In this document: piece after piece, positions 1 to 64,000 of the stretch
How positions within the stretch are numbered: position 1 is the first letter of the stretch
Layout: each line of letters opens with the position of its first letter
Sequence record: NC_054914.1
Length of the DNA stretch: 64,000 bases
Reading direction: 5' to 3' (one strand)
Origin: Escherichia phage vB_EcoM-fFiEco06
Program-made: the position numbers and the translations under genes
Notes under the pieces: model-generated
Told to the model about the DNA's origin: nothing
Database searches by the model: none
Seen by the model: the letters and a program-made list of their open reading frames with translations, nothing else

Positions 1-10201: not shown

Positions 10202-11370
10202 GTATGTTACAACGTCCTGGATATCCAAATCTCAGCGTTAAATTATTTGAGAGTTATGACGCTTGGAGTAATAATAGATTTGTTGAATTAGCTGCTACTA
10301 TTACCACATTAACTATGCGTGACTCTCTTTATGGTCGAAATGAAGGAATGCTACAATTTTATGATTCTAAAAACATCCATACAAAAATGGATGGAAATGA
10401 AATAATTCAGATTTCTGTAGCTAATGCAAATGATATTAATAATGTTAAAACACGAATTTATGGATGTAAGCATTTTTCCGTGTCAGTAGATTCAAAAGGC
10501 GATAACATCATTGCTATTGAATTGGGAACTATTCATTCTATAGAAAATCTTAAATTTGGTAGACCATTTTTCCCTGATGCCGGTGAATCTATAAAAGAAA
10601 TGCTTGGTGTCATTTATCAAGACCGTACATTATTAACTCCAGCAATAAATGCTATAAATGCTTATGTTCCTGATATTCCATGGACTAGCACATTTGAAAA
10701 CTATTTGTCATATGTCAGAGAAGTTGCTCTAGCTGTAGGAAGTGACAAATTTGTATTTGTATGGCAAGACATCATGGGAGTTAACATGATGGACTATGAT
10801 ATGATGATAAATCAAGAACCATATCCAATGATTGTAGGTGAGCCAACTTTAATAGGTCAATTCGTCCAAGAATTGAAATATCCATTAGCATATGATTTTG
10901 TTTGGTTGACTAAATCAAACCCGCATAAACGTGATCCAATGAAAAATGCTACTATCTATGCTCATTCGTTTTTAGATTCTTCACTGCCAATGATTACTAC
11001 AGGAAAGGGTGAAAACTCTATTGTAGTGTCAAGGTCAGGTGCTTATTCTGAAATGACTTATAGAAATGGCTATGAAGAAGCTATTCGTCTTCAAACTATG
11101 GCGCAATATGATGGCTATGCTAAATGTTCTACTGTCGGTAATTTTAACTTGACTCCTGGTGTTAAAATTATTTTTAATGATAGTAAAAACCAATTTAAAA
11201 CAGAATTTTACGTTGATGAAGTTATCCATGAATTATCAAATAATAATTCAGTAACTCATCTATATATGTTCACTAATGCGACGAAACTGGAAACAATAGA
11301 CCCAGTTAAGGTTAAAAATGAATTTAAATCTGATACTACCACTGAAGAAAGTAGTTCTTCCAATAAGTAA
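10198..11370 (+). CDS. 27: Baseplate hub protein gp27
   Basis: 390 aa; synteny and size. Confidence 0.9.
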
Positions 11371-11851
11371 TAAAGAAGTTTCTATTCCTAAGATGGGTCT
11401 TAAACATTATAACATTTTAAAAGATGTTAAAGGTCCTGATGAAAATTTAAAACTTCTTATTGATTCTATTTGTCCGAATTTATCACCGGCAGAAGTTGAT
11501 TTCGTTTCCATTCATTTATTGGAATTTAATGGAAAGATTAAATCCCGTAAAGAAATAGATGGTTATACTTATGACATTAATGATGTTTATGTGTGCCAAA
11601 GATTAGAATTTCAATACCAAGGAAATACATTTTATTTTAGACCTCCTGGAAAATTTGAGCAATTTTTGACAGTAAGCGATATGTTATCTAAATGCTTGCT
11701 TAAGGTCAATGATGAAGTTAAAGAAATTAATTTTCTTGAGATGCCAGCATTTGTTTTAAAATGGGCAAATGATATTTCTACAACTTTAGCAATTCCTGGC
11801 CCTAATGGTCCAATAACCGGAATTGGCAATATTATTGGATTATTTGAATGA
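11318..11851 (+). CDS. 28: Baseplate hub protein gp28
   Basis: 177 aa; overlaps the end of gene 27. Confidence 0.85.
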
Positions 11852-13620
11852 AAAAGCCACAAGAAATGCAAACGATGCGTAGAAAAGTTATTTCAGATAA
11901 TAAACCAACACAGGAAGCGGCTAAATCCGCTTCTAATACTTTATCTGGTCTTAATGACATTTCTACAAAATTAGATGATGCTCAAGCTGCCTCTGAATTA
12001 ATAGCTCAGACTGTTGAAGAAAAATCAAATGAAATAGTTGGAGCAATTGATAACGTTGAAAGCGCAGTGAGTGATACTACTGCCGGTTCTGAGTTAATTG
12101 CCGAGACTGTTGAAATTGGCAATAATATCAATAAAGAAATAGGCGAATCACTCGGAAGCAAATTAGATAAATTAACGAGTTTATTAGAACAAAAAATTCA
12201 AACAGCTGGAATTCAACAGACTGGAACGAGTTTAGCAGTAGTCGAAAATGCTATTCCTGTTAAAGTCGTCGAGGATGATACAGCTGAATCTGTGGGTCCT
12301 TTATTACCGGCTCCTGAAGCAGTTAATAATGATCCTGATGCTGATTTTTTCCCTACTCCTCAGCCAATTGAACCAAAACAAGAGTCTCCAGAAGAGAAGC
12401 AAAAAAGAGACGCATTTAACTTAAAATTATCTCAAGCTTTAGATAAATTAACAAAGACAGTTGATTTCGGATTTAAGAAATCTATTTCAATTACTGATAA
12501 AATATCTAGCATGCTATTTAAGTATACCGTCAGTGCTGCTATTGAAGCTGCTAAAATGGTTGCATTGATAATGGCTGTTGTTATTGGAATAGACCTGCTG
12601 ATGGTTCATTTTAAATACTGGTCAGATAAATTTTCAAAAGCCTGGGATTTATTTAGCACTGATTTTAAAACTTTCTCAAGCGAAACAGGAACTTGGGGCC
12701 CTTTATTACAAAGCATCTTTGAATCTATTGATGAAATTAAAAAGTTCTGGGAAGCTGGAGATTGGGGCGGATTAACAGTAGCTATTGTTGAAGGGCTTGG
12801 AAGTGTTCTTTATAATTTAGGAGAGCTTATTCAATTAGGTATGGCTAAATTATCTGCAGCAATTCTTCGAGTCATTCCTGGCATGAAGGATACTGCTGAT
12901 GAAGTAGAAGGAAGAGCATTAGAAAATTTCCAAAATTCTACTGGAGCATCTCTTAATAAAGAAGACCAAGAAAAAGTAGCAAATTATCAAGATAAACGAA
13001 TGAATGATGATCTTGGCCCAATAGCAAAAGGATTAGACAAAATTGCGAACTGGAAAACTCGTGCATCTAACTGGATTCGTGGTGTAGATAATAAAGAAGC
13101 ATTGACTACTGACGAAGAACGTGCAGCAGAAGAAGAAAAATTAAAACAACTTTCACCGGAAGAAAGAAAAAATGCTTTAATGAAAGCTAATGAAGCTCGT
13201 GCTGCGATGATTCGTTTTGAAAAATATGCTGATTCAGCTGATATGAGCAAAGACTCGACAGTTAAATCAATTGAAGCTGCTCATGAAGACCTTAAAAAAC
13301 GAATGAATGATCCGGATTTAAATAATTCACCAGCAGTTAAAAAAGAACTTGCTTCTAGATTTGCTAAAATTGATGCCACTTATCAAGAGCTCAAGAAAAA
13401 TCAACCTGAAGCAAAACCTGAAACTTCTGCTAAATCACCAGAAGCAAAACAGGTCCAGGTGATTGAAAAGAACAAAGCACAACAAGCTCCTGTTCAACAA
13501 GCATCTCCTTCAATCAATAATACTAATAATGTTATTAAGAAAAATACTGTCGTTCATAATATGACACCTGTCACAAGCACAACTGCTCCTGGTGTATTTG
13601 GTGCGACGGGAGTTAATTAA
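11848..13620 (+). CDS. 29: Tail tube tape-measure / baseplate hub protein gp29
   Basis: 590 aa; extended helical region and a hydrophobic segment. Confidence 0.9.
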   Translation: MKKPQEMQTMRRKVISDNKPTQEAAKSASNTLSGLNDISTKLDDAQAASELIAQTVEEKSNEIVGAIDNVESAVSDTTAGSELIAETVEIGNNINKEIGESLGSKLDKLTSLLEQKIQTAGIQQTGTSLAVVENAIPVKVVEDDTAESVGPLLPAPEAVNNDPDADFFPTPQPIEPKQESPEEKQKRDAFNLKLSQALDKLTKTVDFGFKKSISITDKISSMLFKYTVSAAIEAAKMVALIMAVVIGIDLLMVHFKYWSDKFSKAWDLFSTDFKTFSSETGTWGPLLQSIFESIDEIKKFWEAGDWGGLTVAIVEGLGSVLYNLGELIQLGMAKLSAAILRVIPGMKDTADEVEGRALENFQNSTGASLNKEDQEKVANYQDKRMNDDLGPIAKGLDKIANWKTRASNWIRGVDNKEALTTDEERAAEEEKLKQLSPEERKNALMKANEARAAMIRFEKYADSADMSKDSTVKSIEAAHEDLKKRMNDPDLNNSPAVKKELASRFAKIDATYQELKKNQPEAKPETSAKSPEAKQVQVIEKNKAQQAPVQQASPSINNTNNVIKKNTVVHNMTPVTSTTAPGVFGATGVN

Positions 13621-13628
13621 GGAATAAT

Positions 13629-14723
13629 ATGGCAATTGTTAAAGAAATAACTGCTGATTTAATTAAAAAGTCCGGTGAAACAATTTCAGCCGGACAGAGT
13701 ACTAAATCAGAAGTAGGAACTAAAACATACACAGCCCAGTTTCCAACTGGGCGTGCTAGTGGTAATGACACTACAGGGGACTTCCAGGTAACAGATCTAT
13801 ATAAGAATGGATTATTATTTACTGCATACAATATGTCATCTAGGGATTCTGGAAGTCTTAGAACGATGAGATCTAACTACTCTTCTTCATCTTCGAGTAT
13901 TTTACGTACAGCCAGAAACACTATCAGTAATACAGTATCAAAACTATCAAATGGACTAATATCAGATAATAATTCAGGAACAATAAGTAAAGTTCCTGTT
14001 GCAAATATTCTTTTACCTAGATCTAAATCTGACGTCGATACGTCATCACATAGATTTAATGATGTTCAAGATAGTCTTATTACAAAAGGTGGAGGTACTG
14101 CTACTGGTGTGCTAAGCAATATGGCTTCAACCGCAGTATTTGGAGCGCTGGAAAGTATAACACAAGGTATAATGGCTGATAATAATGAACAGATTTATAC
14201 GACAGCCAGAAGCATGTACGGCGGTGCTGAAAATAGAACTAAAGTGTTCACTTGGGATTTGACTCCGCGCTCAACAGAAGATTTAATGGCTATTATTAAT
14301 ATCTATCAGTATTTTAACTATTTTTCTTACGGTGAAACTGGTAAATCTCAATATGCTGCTGAAATAAAAGGATATTTAGATGAGTGGTACCGTTCTACTT
14401 TTATTGAGCCGTTAACTCCAGAAGATGCAGTTAAAAATAAGACGTTATTTGAGAAAATGACATCGAGTTTAACTAACGTTCTTGTAGTTTCAAACCCGAC
14501 AATTTGGATGGTGAAAAACTTTGGTGCAACATCTAAGTTTGATGGAAAAACGGAAATATTCGGTCCATGTCAAATCCAGAGTATCAGATTTGATAAAACA
14601 CCTAATGGTAACTTTAACGGATTAGCTATTGCTCCAAATCTCCCTAGTACATTTACTCTCGAGATTACTATGAGAGAAATTATCACGTTAAACCGTGCTT
14701 CTTTATATGCGGGGACTTTTTAA
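13629..14723 (+). CDS. 48: Baseplate-tail tube junction protein gp48
   Basis: 364 aa; synteny. Confidence 0.9.
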   Translation: MAIVKEITADLIKKSGETISAGQSTKSEVGTKTYTAQFPTGRASGNDTTGDFQVTDLYKNGLLFTAYNMSSRDSGSLRTMRSNYSSSSSSILRTARNTISNTVSKLSNGLISDNNSGTISKVPVANILLPRSKSDVDTSSHRFNDVQDSLITKGGGTATGVLSNMASTAVFGALESITQGIMADNNEQIYTTARSMYGGAENRTKVFTWDLTPRSTEDLMAIINIYQYFNYFSYGETGKSQYAAEIKGYLDEWYRSTFIEPLTPEDAVKNKTLFEKMTSSLTNVLVVSNPTIWMVKNFGATSKFDGKTEIFGPCQIQSIRFDKTPNGNFNGLAIAPNLPSTFTLEITMREIITLNRASLYAGTF

Positions 14724-15688
14724 TGTATTCTTTAGAGGAATTTAATAATCAAGCAATAAACGCAGATTTCCAACGTAATAATATGTTCAGCTGTGTTTTT
14801 GCTACAACTCCATCAACTAAAAGCTCTTCGTTGATAAGTTCAATTAGCAACTTTTCTTATAATAACTTGGGCCTAAATTCAGATTGGTTAGGATTAACTC
14901 AAGGCGATATTAATCAGGGAATTACTACGCTAATTACAGCTGGCACACAAAAACTGATAAGAAAATCAGGGGTTAGTAAATATCTTATTGGTGCCATGAG
15001 TCAACGTACAGTTCAAAGTTTATTAGGCTCATTTACAGTTGGTACATATTTAATTGACTTCTTTAACGTGGCATATAACTCATCTGGATTGATGATATAC
15101 TCTGTAAAAATGCCAGAGAATAGATTATCCTATGAAACTGACTGGAACTATAATTCTCCTAATATTCGTATAACTGGGAGAGAATTAGACCCTTTGGTTA
15201 TTTCATTCAGAATGGATTCAGAAGCTTGTAACTATCGTGCAATGCAAGACTGGGTTAACGCTGTTCAAGACCCAGTAACTGGATTGCGTGCTTTGCCGCA
15301 AGATGTCGAGGCAGATATTCAGGTTAATCTTCATTCTCGCAATGGATTACCACATACTGCGGTGATGTTCACTGGATGCATTCCAGTGTCCGTAAGCGCT
15401 CCTGAGTTATCATATGATGGAGATAACCAAATAACTACATTTGATGTTACTTTTGCGTATAGAGTGATGCAGGCTGGAGCAGTTGATAGACAAGCTGCCC
15501 TTGAATGGCTTGAATCTGCTACTATAAATGGTATTCAAAGCGTTCTCGGAAATAGTGGAGGTGTTACTGGACTATCTAATTCGCTTTCACGACTTAGTAG
15601 ATTAGGGGGAACTGCAGGAAGCATTTCAAATATTAATACTATGACAGGAATTGTCAATTCGCAGAGTAAAATATTAGGAGCAATATAA
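14723..15688 (+). CDS. 54: Baseplate tail tube initiator gp54
   Basis: 321 aa; synteny. Confidence 0.9.
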   Translation: MYSLEEFNNQAINADFQRNNMFSCVFATTPSTKSSSLISSISNFSYNNLGLNSDWLGLTQGDINQGITTLITAGTQKLIRKSGVSKYLIGAMSQRTVQSLLGSFTVGTYLIDFFNVAYNSSGLMIYSVKMPENRLSYETDWNYNSPNIRITGRELDPLVISFRMDSEACNYRAMQDWVNAVQDPVTGLRALPQDVEADIQVNLHSRNGLPHTAVMFTGCIPVSVSAPELSYDGDNQITTFDVTFAYRVMQAGAVDRQAALEWLESATINGIQSVLGNSGGVTGLSNSLSRLSRLGGTAGSISNINTMTGIVNSQSKILGAI

Positions 15689-15692
15689 CAAT

Positions 15693-15710
15693 GGGGACCT
15701 TTCGGTCCCC
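15693..15710. terminator. Bidirectional terminator hairpin (ggggacc-tttc-ggtcccc) between gene 54 and the alt cluster
   Basis: 7-bp GC stem; T-run on the plus side. Confidence 0.6.
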
Positions 15711-15716
15711 ATATTT

Positions 15717-16007
15717 TTATTTACGGAATGAAATGAAAGCAGAAACTGAAGCAACTAAACTGTCTTCAATATAAACTTCAATTTTTACCGGAGCTTCTGA
15801 CTCAAATTTACCTGTTACTACACCTTGGAAAATACTTTCAGTCTGTTCTGGCTTTGAAAAATTTTCAGAAGGAAAAATTCCGAACTTTTTATCTGTTCCA
15901 AAAATTTTGATAAATTCATCGTAAACTGCTTCATTAAAAGCATTATCAGCAGGAATAACTCCTTCAACTACAAGTTCTTGACCTAAAAAGCGCAAAGAAG
16001 ATTTCAT
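15717..16007 (-). CDS. Hypothetical protein (T4 alt.-3-like position)
   Basis: 96-aa ORF; has its own early promoter/SD cassette (16016..16068). Confidence 0.65.
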   Translation of the reverse strand: MKSSLRFLGQELVVEGVIPADNAFNEAVYDEFIKIFGTDKKFGIFPSENFSKPEQTESIFQGVVTGKFESEAPVKIEVYIEDSLVASVSAFISFRK

Positions 16008-16015
16008 TTTGTGTT

Positions 16016-16068
16016 CCTCATGTTATGTCAGTAAGACTACTATAACACAACACGAGGGACTTGTAAAC
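16016..16068 (-). promoter_or_regulatory. Early promoter/stem-loop cassette, copy A (identical to 31830..31882)
   Basis: Minus strand: GTTTAC (-35), 17-bp spacer, TTATAGT (-10), then GAGG Shine-Dalgarno; 12-bp imperfect inverted repeat brackets the -10. Confidence 0.6.
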
Positions 16069-18125
16069 TACATTTTGAACTTTTTAGACATTCCGTTGAT
16101 GTTAACCAAAGAAGTCAAGATTTGAGAAACTTCATTTTCCTCTTCTTTTGATTCTTCTACAAGGAATTGATTAAATCCAGCCATTGGACGAACTTCACCA
16201 GTTTCCATTAGATGGTCTCCATCATATACTGATTCTTCTAATTGTTCAGAAGGAGGAACGATTGTACCTTCGATTAGATACTTGTTATAAGCAGTTTCTT
16301 TCATAAAGTACGTACTTACTTTATTAATCTTCAGTAAAATTCCACGTGGTAGAATAACTTCAGCTTCTGATGGAAATCCTGATAAATGACCTGGAACGAT
16401 AACTTTGATTCGCTCAGCTCCTTTAATTACCATACCCACGCTAGTTTCTGCATCTTCATTAGCATATGTAGAATGACTACCCATATGCATCAAATCTTCT
16501 GCATCAACGGAACCTTCTCCTTCACCAGAAAATACTGCGCCGGAATCATCTAGAGCCATATAGTTTTTACCATGCTCACCGAAGATATTTGGTTTAAGCG
16601 ATGTGGATACGAAGTTCTTGAAATAGAACATTTTATTTTCAATGTTATGACGCAAAGTTTTAAAGGTAACTTCTTGCCCACGGTAAAGTGTAGTTCCTGG
16701 AGGAAGAACTGATCCTTTGGCAAAGGCAGAATCTAACGTCTCGATGTGCTTAATAGCTCGTTCCATGTATTCTTCACGGGTAGAATCTGGTTTACCCAAA
16801 AGGAACGAGTTCATTTCAACATATGAATCTGCACAATAATCTTCAATTACATCAGATTCAGCCTGAGTCAGTCCTTTTGGAGCTACTTCGGTGCTTGCGT
16901 ATTCATATGCCTGGGCAGCAGATTCATTAATCAATTTATAAATGCCATTCATTACAAATTGAATAATAGCTGTCTTTTCATCTGGTGTGGTTTTAGAACC
17001 TTTAACTAAATCATTAATAATTTTCTTAATAACATCAAAGCTATTAGAAATATTAATGTCAGCAAGATCGCTTAAAATTTTATCAGTTTTATAATCAAAG
17101 AATTCTTTATTCTTTAAATATTCTTGAGAACCTTGATATGTTATATCGCTCTGCAACTTGATAGATGGATCACGTAAACGTGCATGGGCCAATGCAATAT
17201 GATTTCGGAAGCTTTCTAGTTCATAATCGCTAGATTTAAAACGAGAAGCACTTCTCATACCACCGATAGCTCCTTTGCTGAAGTTTGAACCAATCTGGAT
17301 AACGCCAGAGTTCATTGGTCCTTCTGCTTTATATACCGGAACTTTAGATTCAAACTCTTGATATTTCTTGGCAGCGAAGCTATCACCCTGTAGCGAAGCA
17401 TCGACAGTAGAATATTGAGCTTGTGCTGCTAATCGACGACTAATTTTAGTTTTCTGAATAACAGCTTGGTCCGTGCGCTTATCATTTTCTAAAGCAATAG
17501 AAGCAGCAACAGCGACAGCTTTAGGAACAGCATTTCCTGTTTTAACGTCTACATAAACATCACCGACCTTTGATTCAACTTTTGTGAATAACTCAGTTGA
17601 AATGGGAGGTACACCTGGAATGTCTTCTAAATTGGCATTTTTACGGTAAACCATAATATATGCGTACTTTTTATCGTAATCCCAGATTTCCTTTAAAAGA
17701 ACATATCGACCTGCTCCTTTAGTACGTACTAAACGGTCAGCAATAACTTGCATTTGACGAGCTGCGCCATTTGTTTTACTCTTTAGTACACGGAATAAGC
17801 ACGCGTCAATTTTATACTGCTTCATTGTTTGAAGAGCAGTATCAAAAACGGCATTAATGACACCAATTGGATTTCCACCCAAGTTTTTAAGCTTAACTAA
17901 TGATAGTTTCTCATTAACACCTATCATTACGATATGCATCATTTTATCGCCTGGCTTAACGTTTTTATTCGTATCACCACCAGAGGTGTATGTACAAAAT
18001 CTAAATCCAGGAAGCACGCTTTCTTCGCCGGCTTGAATAGCAAAAATTTGTGGTATTTTATGCTTAGGATTTAAGTTAACAACCGGCGCCGAAGCGCCGT
18101 CAAATAATTCTGTAATAAGTTCCAT
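16068..18125 (-). CDS. Alt-like ADP-ribosyltransferase, diverged tandem paralog
   Basis: 685 aa; N-terminus MELITELFD… nearly identical to Alt; R-S-E ART motifs (LYRGQ, FVSTSL, EAEVILPRG). Confidence 0.85.
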   Translation of the reverse strand: MELITELFDGASAPVVNLNPKHKIPQIFAIQAGEESVLPGFRFCTYTSGGDTNKNVKPGDKMMHIVMIGVNEKLSLVKLKNLGGNPIGVINAVFDTALQTMKQYKIDACLFRVLKSKTNGAARQMQVIADRLVRTKGAGRYVLLKEIWDYDKKYAYIMVYRKNANLEDIPGVPPISTELFTKVESKVGDVYVDVKTGNAVPKAVAVAASIALENDKRTDQAVIQKTKISRRLAAQAQYSTVDASLQGDSFAAKKYQEFESKVPVYKAEGPMNSGVIQIGSNFSKGAIGGMRSASRFKSSDYELESFRNHIALAHARLRDPSIKLQSDITYQGSQEYLKNKEFFDYKTDKILSDLADINISNSFDVIKKIINDLVKGSKTTPDEKTAIIQFVMNGIYKLINESAAQAYEYASTEVAPKGLTQAESDVIEDYCADSYVEMNSFLLGKPDSTREEYMERAIKHIETLDSAFAKGSVLPPGTTLYRGQEVTFKTLRHNIENKMFYFKNFVSTSLKPNIFGEHGKNYMALDDSGAVFSGEGEGSVDAEDLMHMGSHSTYANEDAETSVGMVIKGAERIKVIVPGHLSGFPSEAEVILPRGILLKINKVSTYFMKETAYNKYLIEGTIVPPSEQLEESVYDGDHLMETGEVRPMAGFNQFLVEESKEEENEVSQILTSLVNINGMSKKFKM

Positions 18126-18128
18126 GAT

Positions 18129-20183
18129 TTATCCTTGAACGAACTTGTAAGGCATGTTTGCAATATCTATACAAGACGCAATAATTCCAAGAGATGATTC
18201 TACTTTCTGTTTAACGTTTGATGAAACAAATGATGTAAAGTCAACTCTGTCTTCTATTTCAATATCACCTGTCATTGCAACTACTTCGCCGGTTTCCATT
18301 AGACGGTCACCGTCATAAATTACCGATTCGGTGAGTTCTTCTGTGGTCATAACTTCAGCTTGAATAAGCTTGTTGTTAGTTTTAACTGTTCCATCATTGT
18401 AAGATGCATCGGTTATTTTATTAACTTTGACCATTAATCCACGTGGCAAAATGACTTCCATTTCATTTGAAGGTGCTAAACTTCCACCTGGTAAAACAAC
18501 ATTGACTTTATCAGCCCCAGTAATAACCCATCCAATTCCAACTAAATTATCGCTAGAATTTACTAGTCCTTCATCAGTTTTATCAATAGAAACACTTAAA
18601 CGCTTTTCGTCTGGTAAAACACCCACAGATGAATCAGTCATCCAGGTACCAAAAATATTTGGATATAATGATGTTGACACAAAATTTCTAAAATAAAAAA
18701 CTCGATTTTTTACCAGTGCTTCATATATTGAAGGTAACATTCGTTGTGAACGATACAAAGTAATACCTTTTGGTAATCGTTCACCATTTTTAAAGGCAGA
18801 ATCTAAATTATCAATAGCTTTTTCTATATCAGATGCTGTCAAAATACTTGTACGCTCATCTGGATTATATAATCCCAAAAGAGCGTTATTTATGTCTACA
18901 TATCCTGAACTTACGTATTCACGAATTCCGCGTTTTTGTGCCGGTGTGTATTTAGATGAATCTTTATTTTCGACTATAGGATGTAGTGACCATCCAGCGG
19001 TAAGAGCATATCCACGCAATTCTCTTCGAATAATCTTTGTTTTTATTGCATTCCAAGAATTTTGTACTAACTCATTCGCAGCATCTTGATTTAAATGCGA
19101 ATGCTTGTTAATGTTTCTTTCTAACCAAGCACCTTTATATTTTTCTAAAGTATCATCAACTATAGAAGCAATAGTTTCTAAAGTTTTTATTGAAGTAATA
19201 GATTCTTTTCGTAATCTTTCTAAAGCTTTATTTTTTATTTCTGCATTAACATCAGATTCTTTATCTTCAGGAATTATAGAAGCTTCTCTGAATGCCATTC
19301 CAGCTGTAACACTACTAAGAGCATTCTCTAATGCAAATCCTGAAGTAGAAATAACAGTTAATTCATTAGCGTCAGAAATTAAAGGAGCGTCAGCAGGTTT
19401 ATTTAATTCTGCTGCTGAAGCCTCAAATTTTTGAAACATCGGCGTTTCAAATCTAGAAGATTCCAATGATTGACTTTGCGCAATTGCTCTACGGGAAATT
19501 TTAACTTTAACGATTACAGCTTGGTCAGAACGTTTATCATTTTCTTGCGCAATAGATGCTGCAATTGCCTCATTTTTAGTTACTTGAGCTCCAGTATCTT
19601 TATTGATATAAACATCACCGACCTTCGATTCAACTTTAGTAAAGAGCTCAGTACTAATTTCCGGAACTCCCGGAATGTCTTCTAGTGATACATTTTTGCG
19701 ATGTATAAGAATATATGCATACTTTTTATCGTAATCCCAGAGTTCCTTAAGAAGGACATATCTGCCACCTGAACGACTACGGATAAGTCTATCAGCAATA
19801 ACTTGAATTTGTCGAGCTTGACCAGCGGTTTTAGACTTAAGAATACGAAGCATACAGGCATCAATTTTATACTGACGCATTGTTTGCATCGCAACAGTAA
19901 AAACTGAATTGATATAATTAATTGGGCTTGGACCAAGACCTTTTAATTTAGCAATTGAACCTTTAGCAGTTAATGTAAAAGGAACAATATGCATCATTTT
20001 ATCGCCCATCTTTAAATCGCGATTAGTATCACCTCCAGATGTATAGGTACATAAACGAAAGCCTGGTTGTTCAATTGCATCATCAACATGAACTGAAAAA
20101 ATTTGCGGTATTTTCTTCTTTGGATTTAAGTTTGTAATCGGAAGAGTAGTATCTTCGTCAAATAATTCTGTAATAAGTTCCAT
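18129..20183 (-). CDS. alt: Alt ADP-ribosyltransferase (packaged internal head protein)
   Basis: About 684 aa from the second Met; ART motifs LYRSQ, FVSTSL, EMEVILPRG; N-terminal ITE prohead-protease-type site. Confidence 0.88.
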   Translation of the reverse strand: MELITELFDEDTTLPITNLNPKKKIPQIFSVHVDDAIEQPGFRLCTYTSGGDTNRDLKMGDKMMHIVPFTLTAKGSIAKLKGLGPSPINYINSVFTVAMQTMRQYKIDACMLRILKSKTAGQARQIQVIADRLIRSRSGGRYVLLKELWDYDKKYAYILIHRKNVSLEDIPGVPEISTELFTKVESKVGDVYINKDTGAQVTKNEAIAASIAQENDKRSDQAVIVKVKISRRAIAQSQSLESSRFETPMFQKFEASAAELNKPADAPLISDANELTVISTSGFALENALSSVTAGMAFREASIIPEDKESDVNAEIKNKALERLRKESITSIKTLETIASIVDDTLEKYKGAWLERNINKHSHLNQDAANELVQNSWNAIKTKIIRRELRGYALTAGWSLHPIVENKDSSKYTPAQKRGIREYVSSGYVDINNALLGLYNPDERTSILTASDIEKAIDNLDSAFKNGERLPKGITLYRSQRMLPSIYEALVKNRVFYFRNFVSTSLYPNIFGTWMTDSSVGVLPDEKRLSVSIDKTDEGLVNSSDNLVGIGWVITGADKVNVVLPGGSLAPSNEMEVILPRGLMVKVNKITDASYNDGTVKTNNKLIQAEVMTTEELTESVIYDGDRLMETGEVVAMTGDIEIEDRVDFTSFVSSNVKQKVESSLGIIASCIDIANMPYKFVQG

Positions 20184-20206
20184 CATAGCCTCTCTAGTGT
20201 TTATTC

Positions 20207-20214
20207 TATTTATA
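20207..20214 (-). promoter_or_regulatory. Late promoter TATAAATA (minus strand) upstream of alt
   Basis: Plus-strand tatttata about 25 nt upstream of the alt start. Confidence 0.55.
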
Positions 20215-20235
20215 AAATTAAAGGCCCGAAGGCCT

Positions 20236-20424
20236 TTAATAATCTAGTGGTAAGAGAGTACGGTATATTTCAAACTTTGGACCTTTTTCATAGGCATCAA
20301 ATGTTTCTGTGAATTTATTATAAGCGTATGCATCTACAAATTCGAGAATGACTTGTGATACAGAAGTAGAAACATCTCCACCTTCTTTTTGAGCAATGAC
20401 AATTGTTTCTAAGTAAGCTTTCAT
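20236..20424 (-). CDS. Hypothetical small protein
   Basis: 62-aa ORF, overlaps the gene 30 stop. Confidence 0.5.
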   Translation of the reverse strand: MKAYLETIVIAQKEGGDVSTSVSQVILEFVDAYAYNKFTETFDAYEKGPKFEIYRTLLPLDY

Positions 20425-21884
20425 AAACCAGTTACCTCATGAAAATCACCAAATACATCCTCGAATGTATTAGCTTTAGTTTTATCTTCACGCAAACGAA
20501 TCGCAATCGGAAGAAATAATTTAACGTAATCAGTGCGGCCATCAGATTTTAACCAACCGTTGCATTCGCACTCTAGAATTTTTCCAATATAATAATTTTG
20601 GTTTTCCATAATGCGAGTACGGTCAAGTTCATGCGATTTTACACCGGCTTTATCTTTTAAGCCTGAACCAGCATTTACTTTAATTTTTCCACACTCTGAC
20701 TCAAGAATAAATCCACCTGCTTTAGTAGGGTCTTTACGGTGAGGATAAATTCCTACAATTTTTAAATCAACATCAATTACTTCTTTAAATTTATAGAGAT
20801 TTTTTGAACGAGCATTTTCCCATAATCCATCGATATTTTTGAGAATAATACCTTCAAGACCTTGGTCAATATACTTTTTATAAATTACCTTGGCTTCGTC
20901 TAGGTTATTTACTACCTGGTTTTCAATTAAAATTACTTTATCATAGCCTGATGTCATTTGTTCTAGTTTAGAAAAACGTACATCATATTTCAAACGAAAT
21001 GCAGGAAGACCGTATATTTCTACCAACGGTACATAATCCCAGACCTGAAACTTCATGCATTGTGCTTCTTTTTCAGAAATGGTTCCCTTTAAAGATTTAT
21101 TGGCGATGCCATTAGATGCAGTACGTGATTCAGCTACTTCGGCGAATTCTTTAGCTTTACTGTTTTCAGGATAAGCATCAAAAAGAAAATCTAGGCCTTC
21201 TGGCTCCTTTTCAACTTGCTCATGGTATACCAATTCGCCATCAATTAACACACCTTCTGGATGAATCTGGCGAGCTTCTGCAGTCATTTTGATTAACTCT
21301 TCTTTGAGAAGATCTAATCCTAGATATTCATTACCAGCTCGTGATAAAAGACGAACATCATCTAATTCATCACCTCTGACTTCAGCAAAGCACCGAGCTC
21401 CATCAGCTTTTAATTGGGCAAAGGCTGGAAATTTGATATTCTTGCTAATGCCTTTTTCATCATAAGAACTTGCCAGCATTTGAGGTTGTTCAGGAATTAA
21501 ACCTGGCCAAACTTTGTTTGCAATAGATACTGATGCACCGCATTCAAGGTCTCGCATCATCACCCGACGCAAAACTTCAACATCATCTTTTTTACCGTCA
21601 GCAATATATCCAGTCAATTCCTCAATTGCCGCATTTCCAGTCAATTTCCGAGTAGCTAATGTGAATTCAATGAAGTCAAGCATATCGGTAAGAGTCAACA
21701 TTCCAAAACTCTGGGTAGCAATACCAGGTTTAGGCCATTTCTTGATATAATACTGTAACCCACGAGAATAAGTTAGACGATATACTCGTTTAAGCAATTC
21801 ATTATCTTTATTCTTTTCAAGAATTGCTTGCTTCTGCTTAGTTGAACCAATAGATGCTATTTTGTTCAGAATTTTAAGAATCAT
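20421..21884 (-). CDS. 30: ATP-dependent DNA ligase gp30
   Basis: 487 aa; adenylation motif KADGAR. Confidence 0.93.
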   Translation of the reverse strand: MILKILNKIASIGSTKQKQAILEKNKDNELLKRVYRLTYSRGLQYYIKKWPKPGIATQSFGMLTLTDMLDFIEFTLATRKLTGNAAIEELTGYIADGKKDDVEVLRRVMMRDLECGASVSIANKVWPGLIPEQPQMLASSYDEKGISKNIKFPAFAQLKADGARCFAEVRGDELDDVRLLSRAGNEYLGLDLLKEELIKMTAEARQIHPEGVLIDGELVYHEQVEKEPEGLDFLFDAYPENSKAKEFAEVAESRTASNGIANKSLKGTISEKEAQCMKFQVWDYVPLVEIYGLPAFRLKYDVRFSKLEQMTSGYDKVILIENQVVNNLDEAKVIYKKYIDQGLEGIILKNIDGLWENARSKNLYKFKEVIDVDLKIVGIYPHRKDPTKAGGFILESECGKIKVNAGSGLKDKAGVKSHELDRTRIMENQNYYIGKILECECNGWLKSDGRTDYVKLFLPIAIRLREDKTKANTFEDVFGDFHEVTGL

Positions 21885-22150
21885 TGTTCATCCTTTAGAG
21901 TTTGGTTTACAGCTCTATTATAAATCAATTCATCATTAAGCTCAGTCAAAGACTTGTGGTACGTGGTTCTAACTTTATTTCCTTGCATCCAGTGCTTGAC
22001 GTAAATGAAACCTTGCTCTACACATTTTTTAAAAATTCGTTCGTCTTTTTGAGCTCGGAATTCTGGATTGCATCTAAAAAATTGATTTACGTGACCGTAA
22101 TCACGTGTAGTATTACCTTCATTTTCATAAATAGTGTGAACGACAAACAT
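21881..22150 (-). CDS. Hypothetical protein (30.1-like)
   Basis: 89-aa ORF, overlaps neighbouring genes. Confidence 0.55.
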   Translation of the reverse strand: MFVVHTIYENEGNTTRDYGHVNQFFRCNPEFRAQKDERIFKKCVEQGFIYVKHWMQGNKVRTTYHKSLTELNDELIYNRAVNQTLKDEQ

Positions 22151-22986
22151 TAGAATGCTCCTTGAAAAATATTATCACCACTAGTAGGTCTATTATACAA
22201 ATACTCTATGCCACCGGGTTTAATATAGTTCCATGTCTGAAACGGATGCGTCTGATATGGATGATATAGATTATAAGGATTAAATCCAGGAGTTCTCCAG
22301 GTAGTGTTCCAAGGAAAAGAATCGTTTTTAATCATCTTTTCAATTACATCTTTTATAGCTTTTTCACTATCAAAACTTTCTTTATTTTCATTCGATGGAA
22401 AAAGCTTATTCTCTACATCATTCCATGTATAAACTCGCTGTGCAGTTTTTGGAATACTGTCACGCTCCCCTCGAGCCATCCAATAAACAGGAACATTTAA
22501 TATTTCACTCGCATGATCGCAGTGGTGAGCGAGATCGTCAATATAACAAATTACGTTATATTTCTCTTTTGCCTTTTTGAACAACTCTTCTTTTGAAGAA
22601 TCATGACCACACATCAATACTTCTGAGAAGGCACCAGGAAAAAGAGCATTCAAATTAAATTGACGATTCAGCAGAGCGTCAATAGAATCACCCAGTGCTG
22701 TAACAGCTACAAAATTATAATCTTCTTTTAATTTGTTAATTACACACAGGGCATCTTTATATGGAGACAAATAGCGAATAAAATCTGAACGATTATACTT
22801 TTCGATTAATTTAACACCAAGTTCTTCATCGCAATTAAAGAGCTTACCAGGAGAAATAAATTTTTCGTCCTGAATCATTTTTAAAATATGTTCCAACGGA
22901 AGATTATATTTTTGGGCAAAATAAGGAAGGCCCGATTGCCAGCTTAAACACACCCCGTCAATATCAGTCAAAATAGTAGGCTTCAT
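22150..22986 (-). CDS. HAD-superfamily hydrolase-like protein (30.2-like)
   Basis: 278 aa; N-terminal DIDGV (HAD motif I) and later DD motif (YIDDL). Confidence 0.65.
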   Translation of the reverse strand: MKPTILTDIDGVCLSWQSGLPYFAQKYNLPLEHILKMIQDEKFISPGKLFNCDEELGVKLIEKYNRSDFIRYLSPYKDALCVINKLKEDYNFVAVTALGDSIDALLNRQFNLNALFPGAFSEVLMCGHDSSKEELFKKAKEKYNVICYIDDLAHHCDHASEILNVPVYWMARGERDSIPKTAQRVYTWNDVENKLFPSNENKESFDSEKAIKDVIEKMIKNDSFPWNTTWRTPGFNPYNLYHPYQTHPFQTWNYIKPGGIEYLYNRPTSGDNIFQGAF

Positions 22987-23447
22987 AGAGAGTCTCTTAA
23001 TAGGTTTAACACATCAATAAATTCAGCTTCGGTTAGTATTGTATCATCTTTTGTTAGACCACTAGCCATGCTATGCTTCAAAATTTTTCCTTTAGAGGCT
23101 TGTAAGGCATCACGAAACCCCTTGTTTTGAATCGCTGCTTCAAAATATGCATTTGTATACAACTCTTTCCATGCTGCAGAGTATCTTGAAAAGGGAATTC
23201 CAAGCCAGAAAAGCGTCCCACGGTCCGCAGCTCTTGCATAAGCTCTTCCACTTTGCTGGGCGGCCAAGCCGGAGAGCCCAAATATACGTTTTTGTTGTTC
23301 AACATTTTTCACCTTGCATCCTTGGAGGAATCCTTCAAGACCTCCGAATTGAATACCATCCATGACGAAAGGCCATTGGGCGAAATTACTTAATGCACAC
23401 GATGGCCATCTAAAATTGCTTCTAATCTCTAACTCAGACATTTTCAA
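22983..23447 (-). CDS. NADAR/YbiA-like domain protein (30.3-like)
   Basis: 154 aa; LSNFAQWPFVMDG…EGFLQGCK resembles the conserved SNFAxWP…EHYFQ core of YbiA/NADAR. Confidence 0.6.
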   Translation of the reverse strand: MKMSELEIRSNFRWPSCALSNFAQWPFVMDGIQFGGLEGFLQGCKVKNVEQQKRIFGLSGLAAQQSGRAYARAADRGTLFWLGIPFSRYSAAWKELYTNAYFEAAIQNKGFRDALQASKGKILKHSMASGLTKDDTILTEAEFIDVLNLLRDSL

Positions 23448-23640
23448 TACTTATAATTTCAACATCAGCCCAATGACCATAGCAAGGAAGACGAAATTCA
23501 ACTGGCCAGTTAGGGTCCTTTTCTAATATAATAGACTTAACTTGTGGTTCTTCATGTTCATCAGTATACGGATTTTTATCTGTTACTTTATATGTGACCT
23601 TAATGTACTGAATTCCAAAAATCTTATTAATTATATTCAT
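23434..23640 (-). CDS. Hypothetical protein
   Basis: 68-aa ORF. Confidence 0.45.
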   Translation of the reverse strand: MNIINKIFGIQYIKVTYKVTDKNPYTDEHEEPQVKSIILEKDPNWPVEFRLPCYGHWADVEIISIENV

Positions 23641-23834
23641 ACTAATTCCTTTAATCCGTAAATAGGAGACAATTCATCACCCATACGAAGGTCTTCATTT
23701 CCATCTACCCAGGAAACAATATAAGCCTCTTTTATTTGAATACCACTCCATTTAAATGGAGGTAGAACCTTAGAAATTAATCCAGGTATACCAACTCCCT
23801 TTAATTCAACAGTTTGACCTAAAAAGAATTTCAT
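23637..23834 (-). CDS. Hypothetical protein
   Basis: 65-aa ORF. Confidence 0.45.
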   Translation of the reverse strand: MKFFLGQTVELKGVGIPGLISKVLPPFKWSGIQIKEAYIVSWVDGNEDLRMGDELSPIYGLKELV

Positions 23835-24121
23835 TAGAACCTCATCTGAAAGCCATGCGATTTAACATTACCGCCGCCAATATCAGAAATATTAATTTCA
23901 CGCGCAATTGAAGGGTCAATGTCAATTTCACGATTGAGTTTAGTGATAGCTAAAGTATCGCGCCCATTTACTGTACGGAACTCTAGAGGACAAACCACAT
24001 TAACGTAGTTTTTAATCGATTCACTGGTAGGTTGCAAATGAGCAGGAAGATCTTTAGGCGCCTTAGAGAAAACTACTTCGCAGAAGTTTTTACGAGTATC
24101 AAAATAAGTAGTCATAAACAT
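23834..24121 (-). CDS. Hypothetical protein
   Basis: 95-aa ORF. Confidence 0.5.
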   Translation of the reverse strand: MFMTTYFDTRKNFCEVVFSKAPKDLPAHLQPTSESIKNYVNVVCPLEFRTVNGRDTLAITKLNREIDIDPSIAREINISDIGGGNVKSHGFQMRF

Positions 24122-24162
24122 AGTATTTTCCTCAGTAAGGGGCCGAAGCCCCTCATTTTATT

Positions 24163-24540
24163 TTAAATATCAAATTCGTTAAGAACTACATCAAAGATTG
24201 CTTCAAGATGCTCAGGTTTAGCTCTGTTACTCAGAATATGACGAATCCAAGTTTTAACCAAAAGCTTGCGATTAGCGCCATTCCAGCAAGGATGAGTCCC
24301 TAAATCGCGTTGACGGAAATCATCATCCAGAGCGATTTTAAAGTTGGAACCTTCCATTGTGATTGAAACCGTGATACCGTTTTCAAATCGCATATAAACG
24401 TAATTAGGAGTCATATACTGTTCAATTTCGCATACTGAACCATTTTGATGTTTCCAAAGGCAGATGGTATCAATAGAACCTGTAATACCATTAGAAACAT
24501 ATTTACGTTCAAAGTTAATGTAGTTCATTTTATTCTCCAA
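24163..24540 (-). CDS. Hypothetical protein
   Basis: 125-aa ORF preceded by an early-type promoter. Confidence 0.55.
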   Translation of the reverse strand: MENKMNYINFERKYVSNGITGSIDTICLWKHQNGSVCEIEQYMTPNYVYMRFENGITVSITMEGSNFKIALDDDFRQRDLGTHPCWNGANRKLLVKTWIRHILSNRAKPEHLEAIFDVVLNEFDI

Positions 24541-24597
24541 GATGTTTAATTGCGGTACAGGTATATAATATCATGTCCTGTACCAAAGTAAACTATT

Positions 24598-24966
24598 TTA
24601 TGCAACTTTAATCCAATTATCTAAATTTAATTCACCTTTGGCTTTCATTTTTTCAATCAAGAGGTCAGCGGTAATACGACCATTTTGATACCACGTAACA
24701 TCTTCAGAGTAACCAGTTTCTTTATCTTCATAAGTCTCACAGCGAATTTTACCAAGAATCAAAGTTTTTAATTCGTATGTATCTCCAGTAAAAAAGTTAG
24801 TTAACATTATTTTCCAAGAGAAATCATCAGAAGGACCTTCAGGAGTCATACAATCTACAAATTCAAATTGTTCTTTATATAAATGCCACTGAAGTTCTTT
24901 AGTTTCGATAGCTTTATAGCCGTCGTGATCTTTACCTTTGATGTATGAGTTAAGATTGATTTTCAT
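24598..24966 (-). CDS. Hypothetical protein
   Basis: 122-aa ORF. Confidence 0.55.
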   Translation of the reverse strand: MKINLNSYIKGKDHDGYKAIETKELQWHLYKEQFEFVDCMTPEGPSDDFSWKIMLTNFFTGDTYELKTLILGKIRCETYEDKETGYSEDVTWYQNGRITADLLIEKMKAKGELNLDNWIKVA

Positions 24967-25053
24967 TTTATTCTCCTTTGTTTGTGTAAGATAATACTAT
25001 CACAAAGGAACCATACTGTAAACAACTTTGTGCAATCTTTGGAAAATAAAAAA

Positions 25054-25071
25054 GGACTCCCGAAGGAGTCC
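25054..25071 (-). terminator. Intrinsic terminator (ggactcc-ttcg-ggagtcc + T-run on minus strand)
   Basis: Perfect 7-bp stem followed by TTTTTTATTTT on the minus strand, right after the stop of the 25077..25295 ORF. Confidence 0.6.
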
Positions 25072-25076
25072 TCAAC

Positions 25077-25295
25077 TTATGCTTTCTGCTTACCAAAACG
25101 AGAAGCATCATCTCGAAGAACCGCACGTGCTCGGCGCATGATCTTCTCAACAGTTTGATTGATACGAGAGTTCGACCCACGCTTGTAGCCAGCGCGTTTA
25201 GAATCACCAACTTTCTTTTCAACTGCTTTCTTTGCTTTAACTTGTTTTGCCATTATAAATTCTCTTTTAAATGAAAATGCAGGACTTATTGACAT
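25077..25295 (-). CDS. Small basic protein (30.9-like); probable start at the internal Met (25253)
   Basis: Lys/Arg-rich ORF; preferred over the overlapping 24968..25222 ORF. Confidence 0.5.
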   Translation of the reverse strand: MSISPAFSFKREFIMAKQVKAKKAVEKKVGDSKRAGYKRGSNSRINQTVEKIMRRARAVLRDDASRFGKQKA

Positions 25296-25498
25296 TGCCT
25301 GCGCAAGCCCTCAAGGGGAACATAGGTTTTTGGATATTTAACGACCAGGATAACCATAAACCCGTCATCATTCACATTCAAGAGGTACACCGTAAAACTG
25401 CCGGGGTCTTAAAACTATAATGATTCGCAAATCATTAATCAGACAGTTCGACGGCTCCTCGATTTTAGCTCACACTAAGGCAGTGAATCTCCAATAAA

Positions 25499-25747
25499 TT
25501 ACTTCAATGTTACCACAAAGTGACGAACTGCTTTTCGTGCAGCAGAAGCCAGAGGCTTAGCATATTTAAGTTCATCTTTTTCCTGAAGCTCAGCAGCTAA
25601 TGCAGTTTGAGCAGGATTCAGATGTTTGAAATAACGCAGGATTTCAAGAGCTTCGGCTTCAACATCAATAGATGCGCCATAGTTTTCGTGACCATTATTC
25701 CATGCGTTTCGTTGCAGTTCAAGAGCGTGTTGTAATTGTTTAATCAT
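25499..25747 (-). CDS. rIII: rIII lysis inhibition accessory protein
   Basis: 82 aa; position upstream of gene 31 region as in T4. Confidence 0.85.
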   Translation of the reverse strand: MIKQLQHALELQRNAWNNGHENYGASIDVEAEALEILRYFKHLNPAQTALAAELQEKDELKYAKPLASAARKAVRHFVVTLK

Positions 25748-25886
25748 TTAAAAATTCTCGTTAGAGATTAAAACTCGGTAGTCACGTTCTTCTGAATTTC
25801 ATCTTCTTTCGACAGATCTCTCAGTTGTAGACTACCACATAGAATTGTTCGGTTAACTTATTATTCCGACACCCAATTCATATTAT

Positions 25887-25894
25887 TATTTATA
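25887..25894 (-). promoter_or_regulatory. Candidate late promoter (minus-strand TATAAATA) upstream of rIII
   Basis: Plus-strand tatttata directly after the gene 31 stop. Confidence 0.4.
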
Positions 25895-26230
25895 TCACTT
25901 ATAAAGACACGGAATAGCTTTATAGTGACAAGTAACGAATTTTTGTTTAATTTCTTTTGGCTGCTTAAGACCCAGAGCTACAAAAGGATGCGGAACATTT
26001 CGAATTTGACCAACTGGAAGAGAAGTCAAATCACCAACTTCGCAGAAACCTTCAGGAACATCAGGACCAACAGAGTGAACTACACACAGTTCAGGAACTT
26101 CACCTTGGACACGTTTACCAATAATAAGTCCTGATTCTGTAACTTCTTCATCACCGGCTTGTGCAGGTTCAGAAACTAAAATAACATATTCACCGACAGC
26201 ACGAATTGGTAGCTGTTGTACTTCAGACAT
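25895..26230 (-). CDS. 31: Co-chaperonin gp31 (GroES-like)
   Basis: 111 aa; synteny and size. Confidence 0.9.
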
Positions 26231-26286
26231 CGTTTTTCCTTTTTGTTAACAGATGAATTAATAATAACAAATAGTTCTTAAAGCAT

Positions 26287-26595
26287 TTATTTACCAATAA
26301 ATTGAAGCAAATGCTCAACTTTCATACCATTAACGGAAATCAATTTGTCAATAGAAAAACCTCGCCACGCACCAAGCTCAACATCAAATACTGGAATCAT
26401 GTCAGTAGATTCTTTCCGAGTAGATTCAGTCAATTTGCCAGTTTGCATGGTTGGCATAAAGTCCGCGTCGCGAGTACCTTTCATAACACGAATAGTACCG
26501 TCAGACTTTTCAAAAACTACGTTTGAAACACCCATGGACAATTTAGTTTTCAAAATTTCACGAATTGCTACTTTTTGTTCAGTCGTCAGTTTCAT
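26287..26595 (-). CDS. Hypothetical protein (31.1-like)
   Basis: 102-aa ORF. Confidence 0.55.
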   Translation of the reverse strand: MKLTTEQKVAIREILKTKLSMGVSNVVFEKSDGTIRVMKGTRDADFMPTMQTGKLTESTRKESTDMIPVFDVELGAWRGFSIDKLISVNGMKVEHLLQFIGK

Positions 26596-26832
26596 TTATT
26601 TACCTATTACAGTTTTAATATGAGTTGTTCCACGTTCTTTAAGAGTGGAAAGTAATTTTTGGCATTTTTCTAAATCAGATTTCCAACTATATGGTCTATC
26701 AATACAAACCCATTCTGACTTATAATACTGCTTCCATTTAGAGAAAAAATATTTCTTATACTCTACAGCAAATGAAATATTCTCATTAGAATAAGAACTA
26801 ATTGCTGTGAGCTGTACCAAACGAAATTTCAT
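26596..26832 (-). CDS. Hypothetical protein (31.2-like)
   Basis: 78-aa ORF. Confidence 0.5.
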   Translation of the reverse strand: MKFRLVQLTAISSYSNENISFAVEYKKYFFSKWKQYYKSEWVCIDRPYSWKSDLEKCQKLLSTLKERGTTHIKTVIGK

Positions 26833-27413
26833 TATTCACCACAGAATTCGTTGATATTTTCCCAGTTTAACTTATTCAAGTTTTTCTTAGGAACATTAAA
26901 CACTTCAATACCTGCATTTCGCAGAATATCATCCCAGCCAGGTTTATTTTTATCGTATGTTTCACAATAAACCAGCTTTTTAATTCCAGATTGAGCTATT
27001 GCTTTTGCACAATCTGGGCAAGGAGAAAGTGTTACATACATAGTAGCACCTTCAATTGAAGAACCGTTTCGTGCAGCAAACAAAATCGCATTTAGTTCAG
27101 CATGAATTTCATTTTTAGACGACCATTCAGAGTGCGCGCTACGATGTTCTTTCGCCAATACAAAACGATCAGTTGAACCAAACGATACACATTCAGGCTT
27201 ATGACCTTGAATGATAGTATGTTTAGGTTTATTCAGCAACCAACCTTGCTCAGCAGCATAATCACAACAGTTCACACCACCTGCAGGTGAACCATTATAT
27301 CCAGTAGAAATAATACGTCCATTCTTTTCAATTACTGCTCCTACTTTCCAGGAGCAACATTTTGATTCTTGTGATACTAAATATGCAATTTGAAGTACTG
27401 TACTCGCTTTCAT
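26832..27413 (-). CDS. cd: dCMP deaminase
   Basis: 193 aa; zinc-binding HAELNAI and PCPDC motifs. Confidence 0.92.
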   Translation of the reverse strand: MKASTVLQIAYLVSQESKCCSWKVGAVIEKNGRIISTGYNGSPAGGVNCCDYAAEQGWLLNKPKHTIIQGHKPECVSFGSTDRFVLAKEHRSAHSEWSSKNEIHAELNAILFAARNGSSIEGATMYVTLSPCPDCAKAIAQSGIKKLVYCETYDKNKPGWDDILRNAGIEVFNVPKKNLNKLNWENINEFCGE

Positions 27414-27748
27414 TTCATAATCACCAGATAAGCAGATTTAGCAGTTTCAACACGATAAATTTCGTGACGAAGTTTAGTTATACTTTTAATAACAGAACTA
27501 ATTATATTCTGCCCATCTTTAAAGCGGTTTTTCTTATCAATAAAAATTGCGCCAACCATCTTTTTGTGAAGCTCAACCGGATACTTCGTCACAATAATAG
27601 CATCATACACAGAAGGATGAATACTATTCACCAAAGTATCATTCATTAAAGTTATTCTAATGAACTTTGCTGTTTCAGAGTCAAGCGCTCTATGATCGCC
27701 AGTATCATTTTCAAGACAATTATCAATTATATCAGTTAAATTCATCAT
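27410..27748 (-). CDS. Hypothetical protein
   Basis: 112-aa ORF. Confidence 0.5.
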   Translation of the reverse strand: MMNLTDIIDNCLENDTGDHRALDSETAKFIRITLMNDTLVNSIHPSVYDAIIVTKYPVELHKKMVGAIFIDKKNRFKDGQNIISSVIKSITKLRHEIYRVETAKSAYLVIMK

Positions 27749-27981
27749 AGTACGCCATACACCCTTTGTGCTTCAACTAATCCATCAAAATCCAATTTGA
27801 GATGTGTTATTTGGTCACCATCACCTGGATTCACAATTACTAATACTGAACGAGGAGTTTCGGTAATAACACGAACCGATGTTTCGGGAAATCGTTCAGA
27901 AACCTTATTTACTAATTCCTGCGCAAATAGTTTAACTTTTTCTTGGAATTCTTTAACAGTAATTGGTTTTTCACTTAGCAT
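27745..27981 (-). CDS. Hypothetical protein
   Basis: 78-aa ORF. Confidence 0.5.
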   Translation of the reverse strand: MLSEKPITVKEFQEKVKLFAQELVNKVSERFPETSVRVITETPRSVLVIVNPGDGDQITHLKLDFDGLVEAQRVYGVL

Positions 27982-28502
27982 GTTGATCCCAGCTCCTTAC
28001 TTTCAACGTTTTTAACTAATTTGACAGAAACTAATTCAGCATCTTGGGTAATCATTACCGGGCCTTCTTCATGCTCTTCAAGATATTCTAGAGCTTTCTT
28101 TTTAGCTTCTTCCTTCGTATCAGTTTGAGCATAGATATAGAACATACAACCAGTAATACCTACTACTTTCCACTTAATTTCTTTATCAGTTTTAATTTCA
28201 AATTTACTTACAGAATCATCTTTTTGAACTTCTTCGAAAAAAGAATATTCTAACATATAAGCAATTGAAAATAACGGGCTAACTTTATAGGATTCACCCA
28301 TTACATCAACAGCTTTATACCAACAATCATCAATTTCGCGTTTAATGCTAATAACATTTTTCGCAGGATCTATTTTTACTTTAAATGAATTTTCCCCAAT
28401 AAACTGGGCAATTCGTTTATTAGCCCCGCAAGTTTCATTAAAAATATCTTTATACCCAGTTTTAAAGCGATAAACCTTATCTTCTTCAAACCATTCGCTC
28501 AT
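27975..28502 (-). CDS. Hypothetical protein
   Basis: 175-aa ORF. Confidence 0.55.
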   Translation of the reverse strand: MSEWFEEDKVYRFKTGYKDIFNETCGANKRIAQFIGENSFKVKIDPAKNVISIKREIDDCWYKAVDVMGESYKVSPLFSIAYMLEYSFFEEVQKDDSVSKFEIKTDKEIKWKVVGITGCMFYIYAQTDTKEEAKKKALEYLEEHEEGPVMITQDAELVSVKLVKNVESKELGSTC

Positions 28503-28563
28503 TTCAATTTCCTCGTTTGTTTTGGTAGAGCTATAATATCACAACTCTACCGTAAAGTAAACT

Positions 28564-28869
28564 TTAAATTGCTTTGAATTCTGATGTCTGTGATTTAAAG
28601 CGAATATCGCCTTTGATGACTAGCTCAGCATCAAGACCGAATACGACAATGATATGCGCGGAACCTGGATACAACGTGATGGCAACAGAATCCACCTGGT
28701 CTGGAAGCAAAGTGTTCAATACATGAGTCACTTGAGCATGGATTCGAAGCTCAGCTGCGTTATCAAGTTTTTCAAACATATTATTAGCGATAATTTGGCT
28801 AAACACTACTTCTACGATTTTAGAGTAAGTCGGAAACATATTTACCTCACATAATTTTCTTCGAGCCAA
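28564..28869 (-). CDS. Hypothetical protein
   Basis: 101-aa ORF. Confidence 0.5.
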   Translation of the reverse strand: MARRKLCEVNMFPTYSKIVEVVFSQIIANNMFEKLDNAAELRIHAQVTHVLNTLLPDQVDSVAITLYPGSAHIIVVFGLDAELVIKGDIRFKSQTSEFKAI

Positions 28870-29034
28870 TCAATAACATCCAAAGCGTTATCAAAAGTTG
28901 CGCCATCTACTTTGTCTTCTGTTTCATAATCAAGAACATCTAGGCCTACTCTTCCGTCAACAATAGGCCATAGACAAAATAGATATTTCTTTTCTTTTTC
29001 AATTTTATCACAAAGACGATAAATCTTTTCTAGG

Positions 29035-29042
<8 letters not shown>
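28842..29042 (-). CDS. Hypothetical protein
   Basis: 66-aa ORF. Confidence 0.45.
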
Positions 29043-30450
<1,408 letters not shown>

Positions 30451-30454
<4 letters not shown>

Positions 30455-30681
30455 TTATTTTTCTCAACCAATGATTGAATATAATCATGCAGGTCTTTAG
30501 ATGCTTTGCCCCACTTATTTTGGTATTCATTTTTAAGATTAGCACGTGATTGAGCTAATAAAACATCATTAGTTGGAGGTAAAGATTCTAATCGCTGAAT
30601 CTGGCGTCCATAAATCATTGCAGCCATCTCGGATTCATAAATCAATCCTTTGAGATGTTCAAATTGATGCCATGAAATCAT
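30451..30681 (-). CDS. Hypothetical protein
   Basis: 76-aa ORF. Confidence 0.5.
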
Positions 30682-30977
30682 TTACATTTATCCTCTTTTA
30701 ACTCTTGACGATAATAACATATCATAGTTTTCTGGTCGTGTACATATCGTTTTACATCATTAAGCCAAATACGAAATTCCTGAGAATCTTCAAATGGCAT
30801 ACCGACCCAAGCTTTACCATCAATAACTTTAACTTGCCAAGATAATTTAGCTTCGTCATATGACTTTATTTGTACAGGCCAATTAGGATGAACTGTTTCT
30901 TTCTTTACTTCTAGAGGCTTTGTCGAACAACCAACTAGAAGACCAATAGATAATATTACTGCTGATAGTTTAATCAT
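30678..30977 (-). CDS. Outer-membrane spanin-like lipoprotein (o-spanin candidate)
   Basis: Signal peptide with lipobox LVGC; about 99 aa; overlaps the preceding i-spanin-like gene. Confidence 0.65.
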   Translation of the reverse strand: MIKLSAVILSIGLLVGCSTKPLEVKKETVHPNWPVQIKSYDEAKLSWQVKVIDGKAWVGMPFEDSQEFRIWLNDVKRYVHDQKTMICYYRQELKEDKCK

Positions 30978-31327
30978 TTAGAAAGGTCCTGGATGTCTTC
31001 TGCGAACTTGTTGAAGGAGTTGTTGATTTGTTTTTCAACCAATCCTGGCTTACGAGCCACCACATCCGCCTTCTTTGCATCTTTGCGCAGTTTTTCATTT
31101 TCACGCTCAATAGCAGCAATCGCCTCACGATTTTTATTATTCATCGCATCAATATAATTATACTGAATTCGCAAATTATTTAATGCTAAGGCGTTTTCAT
31201 TGGCCGTTTTTGTAATTTCTACAACAGACGTTTCTAATCTTTCAATTTTATTTTTTAAAATTAAAGAAGTTCCGCCTAATGCAATTACAATTAATAGCAA
31301 ACCTGCTGTCGTATTACTTAATTGCAT
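30974..31327 (-). CDS. Inner-membrane spanin-like protein (i-spanin candidate)
   Basis: N-terminal transmembrane helix followed by a coiled-coil-like region; 117 aa. Confidence 0.65.
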   Translation of the reverse strand: MQLSNTTAGLLLIVIALGGTSLILKNKIERLETSVVEITKTANENALALNNLRIQYNYIDAMNNKNREAIAAIERENEKLRKDAKKADVVARKPGLVEKQINNSFNKFAEDIQDLSK

Positions 31328-31824
31328 AAAGTTTTAATAACCTCTATAATATCGTCTTGAGAAAGACCGTTAATTAAAATATGATGTTCAGCCGGAGATT
31401 TAGAAATTTTAAAGCACGCCGCAACATCTTCTGCCATATCCGATGCGCTACGATTTGGATTACTAATTCCAAGACGATGTTTTCCCGTTAAAGGATTAAC
31501 GATGATATAGCATTTACAGTTGTTAATATGAACATTAGGTTGAGTCTGATTAATGAACACATCGCAATCATATTTCGCAAGCTGATTTTCTAAAAAGACT
31601 TTCATCTCCTCAACCGCATCAGGAAGCATATCACGGGCTTGCTCAAGACGACGATTTCGATATTCTTTAATGGTCGTTTTCCGCTTGACTTGCTTAGCTA
31701 AATCTTTCTTAAGATCGGTGATATATCCAACTCGACGATTTCCTTTAAATACAGAAATCCCATCTGTAGTATCACCGTATGCTTCAACGACCATTTCAGT
31801 AGTAATAAGCTGCAAATCCATCAT
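31318..31824 (-). CDS. alc: Alc, host transcription terminator for cytosine-containing DNA
   Basis: 168 aa; position between the spanin pair and rnlA as in T4. Confidence 0.8.
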   Translation of the reverse strand: MMDLQLITTEMVVEAYGDTTDGISVFKGNRRVGYITDLKKDLAKQVKRKTTIKEYRNRRLEQARDMLPDAVEEMKVFLENQLAKYDCDVFINQTQPNVHINNCKCYIIVNPLTGKHRLGISNPNRSASDMAEDVAACFKISKSPAEHHILINGLSQDDIIEVIKTLCN

Positions 31825-31829
31825 AAAGT

Positions 31830-31882
31830 CCTCATGTTATGTCAGTAAGACTACTATAACACAACACGAGGGACTTGTAAAC
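31830..31882 (-). promoter_or_regulatory. Early promoter/stem-loop cassette, copy B (identical to 16016..16068)
   Basis: 53-bp perfect copy; supplies -35, -10 and SD for alc. Confidence 0.6.
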
Positions 31883-31885
31883 AGC

Positions 31886-33473
<1,588 letters not shown>

Positions 33474-33481
33474 AATAAAAT

Positions 33482-33495
33482 GGGCCTTGCGGCCC
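33482..33495 (-). terminator. Hairpin (gggcc-ttgc-ggccc) after nrdB
   Basis: GC stem directly downstream of the nrdB stop on the minus strand, followed by a T-rich tract. Confidence 0.5.
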
Positions 33496-33500
33496 ACTCC

Positions 33501-34679
33501 TTAAAAGTATTTTTTAAAACTCATCATAACTTTATCATCAACATCATTATCAATCTGTGCAACAAGGTAAGATGACAATTCTACTTCTTGTGGCGCAGAT
33601 TGAACATTATCAGAATTAAGATATTCACGAATCCAAGGATATGGATGTTTAACCGGAGCATCGGTAATTGGGCATGGAAGACCACACTGCTTCATACGAG
33701 ATACAGTTAAGTAATCAATAAAGCTCCACATGCTATTTGTATTTAATCCAGGAACATCTCCATCTTTAAATAAATGAACTGCCCAATCTTTTTCTTGGCG
33801 GTTAACTTCCATGAAAATATCAACTGCTTCTTGTTCACACTCTTGAGCAATTTTAACCCATTGATCGCCATCAGTACCAGATTGAAGTTGACGAATAATA
33901 TATTGGGTGCCTTTAAGGTGAAGCTGTTCATCGCGTGCAATGAACTTCATAATCTTGGCATTACCTTCCATGATTTCCATGTTCTTATGGAAGTTAAAGG
34001 TACATGCAAAAGATACATAAAAACGAATAGCTTCCAATGCGTTGATTACATGCAAACAGAGGTAAAGAGATTTCATTAGCTCACGCTTCCAATATGTCTC
34101 ATGCTCAATAGCATCTTCAATAACGTCTTCGTCTGCATTAATTTCTTTTTGGTATTCGATATCAGCTTTAGCGTTTTCCCAATAACGAGTTTTAATCAGA
34201 ACATCATCATAATAACGTCCAATGGATTCAGCACGTTTCATAATAGCTTCATCTAATACAATCTCATCAAATACCTTCGATGGATCAGTATAAAGATTTC
34301 GCATGATATGAGTATATGAACGACTGTGAATAGTTTCACTAAAAGTCCATGTAGCAACCCATGTATCAAGACTTGGGTCTGAAATTAATGACATAAGTAC
34401 AGCAGACGGCGCACGACCCTGAATGCTATCTAAAAGTGATTGATACTTCAGGTTGTTAGTAAAAATATTTTGCTGGTACTGAGGAAGCTTATTAAACTGT
34501 GCAGCATCCATCATCAAGTTTACTTCTTCAGGACGCCAGAAAAATGATAATTGCTTTTCGGTTAAATCTTCAAAAACTTTATGACGTTGAATATCATAAC
34601 GCGCAATACCAAGACCTGAACCAAAAAACATAGGTTCTTTTAAAACATCAACTGGATTTGTATTAAAAACTGTGCTCAT
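33501..34679 (-). CDS. nrdB: Ribonucleotide reductase small subunit NrdB (continuous, no intron)
   Basis: 392-aa uninterrupted ORF; di-iron ligand-type E/H motifs. Confidence 0.92.
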   Translation of the reverse strand: MSTVFNTNPVDVLKEPMFFGSGLGIARYDIQRHKVFEDLTEKQLSFFWRPEEVNLMMDAAQFNKLPQYQQNIFTNNLKYQSLLDSIQGRAPSAVLMSLISDPSLDTWVATWTFSETIHSRSYTHIMRNLYTDPSKVFDEIVLDEAIMKRAESIGRYYDDVLIKTRYWENAKADIEYQKEINADEDVIEDAIEHETYWKRELMKSLYLCLHVINALEAIRFYVSFACTFNFHKNMEIMEGNAKIMKFIARDEQLHLKGTQYIIRQLQSGTDGDQWVKIAQECEQEAVDIFMEVNRQEKDWAVHLFKDGDVPGLNTNSMWSFIDYLTVSRMKQCGLPCPITDAPVKHPYPWIREYLNSDNVQSAPQEVELSSYLVAQIDNDVDDKVMMSFKKYF

Positions 34680-34730
34680 AAATTTTCCGCTTAGTTAATA
34701 GTTGGTGACTCGTCCGTGAGTCAAATTATA

Positions 34731-36995
34731 TCATAATTTACAGGATGAACAATCTTCAGCTTTTGGAGTTTCTATTTCATAATCATCAGTACCAGAACCA
34801 TCGCGGGTATTATGATAATAGAAATTTTTTCCGCCAAAATACCAAAAATACAAAAGGTCATCAATCATTATTGACATTGGAACCTTGCCTTTAGGGAAGA
34901 TTTGGGGGTCATAGTATGTATTCGCCGAAGCTGATTGACAAACCCATTTCAGCATAATAGCTACCTGCGTAAGATAAGGTTTATTACCTTTCTTAGCTAA
35001 TTTCCATGTATAGTCGTAAAGGTCTATGTTATGCTCAATATTGGGCACGACTTGATTAAAGGAACCCTCTTTTGATTCTTTAACAGAGACTGGTCCACGT
35101 GGAGGCTCGATACCGTTTGTACTGTTAGAAACTTGGGAAGATGACTCACATGGCATAAGTGCTGATAATGTGCTATTACGGATGCCAAAGAGCTTAAGGT
35201 CTTCCCGCAGCGCCGACCAGTCACAAACGTATTTTGGAGCTGCGATTTGGTCAATCTTTTTATTGTACCAGTCGATAGGTAATTCGCCTCGAGACCAACG
35301 AGTGTCTGAATAATATTCGCAAGGTCCTTTTTCTTTGGCGAGCTTAATGGATGCTTTAATGAGTCCATACTGTAATCTCTCAAATAGTTCATGTGTTAAA
35401 TCATTAGCATCTTCATAAGAAGCAAAGTTACTTGCCAGCCAAGCTGCATAGTTGGTAACACCTACACCGAGGTTACGACGCTTTTTAGCTTTTTCTGCTT
35501 CAGGAACTGGATATCCTTGGTAATCCAACAGATTATCAAGAGCACGAACTTGAACTTCTGCCAATTCATTAATTTTATCTTGGTCTTGCCAGTCAAAATT
35601 ATCTAGTACGAATGCAGAGAGAGTACACAATCCAATTTCAGCATCAGGACTATTCACATCATTTGTTGGAATAGCAATTTCACAGCACAAGTTACTCTGA
35701 CGAATAGGTGCCTTTTCACGAATAAACGGAGTATAGTTATTCGTATTATCAATGAACTGTACATAAATTCTTGCTGTTCCTGAGCGTTCAGTCATGAGCA
35801 ATTCAAATAGTTCACGGGCTTTAATACGCTTTTTACGAATATTAGGGTCTTTTTCTGCTGCTTCGTATAATTCACGGAAACGGTCTTGGTCTTTAAAATA
35901 AGAATAATAAAGCTCTCCGCCCATTTCATGGGGACTGAACAAAGTAATGTAATCGTTCTTTCCAAAACGTTCCATCATCAAATCATTCAGTTGAACACCA
36001 TAATCCATATGACGAATGCGGTTTTCTTCTACGCCTTTGTTATTTTTCAAAACAAGAAGATTTTCAACTTCCAAATGCCAAATAGGATAATAAGCAGTAG
36101 CAGCGCCGCCACGAATTCCACCCTGTGAGCATGATTTAACAGCAGTCTGAAAATGTTTCCAAAAAGGAATAACACCAGTATGGCGTACTTCACCCATGCC
36201 AATCTTAGAACCTTCAGCACGAATCATACCAACGTTAATACCAATTCCAGCGCGTTTAGAGATATATTCAACAATTGAAGCAGAAGCCTTATTGATAGAC
36301 TTCAGTGAATCGCCTGCCTCAATAACAACGCATGAACTAAACTGCCGAGTTGGAGTACGGCAACCAGCCATAATAGGAGTTGGTAATGAAATCTGTCGAG
36401 TAGATACCGCTTCATAAAAACGGATAACATGTTTTAATCTATCAACAGGTTCATCTTGATGCAAGGCCATTCCAATAGTCATAAATGCAAACTGTGGAGT
36501 TTCATAAATTTGACCAGTGGTTTTATCTTTAACTAGATATTTTTCTTTTAATTGCATCGCCCCGGAATAAGTAAATTCCATATCCCGTTCGTGCTTAATT
36601 TTTGATTCTAAAAATGTAATTTCTTCTGCTGAATATTTTGACAACAGTTCAGGGTCGTATTTACCTTCATTTACACAGTAAGAAATATGGTCAATAAATG
36701 AACGCGGTTCATACTGCCCATAAACATGCTTACGAAGAGCGAACATTAGACAACGTGCAGCTACATATTGATAATCAGGCTCTTCGACCGAAATAGAATT
36801 CGCAGCGGCCTTAATGACAATAGTCTGAATATCATCAGTTGTCATTCCATCACGGAGATAAGATTTAATATTTTCATATAATTCATAAGGATCTACTGAT
36901 GTTCCCTCAGATGCCCAAGATAAAACTTTAATAATTTTTTGCGGGTCAAAGCTCTGAGAAACACCACTACTTTTGATAACATTAATTAATTGCAT
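34731..36995 (-). CDS. nrdA: Ribonucleotide reductase large subunit NrdA
   Basis: 754 aa; ATP-cone N-terminus; catalytic Cys motifs. Confidence 0.95.
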   Translation of the reverse strand: MQLINVIKSSGVSQSFDPQKIIKVLSWASEGTSVDPYELYENIKSYLRDGMTTDDIQTIVIKAAANSISVEEPDYQYVAARCLMFALRKHVYGQYEPRSFIDHISYCVNEGKYDPELLSKYSAEEITFLESKIKHERDMEFTYSGAMQLKEKYLVKDKTTGQIYETPQFAFMTIGMALHQDEPVDRLKHVIRFYEAVSTRQISLPTPIMAGCRTPTRQFSSCVVIEAGDSLKSINKASASIVEYISKRAGIGINVGMIRAEGSKIGMGEVRHTGVIPFWKHFQTAVKSCSQGGIRGGAATAYYPIWHLEVENLLVLKNNKGVEENRIRHMDYGVQLNDLMMERFGKNDYITLFSPHEMGGELYYSYFKDQDRFRELYEAAEKDPNIRKKRIKARELFELLMTERSGTARIYVQFIDNTNNYTPFIREKAPIRQSNLCCEIAIPTNDVNSPDAEIGLCTLSAFVLDNFDWQDQDKINELAEVQVRALDNLLDYQGYPVPEAEKAKKRRNLGVGVTNYAAWLASNFASYEDANDLTHELFERLQYGLIKASIKLAKEKGPCEYYSDTRWSRGELPIDWYNKKIDQIAAPKYVCDWSALREDLKLFGIRNSTLSALMPCESSSQVSNSTNGIEPPRGPVSVKESKEGSFNQVVPNIEHNIDLYDYTWKLAKKGNKPYLTQVAIMLKWVCQSASANTYYDPQIFPKGKVPMSIMIDDLLYFWYFGGKNFYYHNTRDGSGTDDYEIETPKAEDCSSCKL

Positions 36996-37312
36996 AAGTC
37001 CTCAACTTGAAAATCGTCTTTAAACAGTCGGTTAACTATATGAGCTATTATATCACCATGACACGGCTTTGGTTTACATGTGCATCCTAGCCTCATTCCA
37101 CGTAAAGGCTCTAAATGTGCTTTAGTTATTTCTCCGGATTTAATTCGACGTATAAAATCTTTTTTGAATAATTCAATGGCAGCCTCCCGGCTGCCAGCAT
37201 CTTTACCGACGTAATTTCCCCAAAATGTACCACGGTGAATATTCACATCAAAGTCGGATTTGTATTTATTCACTACCCGACATAGACGGCCCGCGCGGTG
37301 ATAATTCGGCAT
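36986..37312 (-). CDS. Hypothetical protein with Cys/His cluster (nrdA.1-like)
   Basis: 108 aa; [13 protein letters not shown] motif. Confidence 0.55.
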
Positions 37313-37529
37313 ATTGTTTTTCCGTTAAAACAGTAATATCGTAGTAACAGTCAGAAGAAGTTTTAACTGTGGAAATTTTATTATCAAAATACTCACGAGT
37401 CATTTTATGAGTATAATATTTTTTGCCATAAATGATAATAGGCTGATTTGGTCCTGGAACTTCTAACTCACTTGGGTTAGGAAGTGTAAAAAGAACTACA
37501 CCAGAAGTATCTTTAAATCGTAAAATCAT
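37266..37529 (-). CDS. Hypothetical protein (nrdA.2-like)
   Basis: 87-aa ORF. Confidence 0.5.
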
Positions 37530-37552
37530 AAATCCTCACAATTAAATTAAAA

Positions 37553-37864
37553 TTACACCGCCATTTTTCCTTTCAAGACGCCGTGGGACTGATAATCTTT
37601 GAGAACGAAATCTTTAGGCCTGAGTTTAAGAATGTATTCCAATTGTTCTTTAGTAGAAAGATAGCGGAATTTATAAGGCAATCCGCCTATTACCAGTTCA
37701 CAAAGCTCTTTAGGTTCACGACGCAAAATTTCTTTACATTGTTCTACGTGATTCATATAGATATGAGTATTACCACCGGAAAATATCAAATCTCCCGGAA
37801 TAAGATTACACATCTTAGCTACAATATGAACTAACGTAGCATATGATGCAATATTAAATGGAAG
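37553..37864 (-). CDS. td: Thymidylate synthase, exon 2
   Basis: Encodes LPFNIASYATLVH… to the stop; 3' splice site after …CATAATG. Confidence 0.9.
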   Translation of the reverse strand, partial: LPFNIASYATLVHIVAKMCNLIPGDLIFSGGNTHIYMNHVEQCKEILRREPKELCELVIGGLPYKFRYLSTKEQLEYILKLRPKDFVLKDYQSHGVLKGKMAV

Positions 37865-38880
37865 CATTATGTTCAGATAAGGTCGTTAATCTTACCCCGG
37901 AATTATATCCAGCTGCATGTCACCATGCAGATCAGACTATATCTCCAACTTGTTAAAGCAAGTTGTCTATCGTTTCGAGTCACTTGACCCTACTCCCCAA
38001 AGGGATAGTCGTTAGGCATTTATGTAGAACCAATTCCATTTATCAGATTTTACACGATAAGTAACTAATCCAGACGAAATTTTAAAATGTCTAGCTGCAT
38101 CTGCTGCACAATCAAAAATAACCCCATCACATGAAATCTTTTTAATATTACTAGGCTTTTTACCTTTCATCTTTTCTGATATTTTAGATTTAGTTATGTC
38201 TGAATGCTTATGATTAAAGAATGAATTATTTTCACCTGAACGATTTCTGCATTTACTACAAGTATAAGCAGAAGTTTGTATGCGAACACCGCACTTACAA
38301 AACTTATGGGTTTCTGGATTCAAACGCCCGTTTTTACTTCCGGGTTTACTGTAAAGAGCTTTCCGACCATCAGGTCCAAGTTTAAGCATCTTAGCTTTAA
38401 CAGTTTCAGAACGTTTCTTAATAATTTCTTCTTTTAATGGATGCGTAGAACATGTATCACCAAACGTTGCATCAGCAATATTGTATCCATTAATTTTAGA
38501 ATTAAGCTCTTTAATCCAAAAATTTTCTCGTTCAATAATCAAATCTTTCTCATATGGAATTTCTTCCAAAATAGAACATTCAAACACATTACCATGTTTG
38601 TTAAAAGACCTCTGAAGCTTTATAGAAGAATGGCATCCTTTTTCTAAATCTTTAAAATGCCTCTTCCATCTCTTTTCAAAATCTTTAGCACTTCCTACAT
38701 ATACTTTATTGTTTAAAGTATTTTTAATCTGATAAATTCCGCTTTTCATAAATACCTCTTTAAATATAGAAGTATTTATTAAAGGGCAGTCCTACAATTT
38801 AGCACGGGATTGTCTACTAGAGAGGTTCCCCGTTTAGATAGATTACAAGTATAAGTCACCTTATACTCAGGCCTCAATTA
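37865..38880 (-). mobile_element. td group I self-splicing intron (1016 nt) carrying I-TevI
   Basis: 5' end reads TAATTGAGGCCTGAGTATAAGGTGACTTATACTTG… as I recall for the T4 td intron; in-frame stop terminates exon 1. Confidence 0.9.
38012..38749 (-). CDS. I-TevI: Homing endonuclease I-TevI (GIY-YIG)
   Basis: 245 aa; N-terminal GIYQIKN…VYVGSAKDFEKR GIY-YIG motif; C-terminal Zn-finger/HTH region. Confidence 0.92.
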   Translation of the reverse strand: MKSGIYQIKNTLNNKVYVGSAKDFEKRWKRHFKDLEKGCHSSIKLQRSFNKHGNVFECSILEEIPYEKDLIIERENFWIKELNSKINGYNIADATFGDTCSTHPLKEEIIKKRSETVKAKMLKLGPDGRKALYSKPGSKNGRLNPETHKFCKCGVRIQTSAYTCSKCRNRSGENNSFFNHKHSDITKSKISEKMKGKKPSNIKKISCDGVIFDCAADAARHFKISSGLVTYRVKSDKWNWFYINA

Positions 38881-39428
38881 ACCCAAGAAAACATCTACTG
38901 ATCGTTGATACCACTGCAAATCCAAATAGCCATTACGCACATTAAACTGATAGAACATATGACAAGGCGGTAATGCCATCTGCTTGAGTTCAGCTGGATT
39001 CCATGCTGAAACAATTTGACGCCTATCATTTGGCAATTTTTTAATACGATCAATAACTTCTATAATTTGGTCTACACCACCAAAATCACGCCACTGTTTT
39101 CCATAAATTGGACCAAGTTCACCGCTATGGTATCCTAAATCTTTTGCTTGATTTTCGTAATTTTCATCCCAAACTGTTTTGCCTTGGATTAACGAATCAT
39201 GTTGAATTAATCGCAAATCATTGACATTTGTGCTTCCCGATAAAAACCAAAGCAGCTCAGCAATGCAAGCTTTCCAGGCGAGCTTCTTAGTTGTTACTGC
39301 AGGAAAACCTTTAGTTAAATCCCAGCGTAATTTAGTACCGAACAAAGCAATTGTTCCTGTGCCTGTTCGGTCATCGGTTTCGTAGCCATTTTCCAGGATA
39401 TCTTTAATTAAAAATTGGTATTGTTTCA

Positions 39429-39429
<1 letters not shown>
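38881..39429 (-). CDS. td: Thymidylate synthase, exon 1
   Basis: MKQYQ… to …RSVDVFLG; the active-site Cys (…PPCHMFYQF…) lies in this exon. Confidence 0.9.
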
Positions 39430-40458
<1,029 letters not shown>

Positions 40459-40468
40459 ATTATTTTCC

Positions 40469-40711
40469 TTAAACAGACTTTTTCACAATTTTCCAATCAG
40501 CTTTAAACTGCTCGACGTCAGAATGGTAAATCCAGAATCCTGCGCTTTCACCGTCTTCATAAAGCGGACACCCATCACATTCATCTTCCCATCCCATGCC
40601 ACGTAAAAGGTGTTCAGCTTTTTCAACAAGTTCAGAATCTTTACCGATGATATTAAAATACCATTTACCTCTAACTTCTGAATCTTTGATGCTCTGGCGT
40701 TGTAATCTCAT
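40469..40711 (-). CDS. Hypothetical protein
   Basis: 80-aa ORF. Confidence 0.55.
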   Translation of the reverse strand: MRLQRQSIKDSEVRGKWYFNIIGKDSELVEKAEHLLRGMGWEDECDGCPLYEDGESAGFWIYHSDVEQFKADWKIVKKSV

Positions 40712-40849
40712 TTTATTCTCCTTAGCAAGCTTTAATCAAAAGATATAAACAGACCAACATAACTGCTGCCATAATATAAGGTGCGAACATTTTCTTTTCT
40801 CCATTAGTTTTGATAGGGTAATAGTATCACACTACTACCCTTCTGTAAA

Positions 40850-41215
40850 CTACTTTTTGAAAGTTTTTCGCAAAAGTTCAATGATTTCATCTACATTGTT
40901 TTCGTCAACAATGCAGTGAATTTTTGTTACGCCAGAAACTTTGTCTTTGACTTCATCTTCTTCAGAAGTCGGTTCTTTATACTCACGAAAACAATGAAAT
41001 TCGTCTTCACAAACGTTAAAGTAAAAATGCTTTCCATTTGCGCATTCAATGTGTTTTATTACTCTAAATCCATCAACAAAGAAAGCTTCTTTAACTTCAA
41101 ACCATCCGCCATTTTCTTGAATAATTTTAACTATTGCTGAATTAGAACGTGGGCGATAATTAATAAATGTATCAATAAGTCTTGGAACAAGTTCATACTT
41201 TTTACCGATATACAT
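40850..41215 (-). CDS. Hypothetical protein
   Basis: 121-aa ORF. Confidence 0.55.
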   Translation of the reverse strand: MYIGKKYELVPRLIDTFINYRPRSNSAIVKIIQENGGWFEVKEAFFVDGFRVIKHIECANGKHFYFNVCEDEFHCFREYKEPTSEEDEVKDKVSGVTKIHCIVDENNVDEIIELLRKTFKK

Positions 41216-41259
41216 TATGTTTTCCTCATTTTAACGGGGCTGTAATAGCCCCTTGATAA

Positions 41260-41487
41260 TTATTGTTCAATCAATCCCATGTAAAATTCTGCGTCTTCAG
41301 AATCCATACCATCACAATATTCATTAGCCATAAAGCGGGTGAGGTCTTCAAGAGGACCTTCAATAACGATTTGAATACTCCAAAACTTAGAATCTTGCAC
41401 GCTTGTGATACTAAGTTCAGGATAACGATTACGAATAATTTCTTCGATATATTCAAAATCAACGATGTCAATATCAACTTTAGCCAT
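41260..41487 (-). CDS. Hypothetical acidic protein (start at MAKVDIDI…)
   Basis: Internal ATG preceded by an AAAGAGGAAAA Shine-Dalgarno. Confidence 0.5.
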
Positions 41488-41520
41488 ATTATTTTCCTCT
41501 TTAATCATCAGCAGTATTGC

Positions 41521-41580
41521 CGATAGTTGTATAGTACCATGGAAGGACAAGGATGTAAACCGTTTTGTGAAAAAATTTTT
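41521..41580 (-). promoter_or_regulatory. T4-type early promoter with A/T-rich UP element
   Basis: Minus strand: AAAATTTTTTCACAAAACG GTTTACA …17 bp… TACTATAC. Confidence 0.55.
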
Positions 41581-41590
41581 GAAATAAAAA

Positions 41591-41609
41591 GGGGACCTCT
41601 AGGGTCCCC
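41591..41609 (-). terminator. Terminator hairpin after gene 32 (ggggacc-ctaga-ggtcccc + T-run)
   Basis: 7-bp GC stem immediately downstream of the gp32 stop, followed by TTTTTATTT on the minus strand. Confidence 0.6.
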
Positions 41610-41631
41610 AATTAATTAGTAATATAATCTA

Positions 41632-42540
41632 TTAAAGGTCATTCAAAAGGTCATCTAGGTCCGTGTCATCAGCACTAGATGAACTGCCAGAGCTTGAGCT
41701 CATAAAATCATCTTCAGTTTTTGTATTGAAGTCATCAACATTGAATGCATCCAAATCATCAGCAACTTTATCAGCTTTCTTAGCAGCAGTTGCAGCAGCA
41801 CCGCCCATCACAGCAGTTCCCATAACTTGACCGAATTTAGTGCTCAGTTCTTCAAACGATTTGAATTTATCTTTAGAAGTCATTTCAGAAAGGTCAACCA
41901 TTTGTTCGAACAGTTCTTTCTGGAAAGATTCATCGTCAATGTTTGGAATCGCAGATTGATTCAGGAATTTAGATTCGTCGTAGTTACTAAATCCAGAAAC
42001 CTGTTTAACTTTCAGTACAAAGTTAGCACCTTCCCACGGACAAGTTACATCAACCGGAGTTTCACCCATTTCAACATCAACCGCAATCATCGCGTTGATT
42101 TTATCCCAGATTTTCTTACCGAAACGATATTTAAATACTTTACCTTCATTTTCTGGAGCAGCTGGGTCTTTTACAACAAGAATATTAGCCCAGTAAGAAG
42201 TTTTACGTTTAACAAGACTGTACTCTTTATTGTCAGTGTTGTACAGATCATTTTTACTGATGTACTGACATACTGGACAAGAATCGTAATCACCGTGGGT
42301 AGATGAACAGTTTTCAATATACCATTTACCATTTTTCTTGAAACCGTGATTTACAAGAATTGCGAACGGTGCTTGTTCATCATTTTTAGACGGAAGAAAA
42401 CGAATTACTGCTTGACCGTTACCCGCATTGTCGAGTTTCAGTTTCCACTCGCCTTTATCTTCAGAAGAAAAACCACCTTTATTTCCAGCCAGTTTAGCCA
42501 TTTGTGCAGCGAGTTCAGCAGTAGATTTACGTTTAAACAT
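41632..42540 (-). CDS. 32: Single-stranded DNA-binding protein gp32
   Basis: 302 aa; acidic Ser/Asp-rich C-terminal tail. Confidence 0.95.
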
Positions 42541-42642
42541 TTTTATTTCCTTTTTAATTTAATTAACAGTTGGTGCTATGACGATGTATGACCTCATAGC
42601 TGGTCAGTGAGATAATTATAATCTATTTATAATAAGCAATTA
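42541..42642 (-). promoter_or_regulatory. Gene 32 leader with candidate middle (MotA-box) and late promoters
   Basis: Minus strand ATTGCTTA box, TATAAATA, then TATAAT; A/U-rich leader before the ATG. Confidence 0.5.
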
Positions 42643-43293
42643 ATACTTGCAAGATTTCACAGTTTCAATGAAAACATTTTTAGCTTTCTGTGAATCAATA
42701 TTTAAAATTTTTCTATAAGCCTTTAACTTTATAGAATAATTATTCCAGACTAAATTATCAGTCTGTTCATCATGTTTATCAATTATATTTAAAAACGAAT
42801 CAAGCAAGATAAACGTTTCAAACGAAATTATATTCGATTGAAGTAGTTTAAAAATATAACTTGATTGAACTTTTGGATTATACTCAAAGATTTCTTTAAA
42901 AGCAGAAACTTCAACTTTCTTACTAAAATAATAAATGTTGCGAATATCTTCTTCAAACTTAAATTTAATTTGCTTTAAGCGTCCGATATATTCACGATAA
43001 AACACAAGTGCATCAGCGTCAGAGATGTCGCCAATCCAAGCATCCTGGTTAGCAACAAGATTGCTTATAAAGATTAAAGCAAGTTCCTTTAATTTATATT
43101 TTTCTGATAACTTCTGGAAAAAATACTTATCCCTTCGCTTTTGATAAGCGGCATCAGACACCCGCATGCACCAATTATACTTAATAACATCATACTTTCC
43201 ATTCATATGTTGTTTTATCATTAAGTATAATTTATAAACTGATTTACCATCAATGTATCTTTCACCACCAGCAGGCATGCGGAGTTTAATCAT
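42640..43293 (-). CDS. 59: Helicase loader gp59
   Basis: 217 aa; synteny. Confidence 0.9.
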   Translation of the reverse strand: MIKLRMPAGGERYIDGKSVYKLYLMIKQHMNGKYDVIKYNWCMRVSDAAYQKRRDKYFFQKLSEKYKLKELALIFISNLVANQDAWIGDISDADALVFYREYIGRLKQIKFKFEEDIRNIYYFSKKVEVSAFKEIFEYNPKVQSSYIFKLLQSNIISFETFILLDSFLNIIDKHDEQTDNLVWNNYSIKLKAYRKILNIDSQKAKNVFIETVKSCKY

Positions 43294-43628
43294 AGTAGAA
43301 AATCTAATGTATTAGTTTTTTCACAACGAACAACAGAAGGACGTAAAAGATTTTCGTCAATGGCTTCTGACTGAATTTTTTCAATTATACCCGAAGGAAT
43401 AAATTTAGCAAATTGAGTTTCAGGAATAGAGTTTTCTTCTAAGAATGCTGTTGTAGCTTCAAGATAACTCATTCCAAACTCTTCTACCATTTTTTCAATA
43501 ATAAATCCATTTTCTTGACGATCAAGAAGCTTTGCTATTTCATCCTTTTCTTTCTTGATTGAAAGTTCTTTTTCTGAAAGACCGGTCTCATCGACCGGAC
43601 GAATGTCATTTAGAGAAAACTGTGTCAT
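43290..43628 (-). CDS. 33: Late transcription co-activator gp33
   Basis: 112 aa from MTQFSLND…; the track ORF carries a 3-residue upstream extension. Confidence 0.88.
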   Translation of the reverse strand: MTQFSLNDIRPVDETGLSEKELSIKKEKDEIAKLLDRQENGFIIEKMVEEFGMSYLEATTAFLEENSIPETQFAKFIPSGIIEKIQSEAIDENLLRPSVVRCEKTNTLDFLL

Positions 43629-43875
43629 AAAGTTCAACTACCTCTTCAGTTTCAGCTTCAAACACATCACGGTTATCTTTATGATACAAAGCTAATAGAC
43701 GATTAAACATCTTACCATCAACGCCAAGTTCATCTTTGGCACGAATTCGAATATCTTTAATCAGTTCATTATAACCGGAAATTTTCAGTTTATGATCAGA
43801 TGCTTCTTTAATAAATTTAGCCAAGTCTTCGCCATGGATAGCTTCATCAAATTCAACCATTTCTTTTTTAGCCAT
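43606..43875 (-). CDS. dsbA: Double-stranded DNA-binding protein DsbA
   Basis: 89 aa; synteny. Confidence 0.85.
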   Translation of the reverse strand: MAKKEMVEFDEAIHGEDLAKFIKEASDHKLKISGYNELIKDIRIRAKDELGVDGKMFNRLLALYHKDNRDVFEAETEEVVELYDTVFSK

Positions 43876-43883
43876 TATTCACC

Positions 43884-44801
43884 TCAAAATTCATTAATGC
43901 TATTAGTTAATTTAGAAAGACCCGCTTTTACAAAATATGAATAAATTTTGCCACGCGGTGGTAATTTATATGAATTATAGTAATTCACAATGTTTGAAGC
44001 AATATTATCAGGAATATAATCAAAATCAATTAGAACTAAATTTTCTTTATAACGATTATACTCAGATTCTGAGAGAAGCACCTTAGCTTGCTCACGGTCA
44101 TTAGCAATAGCTTCAACGATTGAAGTTTTCATTGAAGGAGTTCGTTCACCTTCAACTCTGGTAAACCAAAAGTCAGATCGTACTTTAACTGAAGCAACGT
44201 TATCCTTTTTGTCGCCTTTAAGGATTTTAGTCATACAGTCAATTTCAGCAGAACCGCTTTTAATTTTAACCCATTTCTTATGCATCGGTGACCATTGCTT
44301 AACATTTGGATATTTGTGAAGCTGTGTAAAGTCACCATCCGACGAAATGATTAAAATCTTGTGTCCTTCTAAAGAGAACTTTTTAACAAGAACAGCAATA
44401 TGGTCATCTGCTTCATACTTATCAATATCCATAACAATGTATGGCATATAAGCTTTCAATTCATCTATAACTTTATGGCTGGATTCAAAATAACCTTCCC
44501 AGTCCCAAGTAGATTCTTCTCGTGCTTTTCCACGGTTTTTCTTATAATAATAAGCAAAATCACGACGCCAGTATCCAGATTTCGCGTTATCAATACACAG
44601 CACAATTTTAGTGTATCCAAGCGTTTTTGCTTTTTTGACATTAAACTTAATTGAGTTCAATATCAAATGACGAACCATTGATAAATTAATTTTTTCTTTA
44701 TCTGGGAAGTTTACCAGAGCAGTTGAAAGAGCAATTTGACTAAAGTCAATAAAGCAAATTCCTTCTTTGTAATCTTCATCCAGCATCATTTCTAAATCCA
44801 T
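43884..44801 (-). CDS. rnh: RNase H / 5'-3' exonuclease
   Basis: 305 aa from MDLEMML…; FEN-type acidic residues. Confidence 0.9.
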   Translation of the reverse strand: MDLEMMLDEDYKEGICFIDFSQIALSTALVNFPDKEKINLSMVRHLILNSIKFNVKKAKTLGYTKIVLCIDNAKSGYWRRDFAYYYKKNRGKAREESTWDWEGYFESSHKVIDELKAYMPYIVMDIDKYEADDHIAVLVKKFSLEGHKILIISSDGDFTQLHKYPNVKQWSPMHKKWVKIKSGSAEIDCMTKILKGDKKDNVASVKVRSDFWFTRVEGERTPSMKTSIVEAIANDREQAKVLLSESEYNRYKENLVLIDFDYIPDNIASNIVNYYNSYKLPPRGKIYSYFVKAGLSKLTNSINEF

Positions 44802-44863
44802 ATGAACCTCGTTCAATTAGTGAGATTTCTATTATATACTATCTAAATCTTAAAGTAAACAGG

Positions 44864-44871
44864 TATAAATA
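44864..44871 (+). promoter_or_regulatory. Late promoter TATAAATA upstream of gene 34
   Basis: Exact match about 35 nt upstream of the ATG. Confidence 0.6.
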
Positions 44872-44905
44872 CTTATTATTGAAAACACAATAGGAGCCCG
44901 GGAGA

Positions 44906-47900
44906 ATGGCCGAGATTAAAAGAAAGTTCAGAGCAGAAGATGGTCTGGACGCAGGTGGCGATAAAATAATCAACGTAGCTTTAGCTGATCGTACCGTAGG
45001 AACTGACGGTGTTAACGTTGATTACTTAATTCAAGAAAACACAGTTCAGCAATATGACCCAACTCGTGGATATTTAAAAGATTTTGTAATCATTTATAAT
45101 AATCGTTTTTGGGCAGCAACGGATAATATTCCAAAACCTGCTGGAAATTTTAATAGAATTCGTTGGAAAGCATTACGTACTGATGCCGTATATACAACCG
45201 TATCATCTGGACCATATCAATTAAAATCCGGAGAAGCAATTTCAGTAGATACATCAGTTGGCAATGACATTGAGTTTACTTTACCACCTTCTCCGCTTGA
45301 TGGAGAAACCGTAATAATTCAAGATATCGGTGGAAAACCTGGCATAAATCAGGTTAAAATAAATTCTTCAAATCAGAGTATTGTCAATTTTAGAGGTGAA
45401 CAGGTACGTTCAGTTTTAATGACTCATCCAAAGTCACAGATGGTATTCATTTTTAATAATCGTTTGTGGCAAATGTATATTGCTGATTATAGCAGAGAAG
45501 CTGCGATTGTTACTCCATCGACTGCATATCAAGCACAATCTAATGATTTTATCGTACGTAGATTTACTTCTGCTGCACCAATTAATGTTAAACTTCCGAG
45601 ATTTGCTAATCATGGCGATATTATTAATTTCGTTGATTTAGATAAACTGAATCCACTTTATCATACAATTGTTACTACATACGATGAAACGACTTCAGTA
45701 CAAGAAGTTGGAACTCATTCCATTGAAGGCCGTACATCGATTGACGGTTTCTTGATGTTTGACGATAATGAGAAATTGTGGAGATTGTTTGACGGGGATA
45801 GTAAAGCACGTTTACGCATTATAACAACTAATTCAAATATTCGTCCAAATGAAGAAGTCATGGTATTTGGCGCGAATAATGGAACAACCCAAACAATTGA
45901 ACTTCAGCTTCCGACTGATATTTCTGTTGGTGATACTGTTAAAATTTCCATGAATTACATGAGAAAAGGACAAACAGTTAAAATCAAAGCTGCTGGTGAA
46001 GATAAAATTGCTTCTTCAGTTCAATTGCTGCAATTCCCAAAACGTTCAGAATATCCGCCTGAAGCTGAATGGGTAACAGTTCAAGAATTAGTTTTTAACG
46101 GTGAAACTAATTATGTACCAGTTTTGCAACTTGCTTATATAGAAGATTCTGATGGAAAATACTGGGTTGTACAGCAAAACGTTCCAACAGTTGAAAGAGT
46201 CGATTCTTTAAATAATTCTACTAGAGCAAGATTAGGCGTAATTGCTTTAGCTACACAAGCTCAAGCAAATGCTGATTTAGAAAATTCTCCGCAAAAAGAA
46301 TTGGCAATTACTCCAGAAACGTTAGCTAATCGTACTGCTACAGAAACTCGCAGAGGTATTGCAAGAATAGCAACTACTGCTCAAGTGAATCAGAACACCA
46401 CATTCTCTTTTGCAGATGACCTTATCATCACTCCTAAAAAGCTGAATGAAAGAACTGCTACAGAAACTCGCAGAGGTGTCGCTGAAATTGCTACGCAGCA
46501 GGAAACTAATACAGGTACTGATGATACTACAATCATTACTCCTAAAAAGCTTCAAGCTCGCCAAGGTTCTGAATCATTATCTGGTATTGTAACTTTTGTA
46601 TCTACCGCAGGAGCTACTCCAGCTTCTAGTCGTGAATTAAATGGTACGAATGTTTATAATAAAAACACTAATAATTTAGTTGTTTCACCTAAAGCTTTGG
46701 ATCAGTATAAAGCTACTCCAACGCAACAAGGCGCAGTAATTTTAGCAGTTGAAAGTGAAGTAATTGCTGGACAAAGCCAAGAAGGATGGGCAAATGCGGT
46801 TGTAACGCCAGAAACGTTACATAAAAAGACATCAACTGATGGAAGAATTGGTTTAATTGAAATTGCTACGCAAAGTGAAGTTAATACAGGAACTGACTAT
46901 ACTCGTGCAGTCACTCCTAAAACTTTAAATGACCGTAGAGCAACTGAAAGTTTAAGTGGTATAGCTGAAATTGCTACGCAAGTTGAATTCGACGCAGGCG
47001 TCGACGATACTCGTATCTCTACACCATTAAAAATTAAAACCAGATTTAATAGTACTGATCGTACTTCTGTTGTTGCTCTATCTGGATTAGTTGAATCAGG
47101 AACTCTCTGGGACCATTATACCCTTAATATTCTTGAAGCAAATGAGACACAGCGTGGTACACTTCGTGTAGCTACACAAGTTGAAGCTGCTGCAGGAACA
47201 TTGGATAATGTTCTAATAACTCCTAAAAAGCTTTTAGGTACTAAATCTACTGAAGCGCAGGAAGGCGTTATTAAAGTTGCAACTCGGTCTGAAACTGTAG
47301 CTGGAACGTCAGCAAATACTGCTGTATCTCCAAAAAATTTAAAATGGATTGTGCAGAGTGAACCTACTTGGGCAGCGACTACTGCGATAAGAGGTTTTGT
47401 TAAAACTTCGTCTGGTTCAATTACATTCGTTGGTAATGATACAGCTGGTTCAACACAGCCATTAGAATCATATGAGAAAAATGGTTATGCAGTATCACCA
47501 TATGAATTAAATCGCGTATTAGCAAATTATTTGCCGTTAAAAGCAAAAGCCGTAGATAGTAATTTATTAGATGGTCTAGATTCGCTCCAGTTCATTCGTA
47601 GGGACATTGCACAAACAGTTAATGGTTCACTAACCTTAACCCAACAAACGAATCTGAGTGCCCCTCTTGTATCATCTAGTACTGCTACATTCGGTGGATC
47701 AGTTTCAGCAAATAGTACATTAACTATTTCTAATACTGGAACGGCAACTCGTCTGATTTTTGAGAAAGGACCTCAAACTGGAACAAACCCGGCTCAAACG
47801 ATGACAGTCAGAGTGTGGGGAAATCAATTTAGCGGGGAATCAGACACAACACGTTCTACCGTATTTGAAGTTAGTGATGAAACGTCTAGTCATTTTTATT

Positions 47901-48775
47901 CTCAGCGTAATAAAGCTGGAAATATAACATTTAATATCAACGGTACAGTAACACCGATAAATGTTAATGCTTCAGGAACATTGAATGCAAATGGTGTAGC
48001 AACATTTGGTAATTCAGTCACTGCAACTGGTGAAATTATTTCTCGAAGCGCAAATGCTTTCCGTGCTATTAACGGAAATTATGGTTTCATTGTTCGCAAT
48101 GATGGGTCAGTAACGAATTTTATGCTTACTGCATCGGGTGATCAAACTGGCGGATTTAATGGATTGCGTCCTTTAGCTATTAATAATGCATCTGGCCAAG
48201 TAACGATTGGTGAAAGCTTAATCATTGCAAAAGGTGCTACTATAAGTTCGGGTGGTTTGACTGTTAACTCGAGAATTCGTTCTCAGGGTACTAAAACCTC
48301 TGATTTATATACCCGTGCGCCAACATCTGATACAGTAGGATTCTGGTCAATCGATATTAATGATTCAGCCACTTATAACCAGTTCCCGGGTTATTTTAAA
48401 ATGGTTGAAAAAACTAATGAAGTGACTGGACTTCCATACTTAGAACGTGGTGAAGAAGTTAAATCTCCTGGTACATTGACTCAGTTTGGTAACACACTTG
48501 ATTCACTTTACCAAGATTGGATTACTTATCCAACGACCCCAGAAGCACGTACCACTCGCTGGACACGTACATGGCAGAAAACCAAAAACTCTTGGTCAAG
48601 TTTTGTTCAGGTATTTGACGGAGGTAACCCTCCTCAACCTTCAGATATAGGAGCGATCCCATCTGATAATGGAATAATAGGTAATCTTACTATTCGCGAT
48701 TTCTTGCGAATTGGTAATGTTCGCATTATTCCTGACCCAGTGAATAAAACTGTTAAATTTGAGTGGATTGAATAA
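44906..48775 (+). CDS. 34: Long tail fibre proximal subunit gp34
   Basis: 1289 aa; repetitive …ETRRG(I/V)A… segments. Confidence 0.93.
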   Translation: MAEIKRKFRAEDGLDAGGDKIINVALADRTVGTDGVNVDYLIQENTVQQYDPTRGYLKDFVIIYNNRFWAATDNIPKPAGNFNRIRWKALRTDAVYTTVSSGPYQLKSGEAISVDTSVGNDIEFTLPPSPLDGETVIIQDIGGKPGINQVKINSSNQSIVNFRGEQVRSVLMTHPKSQMVFIFNNRLWQMYIADYSREAAIVTPSTAYQAQSNDFIVRRFTSAAPINVKLPRFANHGDIINFVDLDKLNPLYHTIVTTYDETTSVQEVGTHSIEGRTSIDGFLMFDDNEKLWRLFDGDSKARLRIITTNSNIRPNEEVMVFGANNGTTQTIELQLPTDISVGDTVKISMNYMRKGQTVKIKAAGEDKIASSVQLLQFPKRSEYPPEAEWVTVQELVFNGETNYVPVLQLAYIEDSDGKYWVVQQNVPTVERVDSLNNSTRARLGVIALATQAQANADLENSPQKELAITPETLANRTATETRRGIARIATTAQVNQNTTFSFADDLIITPKKLNERTATETRRGVAEIATQQETNTGTDDTTIITPKKLQARQGSESLSGIVTFVSTAGATPASSRELNGTNVYNKNTNNLVVSPKALDQYKATPTQQGAVILAVESEVIAGQSQEGWANAVVTPETLHKKTSTDGRIGLIEIATQSEVNTGTDYTRAVTPKTLNDRRATESLSGIAEIATQVEFDAGVDDTRISTPLKIKTRFNSTDRTSVVALSGLVESGTLWDHYTLNILEANETQRGTLRVATQVEAAAGTLDNVLITPKKLLGTKSTEAQEGVIKVATRSETVAGTSANTAVSPKNLKWIVQSEPTWAATTAIRGFVKTSSGSITFVGNDTAGSTQPLESYEKNGYAVSPYELNRVLANYLPLKAKAVDSNLLDGLDSLQFIRRDIAQTVNGSLTLTQQTNLSAPLVSSSTATFGGSVSANSTLTISNTGTATRLIFEKGPQTGTNPAQTMTVRVWGNQFSGESDTTRSTVFEVSDETSSHFYSQRNKAGNITFNINGTVTPINVNASGTLNANGVATFGNSVTATGEIISRSANAFRAINGNYGFIVRNDGSVTNFMLTASGDQTGGFNGLRPLAINNASGQVTIGESLIIAKGATISSGGLTVNSRIRSQGTKTSDLYTRAPTSDTVGFWSIDINDSATYNQFPGYFKMVEKTNEVTGLPYLERGEEVKSPGTLTQFGNTLDSLYQDWITYPTTPEARTTRWTRTWQKTKNSWSSFVQVFDGGNPPQPSDIGAIPSDNGIIGNLTIRDFLRIGNVRIIPDPVNKTVKFEWIE

Positions 48776-48783
48776 GAGGTATT

Positions 48784-49899
48784 ATGGAAAAATTTATGGC
48801 AGAGTTTGGACAAGGATATGTCCAAACGCCATTTTTATCGGAAAGCAATTCAGTAAGATATAAAATAAGCATAGCGGGTTCTTGCCCGCTTTCTACTGCG
48901 GGGCCATATGTTAAATTTCAGGATAATCCCGTTGGAAATCAAACATTTAGTGCAGGTCTTCATTTAAGAGTTTTTGACCCTTCTACAGGAGCATTAGTTG
49001 ATAGTAAGTCATATGCTTTTTCTACTTCAAATAATACTACATCAGCTGCTTTTGTTAGTTTCATGAATTCTTTGTCAAACAATAGACTTGTTGCTATATT
49101 AACTAGCGGAAAGGTTAATTTTCCTCCTGAAGTGGTATCTTGGTTAAGGGGAGCAGGAACTTCAGTTTTTCCATCAGATTCAGTATTGTCAAGATTTGAC
49201 GTATCATATGCTGCTTTTTATACTTCTTCTAAAAGAGCTATTGCATTAGAGCATGTTAAACTAAGTAATAGAAAAAGCACAGATGATTATCAAACTATTT
49301 TAGATGTTGTATTTGATAGTTTAGAAGACGTCGGAGCGACAGGATTTCCAAAAAGAACTTATGAAAGTGTCGAGCAATTCATGTCAGCAGTTGGTGGAAC
49401 TAATAACGAAATTGCGCGATTGCCAACTTCAGCTGCTATAAGTAAACTTTCTGACTATAATTTAATTCCTGGTGATGTTCTTTATCTTAAAGCACAGTTA
49501 TATGCTGATGCTGATTTACTTGATCTTGGAACTACAAACATATCCATTCGTTTTTATGATGCATCAAATGGATATATTTCCTCGACCCAAGCTGAGTTTA
49601 CTGGGCAAGCTGGGTCTTGGGAATTAAAAGAAGACTATGTAGTTGTTCCAGAAAACGCCGTAGGATTTACGATATATGCGCAAAGAACTGCTCAAGCAGG
49701 TCAAGGCGGCATGAGAAATTTAAGTTTTTCTGAAGTATCAAGAAATGGCGGCATTTCAAAACCTGCCGAATTTGGCGTCAACGGTATTCGCGTTAATTAT
49801 GTCTGTGAATCGGCTTCACCTCCAGATATAATGGTACTTCCTACACAAGCCTCTTCTAAAACTGGCAAAGTGTTTGGACAGGAATTTAGAGAAGTTTAA
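48784..49899 (+). CDS. 35: Long tail fibre hinge protein gp35
   Basis: 371 aa; synteny. Confidence 0.9.
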   Translation: MEKFMAEFGQGYVQTPFLSESNSVRYKISIAGSCPLSTAGPYVKFQDNPVGNQTFSAGLHLRVFDPSTGALVDSKSYAFSTSNNTTSAAFVSFMNSLSNNRLVAILTSGKVNFPPEVVSWLRGAGTSVFPSDSVLSRFDVSYAAFYTSSKRAIALEHVKLSNRKSTDDYQTILDVVFDSLEDVGATGFPKRTYESVEQFMSAVGGTNNEIARLPTSAAISKLSDYNLIPGDVLYLKAQLYADADLLDLGTTNISIRFYDASNGYISSTQAEFTGQAGSWELKEDYVVVPENAVGFTIYAQRTAQAGQGGMRNLSFSEVSRNGGISKPAEFGVNGIRVNYVCESASPPDIMVLPTQASSKTGKVFGQEFREV

Positions 49900-49903
49900 A
49901 CTG

Positions 49904-49930
49904 AGGGAGCCTTCGGGTTCCCTTTTTCTT
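49904..49930 (+). terminator. Hairpin (gggagcc-ttcg-ggttccc) + T-run after gene 35
   Basis: GC stem with TTCG loop followed by TTTTTCTTT. Confidence 0.5.
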
Positions 49931-49938
49931 TATAAATA
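49931..49938 (+). promoter_or_regulatory. Late promoter TATAAATA upstream of gene 36
   Basis: Exact match about 24 nt upstream of the ATG. Confidence 0.6.
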
Positions 49939-49961
49939 ATATTAAAATAAAGGGGCATATA

Positions 49962-50612
49962 ATGGCTGATTTAAAAGTAGGTTCAACTGTGGGTGGATCT
50001 GTCATTTGGCATCAAGGAAATTTTCCATTGAATTCAGCCGGTGACGATGTACTCTACAAATCATTTAAAATATATTCAGAATATAATAAACCGCAGGCAG
50101 CTGATAACGATTTCGTTTCTAAAGCTAATGGTGGTACTTACGCCGGTCCAATTACTATTAATTACGGGGTAAATAGTTATCTTCAATTAAGTAATAATGA
50201 AACCCCTATCCGAATTCGTTCTGGTGGCGGCACTGGTAATACTCTTGTAGTTGGTGGCTCTTCTGGCGGTATTAGTTTTAGACCAGCAGGTAGTGAAATC
50301 ACTACTGGACAAATTACTATTACGCCAGAAGGTTTGACAACATTTACCAAAGCTGTAACGGCTCCATCTGTAACTGTTACATCTACTCCTTCCGCAGCAT
50401 CTGATGTTACTCGCAAAGATTATGTTGATGGAGCAATAAATACTGTTACAGCAAATGCAAACTCTAGGGTATTACGCTCTGGAGACACTATGACAGGAAA
50501 TTTAACTGCGCCAAACCTTTTTTCACAGAATCCTGCATCTCAACCTTCACACGTTCCACGATTTGACCAAATCGTAATTAAGGATTCTGTTCAAGATTTC
50601 GGCTATTATTAA
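49962..50612 (+). CDS. 36: Long tail fibre distal connector gp36
   Basis: 216 aa; synteny. Confidence 0.88.
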
Positions 50613-50620
50613 GAGGACTT

Positions 50621-53605
50621 ATGGCTACTTTAAAACAAATACAATTTAAAAGAAGCAAAACTGCAGGTCAACGTCCTGCTGCTTCAGTATTAGCCGAAGG
50701 TGAATTGGCTATAAACTTAAAAGATAAAACAATTTTCACAAAAGATGACTCAGGTAGTGTTATAGAATTAGGTTTAAAATATGGAGGAACAATTGATGGT
50801 TCTTTAACTGTTAATGGAAATATAATTGGAAATTTAACAGGTAACGCTGCAACTGCAACGAAATTAAAAACAGCACGAAAAATTAATGGTATATCCTTTG
50901 ATGGGTCAAAAGATATCACGCTAACTCCATCTGACATAAATGTCAATAGCACAACGTTTATAAAAAATAATGGCGAATTACCTGTTGATGCTAATTTAGA
51001 TACGTATGGGCCTGTTGAAGAATGTCTTGGAGTTTGGTCGAAAGCAACTTCAACCAACGCTCAACCAGCAAATAAATTTCCAGAAGAAAATGCTGTAGGT
51101 GTGCTAGAAGTATTTGTGGCCGGTCAATTTGCTGGTACTCAGAGATATACAACTAGATACGGAAATGTTTATATTCGTTCCTTGACTGCTACATGGAACG
51201 GAGTAAATGGTCCGTGGAGTGTGTGGCGAAATATTCAATCTGGTACTCGTCCACTGTCAACAACAATTGATCTTAATGATCTAGGAGGCGCTGAACACTT
51301 TGGTTTGTGGCGAAATAGTTCAAATTCCATTGCTACCTTTGACAGAAATTTCCCAGAAGAAGGATCGTCCGCTCAAGGACTTTTAGAAGTATATGAAGGT
51401 GGAAACTATTCTCGCACACAGAGATATACGACCAGATTTGGTGTTGTTTATACTCGTTGTCTTACTGCTGCGTGGGATGCTTCTGCGCCTAAATGGGGAC
51501 CTTGGCAACAAGTCGGTAATGTCACACCGGCGACTTTCTATGACGGAGATCTGAATGATTTTAAAACTCCTGGGTTATATAATATTTTAGGCACTGATGC
51601 CGTTATTAACTGTCCTACCGGTGAAGGTTTGCCGACTGTTATTGTTGGTTTGCTGGAAGTTAAACAGCGTGCTTCTGGCGGTGCTATTTTCCAAAAATTT
51701 ACTACTGCCGGAACGGGTGCAACTACTCGCGATCGTATTTTTGAGCGTGCATATACTGGTGGTGTGTGGGGTGCATGGAACGAAGTATATACATCTTATT
51801 CTCTTCCAATTACTTTGGGTATGGGTGGTATTAAAGCTCAATTAGCGGAGTTAGATTGGCAAACCTTTGATTTTGTTCCTGGTAGTATGTTTAGCGTTCC
51901 TTTGAACAAAATAAAGAACATGCCAGCAAATATGGATTGGGGGACGATTGACGGAAACCTGGTTATGTTTTCCGTTGGTCCTAGCGAACACACTAGCACA
52001 GGGCGTACTGTTCAGGTTTGGCGCGGTACTGTATCCCAGACAAACTACCGTTATTTTGTCGTTCGTGTGTTCGGTAATTCTGGAAATAGAACTTGCACAG
52101 TCCGCCGTGTTGTTCTTGAAGATGGTCGCCACACATGGACAGCTCAACAAGATTTTAATGGTGCTGTTAACTTCGGTGCTCCTACCAATTTTAACTCTAC
52201 TGTTAACCTTAATAACACTACCACATTTAAAACAGAAGTTAAATTCCGCTCATCTAATGCATTCCGTATGTATGGCGGAAAATTTGGTACAATTTTCCGT
52301 AATGATGGAGAGAGTCTTTATATTCTTTCCACCGACGAAAATGATCAAGATGGAAACTTTAATACAAATAGACCTTTCCGTTATGAATTAAGAACTGGTG
52401 ATGTTACTTTGGGTGGTACTAGTGGTGCTAACGTTTTAAAATTAAAACGCGATTCTCTCACCGCATTTTTTGGTGGTGATATTAATATAAAAGGCTTGAT
52501 GACTTTTGATGCCGGACGTTTAGGATCACGAGATTATTTTAAATTTAACCATTGGGGTGATAGTAATAATGCGCGCGATAACATTATTCAGTTAGAAGAC
52601 AGCAAAGGCGTTCATTTTTCCACTGAACGTACTTTAGCGACTGGTGCAATTAAAACTAAATTCTTTGGTGAAGTTGAATCCGAAGGTAGATTGATTATTA
52701 AACGTCCGGGTGATTCTATTGTATTATCAACAACTGCTGGTAATGCTTTGCATATTCGTGGTGACGTAGACGGGAGTGGTAACTGGTATATTGGTAAGGG
52801 TGGTGCTGATAATTCGCTAGCATTTTATAGCTATGCTACTCAGGCGGCAGTACATATCACAAACAATGGTGAGATTTCGCTAAATCCACAAAATATCGCA
52901 ATGGTTAACGTTAACCGCGATCGTGTACACATTAACGGTTCTGGATGGATTGCTAGACAACCGGGTGATTGGGGCAACCAATGGCGAGTAGAAGCTCCAT
53001 TATTCGTCGATCATGGTTATGTTTCACAGGATTGTTATTATCCAATTATTAAAGGAAGAAGTGTAATCACCAATCAAGGGTTTGTAACTGCCGTCGATCT
53101 TGGTATTCGTCGTGTCCCTAACAATTGGGGGCAAGCAATTATTCGTGTTGGATCTGCAGAGGCATCGCCAGCGGCTGGACACCCTAACGCGGTATTTGAA
53201 TTTCATTACGACGGTACTTTCTATTCTCCTGGTAATGGTAACTTTAACGATGTGTATATTCGTTCCGATGGTCGTCTTAAGATTAATAAAAAAGAGCTAG
53301 AAAACGGAGCACTTGAAAAAGTATGTCGACTGAAAGTTTATATTTACGATAAAGTTAAGTCTATTAAAGACCGTAGTGTTATTAAACGTGAAGTTGGTAT
53401 TATTGCTCAGGACCTTGAAAAGGAATTACCGGAAGCTGTATCTAAAGTTGAAGTTGATGGATCTGATGTTCTGACAATTTCTAACTCTGCTGTGAATGCT
53501 CTTTTAATTAAGGCTATTCAGGAAATGAGTGAAGAAATTAAAGAATTGAAAACGCCTCTCTTTACTAAAATTGCTCGCAAAATTAGTAAATATTTTAAAT
53601 TCTAA
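50621..53605 (+). CDS. 37: Long tail fibre distal subunit gp37 with C-terminal intramolecular-chaperone-type domain
   Basis: 994 aa; C-terminal ~110 aa (…[15 protein letters not shown]…) resembles tailspike auto-processing chaperone domains. Confidence 0.9.
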
Positions 53606-53612
53606 CAACAAG

Positions 53613-53627
53613 GGGGAAATGCCCCCT
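53613..53627 (+). terminator. Hairpin (ggggg-aaatg-ccccc) after gene 37
   Basis: 5-bp G/C stem followed by a short T tract. Confidence 0.45.
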
Positions 53628-53640
53628 TTGGAGTATAATT

Positions 53641-54441
53641 ATGGCAGTAGTTGGTGTTCCTGGTTGGATTGGAAGTTCAGCCGCAAATGAAACAGGACAG
53701 CGCTGGATGAGTCAAGCGGCTGGTCAATTAAGATTGGGTGTTCCTTGCTGGATGAGTCAATTTGCAGGTCGCTCACGAGAAATTATTCACACCCTTGGAG
53801 CGGACCATAACTTCAATGGTCAATGGTTCCGAGATAGATGTTTTGAGGCAGGTAGTGCACCTATAGTGTTTAATATTACCGGAAATTTGGTATCATATTC
53901 TAGAGACGTTCCTTTATTCTTCATGTATGGAGATACACCTAATGAATATGTTCAGTTGAATATTGGTGGCGGCGTCCATATGTGGGGTAGAGGTGGACAA
54001 GGTGGATGGACCCATTCCGGCGGAGATGGTAATGGTCAACAAGGTGGTCATTGTATTCAAAATGACATCGGTGGACGATTAAGAATTAATAACGGTGGAG
54101 TAATTTGTGGTGGAGGTGGAGGTGGAGGTGGTATCGCTTATCGTCCTCACTCTGGTGCAAATTGGCAAGATATTGGTGGTGGTGGAGGAAGACCATTTGG
54201 CCCAGGAGGAGGCGGAGGTTATTCCGGCGGCGCAGCTTCTTATGATGGCCCAGGAGGTGGTTATAATTATGGTAATGCTCACTCTGGCCAGGGTGGTGAT
54301 GCTGGCGCAAATGGACAAAATGCCTGGTATGATGGCGGTAAAGTTCTAAAAGTTGGAGCTGGTGGCGCTGCCGGATATGCTGTTATAGGATCAGCTCCAA
54401 CATGGCAAAATGTTGGAGTAATATATGGTCCAAGGGTATAA
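53641..54441 (+). CDS. 38: gp38 tail-fibre tip adhesin, glycine-rich (T2-type)
   Basis: 266 aa with several poly-Gly motifs (GGGGGGGG, GGGGG, GGGGG) separated by variable segments. Confidence 0.88.
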
Positions 54442-54472
54442 TTTTGAATAAATATCCTTAAAAGGAGGGTCT

Positions 54473-55129
54473 ATGGCAGCACCTAGAATATCATTTTCGC
54501 CCTCTGATATTCTATTTGGTGTTCTAGATCGCTTGTTCAAAGATAACGCTACCGGGAAAGTTCTTGCTTCTCGGGTAGCTGTCGTAATTCTTTTGTTTAT
54601 GATGGCGATTGTTTGGTATAGGGGAGATAGTTTCTTTGAGTACTATAAGCAATCAAAGTATGAAACATACAGTGAAATTATTGAAAAGGAAAGAAATGCA
54701 CGCTTTGAATCTGTCGCCCTGGAACAACTCCAGATAGTTCACATATCATCTGAGGCAGACTTTAGTGCGGTGTATTCTTTCCGCCCTAAAAACTTAAACT
54801 ATTTTGTTGATATTATAGCATATGAAGGAAAATTACCTTCAACAATAAGTGAAAAATCACTTGGAGGATATCCTGTTGATAAAACTATGGATGAATATAC
54901 AGTTCATTTAAATGGACGTCATTATTATTCCGACTCAAAATTTGCTTTTTTACCAACTAAAAAGCCTACTCCCGAAATAAACTACATGTACAGTTGTCCA
55001 TATTTTAATTTGGATAATATCTATGCTGGAACGATAACCATGTACTGGTATAGAAATGATCATATAAGTAATGACCGCCTTGAATCAATATGTGCTCAGG
55101 CGGCCAGAATATTAGGAAGGGCTAAATAA
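54473..55129 (+). CDS. t: Holin T
   Basis: 218 aa; single N-terminal transmembrane segment and large periplasmic domain. Confidence 0.92.
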   Translation: MAAPRISFSPSDILFGVLDRLFKDNATGKVLASRVAVVILLFMMAIVWYRGDSFFEYYKQSKYETYSEIIEKERNARFESVALEQLQIVHISSEADFSAVYSFRPKNLNYFVDIIAYEGKLPSTISEKSLGGYPVDKTMDEYTVHLNGRHYYSDSKFAFLPTKKPTPEINYMYSCPYFNLDNIYAGTITMYWYRNDHISNDRLESICAQAARILGRAK

Positions 55130-55402
55130 TTATTTGTTCGTATACATTTCTAGATATCGATATACACCCTCAAAACCCTCGTTGAATTCATCGATGAGGG
55201 TTTTCTTATCTTCTTGAGTTAATTCAGAAACAATTTTACGAAATGAATTCTGATTTAACTTTCTACCTTCATGCGTTACTCCAATCTCATTAAGAAATGC
55301 AATAAAATTAGCACGATTCTCAACAATATCTTCTCTGGAAAATTTAATCAAAATAGATGCAACAGTAATAATTTCACGAACTGTATCAATGTTTTTATTC
55401 AT
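55130..55402 (-). CDS. asiA: Anti-sigma-70 factor AsiA
   Basis: 90 aa; matches my recollection of T4 AsiA. Confidence 0.92.
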   Translation of the reverse strand: MNKNIDTVREIITVASILIKFSREDIVENRANFIAFLNEIGVTHEGRKLNQNSFRKIVSELTQEDKKTLIDEFNEGFEGVYRYLEMYTNK

Positions 55403-55414
55403 TAACTATACCAC

Positions 55415-55567
55415 TCAATTAGTTGACTTTGTTATAATATCATCAGACGCTTGATTTGTAAACTGGTCTGTGTTATTTTCTTCAAAAATTTTTTCTACGA
55501 ATTCCTTGAACGACTCGCGTTCCTGAGCTACATTATGCTCGATTACCTTTTCAAGATTATGACTCAT
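55415..55567 (-). CDS. Hypothetical small protein (not in ORF track)
   Basis: 50-codon ORF whose ATG overlaps the arn TGA (ATGA); hand-translated. Confidence 0.4.
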   Translation of the reverse strand: MSHNLEKVIEHNVAQERESFKEFVEKIFEENNTDQFTNQASDDIITKSTN

Positions 55568-55842
55568 TCGAAATAATCTTCAATTTCGTAATCATAGACA
55601 TAAATCATTATAGTTTTTAATACATCATCAATACTTTTTCCTGGAGCTGGAATTACGTAAAAATATCCTGCTTTTGAGAGGTCTTTATAAGTTCCAATCA
55701 AGAAATCATTATTCTCAAGATGTAACTCTTCAACTAATTCATTGACAATTGAATGGTATAGGTTTGGTAGAAACTTATATAGCTTTTCTAGAATATCAAT
55801 TTTGATTGTGTATTGAACCACGGACTGAGAATCAATAATCAT
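55564..55842 (-). CDS. arn: Arn, anti-restriction nuclease (McrBC inhibitor)
   Basis: 92 aa, acidic; position next to asiA. Confidence 0.8.
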   Translation of the reverse strand: MIIDSQSVVQYTIKIDILEKLYKFLPNLYHSIVNELVEELHLENNDFLIGTYKDLSKAGYFYVIPAPGKSIDDVLKTIMIYVYDYEIEDYFE

Positions 55843-55919
55843 AGACCTTCCCCTTATGTTTCTGTTTGCGATTAGATTCTTTAAACGCTTTCTTCTTATC
55901 CTTATGGACAGAAGCTTTA

Positions 55920-56144
55920 TTAAAATTGTGTTTTGCGACTAAATTGTTCATAGTGCTGAATTACCTCTCTCAAACACTTGCATGTGAATGAAAACTTTTT
56001 AGCTACACCACATTCAAATATATGTTCTCTTAAATCACGTGTGTCAGTATATCCCATCTCAACAATAAAATGTCTTATTAGATTTTTATCTTTATCATTG
56101 AGAGAATTAAAATAATCGGATTTTGAATTAATTTCCCTGGCCAA
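55920..56144 (-). CDS. Hypothetical protein (arn.1-like)
   Basis: 74-aa ORF. Confidence 0.5.
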   Translation of the reverse strand: MAREINSKSDYFNSLNDKDKNLIRHFIVEMGYTDTRDLREHIFECGVAKKFSFTCKCLREVIQHYEQFSRKTQF

Positions 56145-56424
56145 ATTGAATCACCTTCAGTTGACGTTTTAGTTCTTTTATCATTTCTTCGTTCATCGCA
56201 ATATAAAGATCGCGTAAAGCAGGTTTTAACATTCCATTTACTGGAGAACTAAATGGACATACATAATCTTTTCCTACGAGCTTTTTGGTGAATTCCATAT
56301 CACAGAACTGAAATGCCGGTTCATTGGCATAAATTCCCCAATTAGTTGACATCATTTTATTGGCATATTCCAACGCCTGGATTTGATTCTTAATTCCATC
56401 AATTTGAAACTTTTTAATATTCAT
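56128..56424 (-). CDS. Hypothetical protein (arn.2-like)
   Basis: 98-aa ORF. Confidence 0.55.
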   Translation of the reverse strand: MNIKKFQIDGIKNQIQALEYANKMMSTNWGIYANEPAFQFCDMEFTKKLVGKDYVCPFSSPVNGMLKPALRDLYIAMNEEMIKELKRQLKVIQFGQGN

Positions 56425-56885
56425 TAGTAAAGGTCCTCAGAGTAAAGTTCTTTTTCACTACCACCGCGTTCAATACGTACTTGTCCGGCGTAAGTTGCAA
56501 TAATCATTGCTTCTTCACGTGTCCAGTAATTGCTATACTGATCAATAAACCCTTGGTCATCATCACAAACTTGCTGAGTAACTAATTGGGGTTTAACTGC
56601 ATCTAAAACTTCTGCCATATCTTTAGAATAATGACGAGCACCTGGAATAACAAGAGTTCGTCCATCTTTTAATTTAAAACGGTTGGCGGCACAAACAATT
56701 CGTCGTTGATACTTTTGGTTTTCATCCCAGTATGCGGTCTGCCAACAGATTTCAGGAACTTCTTTTAGAATATCTTCTTCTGTGCATTTATAACCATGCG
56801 CTTTAAATTTTTCAACAAGACTTTCTGGAGTTTCACGACATAAAGGAACATTCAGCATTTTTAAACGATTAATAAATGGGTTCAT
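56424..56885 (-). CDS. Hypothetical protein (arn.3-like)
   Basis: 153-aa ORF. Confidence 0.55.
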
Positions 56886-57211
56886 TTAAACCATCCTTTA
56901 ATACGCTGCCACAAAGTTTTCTGTTGAGCTTTGTTAACACCAATTGAGCGAATAACTGGTTGAGATTCCTGGAATTCTTTATAATCAGCAAGGTAAATTT
57001 CGTAAGCTGCATCCGTAAATGAACTTATCGCCGCCATAAAATTATTGCGAATACCTACTGGAGCATCTTTACTTTCACGAATAATCATGTATTTACCAGT
57101 CTTAATCTTTACGATAGTTCCAAGATAAGCTCCATGATACCAGATATCCCACCCCTCTTGAGTGGGTTCTGCACAACGACGAAGTTCATTAACAATTTCT
57201 AACTTGTTCAT
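56882..57211 (-). CDS. Hypothetical protein (arn.4-like)
   Basis: 109-aa ORF. Confidence 0.55.
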
Positions 57212-57221
57212 TATTTATTCC

Positions 57222-57857
57222 TCACAGTTCAGATGCTACGGTGATTACTGCTTCAATGTTTTCTGCCGAGCGTTTAATGTCAAGATACACATTGCCGTTT
57301 TTAGCGATTTTACATGACATTCCAATATCAGTAAATTTCTGAATATGGTGTTCCATCATTTTGTATCCAAAAATTCGCATATTTCCATTGTTATTAATTT
57401 CAAAATTACGAATTCCGTGAGTGCGTTTTTCTAAAATAGCAAGATAGTTACTGCGGTAAGTTTCAACCTTTTTAAGAACAAATCCATTTTCATCTAAAAG
57501 TTTTAGCATAAGGTCTTTATCTTCTTCCATATCGGAAGTAATCTCACGAGCTTTACGAGTTGCTCGTTTTTTCAGTAGTTCAGGAGCATTTTCCTGTGCA
57601 TATAAAGTTGCCGCATTTGAAATAATATCCTGAGCTTCACCAGTAATGATTAATCCATCACCAGATTTCTCCACCAGGCCTTTTTTAATCAATACCCCAA
57701 TATTACTATTAACTACTGCGTTACCTAAATCTGGATGCACCTCACGAACTTCTGCAGCTGTAATGAAATCTTTCTTAGCAATAGTAATTAAAATCGCAGC
57801 AGTTTTTTCATTCAGAACATCGTTAGAAGCTTTGATGATGTAAGTTACTTTAGACAT
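57222..57857 (-). CDS. motA: MotA middle-transcription activator
   Basis: 211 aa; matches my recollection of T4 MotA. Confidence 0.92.
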   Translation of the reverse strand: MSKVTYIIKASNDVLNEKTAAILITIAKKDFITAAEVREVHPDLGNAVVNSNIGVLIKKGLVEKSGDGLIITGEAQDIISNAATLYAQENAPELLKKRATRKAREITSDMEEDKDLMLKLLDENGFVLKKVETYRSNYLAILEKRTHGIRNFEINNNGNMRIFGYKMMEHHIQKFTDIGMSCKIAKNGNVYLDIKRSAENIEAVITVASEL

Positions 57858-57885
57858 TTTAATCTCCGTTTCAGTTCATTTATTT

Positions 57886-57925
57886 GATAGGTCTATAGTA
57901 TCATGTTTAAAGCAGAAGTAAACAC
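57886..57925 (-). promoter_or_regulatory. Early promoter upstream of motA
   Basis: Minus strand GTTTAC (-35) and GATACTATAGA-type -10; shares the tttcagttcatttatttgatag leader with the cassette at 58214. Confidence 0.5.
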
Positions 57926-57962
57926 TTTTTTGCACTCTTTTTCAAGAGCTCTAATAAAGTAC

Positions 57963-58190
57963 TTACTTAATGTTCAGATTACGAACTTCGATTTCGTCTT
58001 CATGGGCAAAATCAAACTGTTTGAATTCTGTGCCACCTTTAAATTTAAAAATCATTGTGAAGAAAGTCAGAACACCAGGTTTTTCTTCACGAACTCCACA
58101 GATATCATATTCAATACCATCTACAACCAGTTTGTTAGCAGTCAGAGCATTTTTAGCTTTAACGATTTCGTTTTCGATTTTAAATTTCAT
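57963..58190 (-). CDS. Hypothetical protein (motA.1-like)
   Basis: 75-aa ORF with GGAGA Shine-Dalgarno. Confidence 0.55.
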   Translation of the reverse strand: MKFKIENEIVKAKNALTANKLVVDGIEYDICGVREEKPGVLTFFTMIFKFKGGTEFKQFDFAHEDEIEVRNLNIK

Positions 58191-58230
58191 TTTTGTATCT
58201 CCGGGTTGTTTGTTTCAGTTCATTTATTTG

Positions 58231-58286
58231 ATAGTTGTATAGTACCATAAAGCTTTATGCTTGTAAACCGTTTTGTGAAAAAATTT
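58231..58286 (-). promoter_or_regulatory. Early promoter with UP element
   Basis: Near-identical to the cassette at 41521..41580 (gatagttgtatagtacca … tgtaaaccgttttgtgaaaaaatttt). Confidence 0.5.
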
Positions 58287-58287
58287 T

Positions 58288-58307
58288 AAAATAAAAAGGG
58301 AGAGCCG
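58288..58307 (-). terminator. Terminator hairpin (gggagagc-cgag-gctctccc) + T-run
   Basis: 8-bp GC stem; minus-strand TTTTTATTTT follows. Confidence 0.55.
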
Positions 58308-58322
58308 AGGCTCTCCCTAAAA

Positions 58323-58472
58323 TTACTGCATGACTGTGATAACTGTCATGATAACACGTTGAATGCCGAACGCAAGAAGACCTCCTGCTACAGCTGGAAC
58401 AACACCTACCCCCGCTAGTAAAATGCCGCCAGATACTAATGCCGCGCTTGTAATACCAATGAATGGACTCAT
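58323..58472 (-). CDS. Small hydrophobic membrane protein (not in ORF track)
   Basis: 49-aa Gly/Ala/Val-rich ORF; ATG overlaps the gene 52 stop (ATGA); hand-translated. Confidence 0.45.
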   Translation of the reverse strand: MSPFIGITSAALVSGGILLAGVGVVPAVAGGLLAFGIQRVIMTVITVMQ

Positions 58473-59797
58473 TTGATTTCCTCTAAATCTTTGGTGTATT
58501 CGGTAACTACATCAGTAGTTTTCCAATATTCGTTTTCTTCTTTTTTAGCTTTAGCTTCTTCAGCAAGTTTCTTTGCTTCGTCAGAAGTCATATGAAAAAT
58601 ATTCATTCCAACTAGTTTATCAACATAAGAAGAATACATATCAATTTTAGAAAGTTCTTCGGTCAGTTCTTTACGAGTTTTACCCTGTACAACAATTTCA
58701 CCTGAAATTACTTTCTTAATGAAATGTGCTTTGGCAAAGGCTAAACGAAAAGCTGACTCAGTTTCTTTAATTTTGTTATCAATTCGTTTTTGGACATAAG
58801 TTTTACGAACTTCAACGAAGTCTTTAATTAAATCAACTACGTTATCGTAAACTTGTAGCTTTCCTTTCTCATTAATGACAGTAATATTCTGAGAACGACG
58901 CTCAATCAGTCCGAAGTCTTTCATAATTTTTGCATGGCGTTCTTCTTCATTATCGCTCAAAGAGTATTCTTTTCGGAATTTAACTTTGAATCCAAAACCA
59001 TGCTCACCACAAGCATCATCCCATGTAATGAAGCCTTTATCTTCAAGTGGATCTAAGATTTTACTCACATAAGTTTCACGATCATACTTATACGGAATCT
59101 CAGTGATATGCATTTGAGTTCGTGAAGTAAACTTATATGTTCCACGAATTTCATACTGCCCATCAATTTCAACGACTTCACCACGAAATTCTGGGAATTC
59201 TACCTTCGGTTTAGTTACTTTCTTTCCTTGAAGAGCTTGTAATACAGCTTTCTTAACAGAAGAAACACTATGAGGAAGAATGTAAGTTGCATAACCAGTT
59301 GCAATACCGGAAACGCCATTAAGAAGAACAGTAGGAATAATAGGCAAATAGAAAGCAGGCGGAATGTGTTCTTTATCTTGATGTACCGGAGCATATTCAG
59401 TATCTTTATATACGTTATAGAAATTTTTACTTACACGAGCAAAAATATAACGACTTGCCGCTGCTTTTTGGACGGTACGAGAACCAAAGTTTCCTTGACC
59501 ATCTAACAAAGGAAAGTTATTATTCCAAGTATTAGCCATCAAAGCACCTGCGTCTTGTGCAGAGTTTTCGCCATGGTGATATCCAAGGTCCGCTACACCA
59601 CCTGCGATAGAAGCGAGCTTATGAAACTTATCTTTATTTCCTCGCGCCAAATCAAGAGCTCGAGCAATAACAAATCGTTGAACTGGCTTAAATCCATCAA
59701 TCATATTTGGAATAGCACGATTTTCAACCGTGTACATAGCATAAGCCAATGCTTCATTATCAATGATACTTTTTAAATCGCGATTATTCAGTTGCAT
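58469..59797 (-). CDS. 52: DNA topoisomerase II medium subunit gp52
   Basis: 442 aa; gyrase A-like N-terminal region with candidate active-site Tyr (…SRYIFARV…). Confidence 0.92.
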   Translation of the reverse strand: MQLNNRDLKSIIDNEALAYAMYTVENRAIPNMIDGFKPVQRFVIARALDLARGNKDKFHKLASIAGGVADLGYHHGENSAQDAGALMANTWNNNFPLLDGQGNFGSRTVQKAAASRYIFARVSKNFYNVYKDTEYAPVHQDKEHIPPAFYLPIIPTVLLNGVSGIATGYATYILPHSVSSVKKAVLQALQGKKVTKPKVEFPEFRGEVVEIDGQYEIRGTYKFTSRTQMHITEIPYKYDRETYVSKILDPLEDKGFITWDDACGEHGFGFKVKFRKEYSLSDNEEERHAKIMKDFGLIERRSQNITVINEKGKLQVYDNVVDLIKDFVEVRKTYVQKRIDNKIKETESAFRLAFAKAHFIKKVISGEIVVQGKTRKELTEELSKIDMYSSYVDKLVGMNIFHMTSDEAKKLAEEAKAKKEENEYWKTTDVVTEYTKDLEEIK

Positions 59798-59801
59798 AAA
59801 T

Positions 59802-59942
59802 TTACCATACTAGTGAATGTAGTGCCATAATAACATCAGAAATGAAAAGCACGACTTGAATTAATCCGAACATTACTCCATAATATAGTGCTACCAATAA
59901 AGTAGCAAGGGCTAATGAATAGCCCAAGATTTTCTTAATCAT
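59802..59942 (-). CDS. Small hydrophobic protein (not in ORF track)
   Basis: 46-codon ORF; ATG overlaps the stop of the upstream small gene; hand-translated. Confidence 0.4.
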   Translation of the reverse strand: MIKKILGYSLALATLLVALYYGVMFGLIQVVLFISDVIMALHSLVW

Positions 59943-60093
59943 TAGTAGATAACAACACAAATGTTAAATATGCACACATACCCTGGGCTAAAGCTTGTGA
60001 AAACACACTGCTAGCATCGATACAGATAGTTAAAACACATGCTACTATCCAACAAATAAATGAAATAACTCCTAATAATTTTGCGATATTCAT
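59935..60093 (-). CDS. Small membrane protein, possibly Ac (acridine sensitivity)
   Basis: 52-aa hydrophobic Cys-containing ORF between stp and 52; assignment by position only. Confidence 0.45.
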   Translation of the reverse strand: MNIAKLLGVISFICWIVACVLTICIDASSVFSQALAQGMCAYLTFVLLSTND

Positions 60094-60103
60094 AATATTC
60101 TCC

Positions 60104-60190
60104 TCAACTATTTTTAGAACCTAAAATACCAAAGTTTTTAAGATTGTTACGATAGAACTGCATCACATGTTCGTTATGGAAATTACTCAT
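60104..60190 (-). CDS. stp: Stp peptide (suppressor of three-prime phosphatase)
   Basis: 28-codon [21 protein letters not shown]… matching my recollection of the T4 Stp N-terminus; hand-translated. Confidence 0.75.
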
Positions 60191-60648
60191 TAATATGCCT
60201 GCAAAACAAATTTAAAGTTATCAGCCAACATACGGTTCATTTCTTCAAGTGTTTGATACTCAGAATGATGATTACGAGTAAACGCCAACGCTAACTGACC
60301 TTTATCAAATCCTGTCGTCAGAGGTTTCATCTTAGAAGCAGGAAGATAAAATACTGTGTATGGAACATTATTATTTGCAATAGTACGCGCAAGCTGAGAC
60401 CGACGCTGACGAATATGACTTAGAACCGCACTGAATCCTTGCTTAGAACGCTGATTACCTACATAAAATCGTGCAGACACGCACGGATTACTAAATGGAC
60501 GACCATCTAATTTACTCACTAAAAAGTAAAATCCAGGTTTAGACAAAATGTCTTTGTGCGGAGTTCCCAAAAACCACTCACCACCCTTGATTGTACCAAT
60601 AACAGTTGCGCCTGCATTATTCAGATCAGTAACAGTCATATATTTCAT
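60190..60648 (-). CDS. ndd: Ndd nucleoid disruption protein
   Basis: About 152 aa from MKYMTVTDL…; the track ORF has a 16-residue upstream extension. Confidence 0.85.
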
Positions 60649-60708
60649 ATTAATTTCCTCTAAATTATTTTCTACTCCAAGGCCGTATGAATACACACGG
60701 CCGATAAA

Positions 60709-60968
60709 TTAATCGTCGCAGTCGACGCTCAATTCCCAGAATTCTTCTACGGTATAAGTTTCAGTATCATTTTCAATACAGAAACGTTCATTACTATTAT
60801 TTTCTAAAGTAGCGTTAACTGTCATTTTCTCGCTAGTGCTTTATTTTCTAAAGTAGCGTTAACTGTCATTTTCTCGCTAGTGCTCTTAAGAGGTGAAATA
60901 CGAATTAACTGATCACCGTTATCTAAACAAAAAATTTCACCAACTTTTACATCTTTAAAACTTTTCAT
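60709..60968 (-). pseudogene. Small ORF (ancestral 71 aa) frameshifted by a 44-bp tandem duplication
   Basis: ATG at 60968 with GAGGTGA SD; duplication shifts frame to a premature TGA (48 aa); removing one copy restores a 71-codon ORF ending at 60709. Confidence 0.55.
60797..60884. repeat. Perfect 44-bp direct tandem duplication (2 copies)
   Basis: ttattttctaaagtagcgttaactgtcattttctcgctagtgct at 60797-60840 and 60841-60884. Confidence 0.9.
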
Positions 60969-61083
60969 AATTCACCTCAAGGAGTATAAAATCCAAATGC
61001 AGTTGTTGACCATCCCATCCAATATGGGAAATTTGCACCAATGTAAAACATAAGAATATAAAACCAACCACTCAGCAAATTCA

Positions 61084-61281
61084 TCATTTTACACCATTCC
61101 AAATTGTTTCAACCACGGATTTTAAACCATTTTGATGAATATCCATTCCGACTACCGTCATCAAATAAATTCCAACTACAACTGAACCTAAGGCAAAAAT
61201 CAGCATGAAAATGAATAAAGCCGGAAAAATATTATCGAAAAACCATTCAATAAATGTAAAAGCACTGCGTTTACGCTTCAT
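61084..61281 (-). CDS. Small membrane protein
   Basis: Start taken at MKRKRSAF… (GAGG SD); two hydrophobic segments. Confidence 0.5.
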   Translation of the reverse strand: MKRKRSAFTFIEWFFDNIFPALFIFMLIFALGSVVVGIYLMTVVGMDIHQNGLKSVVETIWNGVK

Positions 61282-61288
61282 ATTTTCC

Positions 61289-61402
61289 TCACATAAATCC
61301 AAAGTAAACGTTTAATACATCAATCATTAAAACGATTGGGAATATACTCAAAACTATTAGTATTATAACTACATTCCATATAGCTTTAACAATCTTTTTC
61401 AT
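61289..61402 (-). CDS. Small membrane protein (37 aa)
   Basis: Internal ATG with GGAGG SD inside the 61289..61534 track ORF. Confidence 0.45.
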   Translation of the reverse strand: MKKIVKAIWNVVIILIVLSIFPIVLMIDVLNVYFGFM

Positions 61403-61420
61403 TTTCTGTTCCTCCGTAGT

Positions 61421-61465
61421 TGATAGGGTAATAGTACCACGGAAGAACAGTCTTGTAAACAACTT
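61421..61465 (-). promoter_or_regulatory. Early promoter
   Basis: Minus strand GTTTACAAGACTGTTCTTCCGTGGTACTATTACC (-35 and -10). Confidence 0.45.
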
Positions 61466-61642
61466 TAAAAATATTCGTAATAAATGTGAATACCAACTAC
61501 TACCGCTGAAACTTGCACAACCCACCACGCACAAGCAATAAGTACAGAATTCAAAATTTTCATAATAACCTCATCACAAAAGTAAATGTTAAACAAATTA
61601 CTGGAATACTAATTAACCAAACAAAACACCACCATAATGAAC

Positions 61643-61906
61643 TCATAGTTCAATCTCAACGATTTCCAAGTGTTTTTGTTTTATTGCCTTTTTAACACAA
61701 TCATGGACTAAATATGACCATGAATCATTATATTCTCCATTAACTAATCGTTGGAGATCTTCACGTGATGATAAGTAAGGTTGATCTGATTCCCATTTTG
61801 ATAAAAATACTGCAGTAAAAATATCTCCTTCATCTGTAGTTGAAGTCGTAAATGCAATAAATTCACCGGTAATTTTATGTTTAGCGTAATAAAATTTAAA
61901 TTTCAT
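61643..61906 (-). CDS. Hypothetical protein (denB.1-like position)
   Basis: Start at MKFKFYYAK… with GGAGG SD; the track ORF's upstream extension overlaps the promoter. Confidence 0.55.
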   Translation of the reverse strand: MKFKFYYAKHKITGEFIAFTTSTTDEGDIFTAVFLSKWESDQPYLSSREDLQRLVNGEYNDSWSYLVHDCVKKAIKQKHLEIVEIEL

Positions 61907-61926
61907 TTTTACTCCTCCGTAGCTGA

Positions 61927-61985
61927 TAGTTGTATAGTACCACGGTCCTTGTGGTATGTAAACTGTTTTGTGAAAATTTTTTAAA
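61927..61985 (-). promoter_or_regulatory. Early promoter with UP element
   Basis: Third copy of the gatagttgtatagtacca … tgtaaac … ttttgtgaaaa cassette. Confidence 0.5.
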
Positions 61986-62538
61986 TGGAAAGATACCATC
62001 CATTGTAGTTGCTTTTTCTTACAACCTTACGAAGGTCTTCTCTGTCACCGATGAACTTCGGAGTGTACTGGATAACACCTGGATGAATTTCTTTAGTGTT
62101 GAATATAATTATACAGTCAGCGACTTGATGATTTAGAATGGGCCCTAGATTTATTCCAGAACCGTATGGATACTCTCCGCTGCATCCTGTTGTTACAGAA
62201 ATCCAACGTGAGCCAGTTTGATGTGTCTTAACTTCTACACGAAGCCCACAGTATTTTGGATGTGCTAAAACATCCCACGCGTATGTATATGGATCATCGA
62301 CATCTTCTTGACCTTTATTAACATACCCGCTTAGCCAATCTGCTACAAAAAACTCTGCGTATACAGCAATACGACATCTTTCAATAACTTCTGCTTTATC
62401 CTGGTTCGGGTTTTGTTTTAAAGAGTATCTTGCAGTATCAGCAATTTTGACCTTCATTTCACTAGTCAAGTCACTGTTCGATAGGGTAAATGTCGGAATC
62501 TGAAATAGTCTCTGTAAACCCGGATTCGTTTTCTGCAT
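61981..62538 (-). CDS. denB: Endonuclease IV (DenB)
   Basis: 185 aa; assignment by size and position next to rIIB. Confidence 0.7.
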   Translation of the reverse strand: MQKTNPGLQRLFQIPTFTLSNSDLTSEMKVKIADTARYSLKQNPNQDKAEVIERCRIAVYAEFFVADWLSGYVNKGQEDVDDPYTYAWDVLAHPKYCGLRVEVKTHQTGSRWISVTTGCSGEYPYGSGINLGPILNHQVADCIIIFNTKEIHPGVIQYTPKFIGDREDLRKVVRKSNYNGWYLSI

Positions 62539-62800
62539 TTAGACTTTCCTTTTTACCACTGAGATAAGCGTTATATACTTTAAGAGTGCCGTAATAAATT
62601 CGGTCATTTTCATCTAAAGACTCGCGGTCAAGTTCATCGAGCTCCTTTTTATCCATGACTATAACATCATTACAGTAAAGAAACCCAAGTTTTTCGTGAC
62701 CAAACTCAAATTTATTACAGTACACAATATTAGCGTGATGATTTCCGTGCAGTTTAATCTCTTTTATGTCGGAATCACCGATATTCATACAATAAATCAT
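62471..62800 (-). CDS. Hypothetical acidic protein
   Basis: 109-aa ORF with SD; 3' end overlaps the annotated denB start by 68 nt. Confidence 0.45.
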   Translation of the reverse strand: MIYCMNIGDSDIKEIKLHGNHHANIVYCNKFEFGHEKLGFLYCNDVIVMDKKELDELDRESLDENDRIYYGTLKVYNAYLSGKKESLNAENESGFTETISDSDIYPIEQ

Positions 62801-62820
62801 AATTTTTCCTTAAAACAAAA

Positions 62821-62833
62821 GGGCCGAAGCCCT
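62821..62833 (-). terminator. Hairpin (gggc-cgaa-gccc) flanked by T/A runs
   Basis: Short GC stem with U-runs on both strands, between two minus-strand ORFs. Confidence 0.45.
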
Positions 62834-62838
62834 TTATT

Positions 62839-63033
62839 TTACTTGAATTGTGCAATTCTTTTCTCTAGACATTCAGCATAAGATTTCATTGAGATAAACT
62901 GCGAAAGTAACAGTTCTTGCTCAACTGCATTAACTGTTAGAAACTTTGCGCTTTCTAAAAATTTGCTCAGTGCATTAATTTTGAGCATTAATTGATCGTA
63001 TTCTTCTTTTACTCGTGCTTGATAACCTAACAT
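62839..63033 (-). CDS. Hypothetical protein
   Basis: 64-aa ORF with GAGG SD. Confidence 0.5.
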   Translation of the reverse strand: MLGYQARVKEEYDQLMLKINALSKFLESAKFLTVNAVEQELLLSQFISMKSYAECLEKRIAQFK

Positions 63034-63048
63034 AATTTTCCTCAGTTA

Positions 63049-63061
63049 AGGGCCGAAGCCC
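63049..63061 (-). terminator. Hairpin (gggc-cgaa-gccc) immediately after the rIIB stop
   Basis: GC stem followed by a T-rich tract on the minus strand. Confidence 0.45.
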
Positions 63062-64000
63062 TTATTTAAATTGTTCAGTAACGTCTTCAACTACTTCGTA
63101 TTGGCAGGTACGCATTTTAGCATCGTTGTAATCAATCGGAATTGATACTACATCACGCGGATGTACTTTAACTTTTACAACTCGGCTAGTTGAACTGCCA
63201 AAGTGACGAATATAAGATTTAGAACACACATGCAGACCGCGAGAACAAGTTTGTGTATCATCGTCATTCACACGAGTACGTGGCATTTTAACTACTTTAC
63301 CAGGGCTGTTATCAAAAGTATTTGAATGACAGTCAAAGTAATTGCTGCGAACTACTTTCCAAGCATAGAAGTAACCGTCTTCTGTAATTTCAATATCGTT
63401 TGCTACCAAGAAATCAAAGAGTCGAGATACCGCTTTTTGGCTTGGGTTTTCCAACAGATTTTCCAAGAACGGAAAATAGAATTCAAAGTTTTCGCCTTTT
63501 TCCATCGAGTCAAGAATACGATCAACCAAACCAGATCGCAATTCAATATTTTGATAGAACAAGCTTCCACCTTCAATTCGAACATCGCCGGAAATATATT
63601 TTTCAACAGCGCGACGAACATTAATTTTTTGTGCCGCTTCTTCCAACTTATCCGCTACAAGCAGATTAAGAATTTCCTGGAAGTTTGAATGAGTATTAGG
63701 AGTTGCGTTATAAGTTACACCGTCAACAGTAATTGAAATGAATTTTTTAGATGCATTCCAAATAATGTCAGATTTAGCAACTGGAGCAATAACTACATCG
63801 CTATTAACTTTAACTGTAATATCACCGCTAATAGTAACTTTAGAGCGTTTAGCTTCTTCAGCATTTTTCAAAACACGACGGATTGTGTCAACCGATACAC
63901 CTTGCCAATCAGCCAATTCCTGTTGGGTGTAATTACCACTTGAATACAGCTTAACAATTTCAGCTTGTTCGTTTTTGGTCAGGCATTTAATATTGTACAT
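63062..64000 (-). CDS. rIIB: rIIB
   Basis: 312 aa; start codon is the last three bases of the window. Confidence 0.9.
   Translation of the reverse strand: MYNIKCLTKNEQAEIVKLYSSGNYTQQELADWQGVSVDTIRRVLKNAEEAKRSKVTISGDITVKVNSDVVIAPVAKSDIIWNASKKFISITVDGVTYNATPNTHSNFQEILNLLVADKLEEAAQKINVRRAVEKYISGDVRIEGGSLFYQNIELRSGLVDRILDSMEKGENFEFYFPFLENLLENPSQKAVSRLFDFLVANDIEITEDGYFYAWKVVRSNYFDCHSNTFDNSPGKVVKMPRTRVNDDDTQTCSRGLHVCSKSYIRHFGSSTSRVVKVKVHPRDVVSIPIDYNDAKMRTCQYEVVEDVTEQFK

What the first reader, a model, noticed from the sequence alone, without database searches (positions are those of the whole stretch)
15717..16068. alt.-3-like gene carries its own early promoter cassette, identical to the one driving alc
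The 96-aa gene downstream of the alt pair does not depend on the alt late promoter. It is preceded by a 53-bp cassette (16016..16068) that is repeated perfectly at 31830..31882, upstream of alc. From memory, and unverified here, alt.-3 of T4 has been linked to triggering or escape from a capsid-sensing toxin-antitoxin defence, which would make its independent early expression relevant.
Basis: partly seen in the sequence, partly recalled or inferred. Interest (0 to 1): 0.5.

Follow-up and report, generated by a model that had tools for sequence, protein, structure and literature searches.

The report
Shared early-promoter cassette before alt.-3 and alc
In this T4-type phage the small gene alt.-3 is preceded by an exact 54-bp copy of the early promoter, leader and ribosome-binding site that also precedes alc; T4 itself has the same arrangement, and the only possibly new point is that the promoter's spacer is complementary to the ribosome-binding site, so probably only RNA started at this promoter is translated.

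Summary
The window is a Tequatrovirus. ORF 15717-16007(-) is the Alt.-3 orthologue (Pfam DUF5498). An exact 54-bp (not 53-bp) direct repeat lies at 16015-16068 and 31829-31882, upstream of alt.-3 and alc. It fills each intergenic gap: TTTACA-17-TATAGT with a TG extended -10, a roughly 25-nt leader, and a GAGGA ribosome-binding site.

T4 carries the same two copies. Published T4 omics class alt.-3 and alc as early RNA and early protein, whereas alt, alt.-1 and alt.-2 directly upstream are middle RNA. So the autonomous early promoter is supported, and it is ordinary T4 biology.

The remembered defence link is half right. C-terminally extended Alt.-3 mutants escape CmdTAC, but wild-type Alt.-3 is neither trigger nor inhibitor.

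What I add: on read-through RNA the promoter spacer pairs with the ribosome-binding site (-23 and -27 kcal/mol). RNA started at the cassette lacks that arm. At alc this pairing covaries across T4-like genera. At alt.-3 it is found in Tequatrovirus and, through an unrelated pairing, in Kanagawavirus. Tequatrovirus alt.-3 therefore most likely acquired alc's cassette.

The cassette fits the published PeSL class and mirrors the late-promoter hairpins of T4 genes e, soc, 49 and I-TevI. The translational effect is inferred, not shown.

The parts
15717..16007 (-). alt.-3 orthologue, 96 aa (DUF5498)
16015..16068 (-). cassette copy 1: early promoter + leader + ribosome-binding site (SD), 54 bp; begins with the G of the alt paralogue's TAG stop codon
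   Evidence: Exact repeat; sequence.
16062..16067 (-). -35 hexamer TTTACA
   Evidence: Promoter scan, 10/12 with TG.
16039..16047 (-). extended -10: TGT + TATAGT
   Evidence: Promoter scan; sequence.
16032..16032 (-). predicted transcription start (A, 7 nt after the -10). Inferred, not mapped.
   Evidence: Inference from promoter geometry.
16044..16060 (-). 5' arm of the hairpin (anti-SD), lying in the -35/-10 spacer and present only in RNA that reads in from upstream
   Evidence: MFE structure, -23 kcal/mol, z -3.8.
16013..16029 (-). 3' arm of the hairpin, containing the ribosome-binding site GAGGA (16015-16019)
   Evidence: TIR opening cost is 18 kcal/mol on read-through RNA against 2.3 on promoter-initiated RNA.
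15691..15712 (.). bidirectional terminator hairpin between alt.-3 and gene 54
   Evidence: Terminator scan, both strands.
31829..31882 (-). cassette copy 2, upstream of alc (-35 at 31876-31881, -10 at 31853-31858, SD at 31829-31833)
   Evidence: Exact repeat; hairpin -27.4 kcal/mol, z -5.3.
31318..31824 (-). alc (inhibitor of host transcription), 168 aa from the first ATG
   Evidence: Annotation of the identical phage; tblastn.
16068..20186 (-). two tandem 685-aa alt (ADP-ribosyltransferase) paralogues forming the upstream transcription unit
   Evidence: ORFs; annotation.
20207..20237 (-). terminator hairpin (20220-20237) followed by late promoter TATAAATA (20207-20214), 20 nt before the first alt ATG
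   Evidence: Sequence; motif search.

Best explanation
The 54-bp element is a T4-type early-promoter cassette of the PeSL kind: sigma-70 promoter, stem-loop, ribosome-binding site. It makes alt.-3 an immediate-early gene with the same promoter and leader as alc.

Host RNA polymerase starts about 7 nt after TATAGT (inferred). That gives a roughly 25-nt unstructured leader with an exposed GAGGA, and the gene is translated strongly.

RNA arriving from upstream also contains the -35/-10 spacer. At alt.-3 this is the late alt transcript; at alc it is the rnlA transcript. The spacer sequence CCUCGUGUUGUGUU pairs with GACAUAACAUGAGG and buries the ribosome-binding site in a 20-bp hairpin. Such RNA should be poorly translated, and perhaps attenuated.

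The cassette therefore both drives the gene and insulates it from its neighbours' timing.

The spacer-to-ribosome-site pairing is the ancestral, covarying state at alc. The Tequatrovirus ancestor most likely overwrote the native alt.-3 promoter with a copy of the alc cassette by recombination between similar promoters.

Shown: the repeat, the promoter signals, early expression in T4, and covariation of the alc hairpin.

Inferred: the start site, the translational block, and the direction of copying.
For: Repeat and promoter:
-.
- T4 has both copies, 53/54 and 54/54 identical.
- About 500 Tequatrovirus records show two BLAST places each.

Early expression in T4:
- alt.-3 and alc are early RNA and early protein. 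alt, alt.-1 and alt.-2 are middle RNA.
- Alt.-3 is detected at 1 min and plateaus by 5-12 min at about 2e9 LFQ.

Hairpin:
- -23.0 kcal/mol (z -3.8) at alt.-3 and -27.4 (z -5.3) at alc. RNA from the predicted start folds at only -2 kcal/mol.
- TIR opening cost is 18.1-18.2 against 2.3 kcal/mol at alt.-3, and 20.7-21.5 against 3.7 at alc.

Covariation at alc:
- In 22 of 29 distinct alc promoter-leaders from IMG/VR T4-like genomes, read-through RNA costs at least 8 kcal/mol more to open (median 11.0).
- Arm sequences differ by genus but stay complementary.
- Spacer-by-TIR duplex energy is -15.1 for cognate pairs and -7.9 for non-cognate pairs. For 12 divergent representatives it is -10.9 against -6.6 +/- 0.8, with 0 of 5000 permutations as low.
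- On a sequence-only alignment of 8 leaders, a 13-bp helix is 97% paired with 4 doubly-changed pairs. The covariation score is 0.247 against 0.104 +/- 0.024 (0/500). Slid registers give 32-53% pairing.

Direction of copying:
- At alt.-3 only the 3 Tequatrovirus and 3 Kanagawavirus sequences out of 19 show occlusion. The other genera have a short hairpin inside the spacer.
- The T4-type spacer resembles alc spacers of other genera.

Exchange recurs:
- A different 32-nt leader block is shared by alc and alt.-3 in one Dhakavirus-like genome.
- A T4 alt.-3-type leader sits before another gene in Mosigvirus.
Against: - No 5' end has been mapped here, and I found no T4 start-site dataset.
- No translation measurement exists for read-through RNA.
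- The T4 proteome cannot test late silence. Alt.-3 is already at about 2e9 LFQ, and an equimolar late addition would be about 7% (my estimate).
- The stem is not strictly protected within Tequatrovirus. KIT03 has a G-to-A change that breaks a central G-C pair (-16.8 kcal/mol), and one IMG/VR genome breaks the terminal pair. The other 5'-arm changes seen (C-to-U, G-to-A) keep pairing, but there are too few for a test.
- Sense and antisense folds are equally stable across genera (p 0.42). RNA-level rather than DNA-level selection is therefore indicated only by the three G-U pairs of the T4-type stem.
- In this window 3 of 7 hairpin-bearing early promoters do not reach the ribosome-binding site. 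Mosigvirus and a few other alc promoters lack occlusion. The selected property may be 'a hairpin across the -10' rather than occlusion.
- I could not read Miller et al. 2003, so prior description cannot be excluded.
Confidence: 0.6

Rival explanations
1. The stem-loop is a transcriptional attenuator/terminator, or a 3'-end stabiliser for the upstream transcript, as originally proposed for PeSLs. Overlap with the ribosome-binding site is incidental.
For: A PeSL stem-loop cut lacZ expression as strongly as rrnB T1 in a transcriptional fusion (PMC2839356). Several early promoters in this window, and some alc promoters, have hairpins across the -10 that stop short of the ribosome-binding site. With a leader of only about 25 nt, a 10-14-nt arm will often overlap the ribosome-binding site by chance.
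Against: No U-run follows the stem at alt.-3 (AACACAAAAUG) or in most alc versions. At alc the 5' arm starts with the complement of the ribosome-binding site immediately after the -35 in about 9 of 12 hairpin-bearing lineages.
Confidence: 0.25
2. The repeat is only the footprint of gene conversion between two similar promoters in a highly recombinogenic phage. At alt.-3 the hairpin is a passenger with no function beyond the promoter.
For: Other genera express alt.-3 from a promoter without occlusion. The alt.-3 copies accumulate pair-breaking changes. Promoter sub-modules are shared mosaically among other early promoters.
Against: All sampled Tequatroviruses keep both copies nearly intact. Kanagawavirus independently evolved a different spacer-to-start-codon pairing at alt.-3, -30 kcal/mol. 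This suggests that occlusion is also useful downstream of the late alt unit.
Confidence: 0.3
3. The inverted repeat acts at the DNA level, as a cruciform, a recombination hotspot or a promoter-architecture element, rather than in RNA.
For: Most stems outside Tequatrovirus are pure Watson-Crick pairs, and sense and antisense folds are equally stable. PeSLs were shown to recombine and form mini-circles.
Against: The T4-type stem has three G-U pairs, giving -24 kcal/mol in the sense strand against -14.6 in the antisense. The arm sequences are not conserved, so no protein site is implied.
Confidence: 0.1
4. alt.-3 is expressed mainly by read-through or translational coupling from the late alt transcript. 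The promoter-like sequence is not used.
For: Same strand, no terminator between alt and alt.-3, and the stop codon overlaps the -35.
Against: T4 Alt.-3 appears at 1 min and plateaus by 5-12 min, whereas Alt rises about 24-fold between 8 and 30 min. The RNA classes also differ, early against middle. The main stem starts 11 nt after the stop codon, beyond the reach of a terminating ribosome (my inference).
Confidence: 0.03

Closest known systems
PeSL (promoter-early stem-loop) regulatory cassettes of T4-like phages (Arbiol et al. 2010, PMC2839356; Comeau et al. 2014, PMC4122927)
   Same: [quoted passage not shown] Has a sigma-70-type early promoter (T4/PST consensus TTTACW-N17-TAYWAT), a stem-loop between -35 and -10 or across the -10, and a ribosome-binding site at the 3' end. 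Repeated at several loci and implicated in recombination.
   Different: The PeSL papers treat the stem-loop as a terminator/attenuator and never discuss translation. Here the 3' arm is the ribosome-binding site itself. The two copies lie 15.8 kb apart and flank essential genes, not ORFans in a hyperplastic region.
Inhibitory hairpins at the translation-initiation regions of T4 genes e, soc, 49 and I-TevI, each with a promoter inside the 5' arm (reviewed in Uzan and Miller 2010, PMC3014915)
   Same: Long transcripts bury the ribosome-binding site or AUG. Transcripts started at a promoter inside or after the 5' arm lack it and are translated. The structure is conserved in related phages.
   Different: In the known cases the embedded promoter is late (TATAAATA) and gives late-only translation. 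Here it is an early sigma-70 promoter and would give early-only translation. No experiment exists for alc or alt.-3.
T4 early promoters (Pe) as catalogued for T4
   Same: GTTTAC -35, TG extended -10, and very strong expression within 1 min of infection.
   Different: This pair shares the whole spacer and leader as well. Other early promoters in the window share at most 26 nt.
Alt.-3 in the CmdTAC study (Vassallo et al., Nature 2024, PMC11618068)
   Same: Same gene, 95/96 residues identical to T4 Alt.-3 by eye.
   Different: Only C-terminally extended mutants counter CmdTAC. Wild-type function remains unknown.

Membership tests
PeSL cassette | [quoted passage not shown] | tested here: met
   Copy 1 starts with the G of the alt TAG and ends 7 nt before the ATG. 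Copy 2 starts 3 nt after the rnlA TAA and ends 4 nt before the ATG.
PeSL cassette | Sigma-70-like early promoter (T4/PST type TTTACW-N17-TAYWAT) | tested here: met
   TTTACA-17-TATAGT with TG, which is one departure from TAYWAT (G at position 5). T4 orthologues are expressed early.
PeSL cassette | Stable stem-loop between -35 and -10 or overlapping the -10 | tested here: met
   -23 and -27 kcal/mol, z -3.8 and -5.3, with the -10 in the apical part.
PeSL cassette | Ribosome-binding site and start codon at the 3' end | tested here: met
   GAGGA 7 nt (alt.-3) or 4 nt (alc) before the ATG.
PeSL cassette | Stem-loop terminates or attenuates upstream transcription | not testable with these tools
   No U-tract after the stem. 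Needs in vitro transcription or 3'-end mapping.
PeSL cassette | Mediates recombination or shuffling between loci | tested here: inconclusive
   The same cassette sits at two loci. A second, independent alc/alt.-3 leader exchange and a Mosigvirus relative exist. No recombinant junction or mini-circle was observed.
Promoter-in-hairpin translational gating (T4 e / soc / 49 / I-TevI type) | Ribosome-binding site or AUG base-paired in transcripts from upstream promoters | tested here: met
   Prediction only: opening cost 18-21 kcal/mol. The helix covaries at alc.
Promoter-in-hairpin translational gating (T4 e / soc / 49 / I-TevI type) | Proximal promoter starts transcription inside or after the 5' arm, so its RNA lacks the inhibitory strand | tested here: inconclusive
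   The geometry predicts +1 about 12 nt 3' of the 5' arm. The 5' end is not mapped.
Promoter-in-hairpin translational gating (T4 e / soc / 49 / I-TevI type) | Embedded promoter is a late promoter (TATAAATA) | tested here: not met
   It is an early sigma-70 promoter. The only TATAAATA nearby is at 20207-20214.
Promoter-in-hairpin translational gating (T4 e / soc / 49 / I-TevI type) | Measured reduction of translation on the long RNA | not testable with these tools
   Needs toeprinting or reporter fusions.
Alt.-3 / DUF5498 protein family | Full-length match to the family profile and conserved position between alt and gene 54 | tested here: met
   E 5e-64 over residues 1-96. Synteny is kept in seven genera.

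The most novel reading that the evidence does not exclude
T4-like phages use a class of self-insulating early promoters. Their -35/-10 spacer encodes the complement of the downstream ribosome-binding site, so a gene is translatable only from RNA born at its own promoter. This is the early-gene mirror image of the late-promoter hairpins of e, soc, 49 and I-TevI. At alc the device has been maintained by compensatory change across most Tevenvirinae genera. It has been transplanted as a unit to alt.-3 in Tequatrovirus, tying Alt.-3 production to the first minutes of infection despite the late alt transcripts that run into it.
Probability: 0.45. Interest if true: 0.55.

Novelty: new variant of a known kind. 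Interest (0 to 1): 0.4.

Why it matters
As reported, the finding is ordinary. T4 has the same duplicated promoter, and T4 omics already class alt.-3 as early.

If the added reading holds, three things follow.

1. It explains how T4-type phages keep alc, and by transfer alt.-3, strictly early even though they sit downstream of units transcribed later.
2. It gives PeSL stem-loops a translational role that their describers did not consider.
3. It provides a compact 54-bp 'promoter plus insulator' part for phage engineering.

It also bears on the CmdTAC escape mutants. The extended Alt.-3 variants are made from a very strong immediate-early cassette, well before the capsid protein that triggers the defence.

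Tried and rejected
- Metagenome scan with the 15-mer TATAGTAGTCTTACT.
I replaced it with an alignment-free permutation test and a sequence-alignable subset.
- The search for related loci with the 7-sequence Alt.-3 alignment failed for lack of a conserved stretch. I used gp54 as the anchor instead.
- The search for homologous proteins gave only 7 hits.
- Rfam returned nothing near threshold.
- Miller et al. 2003 is not held. No T4 start-site dataset was found, and no paper on an alc leader structure.
- The sense-versus-antisense stability test for RNA-level selection was not significant across genera.
- Substitution pattern within Tequatrovirus stems: 4-5 pair-preserving changes against 2 pair-breaking, too few to test.
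- Stop-codon loss in this phage would give a 117-aa Alt.-3. In T4 the same frame stays open for at least 31 further codons, giving a product well over 117 aa. The match to the published 117-aa escape variant is therefore coincidental and I dropped it.
- Late flatness of Alt.-3 in the T4 proteome is not decisive, for reasons of mass scaling.

Full report
**What the window is.** The stretch 15400-16400 is 100% identical to Escherichia phage vB_EcoM-fHoEco02 and 95-99% identical to almost all of the other 498 matching T4-type records (3 are 90-95%). The gene order is 29, 48, 54 on the + strand. Converging on it on the - strand are alt.-3, two full-length alt paralogues, alt.1, 30 and so on up to alc and rnlA.

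**Checking the observation.**
- ORF 15717-16007(-) encodes 96 aa. It matches Pfam DUF5498 end to end (E 5e-64) and phrog_1739, and is the Alt.-3 orthologue.
- The repeat is exact over 54 bp, at 16015-16068 and 31829-31882, both on the - strand. It is one base longer than reported. None is expected by chance, and there is no third copy in the window even at 3 mismatches.
- Identity stops sharply at the G of GTTTAC on one side and after GAGGA on the other.
- Among all pairs of early-promoter regions in the window this is the outlier: 54 nt shared, against 26, 23 and 19 for the next three and a median of 8.
- The cassette reads TTTACA-17-TATAGT with a TG extended -10. It ties for the highest consensus score (10 of 12) in an 8-kb scan and is the only such site with a TG extended -10. 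A leader and GAGGA follow, 7 nt before the alt.-3 ATG and 4 nt before the alc ATG.
- The alt pair has its own terminator and late promoter, TATAAATA at 20207-20214. No terminator lies between alt and alt.-3, so late alt transcripts should run into the cassette and stop at the bidirectional terminator at 15691-15712.

**It is not peculiar to this phage.** T4 carries the same cassette before alt.-3 (one G-to-A difference) and before alc (identical). Nearly all sampled Tequatrovirus records show two BLAST places. Another group annotated the alt.-3 copy as a T4-type early promoter in phage ASO78A.

**Experimental support from T4** (Wolfram-Schauerte et al. 2022, PMC9697503).
- alt.-3 and alc are 'early RNA, early protein'. 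alt is 'middle RNA, late protein'. alt.-1 and alt.-2 are middle RNA with no protein detected.
- In the proteome series (0, 1, 3, 5, 8, 12, 20 and 30 min) Alt.-3 is seen at 1 min, reaches about 1-1.6e9 LFQ by 5 min, and stays near 2e9.
- Alt rises from about 4e7 at 8 min to about 1e9 at 30 min.
- The kinetic class of alt.-3 therefore differs from that of the three genes directly upstream on the same strand. That difference requires initiation at the cassette.
- The flat late profile of Alt.-3 is compatible with late translational silence but cannot prove it. LFQ scales with protein mass, so an equimolar late addition would be only a few per cent (my estimate).

**Anatomy beyond the promoter.**
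- RNA that includes the spacer folds into a long hairpin. CCUCGUGUUGUGUU lies between the -35 and -10. It pairs with GACAUAACAUGAGG, which contains the ribosome-binding site.
- The fold is -23.0 kcal/mol (z -3.8) at alt.-3 and -27.4 (z -5.3) at alc.
- RNA starting at the predicted +1 lacks the 5' arm and is essentially unstructured (-2 kcal/mol).
- Opening the ribosome-docking region (-16 to +5) costs 18 kcal/mol on read-through RNA against 2.3 on promoter-initiated RNA for alt.-3. For alc the figures are 21 against 3.7.

**Is the hairpin selected?** I collected alc and alt.-3 upstream regions from T4-like genomes in IMG/VR and GenBank.
- At alc the 5' arm begins right after GTTTACA and is complementary to the ribosome-binding-site region in most genera, with unrelated arm sequences. 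Examples: UCUCCAUUUGGUU/AACCAAAUGGAGA, UCCUCAUCAG/CUGAUGAGGA, UCCUCAUUUUGUUG/CAACAAAAUGAGGA, CCUCUCGUUUUUG/CAAAAACGAGAGG, UCUCCUCAU/AUGAGGAGA.
- Cognate spacer-by-TIR duplexes average -15.1 kcal/mol against -7.9 for non-cognate pairs. With 12 divergent representatives, none of 5000 permutations reaches the observed mean.
- On a purely sequence-based alignment of eight leaders, a 13-bp helix is 97% paired and four pairs have changed on both sides. The covariation score is 0.247 against 0.104 +/- 0.024 (0/500). Sliding the register drops pairing to 32-53%.
- Overall, 22 of 29 distinct alc leaders show at least 8 kcal/mol of extra opening cost on read-through RNA (median 11.0).

**At alt.-3 the picture differs.** Other genera keep the promoter in exactly the same place: the alt stop codon overlaps the -35, and the gap is 57-59 bp. 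But they have only a short covarying hairpin inside the spacer. Occlusion is seen only in Tequatrovirus and, by a different pairing of the spacer with codons 2-4, in Kanagawavirus. The T4-type spacer and leader also resemble alc cassettes of other genera. The parsimonious reading is that the Tequatrovirus ancestor replaced the native alt.-3 promoter with a copy of the alc cassette.

**Exchange of such blocks recurs.** One Dhakavirus-like genome shares a different 32-nt leader block between alc and alt.-3. Mosigviruses carry a T4 alt.-3-type leader before an unrelated 66-aa gene next to ndd.

**Comparison with what is known.**
- The element meets the published definition of a PeSL. That definition covers an upstream stop codon, a sigma-70 early promoter, a stem-loop between or across the promoter boxes, a ribosome-binding site and an ATG.
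- The PeSL papers propose termination and recombination, and do not mention translation.
- Mechanistically it mirrors T4 genes e, soc, 49 and I-TevI. There a late promoter inside the 5' arm of a TIR-sequestering hairpin restricts translation to late transcripts. Here the embedded promoter is early.
- I found no description of this for alc or alt.-3 in the searchable library. I could not read the main T4 genome review.

**Caveats.**
- The start site and the translational effect are inferred.
- Within Tequatrovirus some alt.-3 copies carry pair-breaking changes: KIT03 folds at -16.8 kcal/mol, and one IMG/VR genome breaks the terminal pair. The remaining variants keep pairing, but they are too few to test.
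- Sense and antisense folds are equally stable across genera. Only the three G-U pairs of the T4-type stem argue for RNA.
- In this window early-promoter spacers are in general complementary to their own leaders: -10.8 against -7.2 +/- 0.9 kcal/mol, with 1 of 5000 permutations as low. Yet 3 of 7 such hairpins stop before the ribosome-binding site.
- An attenuator role, or a generic 'hairpin across the -10', therefore remains a live rival.

**Verdict.** The added layer is a new variant of known kinds and is testable with simple reporters. That layer is a covarying anti-ribosome-site arm inside the early promoter of alc, copied wholesale to alt.-3. Interest 0.4.

Noticed in passing
window - strand; first base of -35 at 61962, 61459, 58267, 57922, 55462, 44859, 41559, 40849, 31881, 28561, 25022, 24592, 16067: At least 13 T4-type early promoters. 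Seven of 12 examined lie in hairpins that straddle the -10. The ribosome-binding site is also occluded at 61459 (a 37-aa membrane ORF) and at 25022 (a gene 30.8-like ORF). Spacers are more complementary to their own leaders than to others (1/5000 permutations).
   Followed up: partly
window 58267/41559, 58267/57922, 61962/58267 (- strand): Other early promoters share sub-modules: 26 nt of UP region plus -35, 23 nt of leader, and 19 nt of -10 plus initial transcribed sequence. This looks like mosaic shuffling of promoter parts.
   Followed up: no
L027, L028, L029, L031, L032 at about 2440-2500; L199-L238: alt.-3 promoters outside Tequatrovirus have a covarying 4-6-bp hairpin entirely inside the -35/-10 spacer with a GGA(A) loop (CCACAaggaTGTGG, GCACATggATGTGT, TCCACATggaAGTGGA, ATCCatggaaGGAT). 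It lies upstream of the start site, and its role is unknown.
   Followed up: partly
L030 2441-2515; L206, L210, L224: In Kanagawavirus (CIP9-like) phages the alt.-3 promoter spacer GAATGAACG pairs with codons 2-4 (CGTTCATTC), about -30 kcal/mol. This is an independent way of burying the start region on read-through RNA.
   Followed up: partly
L180 (alc) and L215 (alt.-3), IMG/VR contig 2706795356: The two genes share a 32-nt block, ACCTTACACAAACATGAGGAGAACATTATGAA, that the alc leaders of JS98/JS10 relatives lack. This is a second, independent exchange between the same two loci.
   Followed up: partly
L006 1195-1262, L007, L008, L010, L017: Mosigvirus: a 66-aa gene upstream of ndd is preceded by TATAGTAGTCCTACTGAAACATGAGGAACACAAAATG. 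This is the T4 alt.-3-type leader, including the ACACAAA tail outside the 54-bp repeat. Related cassettes in L011, L015 and L012 show compensatory changes in a spacer/+1 stem.
   Followed up: partly
window 15691-15712 versus L001 4728-4750: The terminator between alt.-3 and gene 54 is GGGGACCgaaaGGTCCCC here and GGACCtttcGGTCC in T4. The loop is inverted and the stem is longer.
   Followed up: no
window 16068-18125 versus L001 5066-5451: The window has a second full 685-aa alt paralogue where T4 has only the remnants alt.-1 and alt.-2. Homology to T4 resumes 20 nt upstream of the cassette.
   Followed up: no
NC_054916 (phage G28), hit H71: BLAST reports three places for the cassette in this genome instead of two. 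The third was not located.
   Followed up: no
T4 gene 54 (L001 3754-4716): The T4 omics tables class the late structural gene 54 as 'early RNA, late protein'. This might reflect antisense read-through from the strong alt.-3 early transcript or an unstranded library.
   Followed up: no
window 31818-31824: alc has two adjacent ATGs. The first is 4 nt and the second 7 nt from GAGGA. T4 is annotated from the second (167 aa) and fHoEco02 from the first (168 aa).
   Followed up: no

Follow-up and report, generated by a model that had tools for sequence, protein, structure and literature searches.

An intact second Alt-family ADP-ribosyltransferase gene beside alt in Escherichia phage vB_EcoM-fFiEco06 and most Tequatrovirus records, broken in T4

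Bacteriophage T4 is the reference for phage ADP-ribosylation, and its Alt protein (gpAlt, NP_049811) is an NAD-arginine ADP-ribosyltransferase (ART) packaged in the head. About 40 copies of Alt are packaged per head and injected with the DNA, and the alpha subunit of RNA polymerase is modified at Arg265. Published work on T4 Alt names the alpha subunit as a target, and according to a review (PMC5512222) other host proteins are modified as well. The cleavage sites of Alt are ITE-6 and LTE-619 (PMC5694885), and its activity is abolished by the substitution E577A in the published numbering (PMC11404850). Paralogy of alt was noted in 2006, and a full-length alt duplicate is reported for Aeromonas phage 44RR (Nolan et al., 2006; PMC1524935). 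The T4 sequence record explains the fragments alt.-1 and alt.-2 by an ancient duplication of the initial part of alt, and the T6 record describes an intact gene as an apparent insertion in alt.-2.

The window analysed here is a 64,000-nt stretch of Escherichia phage vB_EcoM-fFiEco06 (NC_054914.1) and matches Escherichia phage vB_EcoM-fHoEco02, a member of Tequatrovirus, at 100% identity. The original prediction, made from the sequence alone, placed two tandem full-length Alt-type paralogs in it, and both are present as minus-strand ORFs of 685 aa each, which we call gene A and gene B. As also predicted, only 3 nt lie between them, from the TAA of A to the ATG of B. The gene order of the locus is that of T4: gene 30/alt.1, then the alt genes, then alt.-3/gene 54.

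18129..20186, minus strand: gene A, the alt orthologue, T4-type allele (98% to T4 Alt, PF03496, phrog_802)
18126..18136, minus strand: A-B junction, with AAGGA at 18132..18136, the TAA of A at 18129..18131 and the 3-nt spacer at 18126..18128 (sequence read)
16068..18125, minus strand: gene B, second Alt-family ADP-ribosyltransferase, 685 aa (ORF, BLASTP, Pfam, phrog, structure model)

Gene A has 685 codons when read from its first ATG (20186; the protein begins MMELITE), whereas in the deposited record it begins at the second ATG (20183, 684 aa), the start that is better spaced from the Shine-Dalgarno GAGAGG (20189..20194). It is 98% identical to T4 Alt by BLAST, matches PF03496 (E = 5.5e-35) and, end to end, phrog_802 (Alt-like, E = 1e-261), and carries ITE-6 and LTE-619 as T4 Alt does. 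Judged by these matches, gene A is the classical Alt. Slot A exists in two forms, T4-type and T2-type; the T4-type slot 1 core is found at 90% identity or more in 173 records, among about 500 Tequatrovirus-like records.

Gene B is matched by T4 Alt at 41% identity over 719 columns (BLASTP, E = 5e-157), by PF03496 (E = 4.4e-20) and by phrog_802 (E = 1.7e-255, profile positions 2-674 of 674), and the precomputed domains of its homologues list Pfam PF03496 together with the N-terminal family PF26846. Its predicted layout comprises a propeptide (residues 1-6), an alpha/beta N-domain to about residue 225, a helical variable domain (about 240-470), an ART domain (about 475-625) and a C-terminal propeptide (632-685), with the following candidate catalytic and processing elements.

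18108..18116, minus strand: codons 4-6 of B (I-T-E), with predicted gp21 cleavage after Glu6 (identical to ITE-6 of T4 Alt)
16680..16682, minus strand: Arg482 of B, the R of R-S-ExE, in LYRGQ (invariant in 22 homologues)
16599..16607, minus strand: Ser507-Thr508-Ser509 of B, the STS motif (S507 and S509 invariant, T508 nearly so)
16359..16367, minus strand: Glu587-Ala-Glu589 of B, the ExE motif (alignment, motif scan)
16233..16241, minus strand: Leu629-Glu-Glu631 of B, predicted C-terminal gp21 site (aligns with LTE-619 of T4 Alt)

Residues R482, S507, S509, E587 and E589 (B numbering) are unchanged in 22 of 22 homologues, and E589 aligns with the T4 Alt glutamate replaced in E577A. The LEE-631 site is followed by a conserved SVYDGDxLMETGEV, and at the level of motifs gp21 prohead-protease sites are present at both ends of B. 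The structure model of B has a mean pLDDT of 72, with about 80-90 within the ART core, and structure comparison confirms an ART fold of the R-S-E clade (C3 / VIP2 / Vis type); conservation of this fold in the downstream paralog is thus backed by both a clear profile match and the model. The N-domain is modelled with a pLDDT of 84 and a pTM of 0.82 and its structural matches are mixed (GNATs, RNase E subdomain, R3H, SepF, IF3-C, TusA and methyltransferases); Pfam and NCBIfam profile searches found neither a GNAT nor another family for it. Across six genomes the dN/dS of B is 0.040 at a dS of 0.21, and by segment it is 0.011 in the N-domain, 0.014 in the C-terminal tail, 0.035 in the ART domain and 0.082 in the variable domain. 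Purifying selection on B is therefore strong, the variable domain included.

A and B are built alike. In each, a 6-residue propeptide ending in ITE would come first and the conserved alpha/beta N-domain (about 220 aa) next; then follow the helical variable domain (about 200 aa), the R-S-ExE ART domain (about 150-190 aa) and an L-x-E site that precedes an acidic propeptide of 54-65 aa. They are 41% identical over 719 columns (BLASTP, E = 2e-158), and this identity is unevenly spread: 68% over residues 1-235, about 11% over 240-430, and 39% and 40%, respectively, in the ART domain and the C-terminal tail. The original prediction had read the motifs correctly, since all its quoted strings are present (LYRSQ in A and LYRGQ in B, FVSTSL in both, EMEVILPRG in A and EAEVILPRG in B) and ITE-6, its prohead-protease-like site, opens both proteins; it was also right that the central regions are strongly diverged, but the 68% over the first 235 residues makes the N-termini similar rather than near-identical. 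Of the identical 5' ends that it put at about 29 bp, the run exists with a length of 27-28 nt, and the recent gene conversion that it would allow has left no sign in this phage: third-codon-position identity between A and B is just 40-60% across most of the N-terminal region. Near the active site, an aromatic residue (F/Y) stands 3-4 residues ahead of ExE in B and in the last alt gene (slot 3) of Dhakavirus QL01, whereas it is aliphatic in both A types, and the acidic insert between STS and ExE is longer in B. By comparison with the ARTT loop of C3 and iota toxins, we infer that these differences may bear on specificity.

The intact second copy, which the prediction had set against the single Alt of T4, is the majority state in Tequatrovirus, and T4 is the outlier. 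Full-length B occurs at 90% identity or more in 400 phage records, T2 and T6 among them, it is kept in about four-fifths of Tequatrovirus records, and the protein cluster that matches it best has 772 member sequences. T4 has a single intact Alt, as the prediction had it, and carries the second copy as fragments: alt.-1 (NP_049810) corresponds to B residues 1-56 at 95% and alt.-2 (NP_049809) to residues 62-116 at 98%. On this alignment B is the intact form of alt.-1/alt.-2, the same gene at the same position, broken in T4.

16088..17786, minus strand: 1,699 bp that T4 and 90 further records lack (BLASTN with the T4 region, junction survey)

The edges of the missing segment are 9-bp repeats, CTAAAGAGT (17778..17786) and CTAAAAAGT (16079..16087), and when the T4 region is compared with the window by BLASTN, the matches overlap by 9 nt at the junction. 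The T4 remnant is in addition frameshifted by the loss of 1 nt (A5 to A4). The comparison points to deletion in the T4 lineage rather than to an insertion, as the T6 record has it. The junction survey found the T4-type deletion in 91 records including T4, and truncated forms of B are found among database proteins (P0007, P0008 and P0010 are examples), so B is dispensable under at least some conditions. The gene itself is already known: many records annotate it as Alt-like, RefSeq calls both genes Alt-like, and GenBank holds an identical sequence with a note that ties B to T4 Alt.-1 and Alt.-2. We found no study of its function or targets in the literature, and no published virion proteomics that covers it. 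Our analysis adds the two forms of slot A and the observation that N-domains group by genome, whereas effector parts group by type across genera.

The elements around the two genes bear on how they would be transcribed.

20217..20240, minus strand: hairpin with a UUCG loop and a 10-bp stem, followed by AAUUUUAU (sequence read, fold energy)
20207..20214, minus strand: T4-type late promoter TATAAATA (exact match)
16039..16067, minus strand: sigma-70/T4-early-like promoter TTTACA-N17-TATAGT with an upstream TG, between B and alt.-3 (consensus match only)
15717..16007, minus strand: alt.-3, 96 aa, DUF5498 (PF17602, E = 5e-64; phrog_1739)
15691..15712, both strands: bidirectional hairpin terminator between alt.-3 and gene 54 (terminator scan on both strands)

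The single late promoter that had been predicted is there: between 9420 and 25894, the only perfect minus-strand copy of TATAAATA is the one at 20207..20214, and we take it to act as the late promoter. Inside A and B the variants of this motif have 1 mismatch, and near-matches within A, such as TATAGATA at 18164..18171, mean that a separate transcription start for B is conceivable. B has a good Shine-Dalgarno of its own and lies at a coupling distance of 3 nt from A. The hairpin at 20217..20240 (-13.5 kcal/mol, z = -2.9) is absent from the list of the consensus terminator scan and likely terminates the early unit that lies upstream (gene 30 and alt.1). Downstream, TTTACA-N17-TATAGT has the top promoter-like score within 15500..20600, and alt.-3, which may be co-transcribed with A and B, is the final gene ahead of the terminator at 15691..15712 (9 pairs, 6 GC).

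The best explanation of the whole, to which we give a probability of roughly 0.6, is that A and B are a late tandem pair of packaged, processed and injected ARTs and that B has different targets. The pair would be transcribed late from TATAAATA to the hairpin at 15691..15712, probably on into alt.-3. By analogy with T4 Alt, both proteins would be incorporated in the prohead core, where the gp21 protease would trim their two ends; they would enter the cell along with the DNA and ADP-ribosylate arginines of its proteins in the opening minutes of infection. Since its variable domain and active-site loops differ from those of A, B most likely has its own set of host targets, as a second injected arginine ART; the case for these distinct targets is one of sequence divergence.

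B could instead be packaged and active but redundant, modifying what Alt modifies (RNA polymerase alpha and others) and kept for dosage or robustness only. We consider this unlikely. The two copies share the R-S-ExE motif class, the locus, the promoter and the processing motifs, T4 grows without B, and T4 Alt is described as modifying host proteins beyond RNA polymerase, so that the targets of A and B could overlap (PMC5512222). Redundancy, however, fits poorly with the low identity of the variable domains (about 11%) and of the ART domains (39%), with residues just ahead of ExE that differ in kind, with strong purifying selection on the variable domain of B (dN/dS 0.08) and with a B lineage that is distinct across genera (QL01 slot 3) and not homogenised. 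Less probable again is a mainly structural or non-catalytic role, in which B would be a prohead-core or internal protein, setting head contents for example, and its ART activity secondary or lost. The heaviest constraint does fall on the N-domain and the C-terminal tail (dN/dS 0.011 and 0.014), N-domains group by genome as expected under co-evolution with their own head core, and T4 alt mutants are reported to package more DNA (PMC3012670); yet every catalytic residue is invariant, the ART domain has a dN/dS of 0.035, and a purely structural protein would have no need to retain R-S-ExE.

We give equally little credence to a B that is made late yet stays unpackaged and acts late in the infected cell, or that is unexpressed, a gene heading for loss as in T4. 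B is gone in 91 records, truncated variants exist and it has no perfect late promoter of its own, but a dN/dS of 0.04 at a dS of 0.21, a frame intact in 400 records, a good Shine-Dalgarno and the 3-nt coupling distance are at odds with decay or silence, and B retains the N-domain and both protease sites. Such an N-domain and such protease sites are not known from ModA and ModB, the non-packaged ARTs of T4.

A broader interpretation, on which we are evenly divided, is that the alt locus of T-even-type phages is a small array for injected effectors. It would have one to three slots, each combining a genome-specific N-terminal head-packaging domain, which stays alike within one genome, with a cassette (variable plus ART domain) exchanged between genera. 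B would then be a conserved second arginine ART with targets unlike those of Alt, lost in T4, whose own Alt would be a minority slot 1 allele. Although T4 is the reference, it lacks gene B; should B be injected and act on targets of its own, early host takeover by natural T-even phages would involve one or more modification systems beyond those of the T4 model, and if the array interpretation is true, fifty years of T4 work would have missed part of the normal chemistry of early host takeover. The mosaic of genome-specific N-domains and exchangeable effector parts suggests which part of Alt serves packaging, and that part could guide the design of proteins for phage-head delivery. The A/B pair is an ordinary and already annotated feature, and its function is a useful question that is tractable in T2, T6 and this phage.

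Among known systems, T4 Alt is orthologous to A and is colinear with B from the N-domain through the variable and R-S-ExE ART domains to the C-terminal tail; ITE-6, the aligned L-x-E site, the locus and the late promoter are common to both, and B departs from T4 Alt in identity (41% overall, with about 11% for the variable and 39% for the ART domain), in the aromatic residue before ExE and in the longer acidic insert after STS. Dhakavirus QL01 has a three-gene alt array with the same locus, orientation and 3-nt spacers as here, where there are two copies. Its slot 3 gene is the nearest relative of B outside the genus, at 48% overall. The two share 59% in the ART domain, 65% in the tail and 44% in the variable domain, against 39%, 40% and 11% between B and A of the same genome, and on these identities B is an old, separate lineage of the Alt family. 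The N-domains of QL01 slots 2 and 3 are 89% identical, compared with 68% for A and B. The C3-like and VIP2/iota-like arginine- or asparagine-specific toxins (Vis, C3bot2, VIP2, CPILE-a) are 18-22% identical, have no counterpart to the phage N-domain, to the helical variable domain or to the propeptides that the protease removes, and are secreted or delivered via other routes. In other gp21-processed injected cargo, a conserved targeting part that is removed or trimmed is joined to diverse, exchangeable cargo (PMC3012670, PMC9026906). The Alt proteins share this logic and no sequence relationship with it, their conserved part being a folded domain of about 220 aa that would stay on the mature protein, together with short propeptides at both ends.

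The two adjacent minus-strand genes, the upstream alt orthologue (gene A) and the downstream Alt-type gene (gene B), align as genuine paralogues, with 41% identity over the pair (BLASTP, E = 2e-158). By segment, identity is 68% over residues 1-235, so that the N-termini are similar without being near-identical as the original prediction had it; it is about 11% over residues 240-430, in agreement with the strong central divergence already described; the catalytic domain and the tail are intermediate, at 39% and 40%. The concern that the downstream copy might lack a conserved ADP-ribosyltransferase (ART) fold can be set aside: both proteins match Pfam ADPrib_exo_Tox (E = 5.5e-35 for A and 4.4e-20 for B), aligning 22 homologues shows no variation at the catalytic-motif residues R482, S507, S509, E587 and E589 (B numbering), as expected if the R-S-E motifs are intact, and AlphaFold models B (mean pLDDT 72) as an alpha/beta N-domain, then a helical middle section and an ART domain, ending in a disordered tail. 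Both proteins also match a PHROG family of Alt-like proteins end to end. A sequence search with B against solved structures returned nothing at E <= 0.01, NCBIfam gave no match for A, B or the N-domain, and Pfam gave nothing meaningful for the isolated N-domain, variable domain or tail. Modelled alone, the N-domain is predicted with confidence, at a pLDDT of 84 and a pTM of 0.82. We infer that it has a role in packaging because it is conserved, clusters by genome and is not known to occur in ModA and ModB, the T4 enzymes that are not packaged.

Over 15600..20500 the window matches Escherichia phage vB_EcoM-fHoEco02 (MG781191), a Tequatrovirus, at 100% identity; the features of this region are:

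20236..20424, minus strand: alt.1, small flanking gene matching Pfam Phage_blade (PF24647, E = 2e-29), a named but uncharacterised family
20217..20240, minus strand: UUCG-loop hairpin after alt.1 and just upstream of TATAAATA (-13.5 kcal/mol, z -2.9)
20207..20214, minus strand: predicted late promoter TATAAATA, with no other perfect match on the minus strand from 9420 to 25894
18129..20186, minus strand: gene A open reading frame, 685 aa as listed
16068..18125, minus strand: gene B open reading frame, 685 aa as listed
16039..16067, minus strand: sigma-70-like site TTTACA-N17-TATAGT with an upstream TG, the best-scoring in the region, between the B stop and alt.-3
15717..16007, minus strand: alt.-3, small flanking gene matching DUF5498 (PF17602, E = 5e-64), a named but uncharacterised family
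15691..15712: bidirectional hairpin terminator facing gene 54

The pair does sit behind a single late promoter, as predicted. Within genes A and B only one-mismatch variants of this promoter were found, and B has neither a perfect late promoter nor a convincing MotA box of its own upstream. The 3-nt gap also stands: just 3 nt lie between the TAA of gene A and the ATG of gene B, with AAGGA 6 nt 5' of that ATG. Gene A has two in-frame ATGs within 20181..20186 (minus strand), the first giving a protein that starts MMELITE; the MG781191 deposit uses the second (20183, 684 aa), for which GAGAGG at 20189..20194 is better spaced. Downstream of B, the sigma-70-like site is retained in T4, so that alt.-3 may be transcribed early from a promoter of its own as well as by any late read-through.

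T4 Alt is 98% identical to A and 41% to B, and the T4 fragments alt.-1 and alt.-2 match parts of B, namely residues 1-56 (95%) and 62-116 (98%). Relative to the window, T4 has one A fewer in a five-A run near 17966, so that the reading frame is interrupted between the two fragments, and is missing 1,699 bp between CTAAAGAGT (17778..17786) and CTAAAAAGT (16079..16087), its junction (in the T4 section L001, 5066-5451) keeping one 9-nt copy of these direct repeats. As aligned, these two changes, a one-A loss and a 1,699-bp deletion between 9-bp direct repeats, account for the alt.-1/alt.-2 state, and the comparison shows the fragments to be what is left of a gene that was once full-length. In the T4 record they are described as an ancient duplication of the beginning of alt, and the T6 record presents the intact gene as an apparent insertion in alt.-2. 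An insertion is ruled out by the end-to-end homology of B with Alt proteins and by its counterpart in another genus, together with the frameshift and microhomology junction of T4. A laboratory origin of the T4 deletion is likewise ruled out, because the identical junction occurs in 91 phage records, many environmental isolates among them, which makes it a natural allele. Shigella phage sb4 was left out of these comparisons, as its fragmented alt genes resemble assembly frameshifts, its ligase and gp48 genes also being split. Public assemblies also contain truncated B-type proteins of 624, 528 and 415 aa (P0007, P0008 and P0010, with 36, 7 and 12 members), 97-99% identical; these could be additional cases in which B has decayed independently, or products of breaks in assembly or gene calling.

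The original prediction had also proposed that about 29 bp of identical sequence at the two 5' ends would allow gene conversion. The identical run is real, at 27-28 nt, and is broken in T2 and OM02 by CTC for CTT; signs of recent conversion are absent from this genome. In most windows of the N-terminal region, A and B agree at 40-60% of third codon positions, and the other identical runs, of 14-22 nt, fall on invariant peptides of low-degeneracy codons, on which grounds we reject recent conversion here. Over the longer term, homogenisation of N-domains within a genome seems to occur in the Alt family: in the Dhakavirus QL01, slots 2 and 3 of the tandem alt genes are 89% identical in the N-domain against 3-47% in the rest, which points to homogenisation or reuse of this module.

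Every part of B is under strong purifying selection. Across six genomes (the window, T2, BF15, HY01, OM02 and Sf23), its protein identity is 97.5-98.8% and dS is 0.21, with a dN/dS of 0.040 overall; the N-domain (0.011) and the tail (0.014) have the lowest values, followed by the ART domain (0.035) and the variable domain (0.082). Each T4 head contains about 40 copies of Alt, which the prohead protease gp21 cleaves at ITE-6 and LTE-619 to a mature protein of 68.2 kDa (PMC5694885, PMC9026906). By motif comparison, both sites are present in the gene A protein, and B has ITE-6 and an aligned LEE-631 followed by a conserved SVYDGDxLMETGEV, with a predicted mature mass of 69.1 kDa. The C-terminal propeptides (A residues 620-684, B residues 632-685) are acidic, and with propeptides removed the calculated pI rises from 6.0 to 7.3 for B and from 5.8 to 8.2 for A, a shift that might be relevant to keeping the enzymes inert or to placing them in the DNA-filled head. 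A T4 Alt mutation published as E577A abolishes activity (PMC11404850); this position falls on the second Glu of EME only with numbering from the upstream in-frame ATG (E576 in RefSeq numbering), and its equivalent in B is E589. By analogy with Alt, we give a probability of roughly 0.6 to B being a second arginine ADP-ribosyltransferase that would be made late, like A, packaged in the head, trimmed by the protease and injected, to act on targets other than those of Alt.

Slot A itself, the position of gene A, is variable. In a comparison of the window (18129..20183) with T2 (L003 904-2997), T6 (L010 10363-12456) and the comparison sequences L005-L008, two forms were found in Tequatrovirus, a T4-type of 682-684 aa and a T2-type of 697 aa, about 70% identical overall. 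Residues 1-250 are identical and the last 90 nearly so, whereas identity drops to 10-36% over most of the variable region and to 60-75% over most of the ART domain. Only 173 records contain the T4-type core at >=90% identity. In QL01 this locus has three alt genes in tandem, with 3-nt spacers (L009 864-7124). N-domains cluster by genome (68% between Tequatrovirus A and B, 67-89% between QL01 slots, 43-46% across genera) and effector parts, the variable and ART domains, cluster by type across genera: the ART domain of T2-type A is 94% identical to that of QL01 slot 1, and the nearest relative of B is QL01 slot 3 (ART 59%, tail 65%, variable domain 44%). On this clustering, B is an old lineage of its own, and the locus resembles a set of interchangeable effector cassettes joined to a genome-specific N-terminal module; the QL01 pattern indicates cassette exchange between genera together with N-domain homogenisation within a genome. 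In C3- and iota-type toxins, the region just before ExE and after STS contributes to substrate choice. The residue just before ExE is aromatic in B and QL01 slot 3 and aliphatic in both A types, and the acidic insert after STS is longer in B; by analogy, these differences are taken as no more than a hint at different targets.

The observation behind the original prediction is thus confirmed and its interpretation largely right, for a feature already known at annotation level. Our literature search found nothing relevant on the expression, packaging (virion proteomics) or targets of the second copy, and the Yersinia fPS phage paper does not mention gene B. Many records, RefSeq included, name both genes Alt-like RNA polymerase ADP-ribosyltransferase, MG781191 annotates the likeness to Alt.-1 and Alt.-2, and alt.-1/alt.-2 have been listed as paralogous duplications of alt in a study that described, in addition, a full-length duplicate of alt in Aeromonas phage 44RR (Nolan et al., 2006; PMC1524935). 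A translated search with B recovered the full-length gene at >=90% identity in 400 phage records, T2 and T6 among them. The two-gene state is therefore the normal one in the genus, and T4 is the exception.

Follow-up and report, generated by a model that had tools for sequence, protein, structure and literature searches.

The window, that is, the whole 64,000-nucleotide stretch of Escherichia phage vB_EcoM-fFiEco06 DNA that was analysed (NC_054914.1), comes from a Tequatrovirus close to phage fHoEco02. Two of its genes, alt.-3 and alc, are each preceded by the same short cassette, which runs from a promoter -35 region to an SD sequence and of which the minus strand is the sense strand at both loci. 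The features are the following (positions in the window; those in brackets are for copy 2).

15691..15712, no strand assigned: GC-rich hairpin resembling a terminator, located between gene 54 and alt.-3, where the minus-strand transcription unit probably ends
15717..16007, minus strand: alt.-3 (96 aa, DUF5498), served by copy 1
16015..16068, minus strand: cassette copy 1 (54 bp, -35 to SD), between the stop of the second alt-like gene and the alt.-3 ATG
16016..16029 (31830-31843), minus strand: 3' arm of the hairpin, GACAUAACAUGAGG, including the SD GAGG (RNA fold)
16032 (31846), minus strand: predicted transcription start, the A in TTACTGAC, 7 nt past the -10 (standard sigma-70 spacing)
16039..16044 (31853-31858), minus strand: -10 TATAGT, in the hairpin bulge and apical stem
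16044..16057 (31858-31871), minus strand: 5' arm of the hairpin, CCUCGUGUUGUGUU, inside the promoter spacer (RNA fold)
16062..16067 (31876-31881), minus strand: -35 TTTACA (consensus scan)
16068..18125, minus strand: second full-length alt-like ADP-ribosyltransferase gene, whose transcripts run into copy 1
20207..20214, minus strand: late promoter TATAAATA, immediately before alt (ATG at 20186; motif scan)
31318..31824, minus strand: alc, for an inhibitor of host transcription (Pfam ALC); served by copy 2
31829..31882, minus strand: cassette copy 2 (54 bp, identical), between the rnlA stop (31886-31888) and the alc ATG

The two cassettes form a direct repeat of 54 bp (16015-16068 and 31829-31882; 54 of 54 positions identical; family D9 of the repeat-family analysis), with a copy-to-copy spacing of 15,814 bp and flanks that show no relatedness on either side. 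The earlier note had described a perfect repeat of 53 bp; an exact search confirmed both copies of it (16016-16068 and 31830-31882), identical throughout, but the true length is one base greater. In 100 dinucleotide-preserving shuffles, with up to three mismatches allowed, no match to the 53-bp sequence was obtained; the repeat is real and is not a product of chance. The search for further copies that had been named as a check found 995 places in 498 GenBank records of T4-like phages, T4 and T6 among them, with two copies per genome. Both copies are thus conserved in essentially all of the ~498 genomes, at a distance from each other of ~13-16 kb in those inspected. A search of Rfam with the 15.5-32.5 kb region gave a single match, a sub-threshold Atu_C8 located elsewhere, and no known RNA family at the cassettes.

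The minus-strand promoter that the earlier note had read in the repeat was borne out by a promoter scan. Both copies carry TTTACA and TATAGT with a 17-bp spacer and an upstream TG, match the consensus at 10 of 12 positions, and are the top-scoring site of their intergenic region (tied at 10/12 in that of alt.-3). The -35, the spacing, the TG-extended -10 and a C/A-rich leader ending in GAGGA are shared with generic T4 early promoters, the consensus of which, as used in PMC1524935, consists of a GTTTAC -35 and an extended TGnTAtaAT -10 (Miller et al., 2003). Unlike such promoters, the present pair is identical from end to end and contains a long helix that sequesters the SD; the other early promoters of the window (families D1 and D4) resemble each other by only ~60-80%. 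Early-type promoters were found at 13 sites on the minus strand of the window. The GAGGA SD lies 8 nt from the ATG of alt.-3 and 5 nt from that of alc. On the other side, copy 1 shares the initial G of GTTTAC with the stop codon TAG (16070-16068), and in copy 2 the rnlA stop codon is 3 nt from this motif. Hairpins do not figure in the five-genome T4-like paper, although it describes early promoters, and the DksA/T4 paper does not mention alc and alt.-3.

In T4 omics data, alt.-3 and alc belong to the early class, for RNA and protein alike, whereas alt, alt.-1 and alt.-2, just upstream of alt.-3, belong to the middle or late class, alt itself being expressed late. That alt.-3 is early although it lies downstream of the late gene alt supports the activity of the cassette promoter. 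The late promoter motif is absent from the cassette, and its nearest occurrence on the minus strand is at 20214, upstream of alt. A terminator scan found none between the upstream gene and the cassette at either copy. Because no terminator precedes the cassettes and a late promoter lies upstream of alt, read-through into them is plausible, and late read-through RNA from the alt promoter would be expected to carry the full hairpin of copy 1. In T4, the junction of the truncated alt.-1/alt.-2 lies ~20 nt upstream of copy 1.

Folded in silico, the sense RNA of the cassette forms a hairpin of 14 bp that includes two G.U pairs, followed by a 2-nt bulge and 4 more bp (18 bp in total); its energy is -22 kcal/mol (z -5.4) and GAGG is fully paired. 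The 12-bp imperfect inverted repeat that had been noticed around the -10 is real, but it extends further as sense RNA (14 + 4 bp). The antisense strand folds at only -12.8 kcal/mol, because the two G.U pairs exist on the sense strand only. An intrinsic terminator was considered as a reading of the hairpin and was rejected, since the hairpin has no U-tract and gave no match in the scan at either copy.

Within the hairpin, the -10 occupies the apical part, and the start predicted from spacing falls in the 3' half; RNA made from the cassette's own promoter should, if this start is correct, carry the 3' arm only, without the 5' arm. Such own-promoter RNAs gave weak folds (-2 to -5 kcal/mol). The cost of opening the region from the SD through the AUG, calculated at both loci (alt.-3 and alc) in the window and in T4, was 9.8-14.0 kcal/mol for read-through RNA compared with 1.1-3.1 kcal/mol for own-promoter RNA. 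This TIR opening free energy was used instead of the mean unpaired probability of SD and AUG, which is noisy since weak pairs weigh as much as strong ones. According to these calculations, the hairpin probably hides the SD on transcripts that arrive from upstream.

Upstream of alc, this layout is kept in eight genera with differing, co-varying arm sequences: besides Tequatrovirus, it was found in Gelderlandvirus, Karamvirus, Jiaodavirus, Dhakavirus, Winklervirus, Moonvirus and Gualtarvirus. When the 5' and 3' halves from seven of these genera (all but Gualtarvirus) were cofolded, cognate halves gave a mean of -21.5 kcal/mol versus -12.6 kcal/mol for swapped halves, and the SD was fully paired in 7/7. 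The cofold test replaced an analysis of the cross-genus alc cassettes by MAFFT and RNAalifold, in which the arms were mis-registered and the consensus was weak (-4.2 kcal/mol). GenBank records were used for the comparison; retrieval from IMG/VR with Alc and Alt.-3 yielded just five relatives each. In a Providencia phage, the 3' arm also covers the AUG of alc. Sequestration of the SD upstream of alc is absent in RB69 (Mosigvirus), in Serratia phage 92A1 and in an Acinetobacter phage; therefore, the hairpin feature is dispensable.

Within Tequatrovirus, one genome carries a double compensatory change, C15T together with G50A, which turns a C-G pair into U-A; other genomes have the U.G intermediate of this pair, and changes from G.U to A-U were observed too. 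Of the different substitutions in the stem, about half disrupt a pair (G16T, G40T, C12A, G29A), and substitutions within the genus give weak support to selection for pairing. Most cassette variants are confined to a single locus or occur in locus-specific haplotypes, PV654517 being the sole genome in which G16A and T27C are shared by both copies. Concerted evolution or ongoing homogenisation of the two copies, which was also considered, is not supported by this locus-specific distribution.

A different, ungated promoter is present upstream of alt.-3 in most other genera sampled. In Dhakavirus C6 and Moonvirus NM4.3, a gated cassette at alc and a different, ungated one at alt.-3 coexist in the same genome. 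Since the gated layout is kept at alc in eight genera and most other genera have an ungated promoter at alt.-3, the repeat is best read as an alc-type cassette that was copied to alt.-3; a regulatory cassette appears to have moved between loci, because alt.-3 of Tequatrovirus holds the alc type and that of most sampled genera another. The pairwise identities of whole cassettes, spacers and leaders were all ~0.6-0.8 and did not point to a donor locus.

The best explanation of these observations, to which we give a probability of about 0.6, is a gated early cassette, the alc type of which was copied into the alt.-3 site in Tequatrovirus. Each copy would be a self-contained early unit made of a sigma-70 early promoter, a leader of ~22-25 nt and an SD, in which the promoter spacer (5' arm) is complementary to the leader and SD (3' arm). 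Read-through RNA, coming from alt and the alt-like gene under the late promoter in the case of alt.-3, and from rnlA in the case of alc, would contain both arms and form the 18-bp hairpin, so that the SD is occluded. RNA initiated in the cassette would begin in its 3' half, lack the 5' arm and leave the ribosome-binding site open. Translation of alc and alt.-3 would then depend for the most part on the immediate-early transcripts of these two genes and be shielded from read-through at middle and late times. The Tequatrovirus lineage would have acquired the alc-type gated cassette before alt.-3 in place of the resident promoter cassette, most likely by ectopic recombination or conversion bounded by the common motifs GTTTACA... 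and ...ATGAGGA.

The hairpin could instead act on the upstream message (rnlA, alt), as a 3' stabiliser, a processing site or a pause/attenuator, the promoter being embedded in it by chance. Both copies directly follow a stop codon. Other early promoters of the window (24593, 28562 and 40850), like the regions before alc in Serratia 92A1 and in the Acinetobacter phage, have a hairpin around the -10 that does not reach the SD; the dyad may accordingly have a role beyond, or instead of, SD occlusion. We nevertheless regard an action on the upstream message as unlikely: the hairpin lacks the U-tract, the terminator scan was empty at both copies, and the 3' arm lies exactly over the SD in eight genera, and over the AUG as well in Providencia, a position that is needless for a 3'-end element.

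It is doubtful that gated early-promoter cassettes are, more generally, units of ectopic conversion in T-even genomes that rewire gene timing. The whole promoter-leader module, bounded by GTTTACA and ATGAGGA, would in that case be copied between upstream regions, the alc-type module to alt.-3 in Tequatrovirus and a generic promoter half with a spacer hairpin to alc in Mosigvirus, and the palindromic DNA itself might stimulate exchange.

The earlier note had likened the repeat to PeSL cassettes, proposed mediators of modular gene shuffling, and had added that it could support deletion of the intervening 15.8 kb. Taken further, this view makes the unit mainly a portable patch of homology, with two copies that would promote excision or deletion of the interval. 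PeSLs are, like the present cassette, compact intergenic units of promoter, stem-loop, SD and start that are repeated in a genome (Arbiol et al., 2010, PMC2839356; Comeau et al., 2014, PMC4122927). Published PeSLs of the PST/T4 type likewise end in an SD and a start codon, as both copies do, and have a promoter TTTACW-N17-TAYWAT, from which the cassette deviates at one position (G at position 5 of the -10). A cassette appears to have been exchanged between the alc and alt.-3 loci in evolution, Gaprivervirus CJ20 and Yersinia phage P8 have a rearranged rnlA-alc junction, and a homology of ~50 bp is usable for T4 recombination (Singer et al., 1982, as cited in PMC2839356). However, PeSLs are defined by a terminator-like stem-loop just upstream of the promoter, with an AT-rich tract, and are present in many copies, clustered in hyperplastic regions and adjoining indels (PMC2839356, PMC4122927). 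The cassette is not a canonical PeSL, because no terminator stem-loop lies upstream of its -35: its sole stem-loop encloses the -10 and the SD, has no U-tract after it and was negative in the terminator scan. There are just two copies per genome in 498 genomes, and both flank conserved genes. What stands of the earlier proposal is a conserved minus-strand unit of promoter, stem-loop and SD, but not its match to the published PeSL definition.

Comparison of the flanking gene content, which had been named as a check, revealed no breakpoint at either copy in the inspected genomes, and T4, T6, PV654517 and the IMG/VR relatives show no indel boundary at the site of either cassette. Mechanistically, loss of the 15.8 kb as proposed can be conceived, but gene 30 (ligase), gene 31, rIII, cd, pseT, the two alt genes and alc would go with it; since the interval contains essential genes (30 and 31), the deletion product would be non-viable alone. 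No deletion variant was found among the 498 genomes, essentially all of which keep both copies. Furthermore, the cross-genus covariation indicates selection on RNA pairing and not on sequence identity, and we consider a PeSL-type recombination cassette a poor candidate for the function of the repeat.

It is very improbable that the dyad acts as DNA, in the form of a cruciform or of a site for a dimeric protein that modulates the promoter, for example in early-promoter shut-off, the mechanism of which is not completely understood according to a review. The -10 does lie at the centre of the dyad, and some dyad in or around the spacer is found at many T4 early promoters. Yet arms that vary freely in sequence among genera but stay complementary speak against a sequence-specific protein site, and the two mismatches that are G.U in sense RNA are A.C on the other strand, so that a DNA cruciform would contain mismatches.

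The preferred reading, a gated early cassette, has its closest counterparts in the TIR hairpins of T4 e, soc, 49 and I-TevI, which are described in PMC3014915 as relieved by an internal promoter (McPheeters et al., 1986). In those genes, the SD lies in a helix on long upstream transcripts, as it does by prediction in the present case, and a promoter in or near the 5' strand yields a shorter translatable RNA without that strand, which our model would expect of the cassette too. The structure is conserved in relatives with the promoter within the 5'-strand region, and the stability of the helix that holds the SD is here an in silico result, together with covariation across genera. Two differences were found. 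First, the internal promoter is a late one, TATAAATA, in e, soc, 49 and I-TevI, and of the sigma-70 early type in the cassette; the predicted logic is thus 'immediate-early only' and not 'late only', and we file the cassette as a variant of the TIR-hairpin class and not as a plain member. Second, a single cassette is present twice, and gating at alc and alt.-3 is a computational prediction. The mobE gene of phage Aeh1 also has an RBS-sequestering hairpin (Gibb and Edgell, 2009, as cited in PMC3014915). By its published description it resembles the cassette in that an RNA hairpin hides the RBS of a gene within a longer transcription unit in a T4-related phage, but it belongs to a homing-endonuclease gene and differs in sequence.

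If gating is real, T4-type phages use the promoter-in-hairpin device in two ways. In its known use, a hairpin over the RBS with an internal promoter delays late genes that are located in early regions; in the new use, immediate-early genes, including alc, would be confined to the first minutes of infection despite heavy read-through later on, and a post-transcriptional layer would be added to the shut-off of early genes. The alt.-3 gene would then show how a complete timing programme can be gained in one step through a 54-bp cassette, and, should ectopic conversion of such modules prove general, regulatory evolution would proceed partly by cassette replacement, beyond point mutation alone. With gating, the cassette would also be a compact, portable part for early-only expression insulated from read-through. 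For annotation, identical intergenic repeats in T4-like genomes call for caution, as they can be regulatory modules and not recombination scars.

The 53-mer described in the earlier note as a perfect direct repeat was found with exact matches at 16016-16068 and 31830-31882 of the window, and the identity extends one base further, to 54 bp (16015-16068 and 31829-31882); the sequences flanking the two copies are unrelated on both sides. No match to the 53-mer was obtained in 100 dinucleotide-preserving shuffles, with up to three mismatches tolerated. The window belongs to Tequatrovirus, and the stretches tested were 100% identical to Escherichia phage vB_EcoM-fHoEco02 (MG781191.1). The coordinate offset between the two records was 103066 in one and 103067 in the other of two tested stretches (window 17500-30800), a shift of 1 bp that implies at least one single-base indel between them in this interval. 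The suggested search for further copies, by BLAST with the 54-mer, returned 995 places in 498 phage records, i.e. two per genome, all of them T4-type phages, T4 and T6 included; in the T4 reference one base differs between the two copies. Two copies per genome across 498 records show the pair to be fixed in the genus rather than peculiar to this isolate.

At both copies the sense strand is the minus strand, and each copy occupies a whole intergenic gap:

16015-16068, minus: copy 1, between the stop of the alt-like gene and the ATG of alt.-3
16068-18125, minus: second full-length alt-like ADP-ribosyltransferase gene, stop codon adjoining copy 1
15717-16007, minus: alt.-3 (DUF5498), downstream of copy 1
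31829-31882, minus: copy 2, between the rnlA stop (31886) and the alc ATG
31318-31824, minus: alc (Pfam ALC), downstream of copy 2
20214, minus: late promoter TATAAATA, directly upstream of alt
15691-15712: GC-rich hairpin, expected end of late alt transcripts

The TAG stop of the alt-like gene shares the first G of the GTTTAC of copy 1. The minus-strand sequence of each copy is GTTTACAAGTCCCTCGTGTTGTGTTATAGTAGTCTTACTGACATAACATGAGGA. A consensus scan gave TTTACA-17-TATAGT with an upstream TG (10/12 matches), a form typical of T4 early promoters, as the top-scoring site in both intergenic regions (in the first, a tie at 10/12). GAGGA lies 8 nt from the ATG at alt.-3 and 5 nt at alc. The sense RNA is predicted to form a hairpin (-22 kcal/mol, z = -5.4) with a 14-bp stem (CCUCGUGUUGUGUU / GACAUAACAUGAGG; two of its pairs are G.U), which a 2-nt bulge separates from a 4-bp apical stem; the predicted antisense fold is weaker (-12.8 kcal/mol) because the two G.U pairs turn into A.C mismatches. 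The promoter spacer supplies the 5' arm, the -10 falls in the bulge and apical stem, and the Shine-Dalgarno (SD) sequence is part of the 3' arm. The reading of a promoter, stem-loop and SD on this strand in the earlier note is correct.

Given the usual promoter spacing, transcription from the cassette would have the A of TTACTGAC as its first nucleotide and would produce an RNA with the 3' arm only. The predicted structures of such own-promoter RNAs are weak (-2.2 and -4.8 kcal/mol), and opening the SD through the AUG costs 1.1-3.1 kcal/mol in them versus 9.8-14.0 kcal/mol in read-through RNA, which starts upstream and carries both arms (ranges cover the two loci of the window and those of T4). 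We propose that the repeat is an early-promoter cassette whose hairpin would gate translation of the downstream gene against read-through RNA, and that it is present twice because an alc-type cassette was copied before alt.-3; we give this whole explanation a probability of about 0.6. That the cassette supplies a promoter and leader is very probable, and gating of translation by the hairpin is somewhat more likely than not. A mini-ORF of 4-5 codons on the minus strand (16007-16021 and 31822-31835; AUG AGG AAC ACA AAA UGA at alt.-3, AUG AGG ACU UUA UGA at alc) starts from an AUG within the 3' arm (in ACAUGAGGA), and its UGA overlaps the real start codon; it may be a coincidence, since no SD lies upstream of its AUG.

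The terminator scan found none between the upstream genes and either cassette; together with the late promoter before alt, this means that late alt RNA should cross both alt genes, copy 1 and alt.-3, and read-through RNA should be present at the cassettes. In published T4 time-course data (PMC9697503, supplementary files 4 and 6), both the RNA and the protein of alt.-3 and of alc are early, alt is expressed late, the RNAs of alt.-1 and alt.-2, the immediate upstream neighbours of alt.-3 in T4, are of the middle class, and rnlA has early RNA and late protein. The switch from middle or late to early class exactly at copy 1 independently supports a working early promoter there; it bears on the promoter and is no test of the translational block. 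The window carries two full-length tandem alt paralogues (16068-18125 and 18129-20186); in T4 (L003, 4066-4451) the second consists only of the remnants alt.-1/alt.-2, and Dhakavirus C6 has three paralogues. The T4 truncation keeps the last ~20 nt of the paralogue and the cassette, hence its junction is not at the repeat.

The rnlA-alc junction was compared in eleven further lineages. The layout (GTTTACA, then immediately the 5' arm, the -10 in the loop and the 3' arm over the SD) is kept with differing arm sequences in Gelderlandvirus STP4-a, Karamvirus UFV01, Jiaodavirus ValerieMcCarty04, Dhakavirus C6, Winklervirus CHI14 and Moonvirus NM4.3 (arm pairs such as CCATTTGGTT/AACCAAATGG, CATCAG/CTGATG and CATTTCGTT/AACGAAATG). 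In a swap test with these six genera and Tequatrovirus, cognate 5'/3' halves had a mean of -21.5 kcal/mol versus -12.6 kcal/mol for non-cognate halves, and the SD was fully paired in 7/7 genera. The extra cost of opening the translation initiation region (TIR) in read-through RNA was 6-15 kcal/mol in eight lineages, Tequatrovirus counted once. Providencia phage PSTRCR_127 (Gualtarvirus) has a variant in which the SD and AUG pair with the -10/+1 region. At alc of RB69 (Mosigvirus) the promoter is present and the SD hairpin absent (z about 0), and in Serratia 92A1 and an Acinetobacter phage a hairpin surrounds the -10 with the SD unpaired. Gaprivervirus CJ20 and Yersinia phage P8 have a rearranged junction in which the 5' part of alc is partially duplicated, so this junction is rearrangement-prone in some lineages. 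The duplicate forms a 77-aa ORF, a GC-rich terminator-like hairpin lies between rnlA and alc, and no promoter immediately precedes the true alc (CJ20, L025, 1930-2300; P8, L029, 1-215).

The predicted hairpin draws its main support from this cross-genus covariation; the modest variation within Tequatrovirus is only compatible with it. In PV654517 the double change C15T + G50A converts C-G to U-A, and the U.G intermediate of this pair occurs in T6 and one IMG/VR contig; G16A and G40A convert G.U to A-U, G16T, G40T, C12A and G29A break pairs, and all variant hairpins fall between -19 and -22 kcal/mol. Most variants in the two copies are private or confined to one locus and thus give no sign of ongoing homogenisation; the 54/54 identity in the window reflects both copies sitting at the genus consensus.

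In other genera too, an early promoter adjoins the alt stop codon before alt.-3. It is of a different type in Gaprivervirus, Marfavirus, Moonvirus, Dhakavirus and RB69, with a small spacer hairpin (e.g. CCAC-AAGGA-GTGG) and no added TIR-opening cost in read-through RNA; Dhakavirus C6 and Moonvirus NM4.3 each combine, in one genome, a gated alc with an ungated alt.-3. At alt.-3 of Kanagawavirus the AUG together with codons 2-4 is paired to the spacer (opening 12-15 versus 2-4 kcal/mol), and this modelled helix is a putative independent solution to TIR sequestration. In the two Kanagawavirus sequences (L023 and L024, 156-262), spacer GAATGAACGTGTT pairs with AAAATGCGTTCATTC at -24 to -32 kcal/mol and leaves the -10 in the loop.

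On the simplest reading, the alc and alt.-3 loci would at first have had different cassettes, and in the Tequatrovirus lineage that of alt.-3 would have been replaced by a gated cassette of the alc type. The swapped block would span exactly -35 to SD, two motifs common to all these cassettes and possible microhomologies. Such copying before alt.-3 is likely, and alc to alt.-3 is probably the direction of transfer, judged from the phylogenetic spread of the gated structure because sequence identity does not designate the donor locus. In RB69 the exchange seems to have been converse or partial: the promoter half of its alc cassette is of the generic spacer-hairpin type, its alc leader CAACAACACGAGG shows Watson-Crick complementarity with the T4 5' arm (-20.6 kcal/mol), and its two loci have leaders that agree by about 82% across 28 nt. 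The inferred replacement would fit the broader idea of mobile regulatory cassettes.

The earlier note also envisaged deletion of the intervening 15.8 kb. Recombination of 54-bp direct repeats is conceivable in T4, but the 498 genomes essentially all retain both copies. The product would be without gene 30 (DNA ligase) and gene 31, both essential by established T4 genetics, and would also lose alc, pseT, cd, rIII, alt and the alt-like gene. Any such molecule would be a dead-end or helper-dependent. The proposed assignment to promoter-early stem-loop (PeSL) cassettes found little support. PeSLs are defined by a terminator stem-loop upstream of the promoter, by an AT-rich tract, by many copies in hyperplastic regions and by association with indels (PMC2839356, PMC4122927); our cassettes share the promoter type and SD but differ in where the stem-loop lies and what it does, in the number of copies and in the link to breakpoints, and are therefore not filed as PeSL. 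A terminator role for the hairpin was rejected, as no U-tract follows it and the terminator scan was negative at both copies.

Thirteen early-promoter-like sites were found on the minus strand of the window, among them six (GTTTAC positions) that likewise have the 5' arm in the spacer, the -10 in the loop and the 3' arm in the leader:

61460, minus: 5' arm in spacer, SD in 3' arm (-22.7 kcal/mol, z -5.5)
25023, minus: 5' arm in spacer, SD in 3' arm
61963, minus: 5' arm in spacer, SD in 3' arm, partly
24593, 28562 and 40850, minus: hairpin around the -10 only, SD spared

A perfect 44-bp tandem duplication (TTATTTTCTAAAGTAGCGTTAACTGTCATTTTCTCGCTAGTGCT x2, 60797-60884) lies between an ndd-like ORF (60190-60696, minus) and a small ORF (61084-61302, minus); each unit, read on the minus strand, contains GAGAAAATGACAGTT..., an SD-like site and an ATG. 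No Rfam family matched the cassettes. Adjoining the 25023 promoter, 25038-25121 (minus) gave a sub-threshold match to the Rhizobiales sRNA Atu_C8 (31.4 bits versus a gathering score of 50, E = 0.006), most likely by chance.

The closest known mechanism is that of the T4 genes e, soc, 49 and I-TevI, which have inhibitory TIR hairpins with an internal promoter; alc and alt.-3 are not among the genes named in that review (PMC3014915). SD sequestration and an internal promoter are common to both, whereas the internal promoter is late in those genes and early in the cassettes, so that the predicted timing is inverted, to immediate-early only. The hairpin-embedded early-promoter architecture is apparently undescribed so far, although the T4 genome literature may hold an earlier mention of the two promoters or of their identity. 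The cassette thus represents a variation on an established T4 regulatory principle, of moderate interest to phage specialists. From its occurrence at further sites, the layout seems to be generally available to T4 early promoters, and the dyad may also act beyond SD occlusion.

Follow-up and report, generated by a model that had tools for sequence, protein, structure and literature searches.

The td intron of bacteriophage T4 is the subject of the work of Chu and Belfort, and the patchy occurrence of introns from one T-even phage to another has been recognized since 1987. The T4 intron, which is mobile and established as self-splicing, is the founding example of its kind in bacteria and their phages (PMC2988022). 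Under the mechanism reviewed there, the td intron would act as a self-splicing group I (IA2-type) ribozyme, with the 5' splice site set by P1, in which exon UUGGGU would face intron GCCUGA and the junction itself would be a U•G wobble. Attack on the 5' splice site would come from exogenous guanosine bound in P7, the terminal G (37865 in our coordinates) would fix the 3' splice site, and exon ligation would yield the mRNA for a 286-aa thymidylate synthase. During mixed infection, the intron-encoded endonuclease I-TevI would bind a td allele that lacks the intron, around the insertion site, and cut it 23 and 25 nt upstream of that site, at a CNNNG motif, and double-strand-break repair would then transfer the intron, together with neighboring exon sequence, to the recipient. 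If regulation follows that of T4, I-TevI would be confined to the late phase of infection by a late promoter within the intron, a hairpin sequestering the ribosome binding site, and autorepression at an operator.

Here, we describe the corresponding locus in Escherichia phage vB_EcoM-fFiEco06 (NC_054914.1), analyzed within a window of 64,000 nt, by which we mean the whole stretch of DNA studied. The locus almost certainly carries the classical mobile td intron of the T-even phages, in a genome where nrdB either escaped invasion or lost its intron. The anatomy of the region (Table 1), its near-identity to T4, its intact reading frames, and the signals of a ribozyme fold are directly visible in the window, and we infer splicing, homing, and regulation in fFiEco06 from the T4 experiments. 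The combination of a td intron with an intronless nrdB is real, already known, common among phages, and ordinary.

Table 1. Features of the td and nrdB loci in the window.
Feature	Coordinates	Strand	Description
td exon 1	38881..39429	minus	549 nt, codons 1-183, ends ...VDVFLG; 94.9% identity with T4 exon 1
td group I intron (subgroup IA2 type)	37865..38880	minus	1016 nt; starts UAAUUGAGGCCUGAG; terminal G of ...CAUAAUG at end
Ribozyme 5' part	38778..38880	minus	intron nt 1-103: guide/P1 3' strand, P2, P3 5' strand, P4, P5, P6 5' strand
GGACTGCCCTTTAATAAATAC	38772..38792	minus	late-promoter-like AATAAATA and putative counterpart of the published I-TevI operator
I-TevI ORF	38012..38749	minus	245 aa, intron nt 132-869, in P6 loop; preceded by RBS AAGAGG; 3' end overlaps P6 3' strand
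Ribozyme 3' part	37865..38016	minus	intron nt 865-1016: P6 3' strand, P7, P7.1, P7.2, P3 3' strand, P8, J8/7, P7 3' strand, P9, P9.1, terminal G
td exon 2	37553..37864	minus	312 nt including stop codon, starts LPFNIASYA...; 88.1% identity with T4 exon 2
nrdA-nrdB spacer	34680..34730	minus	51 nt; T4 has mobE and nrdB.1 there
nrdB	33501..34679	minus	uninterrupted, 392 aa; Pfam Ribonuc_red_sm 6e-37

The td intron and its host gene

The initial annotation had placed a 1016-nt element within td at …DVFLG|LPFN…, and this proved right to the base. Reading along the minus strand, exon 1 ends ...GTAGATGTTTTCTTGGGT (…VDVFLG) at 38881, the intron begins TAATTGAGGCCTGAG at 38880 and finishes CTGAACATAATG at 37865, and exon 2 opens with CTTCCATTTAAT (LPFN…) at 37864. 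The start codon of td is the minus-strand ATG at 39429, beyond the range quoted in that annotation, which ended at the intron start. When joined in silico, the exons form an in-frame ORF of 861 nt encoding an intact, full-length thymidylate synthase of 286 aa. This product matches Pfam Thymidylat_synt at 1e-94, covering profile positions 1-266 of 266, and aligns over residues 1-286 with T4 Td (PDB 1TIS), with 272 of the 286 residues identical.

Reading the insert as a td group I intron of the T4 type that encodes I-TevI is supported by a direct comparison, in which the two agree in 1013 of 1017 aligned columns (99.6%) and the four differences alter a single I-TevI residue. The T4 intron (NC_000866 143782..144798, 1017 nt) lies in the same gene and at the same insertion site (…GGGT|CT…), and the two share their ends, the ribozyme core, and, within the P6 loop, a GIY-YIG endonuclease of 245 aa. 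Relative to T4, the window is missing one T at intron nt 93 and has a silent A263G, a G559T that produces I-TevI W143L, and a C949A in J7/9. The likeness is not due to chance, since td introns 100% identical to this one occur in 14 GenBank phage records and introns of at least 99% identity in 191. Counted as exact 45-mer megablast matches in a collection of phage records, the allele with one T fewer at nt 93 is present in 151 records and A at nt 949 in 157. Both are the majority alleles among these records, and it is T4 that is atypical at the two positions. A pattern scan of IMG/VR for the alleles upstream of I-TevI matched two contigs, a number insufficient for frequencies.

The exons of T4 diverge from those of the window, being only 95% (exon 1) and 88% (exon 2) identical, and the mismatches in exon 2 begin as early as +3, +6, and +18. 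Over +1..+27, exon 2 of the window is instead the T2 sequence.

I-TevI and its upstream region

The proposal that the intron encodes a 245-aa GIY-YIG homing endonuclease is borne out by three Pfam domains and by matches to solved I-TevI structures (PDB 1MK0, 1LN0, and 1I3J; 1e-61 to 1e-75). The domains are GIY-YIG (PF01541, residues 3-90, 2e-18), I-TevI_ZnF (PF22635, residues 149-179, 1e-20), and I-TevI_DNA-bd (PF20987, residues 192-242, 3e-32), which gives the I-TevI layout of a catalytic domain at the N terminus, a zinc finger in the linker, and a minor-groove/HTH DNA-binding domain at the C terminus. The protein shares 244 of its 245 residues with T4 I-TevI, W143L being the sole difference. 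Small extra ORFs near the locus were considered as hidden homing endonucleases and rejected, as they had no Pfam matches.

The I-TevI operator and late promoter are described in PMC2988022, and by comparison with that description the segment at 38772..38792 may function as the operator. The window is one T shorter than T4 here (ACT[T]GCCC). We rejected this missing T (nt 93) as a regulatory novelty, as it belongs to the allele of 151 records and, in a hand alignment, barely alters the similarity between the operator and the homing site.

W143L is a minority allele, and a literature search for I-TevI W143 found no paper mentioning it. If this substitution, or the one-base change upstream, had inactivated or deregulated I-TevI, the intron would still splice but would be non-mobile and entering the decay phase of the homing-endonuclease cycle, an account that we regard as very unlikely. 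The confinement of W143L to 16 phage records fits such a loss, but these are independent isolates from Escherichia and Yersinia hosts, and the I-TevI ORF is full length with its three Pfam domains far over their cutoffs. Residue 143 itself falls within the linker of I-TevI (residues 93-169; PMC12774661), outside the catalytic domain, on the N-terminal side of the zinc-finger match (149-179). The missing T falls within the segment ascribed to the operator and late promoter, but the allele without it is the majority one. Decay does occur in the lineage, as ORF-deleted td introns are found on the same exon background in Shinka (MZ502379), six other phages, and FL18. These introns have the insertion site and ribozyme core of the window, with exon flanks identical to its own over a 102-nt junction probe. 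The Shinka intron has nt ~104-799 (I-TevI) deleted and retains 320 nt, and FL18 has a 445-nt version with a 55-aa I-TevI remnant.

For the classical mobile intron that we favor, the T2 td gene offers a view of a possible recipient site. T2 td is intronless and has the same exon 2 sequence beside the insertion site as the window, while its exon 1 reads TTT CTT GGT immediately upstream of that site, where the window reads TTC TTG GGT. Between -40 and +25, the T2 site differs from the joined exons of the window at only three bases (-7, -6, and -4). The CNNNG homing-site motif is CAACG at -27..-23 from the insertion site in both T2 td and exon 1 of the window (38903..38907). By analogy with T4, I-TevI would be an active endonuclease in fFiEco06 and the intron would be capable of homing. 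As a long shot, W143L, situated in the 'ruler' linker just before the zinc finger, may alter the choice of cleavage distance or tip the balance of cutting at the homing site against repression at the operator, perhaps as an adaptation to T2-like exon flanks.

The ribozyme core

A check of 37865..38880 against the Rfam group I intron model, proposed in the initial annotation, gave a divided result. At the gathering threshold, an Rfam scan of the whole window returned zero matches and no group I intron, and in permissive mode RF00028 gave E = 3.7e-9 at 42.5 bits, short of the cutoff of 50, the 5' half being wrongly placed within the ORF. When searched alone, both halves of the ribozyme match RF00028, the 5' half over model positions 1-129 (19.7 bits, E = 0.0023) and the 3' half over positions 129-253 (32.7 bits, E = 4e-7). 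The ORF-less 320-nt intron of Shinka scores 66.9 bits, over the cutoff of 50. It differs from the window by one mismatch in the 5' 103 nt and two in the 3' 217 nt; both of the latter fall in the ORF remnant, and the stretch at 37865..38016 is identical. The shortfall on the window arises because the 738-nt ORF in the P6 loop splits the ribozyme; the Rfam miss is a technical effect of an ORF within a ribozyme and no refutation. Group I introns containing ORFs are missed by the standard Rfam scan.

The helices themselves are well preserved, with full complementarity in P1, P2, P3, P4, P5, P7, P7.1, P7.2, P8, P9, and P9.1. All core base pairs are present in P3 (6/6), P4 (5/5), P5 (3/3), P7 (6/6), and P8 (7/7), and the P3/P7 pseudoknot is intact. 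The P7.1 and P7.2 extras of the IA2 type are found, as are P2, P9, and P9.1. In P1, the final six bases of exon 1, UUGGGU, pair 6/6 with the guide sequence at intron nt 9-14 (GCCUGA), the last exon U standing opposite G9 as a U•G wobble, and the final base of the intron is G, as expected at a group I 3' end. When an ORF-deleted construct is folded to minimum energy, every one of these helices except P1 and P7 is recovered and P6 is added with one bulge; P7 is the pseudoknot partner of P3, which minimum-energy folding cannot represent. Given its 99.6% identity to the T4 td intron, the intron is predicted to self-splice with guanosine as cofactor.

There is next to no chance that the insert is a free-standing endonuclease cassette and td is left in two separately translated or dead pieces: the empty default Rfam scan, the two td CDSs annotated in many GenBank records, and an in-frame ATG directly preceding exon 2 would suit that reading, but both ribozyme halves match RF00028 and the ORF-less homologue exceeds its cutoff, the core helices are all intact, the intron is nearly identical to the founding self-splicing example (PMC2988022), and the split lies inside the conserved DVFLGLPFN motif, with the two parts fusing in frame to make a single complete Pfam domain. 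In many automatic phage annotations, td still appears as two separate 'thymidylate synthase' genes.

nrdB and the distribution of td introns

As first annotated, nrdB is a continuous ORF of 392 codons without an intron. An alignment with T4 shows a clean gap in nrdB that coincides exactly with the 598-nt T4 intron. The suggested scan for the nrdB insertion site located it, empty, at 34004|34003, after nt 676 and inside codon Cys226, where the junction reads ...TTTTGCAT|GTACCTTT.... Both mobE and nrdB.1 are absent from the window, again as clean gaps in the T4 alignment. With no intron between ...TTTTGC(G/A)T and GTACCTTT and no mobE, the window does not belong among the carriers of the T4-type nrdB intron (I-TevIII) and its mobE trans-homing module, which in T4 sits between nrdA and nrdB. 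The nrdB gene of T2 (NC_054931.1) is likewise continuous, with 392 aa and 94% identity to that of the window, and the T2 nrdA-nrdB spacer is nearly the same, short and without mobE. The nrdA-nrdB segment is of the T2 type, its nrdB never having been invaded or having lost its intron.

The same pattern is seen in phages of the T6 and LZ2 type, in which the intron-encoded GIY-YIG is present and the HNH nrdB intron endonuclease absent, a likeness drawn solely from Table 5 of PMC2993671, where T6 and LZ2 have the intron-encoded GIY-YIG only and no nrdB intron. The intron complement described here is that of the window, and the nrdD locus lies outside it. Escherichia phage vB_EcoM-fHoEco02 (MG781191.1, Tequatrovirus ecombl75) is 100% identical over 30865..45880 of the window and 99.9% identical elsewhere; the approximately 33 mismatches and 6 small indels in 64 kb all fall outside the td-nrdB region. 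That record gives td as a joined CDS with I-TevI and nrdB as continuous. The exact sequence and the right annotation are already in GenBank, and the locus has little discovery value. The window is also collinear with at least 30 further phage records.

The initial annotation had read such patterns of presence and absence as marks of homing history and as lineage markers. The first of these holds, in the form of horizontal homing and decay, while the second claims too much. Identity to T4 is 99.6% for the intron but only 94.9% and 88.1% for the exons, and intron-plus, ORF-less, and intronless td alleles are all found on near-identical exon backgrounds, so the pattern reflects homing and decay rather than descent. 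Because it moves horizontally, the td intron is a weak lineage marker. At the td site, public genomes show the homing-endonuclease life cycle in all three of its stages, namely the full intron, the ORF-less intron, and the empty site, and their occurrence on almost the same exon background makes them usable for studies of intron turnover.

Anatomy of the td intron

Every gene in the td–nrdB region of this T4-like phage (Tequatrovirus) lies on the minus strand. An upstream ORF ending …VDVFLG closes at a TAA formed by the first three bases of TAATTGAGGCCTGAG, from 38880 downward, and a downstream ORF, M-LPFNIASYA, opens at an ATG formed by the last three bases of …CTGAACATAATG, which ends at 37865. 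With these two ORF ends at the intron borders, td therefore consists of exon 1, intron and exon 2. Joined, the exons give an 861-nt in-frame ORF and a 286-aa protein that spans the whole Pfam Thymidylat_synt profile (1e-94) and aligns with residues 1-286 of T4 thymidylate synthase (PDB 1TIS) with 14 substitutions, bearing out the proposed split of td by a 1016-nt intron. The intron ORF carries the Pfam GIY-YIG, I-TevI zinc-finger and I-TevI DNA-binding domains and matches the solved I-TevI structures 1MK0, 1LN0 and 1I3J, as expected of the 245-aa GIY-YIG homing endonuclease described in the initial annotation. That finding is real and was correctly interpreted; the sole correction concerns its range, 33501-38880, within which the elements are right but beyond whose upper coordinate td continues.

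Features of the td–nrdB region, the phage Shinka td intron, and ORFs discussed in the text
Feature	Coordinates	Strand	Size and remarks
nrdB	33501..34679	-	single ORF, 392 aa
nrdA–nrdB spacer	34680..34730		51 nt
td exon 2	37553..37864	-	312 nt
td intron	37865..38880	-	1016 nt
I-TevI ORF	38012..38749	-	245 aa, within td intron
td exon 1	38881..39429	-	549 nt, ATG at 39429
ORF between cd.2 and cd.3	27975..28502	-	175 aa
ORF between pseT and pseT.1	30134..30454	-	106 aa
ORF between frd and td	39429..39635	-	68 aa, stop overlaps td start as TAATG
ORF between frd.1 and frd	40213..40458	-	81 aa
Shinka mini-intron	6052-6371 of locus L008 (MZ502379)		320 nt

The element and its arrangement are already known, and an identical public record carries the annotation. 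Over a 7.3-kb query running from denA to frd, the window matches Escherichia phage vB_EcoM-fHoEco02 (MG781191.1) at 100% identity and, as one collinear piece, more than 30 further Escherichia, Yersinia and Shigella phage records at 97% or better. Compared directly, the window and MG781191.1 have 0 mismatches over 30865..45880 and ~99.9% identity over the remainder of the 64 kb; the record lists nrdB, nrdA, nrdA.1, nrdA.2, td (a two-piece joined CDS), I-TevI, a small hypothetical ORF and frd here.

The identification of the intron as T4 type was also upheld, with differences from T4 (NC_000866) at only four of 1017 aligned columns: one T fewer at nt 93 (ACT[T]GCCC), a silent A-to-G change in I-TevI, G559T, which produces I-TevI W143L, and C949A, in the P7–P9 joining segment. 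Alleles were counted by exact-word searches of a phage collection with 45-mers centred on each variant, which find no seed in records of the alternative allele. The form lacking one T (window 38788) was found in 151 records and A949 (window 37932) in 157; at both positions the T4 laboratory strain has the minority allele (extra T; C for A), and the window's 1016-nt form is the common wild one. The W143L allele occurs in 16 records only. Residue 143 falls within the linker of I-TevI (residues 93-169; PMC12774661), slightly upstream of where the zinc finger matches (149-179), and a literature search for I-TevI W143 found no publication mentioning the residue. W143L is the single loose end of the td finding, and an effect on I-TevI is a candidate only.

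Group I ribozyme and predicted mobility

Scanned against Rfam by default, at the gathering threshold, the complete window gave no matches, but a permissive search placed the group I intron model RF00028 at 37913..38143 (42.5 bits against a curated cutoff of 50; E = 3.7e-9), with the 3' half correctly aligned and the 5' half pushed into the ORF end. Taken alone, the 5' intron part (38775..38890) matched model positions 1-129 (19.7 bits, E = 0.0023) and the 3' part (37913..38025) positions 129-253 (32.7 bits, E = 4e-7), and the natural, ORF-less mini-intron of phage Shinka cleared the cutoff at 66.9 bits (E = 2.1e-15). Since both halves and the mini-intron match, we attribute the shortfall to the 738-nt ORF that occupies the P6 loop, and the empty default scan, which at face value would count against the initial annotation, should not be read as the lack of a group I fold. 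The helices likewise support a group I intron: P1 forms 6/6 pairs with a U•G wobble at the splice site, P2, P3, P4, P5, P7, P7.1, P7.2, P8, P9 and P9.1 are fully complementary, and the last intron base is G. The minimum-energy fold of an ORF-deleted construct recovered P2-P6, P7.1, P7.2, P8, P9 and P9.1; P1 and P7 were missing from it. P7 pseudoknots with P3, and minimum-energy folding cannot represent pseudoknots.

While the anatomy is observed here, we infer splicing, homing and regulation from experiments on T4 (PMC2988022). By this analogy, the intron would self-splice with a guanosine cofactor, and I-TevI would bind an intronless td at a 38-bp homing site with the insertion point in its middle, cutting 23 and 25 nt upstream of that point at a CNNNG motif, after which double-strand-break repair would copy the intron and flanking exon into the recipient. 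CAACG is present at -27..-23 in exon 1 (counted from the insertion site). I-TevI synthesis may be confined to late infection by a late promoter inside the intron and a hairpin that sequesters the RBS, with autorepression at an operator overlapping the promoter as an additional control. The window has a late-promoter-like element, AATAAATA, at intron nt 101 and an RBS, AAGAGG, upstream of the I-TevI ATG.

Homing history and intron decay

Identity to T4 is 99.6% for the intron but falls to 94.9% in exon 1 and to 88.1% in exon 2, where differences begin at +3. Relative to intronless T2 (NC_054931.1), exon 2 is identical over +1..+27 and exon 1 differs at -7, -6 and -4 (window 38885..38887), reading TTC TTG GGT rather than TTT CTT GGT, which encode the same amino acids. 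In P1, the intron-associated TTC TTG GGT is perfectly complementary to the intron's guide sequence, and because the differing exon 1 positions include P1-pairing bases, they seem to move together with the intron. This identity pattern is what would be expected of horizontal spread with short co-conversion tracts, and it matches the "inconsistent distribution" and "recent transfer of old introns" of the literature (Pedersen-Lane and Belfort 1987, Quirk et al. 1989, Sandegren and Sjöberg 2004, as cited in PMC2988022 and PMC2993671). Table 5 of PMC2993671, which is silent on which intron is involved, gives T6 and LZ2 one intron-encoded GIY-YIG enzyme and no HNH intron enzyme, a pattern that fits the window. 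In the phage collection, 195 records have the td intron at ≥80% coverage and 118 the T4-type nrdB intron.

A junction-spanning 102-nt probe revealed seven phages (Shinka, C2-3, 101112UKE3-1, PYps55T, MLP2, UPWr_E2 and 235Ecol030PP) whose exon flanks equal the window's across the probe and lie only ~320 nt apart. All seven have a 320-nt version of the window's intron from which I-TevI has been cleanly removed (nt ~104-799, between TTTAAT and TTTAAAAT). Compared with the window, the Shinka copy has one mismatch in its first 103 nt (5' end) and two in its last 217 nt (3' end), both of the latter within the ORF remnant. The Mosigvirus FL18 has an intermediate, 445-nt td intron with a 55-aa endonuclease remnant. 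Together with intronless T2, the full, ORF-less and remnant introns put every stage of the homing-endonuclease cycle at a single site. Since one and the same exon background is found with a full intron, an ORF-less one or none, presence or absence reflects exposure and decay more than descent; of the initial annotation's two readings, homing history stands on the exon and intron identities, but as a lineage marker the intron is weak. The records of the seven phages annotate just two separate "thymidylate synthase" CDSs.

Intronless nrdB and neighboring genes

The claim that nrdB is intronless is confirmed by its continuous ORF and by scanning of the T4 intron site, where the 598-nt T4 intron aligns to a clean gap. 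The empty site reads …TTTTGCAT|GTACCTTT… at 34004|34003, after gene nt 676, and differs from the T4 exons solely at -2 over ~30 nt on each side. Between nrdA and nrdB, T4 carries mobE and nrdB.1; the window lacks both, and the short spacer here is almost identical to that of T2. In T4, MobE introduces a nick into the 5' part of T2 nrdB and takes the defunct I-TevIII intron with it (PMC2790892); in crosses of that kind, the window's nrdB would presumably act as recipient, not as donor. The T4 free-standing endonuclease gene segG is absent from the gene 32/gene 59 gap (near 42540..42640), and I-TevI is the sole homing endonuclease listed by MG781191.1 in the region matching this 64 kb. This agrees with the published picture of T4 as a phage unusually well stocked with endonuclease genes of this kind.

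Four ORFs, none with a Pfam match, were also observed. In T4, frd directly overlaps td, unlike in the window, where the 68-aa ORF intervenes. The 81-aa ORF is also present in T2 and is unannotated in T4, and for the 175-aa and 106-aa ORFs the T4 annotation of the region lists no counterpart. MG781191.1 additionally annotates a second alt-family (ADP-ribosyltransferase-like) gene of 685 aa adjoining alt (window ~16068..18125, minus strand), noted there as T4 Alt.-1 plus another T4 segment in one long ORF.

Follow-up and report, generated by a model that had tools for sequence, protein, structure and literature searches.

Early promoters of bacteriophage T4 have been catalogued for decades, and lists of them are reportedly given by Liebig & Rueger 1989, Wilkens & Rueger 1994, and Miller et al. 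2003. They belong to the 'UP/-35/TGn/-10' class, with further consensus regions (PMC2988021). The DNA analysed here, a 64,000-nt stretch of Escherichia phage vB_EcoM-fFiEco06 (sequence record NC_054914.1; hereafter, the window), contains repeat units that share with T4 early promoters an UP element, a −35 element GTTTAC, a 17-nt spacer with TGn, a −10 element TAnnnT, and extra conserved bases near +1. They also share with them location on the early-gene strand and positions at frd.3, frd.1, motA, asiA, rnh, ndd.4, and ndd.6. There is no difference in kind from the T4 promoters; spacer alleles differ at frd.3 and motA, and the window has one extra promoter copy, which comes from the insertion of a small open reading frame, orfX.

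Promoter-early stem-loop (PeSL) cassettes have been described in T4-like phages (Arbiol et al. 2010, PMC2839356; Comeau et al. 2014, PMC4122927). According to the latter, PeSLs of PST and T4 follow the consensus TTTACW-N17-TAYWAT, stem-loops lie just 5′ of it, and the ndd locus is among the examples. The idea of small accessory ORFs being flanked and shuffled by promoter/terminator cassettes is already known (2010; for T4/PST, 2014). The window resembles PeSL cassettes in several respects: at two of the five reported copies an early promoter has a strong stem-loop or terminator just upstream; the units cluster among small non-essential ORFs; they border places where related phages have gained, lost, or replaced ORFs (orfX; orfY, on one side; nrdC.11/nrdC.10 in phage fPS-65); junctions fall within the cassette (a JS10-like block at CTATCAA; a spacer swap at frd.3); and the consensus TTTACW-N17-TAYWAT fits. 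The window differs in having a convincing stem-loop at only two of the five copies initially reported.

Integron cassettes (attC/attI) are likewise single promoter-associated ORFs, mostly of unknown function, that are gained, lost, and replaced at a repeated site. The window differs from integrons: no integrase is annotated in ~42.6 kb of a near-identical phage record, the promoter itself forms the repeated site, every cassette brings its own promoter instead of depending on a common Pc, and homologous recombination is the simplest account of exchange. Lambdoid-phage morons (Hendrix et al. 2000, via PMC2839356) are also small accessory genes with their own promoter and terminator. Their regulatory sequences, however, are neither repeated in conserved form nor regarded as agents of mobility, whereas the conserved promoter blocks of the window are junctions.

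A discrete family of minus-strand promoter sequences

The window phage belongs to the genus Tequatrovirus and is ~99.97% identical to Escherichia phage vB_EcoM-fHoEco02. The initial annotation had described three near-identical units, which we locate, with a correction of 1–3 bases, at 41521–41582, 58229–58290, and 61924–61985; the units have 79% identity to the reference copy across 62 nt. The 18-mer GATAGTTGTATAGTACCA has three exact occurrences in the window and a fourth, with three mismatches, at 57886–57903; shuffled sequence gives a chance expectation of 0.06 matches, and four copies were reached in 0 of 100 shuffles. Two copies that had been called related, at 57886–57925 and 61421–61465, prove by pattern and alignment to be genuine family members. 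The motif search that had been proposed as a check, performed on the window with a promoter pattern, extends the family beyond the five reported copies to 13 sites.

The pattern GTTTAC-N16/17-TAnnnT occurs 13 times on the minus strand of the window and 0 times on the plus strand. With both strands scanned, a two-block weight matrix assigns the 13 family sites 28–60 bits, scores that are inflated because these sites also served to train it. The informative outcome is the gap below them: the next-best score outside the 13 sites on either strand is 6.8 bits, maxima in Markov-shuffled sequence are 3.4–7.2 bits, and no site scores at an intermediate level, indicating that the family is discrete. 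A search of positions 39500–64000 with Rfam covariance models found nothing at the cassettes; its two matches, both elsewhere, are at chance level. Dyad symmetry across the −10 element is enriched over the 13 sites (z about 3) and is inconsistent site by site.

Read on the minus strand, each unit has the layout of a T4 early promoter: an UP element, GTTTACA (−35), a 16–17-nt spacer ending in TGn, and TACTAT (−10). The A/T-rich UP element is AAAATTTTTTCACAAAAC, and the consensus of the 13 sites is ..aaaAaaatT.CA.AAA...GTTTACa......tgTGaTA.TATA..ccTAtcaa. Specifically, GTTTAC(A/T) at −35 lies 16–17 nt from a TAnnnT −10 at all 13 sites, the five reported copies included; in the consensus, the extended −10 (TGn) appears as tgTGa before the −10, and the A/T-rich UP element as aaaAaaatT.CA.AAA further upstream. 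Generic promoter scans list six family sites with TG flagged ahead of the −10. All 13 sites lie on the minus strand, matching the direction of the early genes; the late tail-fibre block (44906–55129) contains 0 family sites. The genes 3′ of the sites are frd.3, frd.1, motA, asiA, alc, rnh, ndd-cluster ORFs, 30.7, 30.8, and alt.-3. Judging from spacing, the first transcribed nucleotide would be the A of a conserved CTATC, 7 nt 3′ of the −10, and the leaders, 21–42 nt long, end in a GGAG-type ribosome-binding site. From this architecture, we infer that the units are T4-type early promoters for host σ70 RNA polymerase; by analogy with T4, early timing, the predicted start sites, and stimulation by Alt would apply to them as well. 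Similarity of functional blocks by itself could reflect selection for promoter strength.

Genes and terminators adjoining the promoters

All promoters, genes, and hairpins described in this section lie on the minus strand. The early promoter of frd.3 (41516–41590; 53.5 bits) comprises the UP element AAAATTTTTTCACAAAAC, −35 GTTTACA at 41560–41554, spacer TCCTTGTCCTTCCATGG, −10 TACTAT at 41536–41531, and a predicted start at A 41524; its position is occupied by a promoter in T4 and fPS-65 too. The first gene 3′ of it is frd.3 (41260–41487; 75 aa; Pfam Phage_FRD3, E 8e-40). Between T4 and the window the spacer alone differs, both flanks being the same. In T4, frd.3 RNA is among the most abundant NAD-capped RNAs (bioRxiv 10.1101/2024.04.04.588121); since NAD caps are installed at initiation, this points to a primary +1A start at T4 frd.3.

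The early promoter of orfX (58224–58298; 55.2 bits) has its −35 at 58268–58262, spacer AGCATAAAGCTTTATGG, its −10 at 58244–58239, and a predicted start at A 58232; orfX (57963–58190) encodes 75 aa and belongs to PHROG 10955 (unknown function). Next on the strand is an early promoter of motA of JS10 type (57880–57953; 55.3 bits), with GTTTACT at 57923–57917, a 16-nt spacer, a −10 at 57900–57895, and a predicted start at A 57888. The gene motA (57222–57857; 211 aa), a core regulator that activates middle transcription, has a T4-like coding sequence. The early promoter of orfY (61919–61993; 59.5 bits) overlaps the 3′ end of denB and has its −35 at 61963–61957, spacer TACCACAAGGACCGTGG, its −10 at 61939–61934, and a predicted start at A 61927. 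Its ORF, orfY (61643–61906; 87 aa; unknown function; PHROG 2390), has matches in 575 phage records that fall into two groups, at least 95% and 60–80%. The fifth reported copy is the early promoter of an ndd.4-like ORF (61416–61490; 44.0 bits), with its −35 at 61460–61454, its −10 at 61436–61431, and a predicted start at A 61424; the ORF (61289–61402; 37 aa) is without annotation in the near-identical fHoEco02 record. The proposal that each copy sits immediately upstream of a short ORF thus stands at four of the five (frd.3, orfX, orfY, and the ndd.4-like ORF) and fails at 57.9k, where the gene is motA. This 57.9k copy drives motA rather than an accessory ORF, and true two-sided flanking of an ORF is seen only for the 58.2k/57.9k pair.

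A second proposal, that many copies follow a GC hairpin terminator, applies to two of the five. The 41.5k promoter lies beside an intrinsic terminator 3′ of gene 32 (41591–41609; GGGGACCCTAGAGGTCCCC followed by TTTTT; −14.3 kcal/mol), which is present as the same hairpin in T4. The 58.2k promoter lies beside an intrinsic terminator 3′ of motA.1 (58297–58318; AGGGAGAGCCTCGGCTCTCCCT followed by TTTTT; −19.5 kcal/mol, z −5.1), whose near-identical T4 counterpart differs in one loop base. Both positions, that of gene 32 and that of motA, carry 'terminator' annotations beside the promoters in fPS-65. A strong terminator directly 5′ of the promoter at 41.5k and 58.2k would insulate the promoter–ORF unit against transcription running on from gene 32 and motA.1, respectively. 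At 57.9k there is a weak hairpin overlapping the UP region of the motA promoter (57932–57952; −6.7 kcal/mol, z −1.1), and a search for hairpins upstream of the 61.9k and 61.4k copies found none.

Among the sites that had escaped the initial annotation, the early promoter of frd.1 (40806–40880; 53.8 bits) overlaps the 3′ end of frd.2, just outside the interval first reported; fPS-65 has a near-identical spacer allele 5′ of nrdC.10. The early promoter of asiA (55419–55493; 43.8 bits) is inside that interval, within asiA.1, and the promoter of rnh (44816–44890; 28.2 bits), the weakest match, is a 'predicted early promoter' in fPS-65. Pattern and matrix together identify promoters of alc (31838–31912), a hypothetical ORF in the cd.2–cd.3 region (28518–28592), 30.8 (24979–25053), 30.7 (24550–24623), and alt.-3 (16024–16098); the alc promoter is identical to the 16.0k (alt.-3) copy from the −35 to the ribosome-binding site.

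Alignments reveal matching T4 promoters at frd.3, frd.1, asiA, rnh, ndd.4, and ndd.6, and fPS-65 carries 'predicted early promoter' annotations at four positions: 3′ of gene 32, 5′ of motA, 3′ of denB, and 5′ of rnh. The T4 counterpart of the orfY promoter drives ndd.6; relative to T4, orfY is an insertion between the promoter and ndd.6. T4 also has a motA promoter, with a spacer unlike that of the window; since the spacer of this single T4 promoter matches neither window copy, a simple deletion from the window arrangement does not account for T4.

The orfX module and exchange between phages

Comparison with Dhakavirus JS10 defines an exchanged module at 57858–58248 (minus strand) comprising the −10/+1 region of the upstream promoter, the 5′ UTR, orfX, the weak hairpin, the JS10-type motA promoter, and the motA 5′ UTR. 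The module is 94–99% identical to JS10, whereas its flanks are 59% (motA), 72% (gene 52), and 79% (arn.4) identical. The JS10-like block has its upstream junction inside the conserved promoter core, at the CTATCAA of TACTATA.A.CTATCAA, and the downstream junction falls at the conserved motA ribosome-binding site and start. In Dhakavirus, the motA–52 locus exists in three states between the same promoter copies: empty (QL01), with orfX (JS10), and with the unrelated orf253 (JS98). The comparison of cassette-flanked ORFs, one of the checks suggested at the outset, together with the promoter layout read from the DNA alone, therefore supports the proposal of independently transcribed, exchangeable early modules. 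Transfer between Tequatrovirus and Dhakavirus may have occurred in either direction.

The gene orfX is absent from T4 and fPS-65, present in 166 phage records, and located at another locus in S16; a Pfam search gave no match and a PDB search no informative match. Its homologues in S16 and K65 again have promoter-like sequences on both sides, and at the S16 locus the −10 and 5′ UTR are duplicated. At the nrdC.11/nrdC.10 locus, where T4T has a single promoter, fPS-65 carries two family promoters with two additional ORFs between them. The spacer AGCATAAAGCTTTATGG is common to window P(orfX), T4 P(frd.3), T4T P(nrdC.10), and fPS-65 P(g098c), which are non-orthologous loci, and related spacer alleles recur at several loci in hundreds of records. 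Breakpoints between the window and T4, at 57903/58225 and 61916, lie within or beside promoters. Two indels relative to T4 have no promoter flanks (an 81-aa ORF, 40213–40458; a 109-aa ORF, 62471–62800), and orfY is promoter-flanked on just one side.

Alternative explanations and implications

We regard the units, with a probability of roughly 0.85, as PeSL cassettes that combine early promoters, insulation at two copies, and a role in recombination. Host σ70 polymerase would recognise the UP element AAAATTTTTTCACAAAAC, the GTTTACA −35, the TGn, and the TACTAT −10. Two blocks that are almost identical among copies, the UP/−35 block (about 26 nt) and the TGn/−10/+1 block (about 18 nt), would serve as short homology patches at which the phage homologous-recombination machinery crosses over. 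Such crossovers would move promoter–ORF units, or the spacer alone, between loci and phages, leaving neighbouring transcription units undisturbed. Exchange and the position of the junction are observed; recombination is the probable mechanism.

An unlikely alternative is that the copies are vertically inherited strong promoters only, alike through selection for an optimal polymerase site and with no role in exchange. Such an account fits the best-conserved columns, which are known polymerase contacts (UP, −35, TGn, −10, and start region), the orthology of most copies among the window phage, T4, and fPS-65, and the several indels relative to T4 that lack flanking promoters. It does not fit the spacers. 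No sequence requirement is known for the 17-nt spacers, yet identical spacers occur at non-orthologous loci (the four that share AGCATAAAGCTTTATGG; alc and alt.-3 in the window), and T4 and the window differ at frd.3 in the spacer only. Vertical inheritance is also at odds with the JS10-like junction within a promoter core and with the three Dhakavirus states (empty, orfX, orf253) enclosed by the same set of promoter copies. Those states, in which a site between repeats is empty or holds one of two ORFs, resemble an integron, and PeSL mini-circles were found in RB49/phi1 by Arbiol et al., who raised the option of a dedicated site-specific recombinase (PMC2839356). That the cassettes are attC-like sites for such an enzyme, with mini-circle excision in place of general homologous recombination, is nevertheless very improbable: ~42.6 kb of the near-identical record contains no integrase or recombinase annotation, the downstream junction of the orfX block is the motA ribosome-binding site and start rather than a promoter core, and T4-type recombination needs <50 bp of homology (PMC2839356), making a dedicated enzyme unnecessary.

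We give almost no credence to the sites being MotA/AsiA-dependent middle or gp55-dependent late promoters. Their −10 elements are like those of middle promoters, and the motA-promoter spacer contains cTGCTTTA, like the core of a MotA box. This TGCTTTA, the only one, lies however 7 nt from the −10, and the usual distance from MotA box to −10 is about 12 nt. In middle promoters, a MotA box centred at −30 replaces the −35 element (PMC2988021), whereas all 13 sites have GTTTAC at −35 with a 16–17-nt spacer; the late motif TATAAATA is not present in the reported units.

Going beyond the PeSL reading, one could propose that the promoter cores are portable att-like crossover sites that move single-gene cassettes among Tevenvirinae genera (Tequatrovirus and Dhakavirus; in the longer term, Gelderlandvirus), perhaps via excised mini-circles or a dedicated factor. 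We consider this unlikely; if true, the T-even accessory genome would be an integron-like shared cassette pool, not a lineage-specific set of ORFs. The cross-genus Tequatrovirus/Dhakavirus example of orfX and the three-state Dhakavirus site are not described in the accessible portions of PMC2839356 and PMC4122927. As a discovery the cassettes carry little weight, and their value is practical: the 13 sites provide a clean early-promoter map of the window with predicted starts, and the orfX cassette sharply illustrates the exchange of a promoter-bounded unit across two genera and could be used as a test case for PeSL-mediated recombination.

Architecture of the predicted early promoter family

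The three near-identical units reported in the initial annotation (41521-41582, 58229-58290 and 61924-61985; repeat family D4) are borne out; over 62 nt they share 79% identity with the reference copy. In particular, the 18-mer GATAGTTGTATAGTACCA has three exact copies in the window and a fourth, with 3 mismatches, at 57886-57903, as compared to 0.06 matches in shuffles. The units at ~57.9k and 61.4k, previously listed as related, are real members, and a pattern search yields a larger family than had been listed: the minus strand has 13 occurrences of GTTTAC-N16/17-TAnnnT and the plus strand has none. A two-block weight matrix scores these 13 sites at 28-60 bits, the next best site at 6.8 bits, and Markov-shuffled sequence at 3.4-7.2 bits; because these 13 sites also served to train the matrix, the informative part is the lack of intermediate scores. 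Generic TTGACA/TATAAT sigma-70 scans detected no enrichment (35 versus 37.0 ± 5.9 in shuffled sequence; 29 versus 21.7 ± 4.6). The generic consensus is uninformative in a genome this AT-rich, where specificity rests with the extended family pattern alone.

Each unit, in minus-strand orientation, comprises an A/T-rich upstream element (in the focal three, AAAATTTTTTCACAAAAC), a -35 element (GTTTACA), a spacer of 16-17 nt with TG(G/A) at its end, a -10 element (TACTAT), and a conserved ..CTATCAA. The copies are only 79% alike overall because the spacer is variable, while both flanking blocks are almost identical. The units share the architecture of T4 early promoters, described as 'UP/-35/TGn/-10' plus additional regions of consensus (Hinton 2010, PMC2988021), and match the PST/T4 consensus TTTACW-N17-TAYWAT presented by Comeau et al. 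2014 (PMC4122927). By sequence they are T4 early promoters, and they are predicted to function as such.

With TACTAT set as -12 to -7 and the A of CTATC inferred from spacing to be the start, minus-strand transcription is predicted to begin at 41524 (37-nt leader to the start codon of frd.3), 57888 (31 nt; motA), 58232 (42 nt; orfX, a 75-aa ORF), 61424 (22 nt; ndd.4-like ORF), and 61927 (21 nt; orfY, an 87-aa ORF). According to a preprint, frd.3 is among the most abundant NAD-capped T4 RNAs, and NAD caps are added at initiation, on +1A transcripts (10.1101/2024.04.04.588121). NAD capping of frd.3 RNA in T4 thus lends indirect support to a primary start upstream of this gene.

T4 shares the promoters that precede frd.3, frd.1, rnh, asiA, ndd.4, and ndd.6, each at the equivalent position, and also has one at the equivalent position before motA, with a different spacer; no promoter features are annotated in nucleotides 144000-168903 of the T4 record (AF158101). 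In that record, the sequence predicts minus-strand starts near 146839 (frd.3), 146107 (frd.1), 163637 (motA), 166771 (ndd.4), and 167050 (ndd.6). The record of the related Yersinia phage fPS-65 annotates a 'predicted early promoter' at four sites, two following gene 32 and denB and two preceding motA and rnh, and a 'terminator' adjoining the gene-32 and motA promoter sites.

The motA promoter spacers of the window/JS10 type (57901-57916) and the T4 type (L002 19651-19667) both carry a MotA-box core pentamer, as cTGCTTTA and as AAGCA on the opposite strand, respectively. A MotA-box reading of TGCTT is ruled out by the spacing, which is wrong for activation. The complement is also present in the unrelated AGCATAAAG allele; since this allele carries AAGCA at other loci, the core in the motA spacers may be there by chance. 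A 158-nt repeat with 72% identity (17929-18086 and 19984-20141) reflects a pair of adjacent paralogues of the alt family, alt itself and an alt-like gene. The ADP-ribosyltransferase Alt, which is injected, reportedly stimulates some of the early promoters of T4.

Terminators and inverted repeats

The claim that the units are often preceded by a GC hairpin holds for two of the five reported copies. Specifically, strong intrinsic terminators, each followed by a U-tract, are present directly upstream of the 41.5k copy, downstream of gene 32 (41591-41609; -14.3 kcal/mol), and directly upstream of the 58.2k copy, downstream of motA.1 (58297-58318; -19.5 kcal/mol, z -5.1). At the 57.9k copy there is only a weak hairpin (-6.7 kcal/mol), and folding of the sequence upstream of the 61.9k and 61.4k copies revealed no hairpin terminator. 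Searching 39500-64000 against Rfam (E up to 1) returned no match at the cassettes, and a small-RNA or riboswitch reading was therefore dropped.

Dyad symmetry spanning the -10 element is collectively enriched (mean best inverted repeat 5.85 nt versus 4.92 ± 0.31), all 13 promoters together exceeding random window segments with z ~3, and the mean DNA folding energy at the promoters is -4.6 versus -3.0 ± 0.55 kcal/mol. The three focal copies do not reach significance for this symmetry, and a stem-loop inside the promoter is therefore not adopted as a defining part. Inverted repeats of 6-8 bp, such as GGTACAGG...CCTGTACC and GGTAGAG...CTCTACC, bracket the -10 element at 16024-16098, 24550-24623, 24979-25053, 28518-28592, 31838-31912, and 40806-40880; they look similar to the stem-loops overlapping the -10 element in subclasses of promoter-early stem-loop (PeSL) cassettes.

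A separate family of near-identical GGGGCCGAAGCCCC-type hairpins is located at 3743-3765, 24134-24156, 62815-62837, and 63044-63066. Some of these look like bidirectional terminators, and one (62818-62835) is directly upstream of a window-specific 109-aa DUF7418 ORF (62471-62800). GGGC/GCCC motifs have been tied to T4 deletion endpoints (Mosig et al. 1998, as cited by Arbiol et al., PMC2839356).

Spacer alleles and exchange at the orfX locus

No sequence requirement is known for the -35/-10 spacer. Identical spacers nevertheless recur at non-orthologous loci: AGCATAAAGCTTTATGG in T4 P(frd.3), T4T P(nrdC.10), fPS-65 P(g098c), and window P(orfX), where P denotes the promoter upstream of the gene; TCC(T/C)TGT(C/T)CTTCCATGG in P(frd.3) of the window phage and fPS-65 and in RB14 P(imm.1), downstream of gene 43; (G/T/A)(A/C)AGGGTAGTAGTGTGA in P(frd.1) and fPS-65 P(nrdC.10); and AGTCCCTCGTGTTGTGT in the window alc and alt.-3 promoters, as part of a 54-nt exact repeat (repeat family D9). 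The two copies of this direct repeat (16015-16068 and 31829-31882) are 15.8 kb apart, make the two promoters identical from the -35 element through the ribosome-binding site, and contain a long imperfect hairpin across the -10 element and leader. At frd.3, T4 and the window differ in the spacer alone, with the same terminator, UP element, -35 element, -10 element, and leader. Such a spacer-only swap would be expected from crossing-over or conversion inside the two conserved blocks, and not from selection acting on promoter strength alone.

Between motA.1 and motA, T4 and fPS-65 have a single promoter; the window has a promoter, orfX (57963-58190, minus strand), the weak hairpin, a second promoter, and then motA. 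The promoter repeat on either side of orfX occupies 57868-57904 and 58212-58248. Identity to Dhakavirus JS10 is 79% in arn.4, 59% in motA, and 72% in gene 52; it is 94% in 57858-57962, 98.7% in orfX, and 95% in 58191-58248. In a three-way alignment with T4 and JS10, the window is T4-like from motA.1 across the terminator and the UP and -35 elements through TACTATACAACTATCAA; JS10-like from the leader across orfX, the hairpin, and the second promoter through the motA ribosome-binding site; and T4-like again from the motA start codon. The switch after TACTATACAACTATCAA places the upstream junction of the orfX block within the conserved promoter core. Because the T4 motA promoter spacer is unlike both window copies, T4 is not a simple deletion derivative.

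Among Dhakaviruses, the gene 52-motA interval exists in three states: one promoter and no ORF in QL01, orfX between two near-identical promoter copies in JS10, and an unrelated 71-aa ORF between the same two promoter copies and the same hairpin in JS98. Salmonella phage S16 (Gelderlandvirus) has an orfX homologue at another locus, between nrdC.11 and nrdC.10 homologues, with a duplicated -10 element and leader on both sides, and a Klebsiella phage has one in a similar bracket. At nrdC.11/nrdC.10, the single promoter of T4T corresponds in fPS-65 to two family promoters with two additional ORFs between them. The presence of orfX in 166 phage records, versus 874 matching the gene-32 region, indicates a patchy distribution. 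The proposal of exchangeable modules is supported by the JS10-like orfX block in T4-like flanks and by the three-state Dhakavirus locus.

Accessory ORFs and relation to known cassettes

The window, from a T4-like Tequatrovirus, is 100% identical to Escherichia phage vB_EcoM-fHoEco02 (MG781191) over 41000-46000, and its last 24 kb differ by 4 mismatches and one 3-nt gap; it ends with the record, inside rIIB. The gap matches the extra codon by which the gene 38 adhesin ORF (53641-54441, plus strand) exceeds the MG781191 CDS (3 nt), making the window a very close relative and not an identical sequence. Apart from the late tail-fibre/holin block (44906-55129), the genes in the reported interval are all on the minus strand. 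Gene 34, the proximal long-tail-fibre gene, has internal direct repeats of 29-68 nt with 65-79% identity (46307-46977 and 46415-47232, plus strand) that probably reflect repeated structural motifs of gp34.

Relative to T4, orfY (61643-61906) is an insertion that has a promoter on only one of its sides, and two other window-specific ORFs, at 40213-40458 and 62471-62800, are without promoter flanks. Matches of accessory ORFs are limited to PHROG families of unknown function, DUF7418, and Phage_FRD3, and PDB sequence searches with them returned no informative match. Just downstream of the 61.4k promoter is a 37-aa ndd.4-like ORF (MKKIVKAIWNVVIILIVLSIFPIVLMIDVLNVYFGFM; 61289-61402, minus strand) unannotated in fHoEco02; the annotated T4 ndd.4 start, 5 codons further upstream, falls inside the GGAGGA ribosome-binding site and so is probably mis-called. 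An exact 44-nt tandem duplication within ndd.1 (60797-60884) probably frameshifts the gene, and coincides with the split of ndd.1 in the fHoEco02 record into two short ORFs (aa 1-47 and aa 34-71 of T4 Ndd.1).

PeSL cassettes of T4-like phages are treated by Arbiol et al. 2010 (PMC2839356) and Comeau et al. 2014 (PMC4122927), the latter describing them for the T4/PST pair with the ndd.4/ndd.5 locus as an example. Judged from sequence, the composite promoter/terminator units at ORF-indel borders in the window are the PeSL cassettes of those papers; integron cassettes and lambdoid morons are no more than analogies. The initial interpretation as early promoters with exchangeable modules is thus supported, with activity predicted from sequence. 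The element is already known, and the cross-genus orfX cassette and the three-state Dhakavirus site, while no new kind of element, provide tidy new illustrations.

What the first reader, a model, noticed from the sequence alone, without database searches (positions are those of the whole stretch)
60709..60968. 44-bp perfect tandem duplication frameshifts a small conserved-looking ORF
Two exact adjacent copies of a 44-bp unit (60797..60840 and 60841..60884) lie inside a minus-strand ORF with a good SD. With both copies the product stops after 48 residues. Removing one copy yields a 71-aa acidic protein (MKSFKDVKVGEIFCLDNGDQLIRISPLKSTSEKMTVNATLENNSNERFCIENDTETYTVEEFWELSVDCDD). This could be recent pseudogenisation of an early accessory gene, a reversible on/off switch by repeat gain and loss, or an assembly artefact.
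Basis: seen in the sequence. Interest (0 to 1): 0.5.

Follow-up and report, generated by a model that had tools for sequence, protein, structure and literature searches.

The report
Tandem duplication breaks phage gene ndd.1
A perfect 44-base tandem duplication has frameshifted ndd.1, a small dispensable early gene of unknown function, in two nearly identical T4-like coliphages; it is a real but ordinary loss-of-function mutation.

Summary
Two exact adjacent 44-nt copies (60797-60840, 60841-60884) lie inside the minus-strand ortholog of T4 ndd.1, between ndd and ndd.2. They split it into a 48-aa ORF and a 38-aa ORF that overlap by ATGA. Removing one copy gives a 216-nt gene identical to ndd.1 of phage ASO78A.

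The window is not the database record it matches best. It differs from vB_EcoM-fHoEco02 (MG781191.1) at 43 positions and fits the sister isolate fFiEco06. The duplication is therefore present in two separately assembled isolates. Its junction occurs in 1 of 50,697 phage records and in none of three other collections. The other 492 matching phage records align over 857 nt (901 minus 44) in all 59 rows shown.

Intact ndd.1 is under strong purifying selection (pN/pS 0.08). It is predicted to form one small SH3-like beta-barrel. It is dispensable in the laboratory, and other rare natural alleles break it in different ways.

Best reading: a recent, heritable duplication that pseudogenises an accessory gene. 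I found no support for a reversible switch. An assembly artefact is unlikely but cannot be excluded without reads. GenBank already annotates both fragments. Low interest.

The parts
60797..60840 (-). Copy 1 of the 44-nt unit (+ strand TTATTTTCTAAAGTAGCGTTAACTGTCATTTTCTCGCTAGTGCT). In gene orientation it is the second, promoter-distal copy. It carries the ATG (60823-60825) that starts the 38-aa ORF and the TGA (60822-60824) that ends the 48-aa ORF.
60841..60884 (-). Copy 2 of the 44-nt unit, 100% identical to copy 1. In gene orientation it is the first copy and is read in the native frame (codons 29-43, STSEKMTVNATLEN plus 2 nt).
60822..60968 (-). 48-aa ORF: Ndd.1 residues 1-42 plus the frameshifted tail KALARK. 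It equals HE2_273 of fHoEco02 and KMC06_gp146 of fFiEco06.
60709..60825 (-). 38-aa ORF: Ndd.1 residues 34-71. It equals HE2_272 of fHoEco02 and KMC06_gp147 of fFiEco06.
60822..60825 (-). ATGA overlap of the stop of the 48-aa ORF and the start of the 38-aa ORF. It lies within A-AAA-TGA, a hidden stop in the -1 frame at native Met34-Thr35.
   Evidence: read from sequence
60973..60978 (-). Shine-Dalgarno sequence GAGGTG, 4 nt upstream of the ndd.1 ATG (60966-60968).
   Evidence: (conserved in all aligned orthologs)
60890..60978 (-). Predicted mRNA hairpin. The SD and AUG (60964-60978) pair with codons 22-27 (60890-60904). The 3' arm ends 5 nt before the duplicated segment.
   Evidence: I3, 15 nt, 87% complementary; -25 kcal/mol, z -2.73
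60190..60648 (-). ndd (nucleoid disruption protein), the downstream neighbour that fixes the synteny.
60977..61087 (-). ndd.2 ortholog, the upstream neighbour.
   Evidence: HE2_274 at record 164041-164151, i.e. window +103064

Best explanation
This is a genuine, recent, heritable spontaneous mutation. A 44-nt segment of ndd.1 (codons 29-43, the variable loop and third beta-strand of a small SH3-like protein) was duplicated in tandem in the common ancestor of phages fFiEco06 and fHoEco02. Because 44 is not a multiple of 3, translation leaves the native frame after residue 42, reads KALARK and stops at a TGA hidden in the Met34-Thr35 codons of the second copy. Full-length Ndd.1 is therefore no longer made as the main product, and the gene is a pseudogene in this lineage. 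The phage tolerates this because ndd.1 is a non-essential early accessory gene. Shown: the duplication, its effect on the reading frame, its restriction to this lineage, and the conservation and dispensability of the gene. Inferred: that the mutation abolishes function, and that it is neutral or nearly neutral on the hosts used.
Against: No reads, PCR or expression data were available, so neither the physical reality of the two copies nor the loss of function is directly shown. The junction has zero microhomology. That is unusual for slippage or short-homology duplications, and it differs from the two natural ndd.1 deletions found here, which join at short repeats shared by both sides (alignment overlaps of 9 and 10 nt). 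The two carriers come from the same laboratory, host and pipeline. The ATGA overlap and the A-AAA-TGA context leave room for some expression of the C-terminal part.
Confidence: 0.8

Rival explanations
1. The gene is split but still partly functional. The two overlapping ORFs are both translated. Either ribosomes that terminate at the TGA restart at the overlapping ATG (ATGA coupling), or tRNA-Lys slips -1 on A-AAA before the stop. The slip would restore the native C-terminal frame and give an 86-aa Ndd.1 with a 15-residue insertion in its variable loop. The fragments or the fusion would keep some activity.
For: The stop and start overlap as ATGA at 60822-60825. Together the two ORFs cover residues 1-71, with residues 34-42 present twice. 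The duplicated segment is the most variable, indel-prone part of the family alignment and has the lowest model confidence. An independent 1-nt-deletion allele in two ENA samples ends at the same TGA and keeps the same 38-aa ORF. In Logan contig L025 a deletion places an early promoter and SD cassette directly on Met34. From general knowledge, runs of A before a stop codon are known shifty sites.
Against: That both frameshift alleles stop at this TGA follows simply from their shared -1 phase. Met34 is not conserved: it is Pro (CCG) in several natural alleles, so there is no conserved internal start. The SD-like GAG lies only 3 nt from the ATG. The model is a single small barrel, so halves of 48 and 38 aa are unlikely to fold alone. 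There are no expression data.
Confidence: 0.08
2. The duplication is an assembly artefact. The two ends of a circularly permuted contig overlapped by 44 nt and were joined without trimming when the contig was rotated to the T4 start point.
For: The copies are perfect and the junction has zero microhomology, which is what an untrimmed end overlap would give. The records were rotated to start at rIIA and end at rIIB. The published contig lengths equal the deposited lengths. No other tandem overlap exists anywhere in the 167-kb record that could be the closure point, and the record ends do not overlap. The junction is not seen in any independent data set.
Against: The same duplication at the same nucleotide is in two separately sequenced and assembled isolates that differ at 43 positions in this 64 kb alone. 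The 300-nt reads at 145-271x span the whole 88-nt array. The depositors inspected the locus and annotated both fragments.
Confidence: 0.07
3. The duplication is a reversible on/off switch. Gain and loss of the 44-nt unit by unequal recombination or slippage toggles ndd.1 expression, for example to escape a host defence that senses Ndd.1.
For: Loss of either copy restores the wild-type gene exactly. T4-type phages recombine at high frequency (general knowledge). The unit length is not a multiple of 3. ndd.1 is broken repeatedly in nature around the same GAGAAAATGA stretch.
Against: Only one shallow lineage carries the duplication, among 493 close records and three large collections. There are never more than two copies. 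The other natural disruptions are irreversible deletions. The allele stayed fixed while the two isolates diverged. No defence that senses Ndd.1 is known, and the one paper found that mentions ndd.1 gives its product as unknown.
Confidence: 0.04

Closest known systems
T4 ndd.1 (UniProt-style name Y16K_BPT4; Pfam PF26909 Phage_T4_Y16K; PHROG 2183), an uncharacterised 8-kDa early protein encoded between ndd and ndd.2
   Same: Same position in the gene 52-ac-stp-ndd-ndd.1-ndd.2 block and the same sequence. The single-copy form is 100% identical to ASO78A/JK23 Ndd.1 and 93-99% identical to the other Tequatrovirus orthologs listed.
   Different: Here the ORF is interrupted by a 44-nt tandem duplication and is annotated as two fragments.
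Spontaneous duplication-type frameshift mutations of T-even phages, as described classically for T4 rII and lysozyme (general knowledge, not checked in papers here)
   Same: A short internal segment is repeated in tandem, shifts the frame and can revert by loss of one copy.
   Different: Those events are usually explained by misalignment at short repeats. This junction has no shared base at all.
Other natural ndd.1 null alleles found here: ENA contigs L005/L006, Logan contigs L025 and L027, and T4 strain protein P0058
   Same: Rare, lineage-restricted disruptions of the same accessory gene. The 1-nt deletion allele ends at the same hidden TGA and leaves the same 38-aa ORF.
   Different: They are a 1-nt deletion, a 55-nt deletion and a 5' deletion of roughly 520 nt, the last two joined at short shared repeats, plus a C-terminal frameshift. 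None is a duplication.
Repeat-mediated phase variation (contingency loci) of bacteria and some phages
   Same: A repeat whose unit is not a multiple of 3 sits inside a coding region, so copy number sets the frame.
   Different: Only two copies of a long unique unit, one lineage, no copy-number polymorphism among relatives.

Membership tests
Ndd.1 / PF26909 Phage_T4_Y16K / PHROG 2183 | Full-length sequence similarity to the family | tested here: met
   PHROG 2183 at E 1.2e-37 over residues 1-71. 100% identity to ASO78A_261. PF26909 is precomputed on both fragments and on all homologs. The local Pfam copy gave no hit to this family.
Ndd.1 / PF26909 Phage_T4_Y16K / PHROG 2183 | Position between ndd and ndd.2 in the gene 52-rIIB early region | tested here: met
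   Annotated neighbours in fHoEco02, ASO78A and PP01.
Ndd.1 / PF26909 Phage_T4_Y16K / PHROG 2183 | One uninterrupted ORF of about 66-81 codons | tested here: not met
   The gene is split into 48-aa and 38-aa ORFs, and no frame is open across both copies. It is a disrupted member of the family.
Tandem-duplication mutation | Two adjacent identical copies where close relatives have one | tested here: met
   All 59 other rows shown out of 492 other records span 44 nt or a few more less than the query. The junction is found in 1 record only.
Tandem-duplication mutation | Short homology at the endpoints, as expected for slippage or short-homology recombination | tested here: not met
   The match run is exactly 44 nt, and the flanks in ASO78A are identical.
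Phase-variable (contingency) repeat locus | Copy-number polymorphism among close relatives or recurrence in independent lineages | tested here: not met
   only fHoEco02 and the window (fFiEco06) carry the junction.
Phase-variable (contingency) repeat locus | Mixed copy numbers within one phage population | not testable with these tools
   This needs the raw reads or PCR on lysates.
Contig-closure assembly artefact | Present in one assembly only, absent from independent assemblies of the same or a sister genome | tested here: not met
   Present in the window and in MG781191.1, which differ at 43 positions. The products are recorded for both phages.
Contig-closure assembly artefact | No single read spans both copies with both flanks | not testable with these tools
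The exact-product look-up found no independently assembled contig with the 48-aa ORF.

The most novel reading that the evidence does not exclude
The two-ORF form of ndd.1 is not dead. Either it yields Ndd.1 activity at a low, tunable level, through restart at the ATGA overlap or a -1 slip of tRNA-Lys on A-AAA-UGA that makes an 86-aa protein with a loop insertion. Or it is a reversible off-state that lets the phage avoid a host defence triggered by Ndd.1. The cluster of independent natural rearrangements around GAGAAAATGA would then reflect selection to modulate this gene.
Probability: 0.05. Interest if true: 0.5.

Novelty: new member of a known kind. Interest (0 to 1): 0.12.

Why it matters
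It matters little beyond careful annotation. The two short "hypothetical proteins" in fFiEco06 and fHoEco02 are halves of one broken ndd.1 gene, and the cause is a 44-nt tandem duplication that the genome paper does not mention. These two therapeutic-candidate phages are natural ndd.1 nulls. They could be compared with close relatives if a function for Ndd.1 is ever sought. The survey adds that ndd.1 is strongly constrained in most T4-like phages yet is occasionally lost.

Tried and rejected
1. I first took the window to be MG781191.1 (100% over 901 nt). Coordinate bookkeeping failed, and a full alignment showed 33 mismatches and 6 gap openings. The window fits fFiEco06 instead. MG781190 is not in the phage collection.

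2. The junction was searched in phages, IMG/VR, metagenome contigs and GTDB genomes. Only MG781191.1 has it.

3. The exact-product look-up of the 48-aa ORF found no contig on record. The 51-aa protein P0002 in its cluster ends at a contig end in a non-homologous tail, probably adapter-derived (my inference). It is irrelevant.

4. The 38-aa CDS of phage WL-3 looked like another split allele, but the alignment shows an intact gene, so it is only an annotation choice.

5. A search for the ENA 1-nt-deletion allele among phage records gave no match.

7. A whole-genome scan for another tandem overlap that could mark the contig closure point found none, so that route neither confirms nor excludes the artefact.

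8. A literature search for ndd.1 found one relevant mention. A search on T4 tandem duplications returned nothing I used.

Full report
**Observation**

Reading 60500-61200, Tandem Repeats Finder and the repeat finder agree. The unit TTATTTTCTAAAGTAGCGTTAACTGTCATTTTCTCGCTAGTGCT occurs twice, head to tail, at 60797-60840 and 60841-60884, with 100% identity.
- The run of positions matching at offset 44 is exactly 44 long. The repeat therefore cannot be extended by a single base on either side, and the junction has no microhomology.
- With this base composition, about 6e-21 such duplications are expected in 64 kb.
- On the minus strand an ORF with a GAGGTG Shine-Dalgarno sequence 4 nt upstream runs from 60968 to 60822 and encodes 48 residues.
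- A second ORF runs from 60825 to 60709 and encodes 38 residues. The stop of the first and the start of the second overlap as ATGA.

**Where the window comes from**

The 901 nt around the site match Escherichia phage vB_EcoM-fHoEco02 (MG781191.1) at 100% in one piece. The window as a whole is not that record.
- It aligns to positions 103067-167064 with 33 mismatches and 6 gap openings.
- Most differences lie in a dense patch in hoc. There are also single changes in tail-fibre genes, a 1-nt indel and a 3-nt indel.
- The window has an intact 68-aa ORF at 23434-23640 that is broken in fHoEco02.
- All of this fits the published description of the sister isolate fFiEco06. That phage has 167,076 bp, is 99.96% identical to fHoEco02, has FE6_212 intact and differs in tail-fibre proteins.
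- fFiEco06 is absent from the searchable phage collection.
- The exact 48-aa and 38-aa products are recorded for both phages.

So the duplication is present, base for base, in two isolates. They came from different wastewater samples and were sequenced and assembled separately, with MiSeq 2x300 reads and A5-miseq at 271x and 145x coverage.

**What the gene is**

The neighbours are gene 52, 52.1, ac, stp and ndd downstream, and ndd.2, ndd.2a, ndd.5, ndd.6, denB and rIIB upstream. This is the T4 ndd.1 position.
- The depositors already annotate the two ORFs as "similar to amino acids 1-47" and "34-71" of T4 Ndd.1. The genome paper does not mention the locus or the duplication.
- The single-copy protein hits PHROG 2183 (function unknown) at E 1e-37. 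Its relatives carry the precomputed Pfam family PF26909, Phage_T4_Y16K.
- The single-copy gene is 216/216 nt identical to ndd.1 of phage ASO78A, including both flanks of the duplicated segment.

**How unusual the allele is**

- A 44-mer centred on the junction matches one of 50,697 phage records, fHoEco02.
- The junction 30-mer is absent from IMG/VR, the JGI metagenome contigs and the GTDB genomes.
- All 59 other rows shown, out of the 492 other records that match the region, span 854-857 nt against the 901-nt query, in two pieces. That is 44 nt or a few more shorter.

**Constraint on ndd.1**

- tblastn finds the protein in 775 phage records, and 772 cover at least 80% of it in one place. Identities are 90-100% in one large group of records and about 40-53% in another.
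- Twelve distinct intact alleles from phage, IMG/VR and metagenome contigs give pN/pS 0.079. Nineteen of the 25 variable sites are at third codon positions.
- An exhaustive HMMER search finds only 8 representatives at 50% clustering, so the family is narrow.
- An AlphaFold model built on 18 homologs has mean pLDDT 76.6 and pTM 0.59. It shows one compact domain with five beta-strands and a C-terminal helix.
- The duplicated codons 29-43 cover the loop that is most variable and indel-prone in the family alignment, plus the third strand.
- A break at residues 34-42 therefore cuts a single small domain in the middle.

**Dispensability and other null alleles**

The T4 deletion saDelta9 removes 52.1, ac, stp, ndd, ndd.1-ndd.6 and denB without harming growth on standard laboratory strains (PMC6071114). 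While following proteins that cluster with the two fragments I found other rare natural disruptions:
- Two ENA metagenome contigs from different samples carry a 1-nt deletion in a TTT run at codons 24-25. It ends at the same TGA and leaves the same 38-aa ORF.
- A Logan contig (L027) has a 55-nt deletion joined at a short GAAAATGA-containing repeat.
- Another Logan contig (L025) has a 5' deletion of roughly 520 nt joined at a 9-nt AGAAAATGA repeat. It fuses an upstream early promoter and SD cassette to Met34.
- A T4 strain carries a C-terminal frameshift.
- The 38-aa CDS annotated in phage WL-3 is only an annotation choice, because its gene is intact.

ndd.1 is thus kept by selection in most lineages and is occasionally lost, as expected for an accessory gene.

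**Most likely explanation (confidence about 0.8)**

A spontaneous tandem duplication arose in the common ancestor of fFiEco06 and fHoEco02 and was inherited by both. It shifts the frame after residue 42 and ends full-length Ndd.1 synthesis. The phage tolerates this because the gene is non-essential. The perfect identity of the copies and the shallow clade indicate a recent event. The molecular origin is open. With no shared base at the junction, simple slippage at a short repeat does not explain it.

**Rival explanations**

- Residual expression (about 0.08). The ATGA overlap allows restart at Met34. The context A-AAA-TGA would also let tRNA-Lys slip -1 before the stop. That would restore the native frame and give an 86-aa protein with a 15-residue loop insertion. 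This is inference only. Met34 is Pro in several natural alleles, so no conserved internal start exists. That two alleles share this stop follows from their shared frame phase.
- Assembly artefact (about 0.07). An untrimmed 44-nt contig-end overlap would look exactly like this, and no other closure point is visible in the rotated record. Against it, the same junction appears in two assemblies of non-identical genomes, and the 300-nt reads span the array.
- Reversible switch (about 0.04). Loss of one copy would restore the gene exactly. However, there is no recurrence, no copy-number variation among relatives and no known selective agent.

**Comparison with what is known, and verdict**

The locus is a disrupted member of the Ndd.1 family. 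The event belongs to the familiar class of duplication-type frameshift mutations in T-even phages. It fails the tests for a contingency locus. The fragments are already annotated in GenBank. What is added here is the cause (the 44-nt duplication), its presence in both sister phages, and the context of constraint and occasional loss. Interest is low (0.12). The finding is real but ordinary.

Noticed in passing
window 60890-60978 (minus strand): The SD and start codon of ndd.1 (GAGGUGAAUUAUGAA) can pair with codons 22-27 (UUCGUAUUUCACCUC) about 60 nt downstream. The fold is -25 kcal/mol with z -2.73. The ENA 1-nt-deletion allele lies in the 3' arm. This may be translational masking of the kind described for some T4 genes. 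Covariation was not tested.
   Followed up: partly
whole window versus MG781191.1 (window 4333-4572, 23562, 53964-53966 and scattered SNPs): The window is not the record it matches best. It differs from fHoEco02 at 43 alignment columns: a dense patch of about 30 changes in hoc (which looks like a recombination patch), a 1-nt indel, a 3-nt indel in the gp38 adhesin region and SNPs in the tail-fibre region. It fits fFiEco06.
   Followed up: yes
window 23434-23640 (minus strand): This 68-aa ORF is intact here but broken by a 1-nt insertion in fHoEco02. It corresponds to FE6_212 of the genome paper.
   Followed up: yes
L025:880-1010 (Logan SRR15275264) versus window 60830 and 61399: A natural deletion joined at a 9-nt AGAAAATGA repeat removes ndd.2, ndd.2a, the ndd.4-like gene and the first 33 codons of ndd.1. 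It puts a T4-type early promoter and SD cassette directly in front of Met34.
   Followed up: partly
L027:460-582 (Logan SRR23253251); L005:1994-2208 and L006:469-683 (ENA): These are further independent ndd.1 null alleles: a 55-nt deletion joined at a GAAAATGA-containing repeat, and a 1-nt deletion in a TTT run shared by two metagenome samples.
   Followed up: yes
ndd.1 codon 34 (window 60823-60825 and 60867-60869): Residue 34 is Met (ATG) or Pro (CCG) among natural alleles, a two-nucleotide difference with no intermediate seen in the sample.
   Followed up: no
database names of Ndd.1 orthologs: Many orthologs are named "naphthalene 1,2-dioxygenase", "outer membrane protein" or "putative 12.8 kDa protein" in GenBank/RefSeq. 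No family search here supports any of these names. They look like propagated misannotations.
   Followed up: partly
window 61399-61480 and 61930-62000 (minus strand): Repeated cassettes of a T4 early-promoter-like sequence plus ACGGAGGA SD precede successive small ndd.x genes. They read through as spurious ORFs ("...PWYYYPINYGGTENEK", "...PWYYTTISYGGVKMK"). One of them supplied one side of the repeat at the L025 deletion junction.
   Followed up: no
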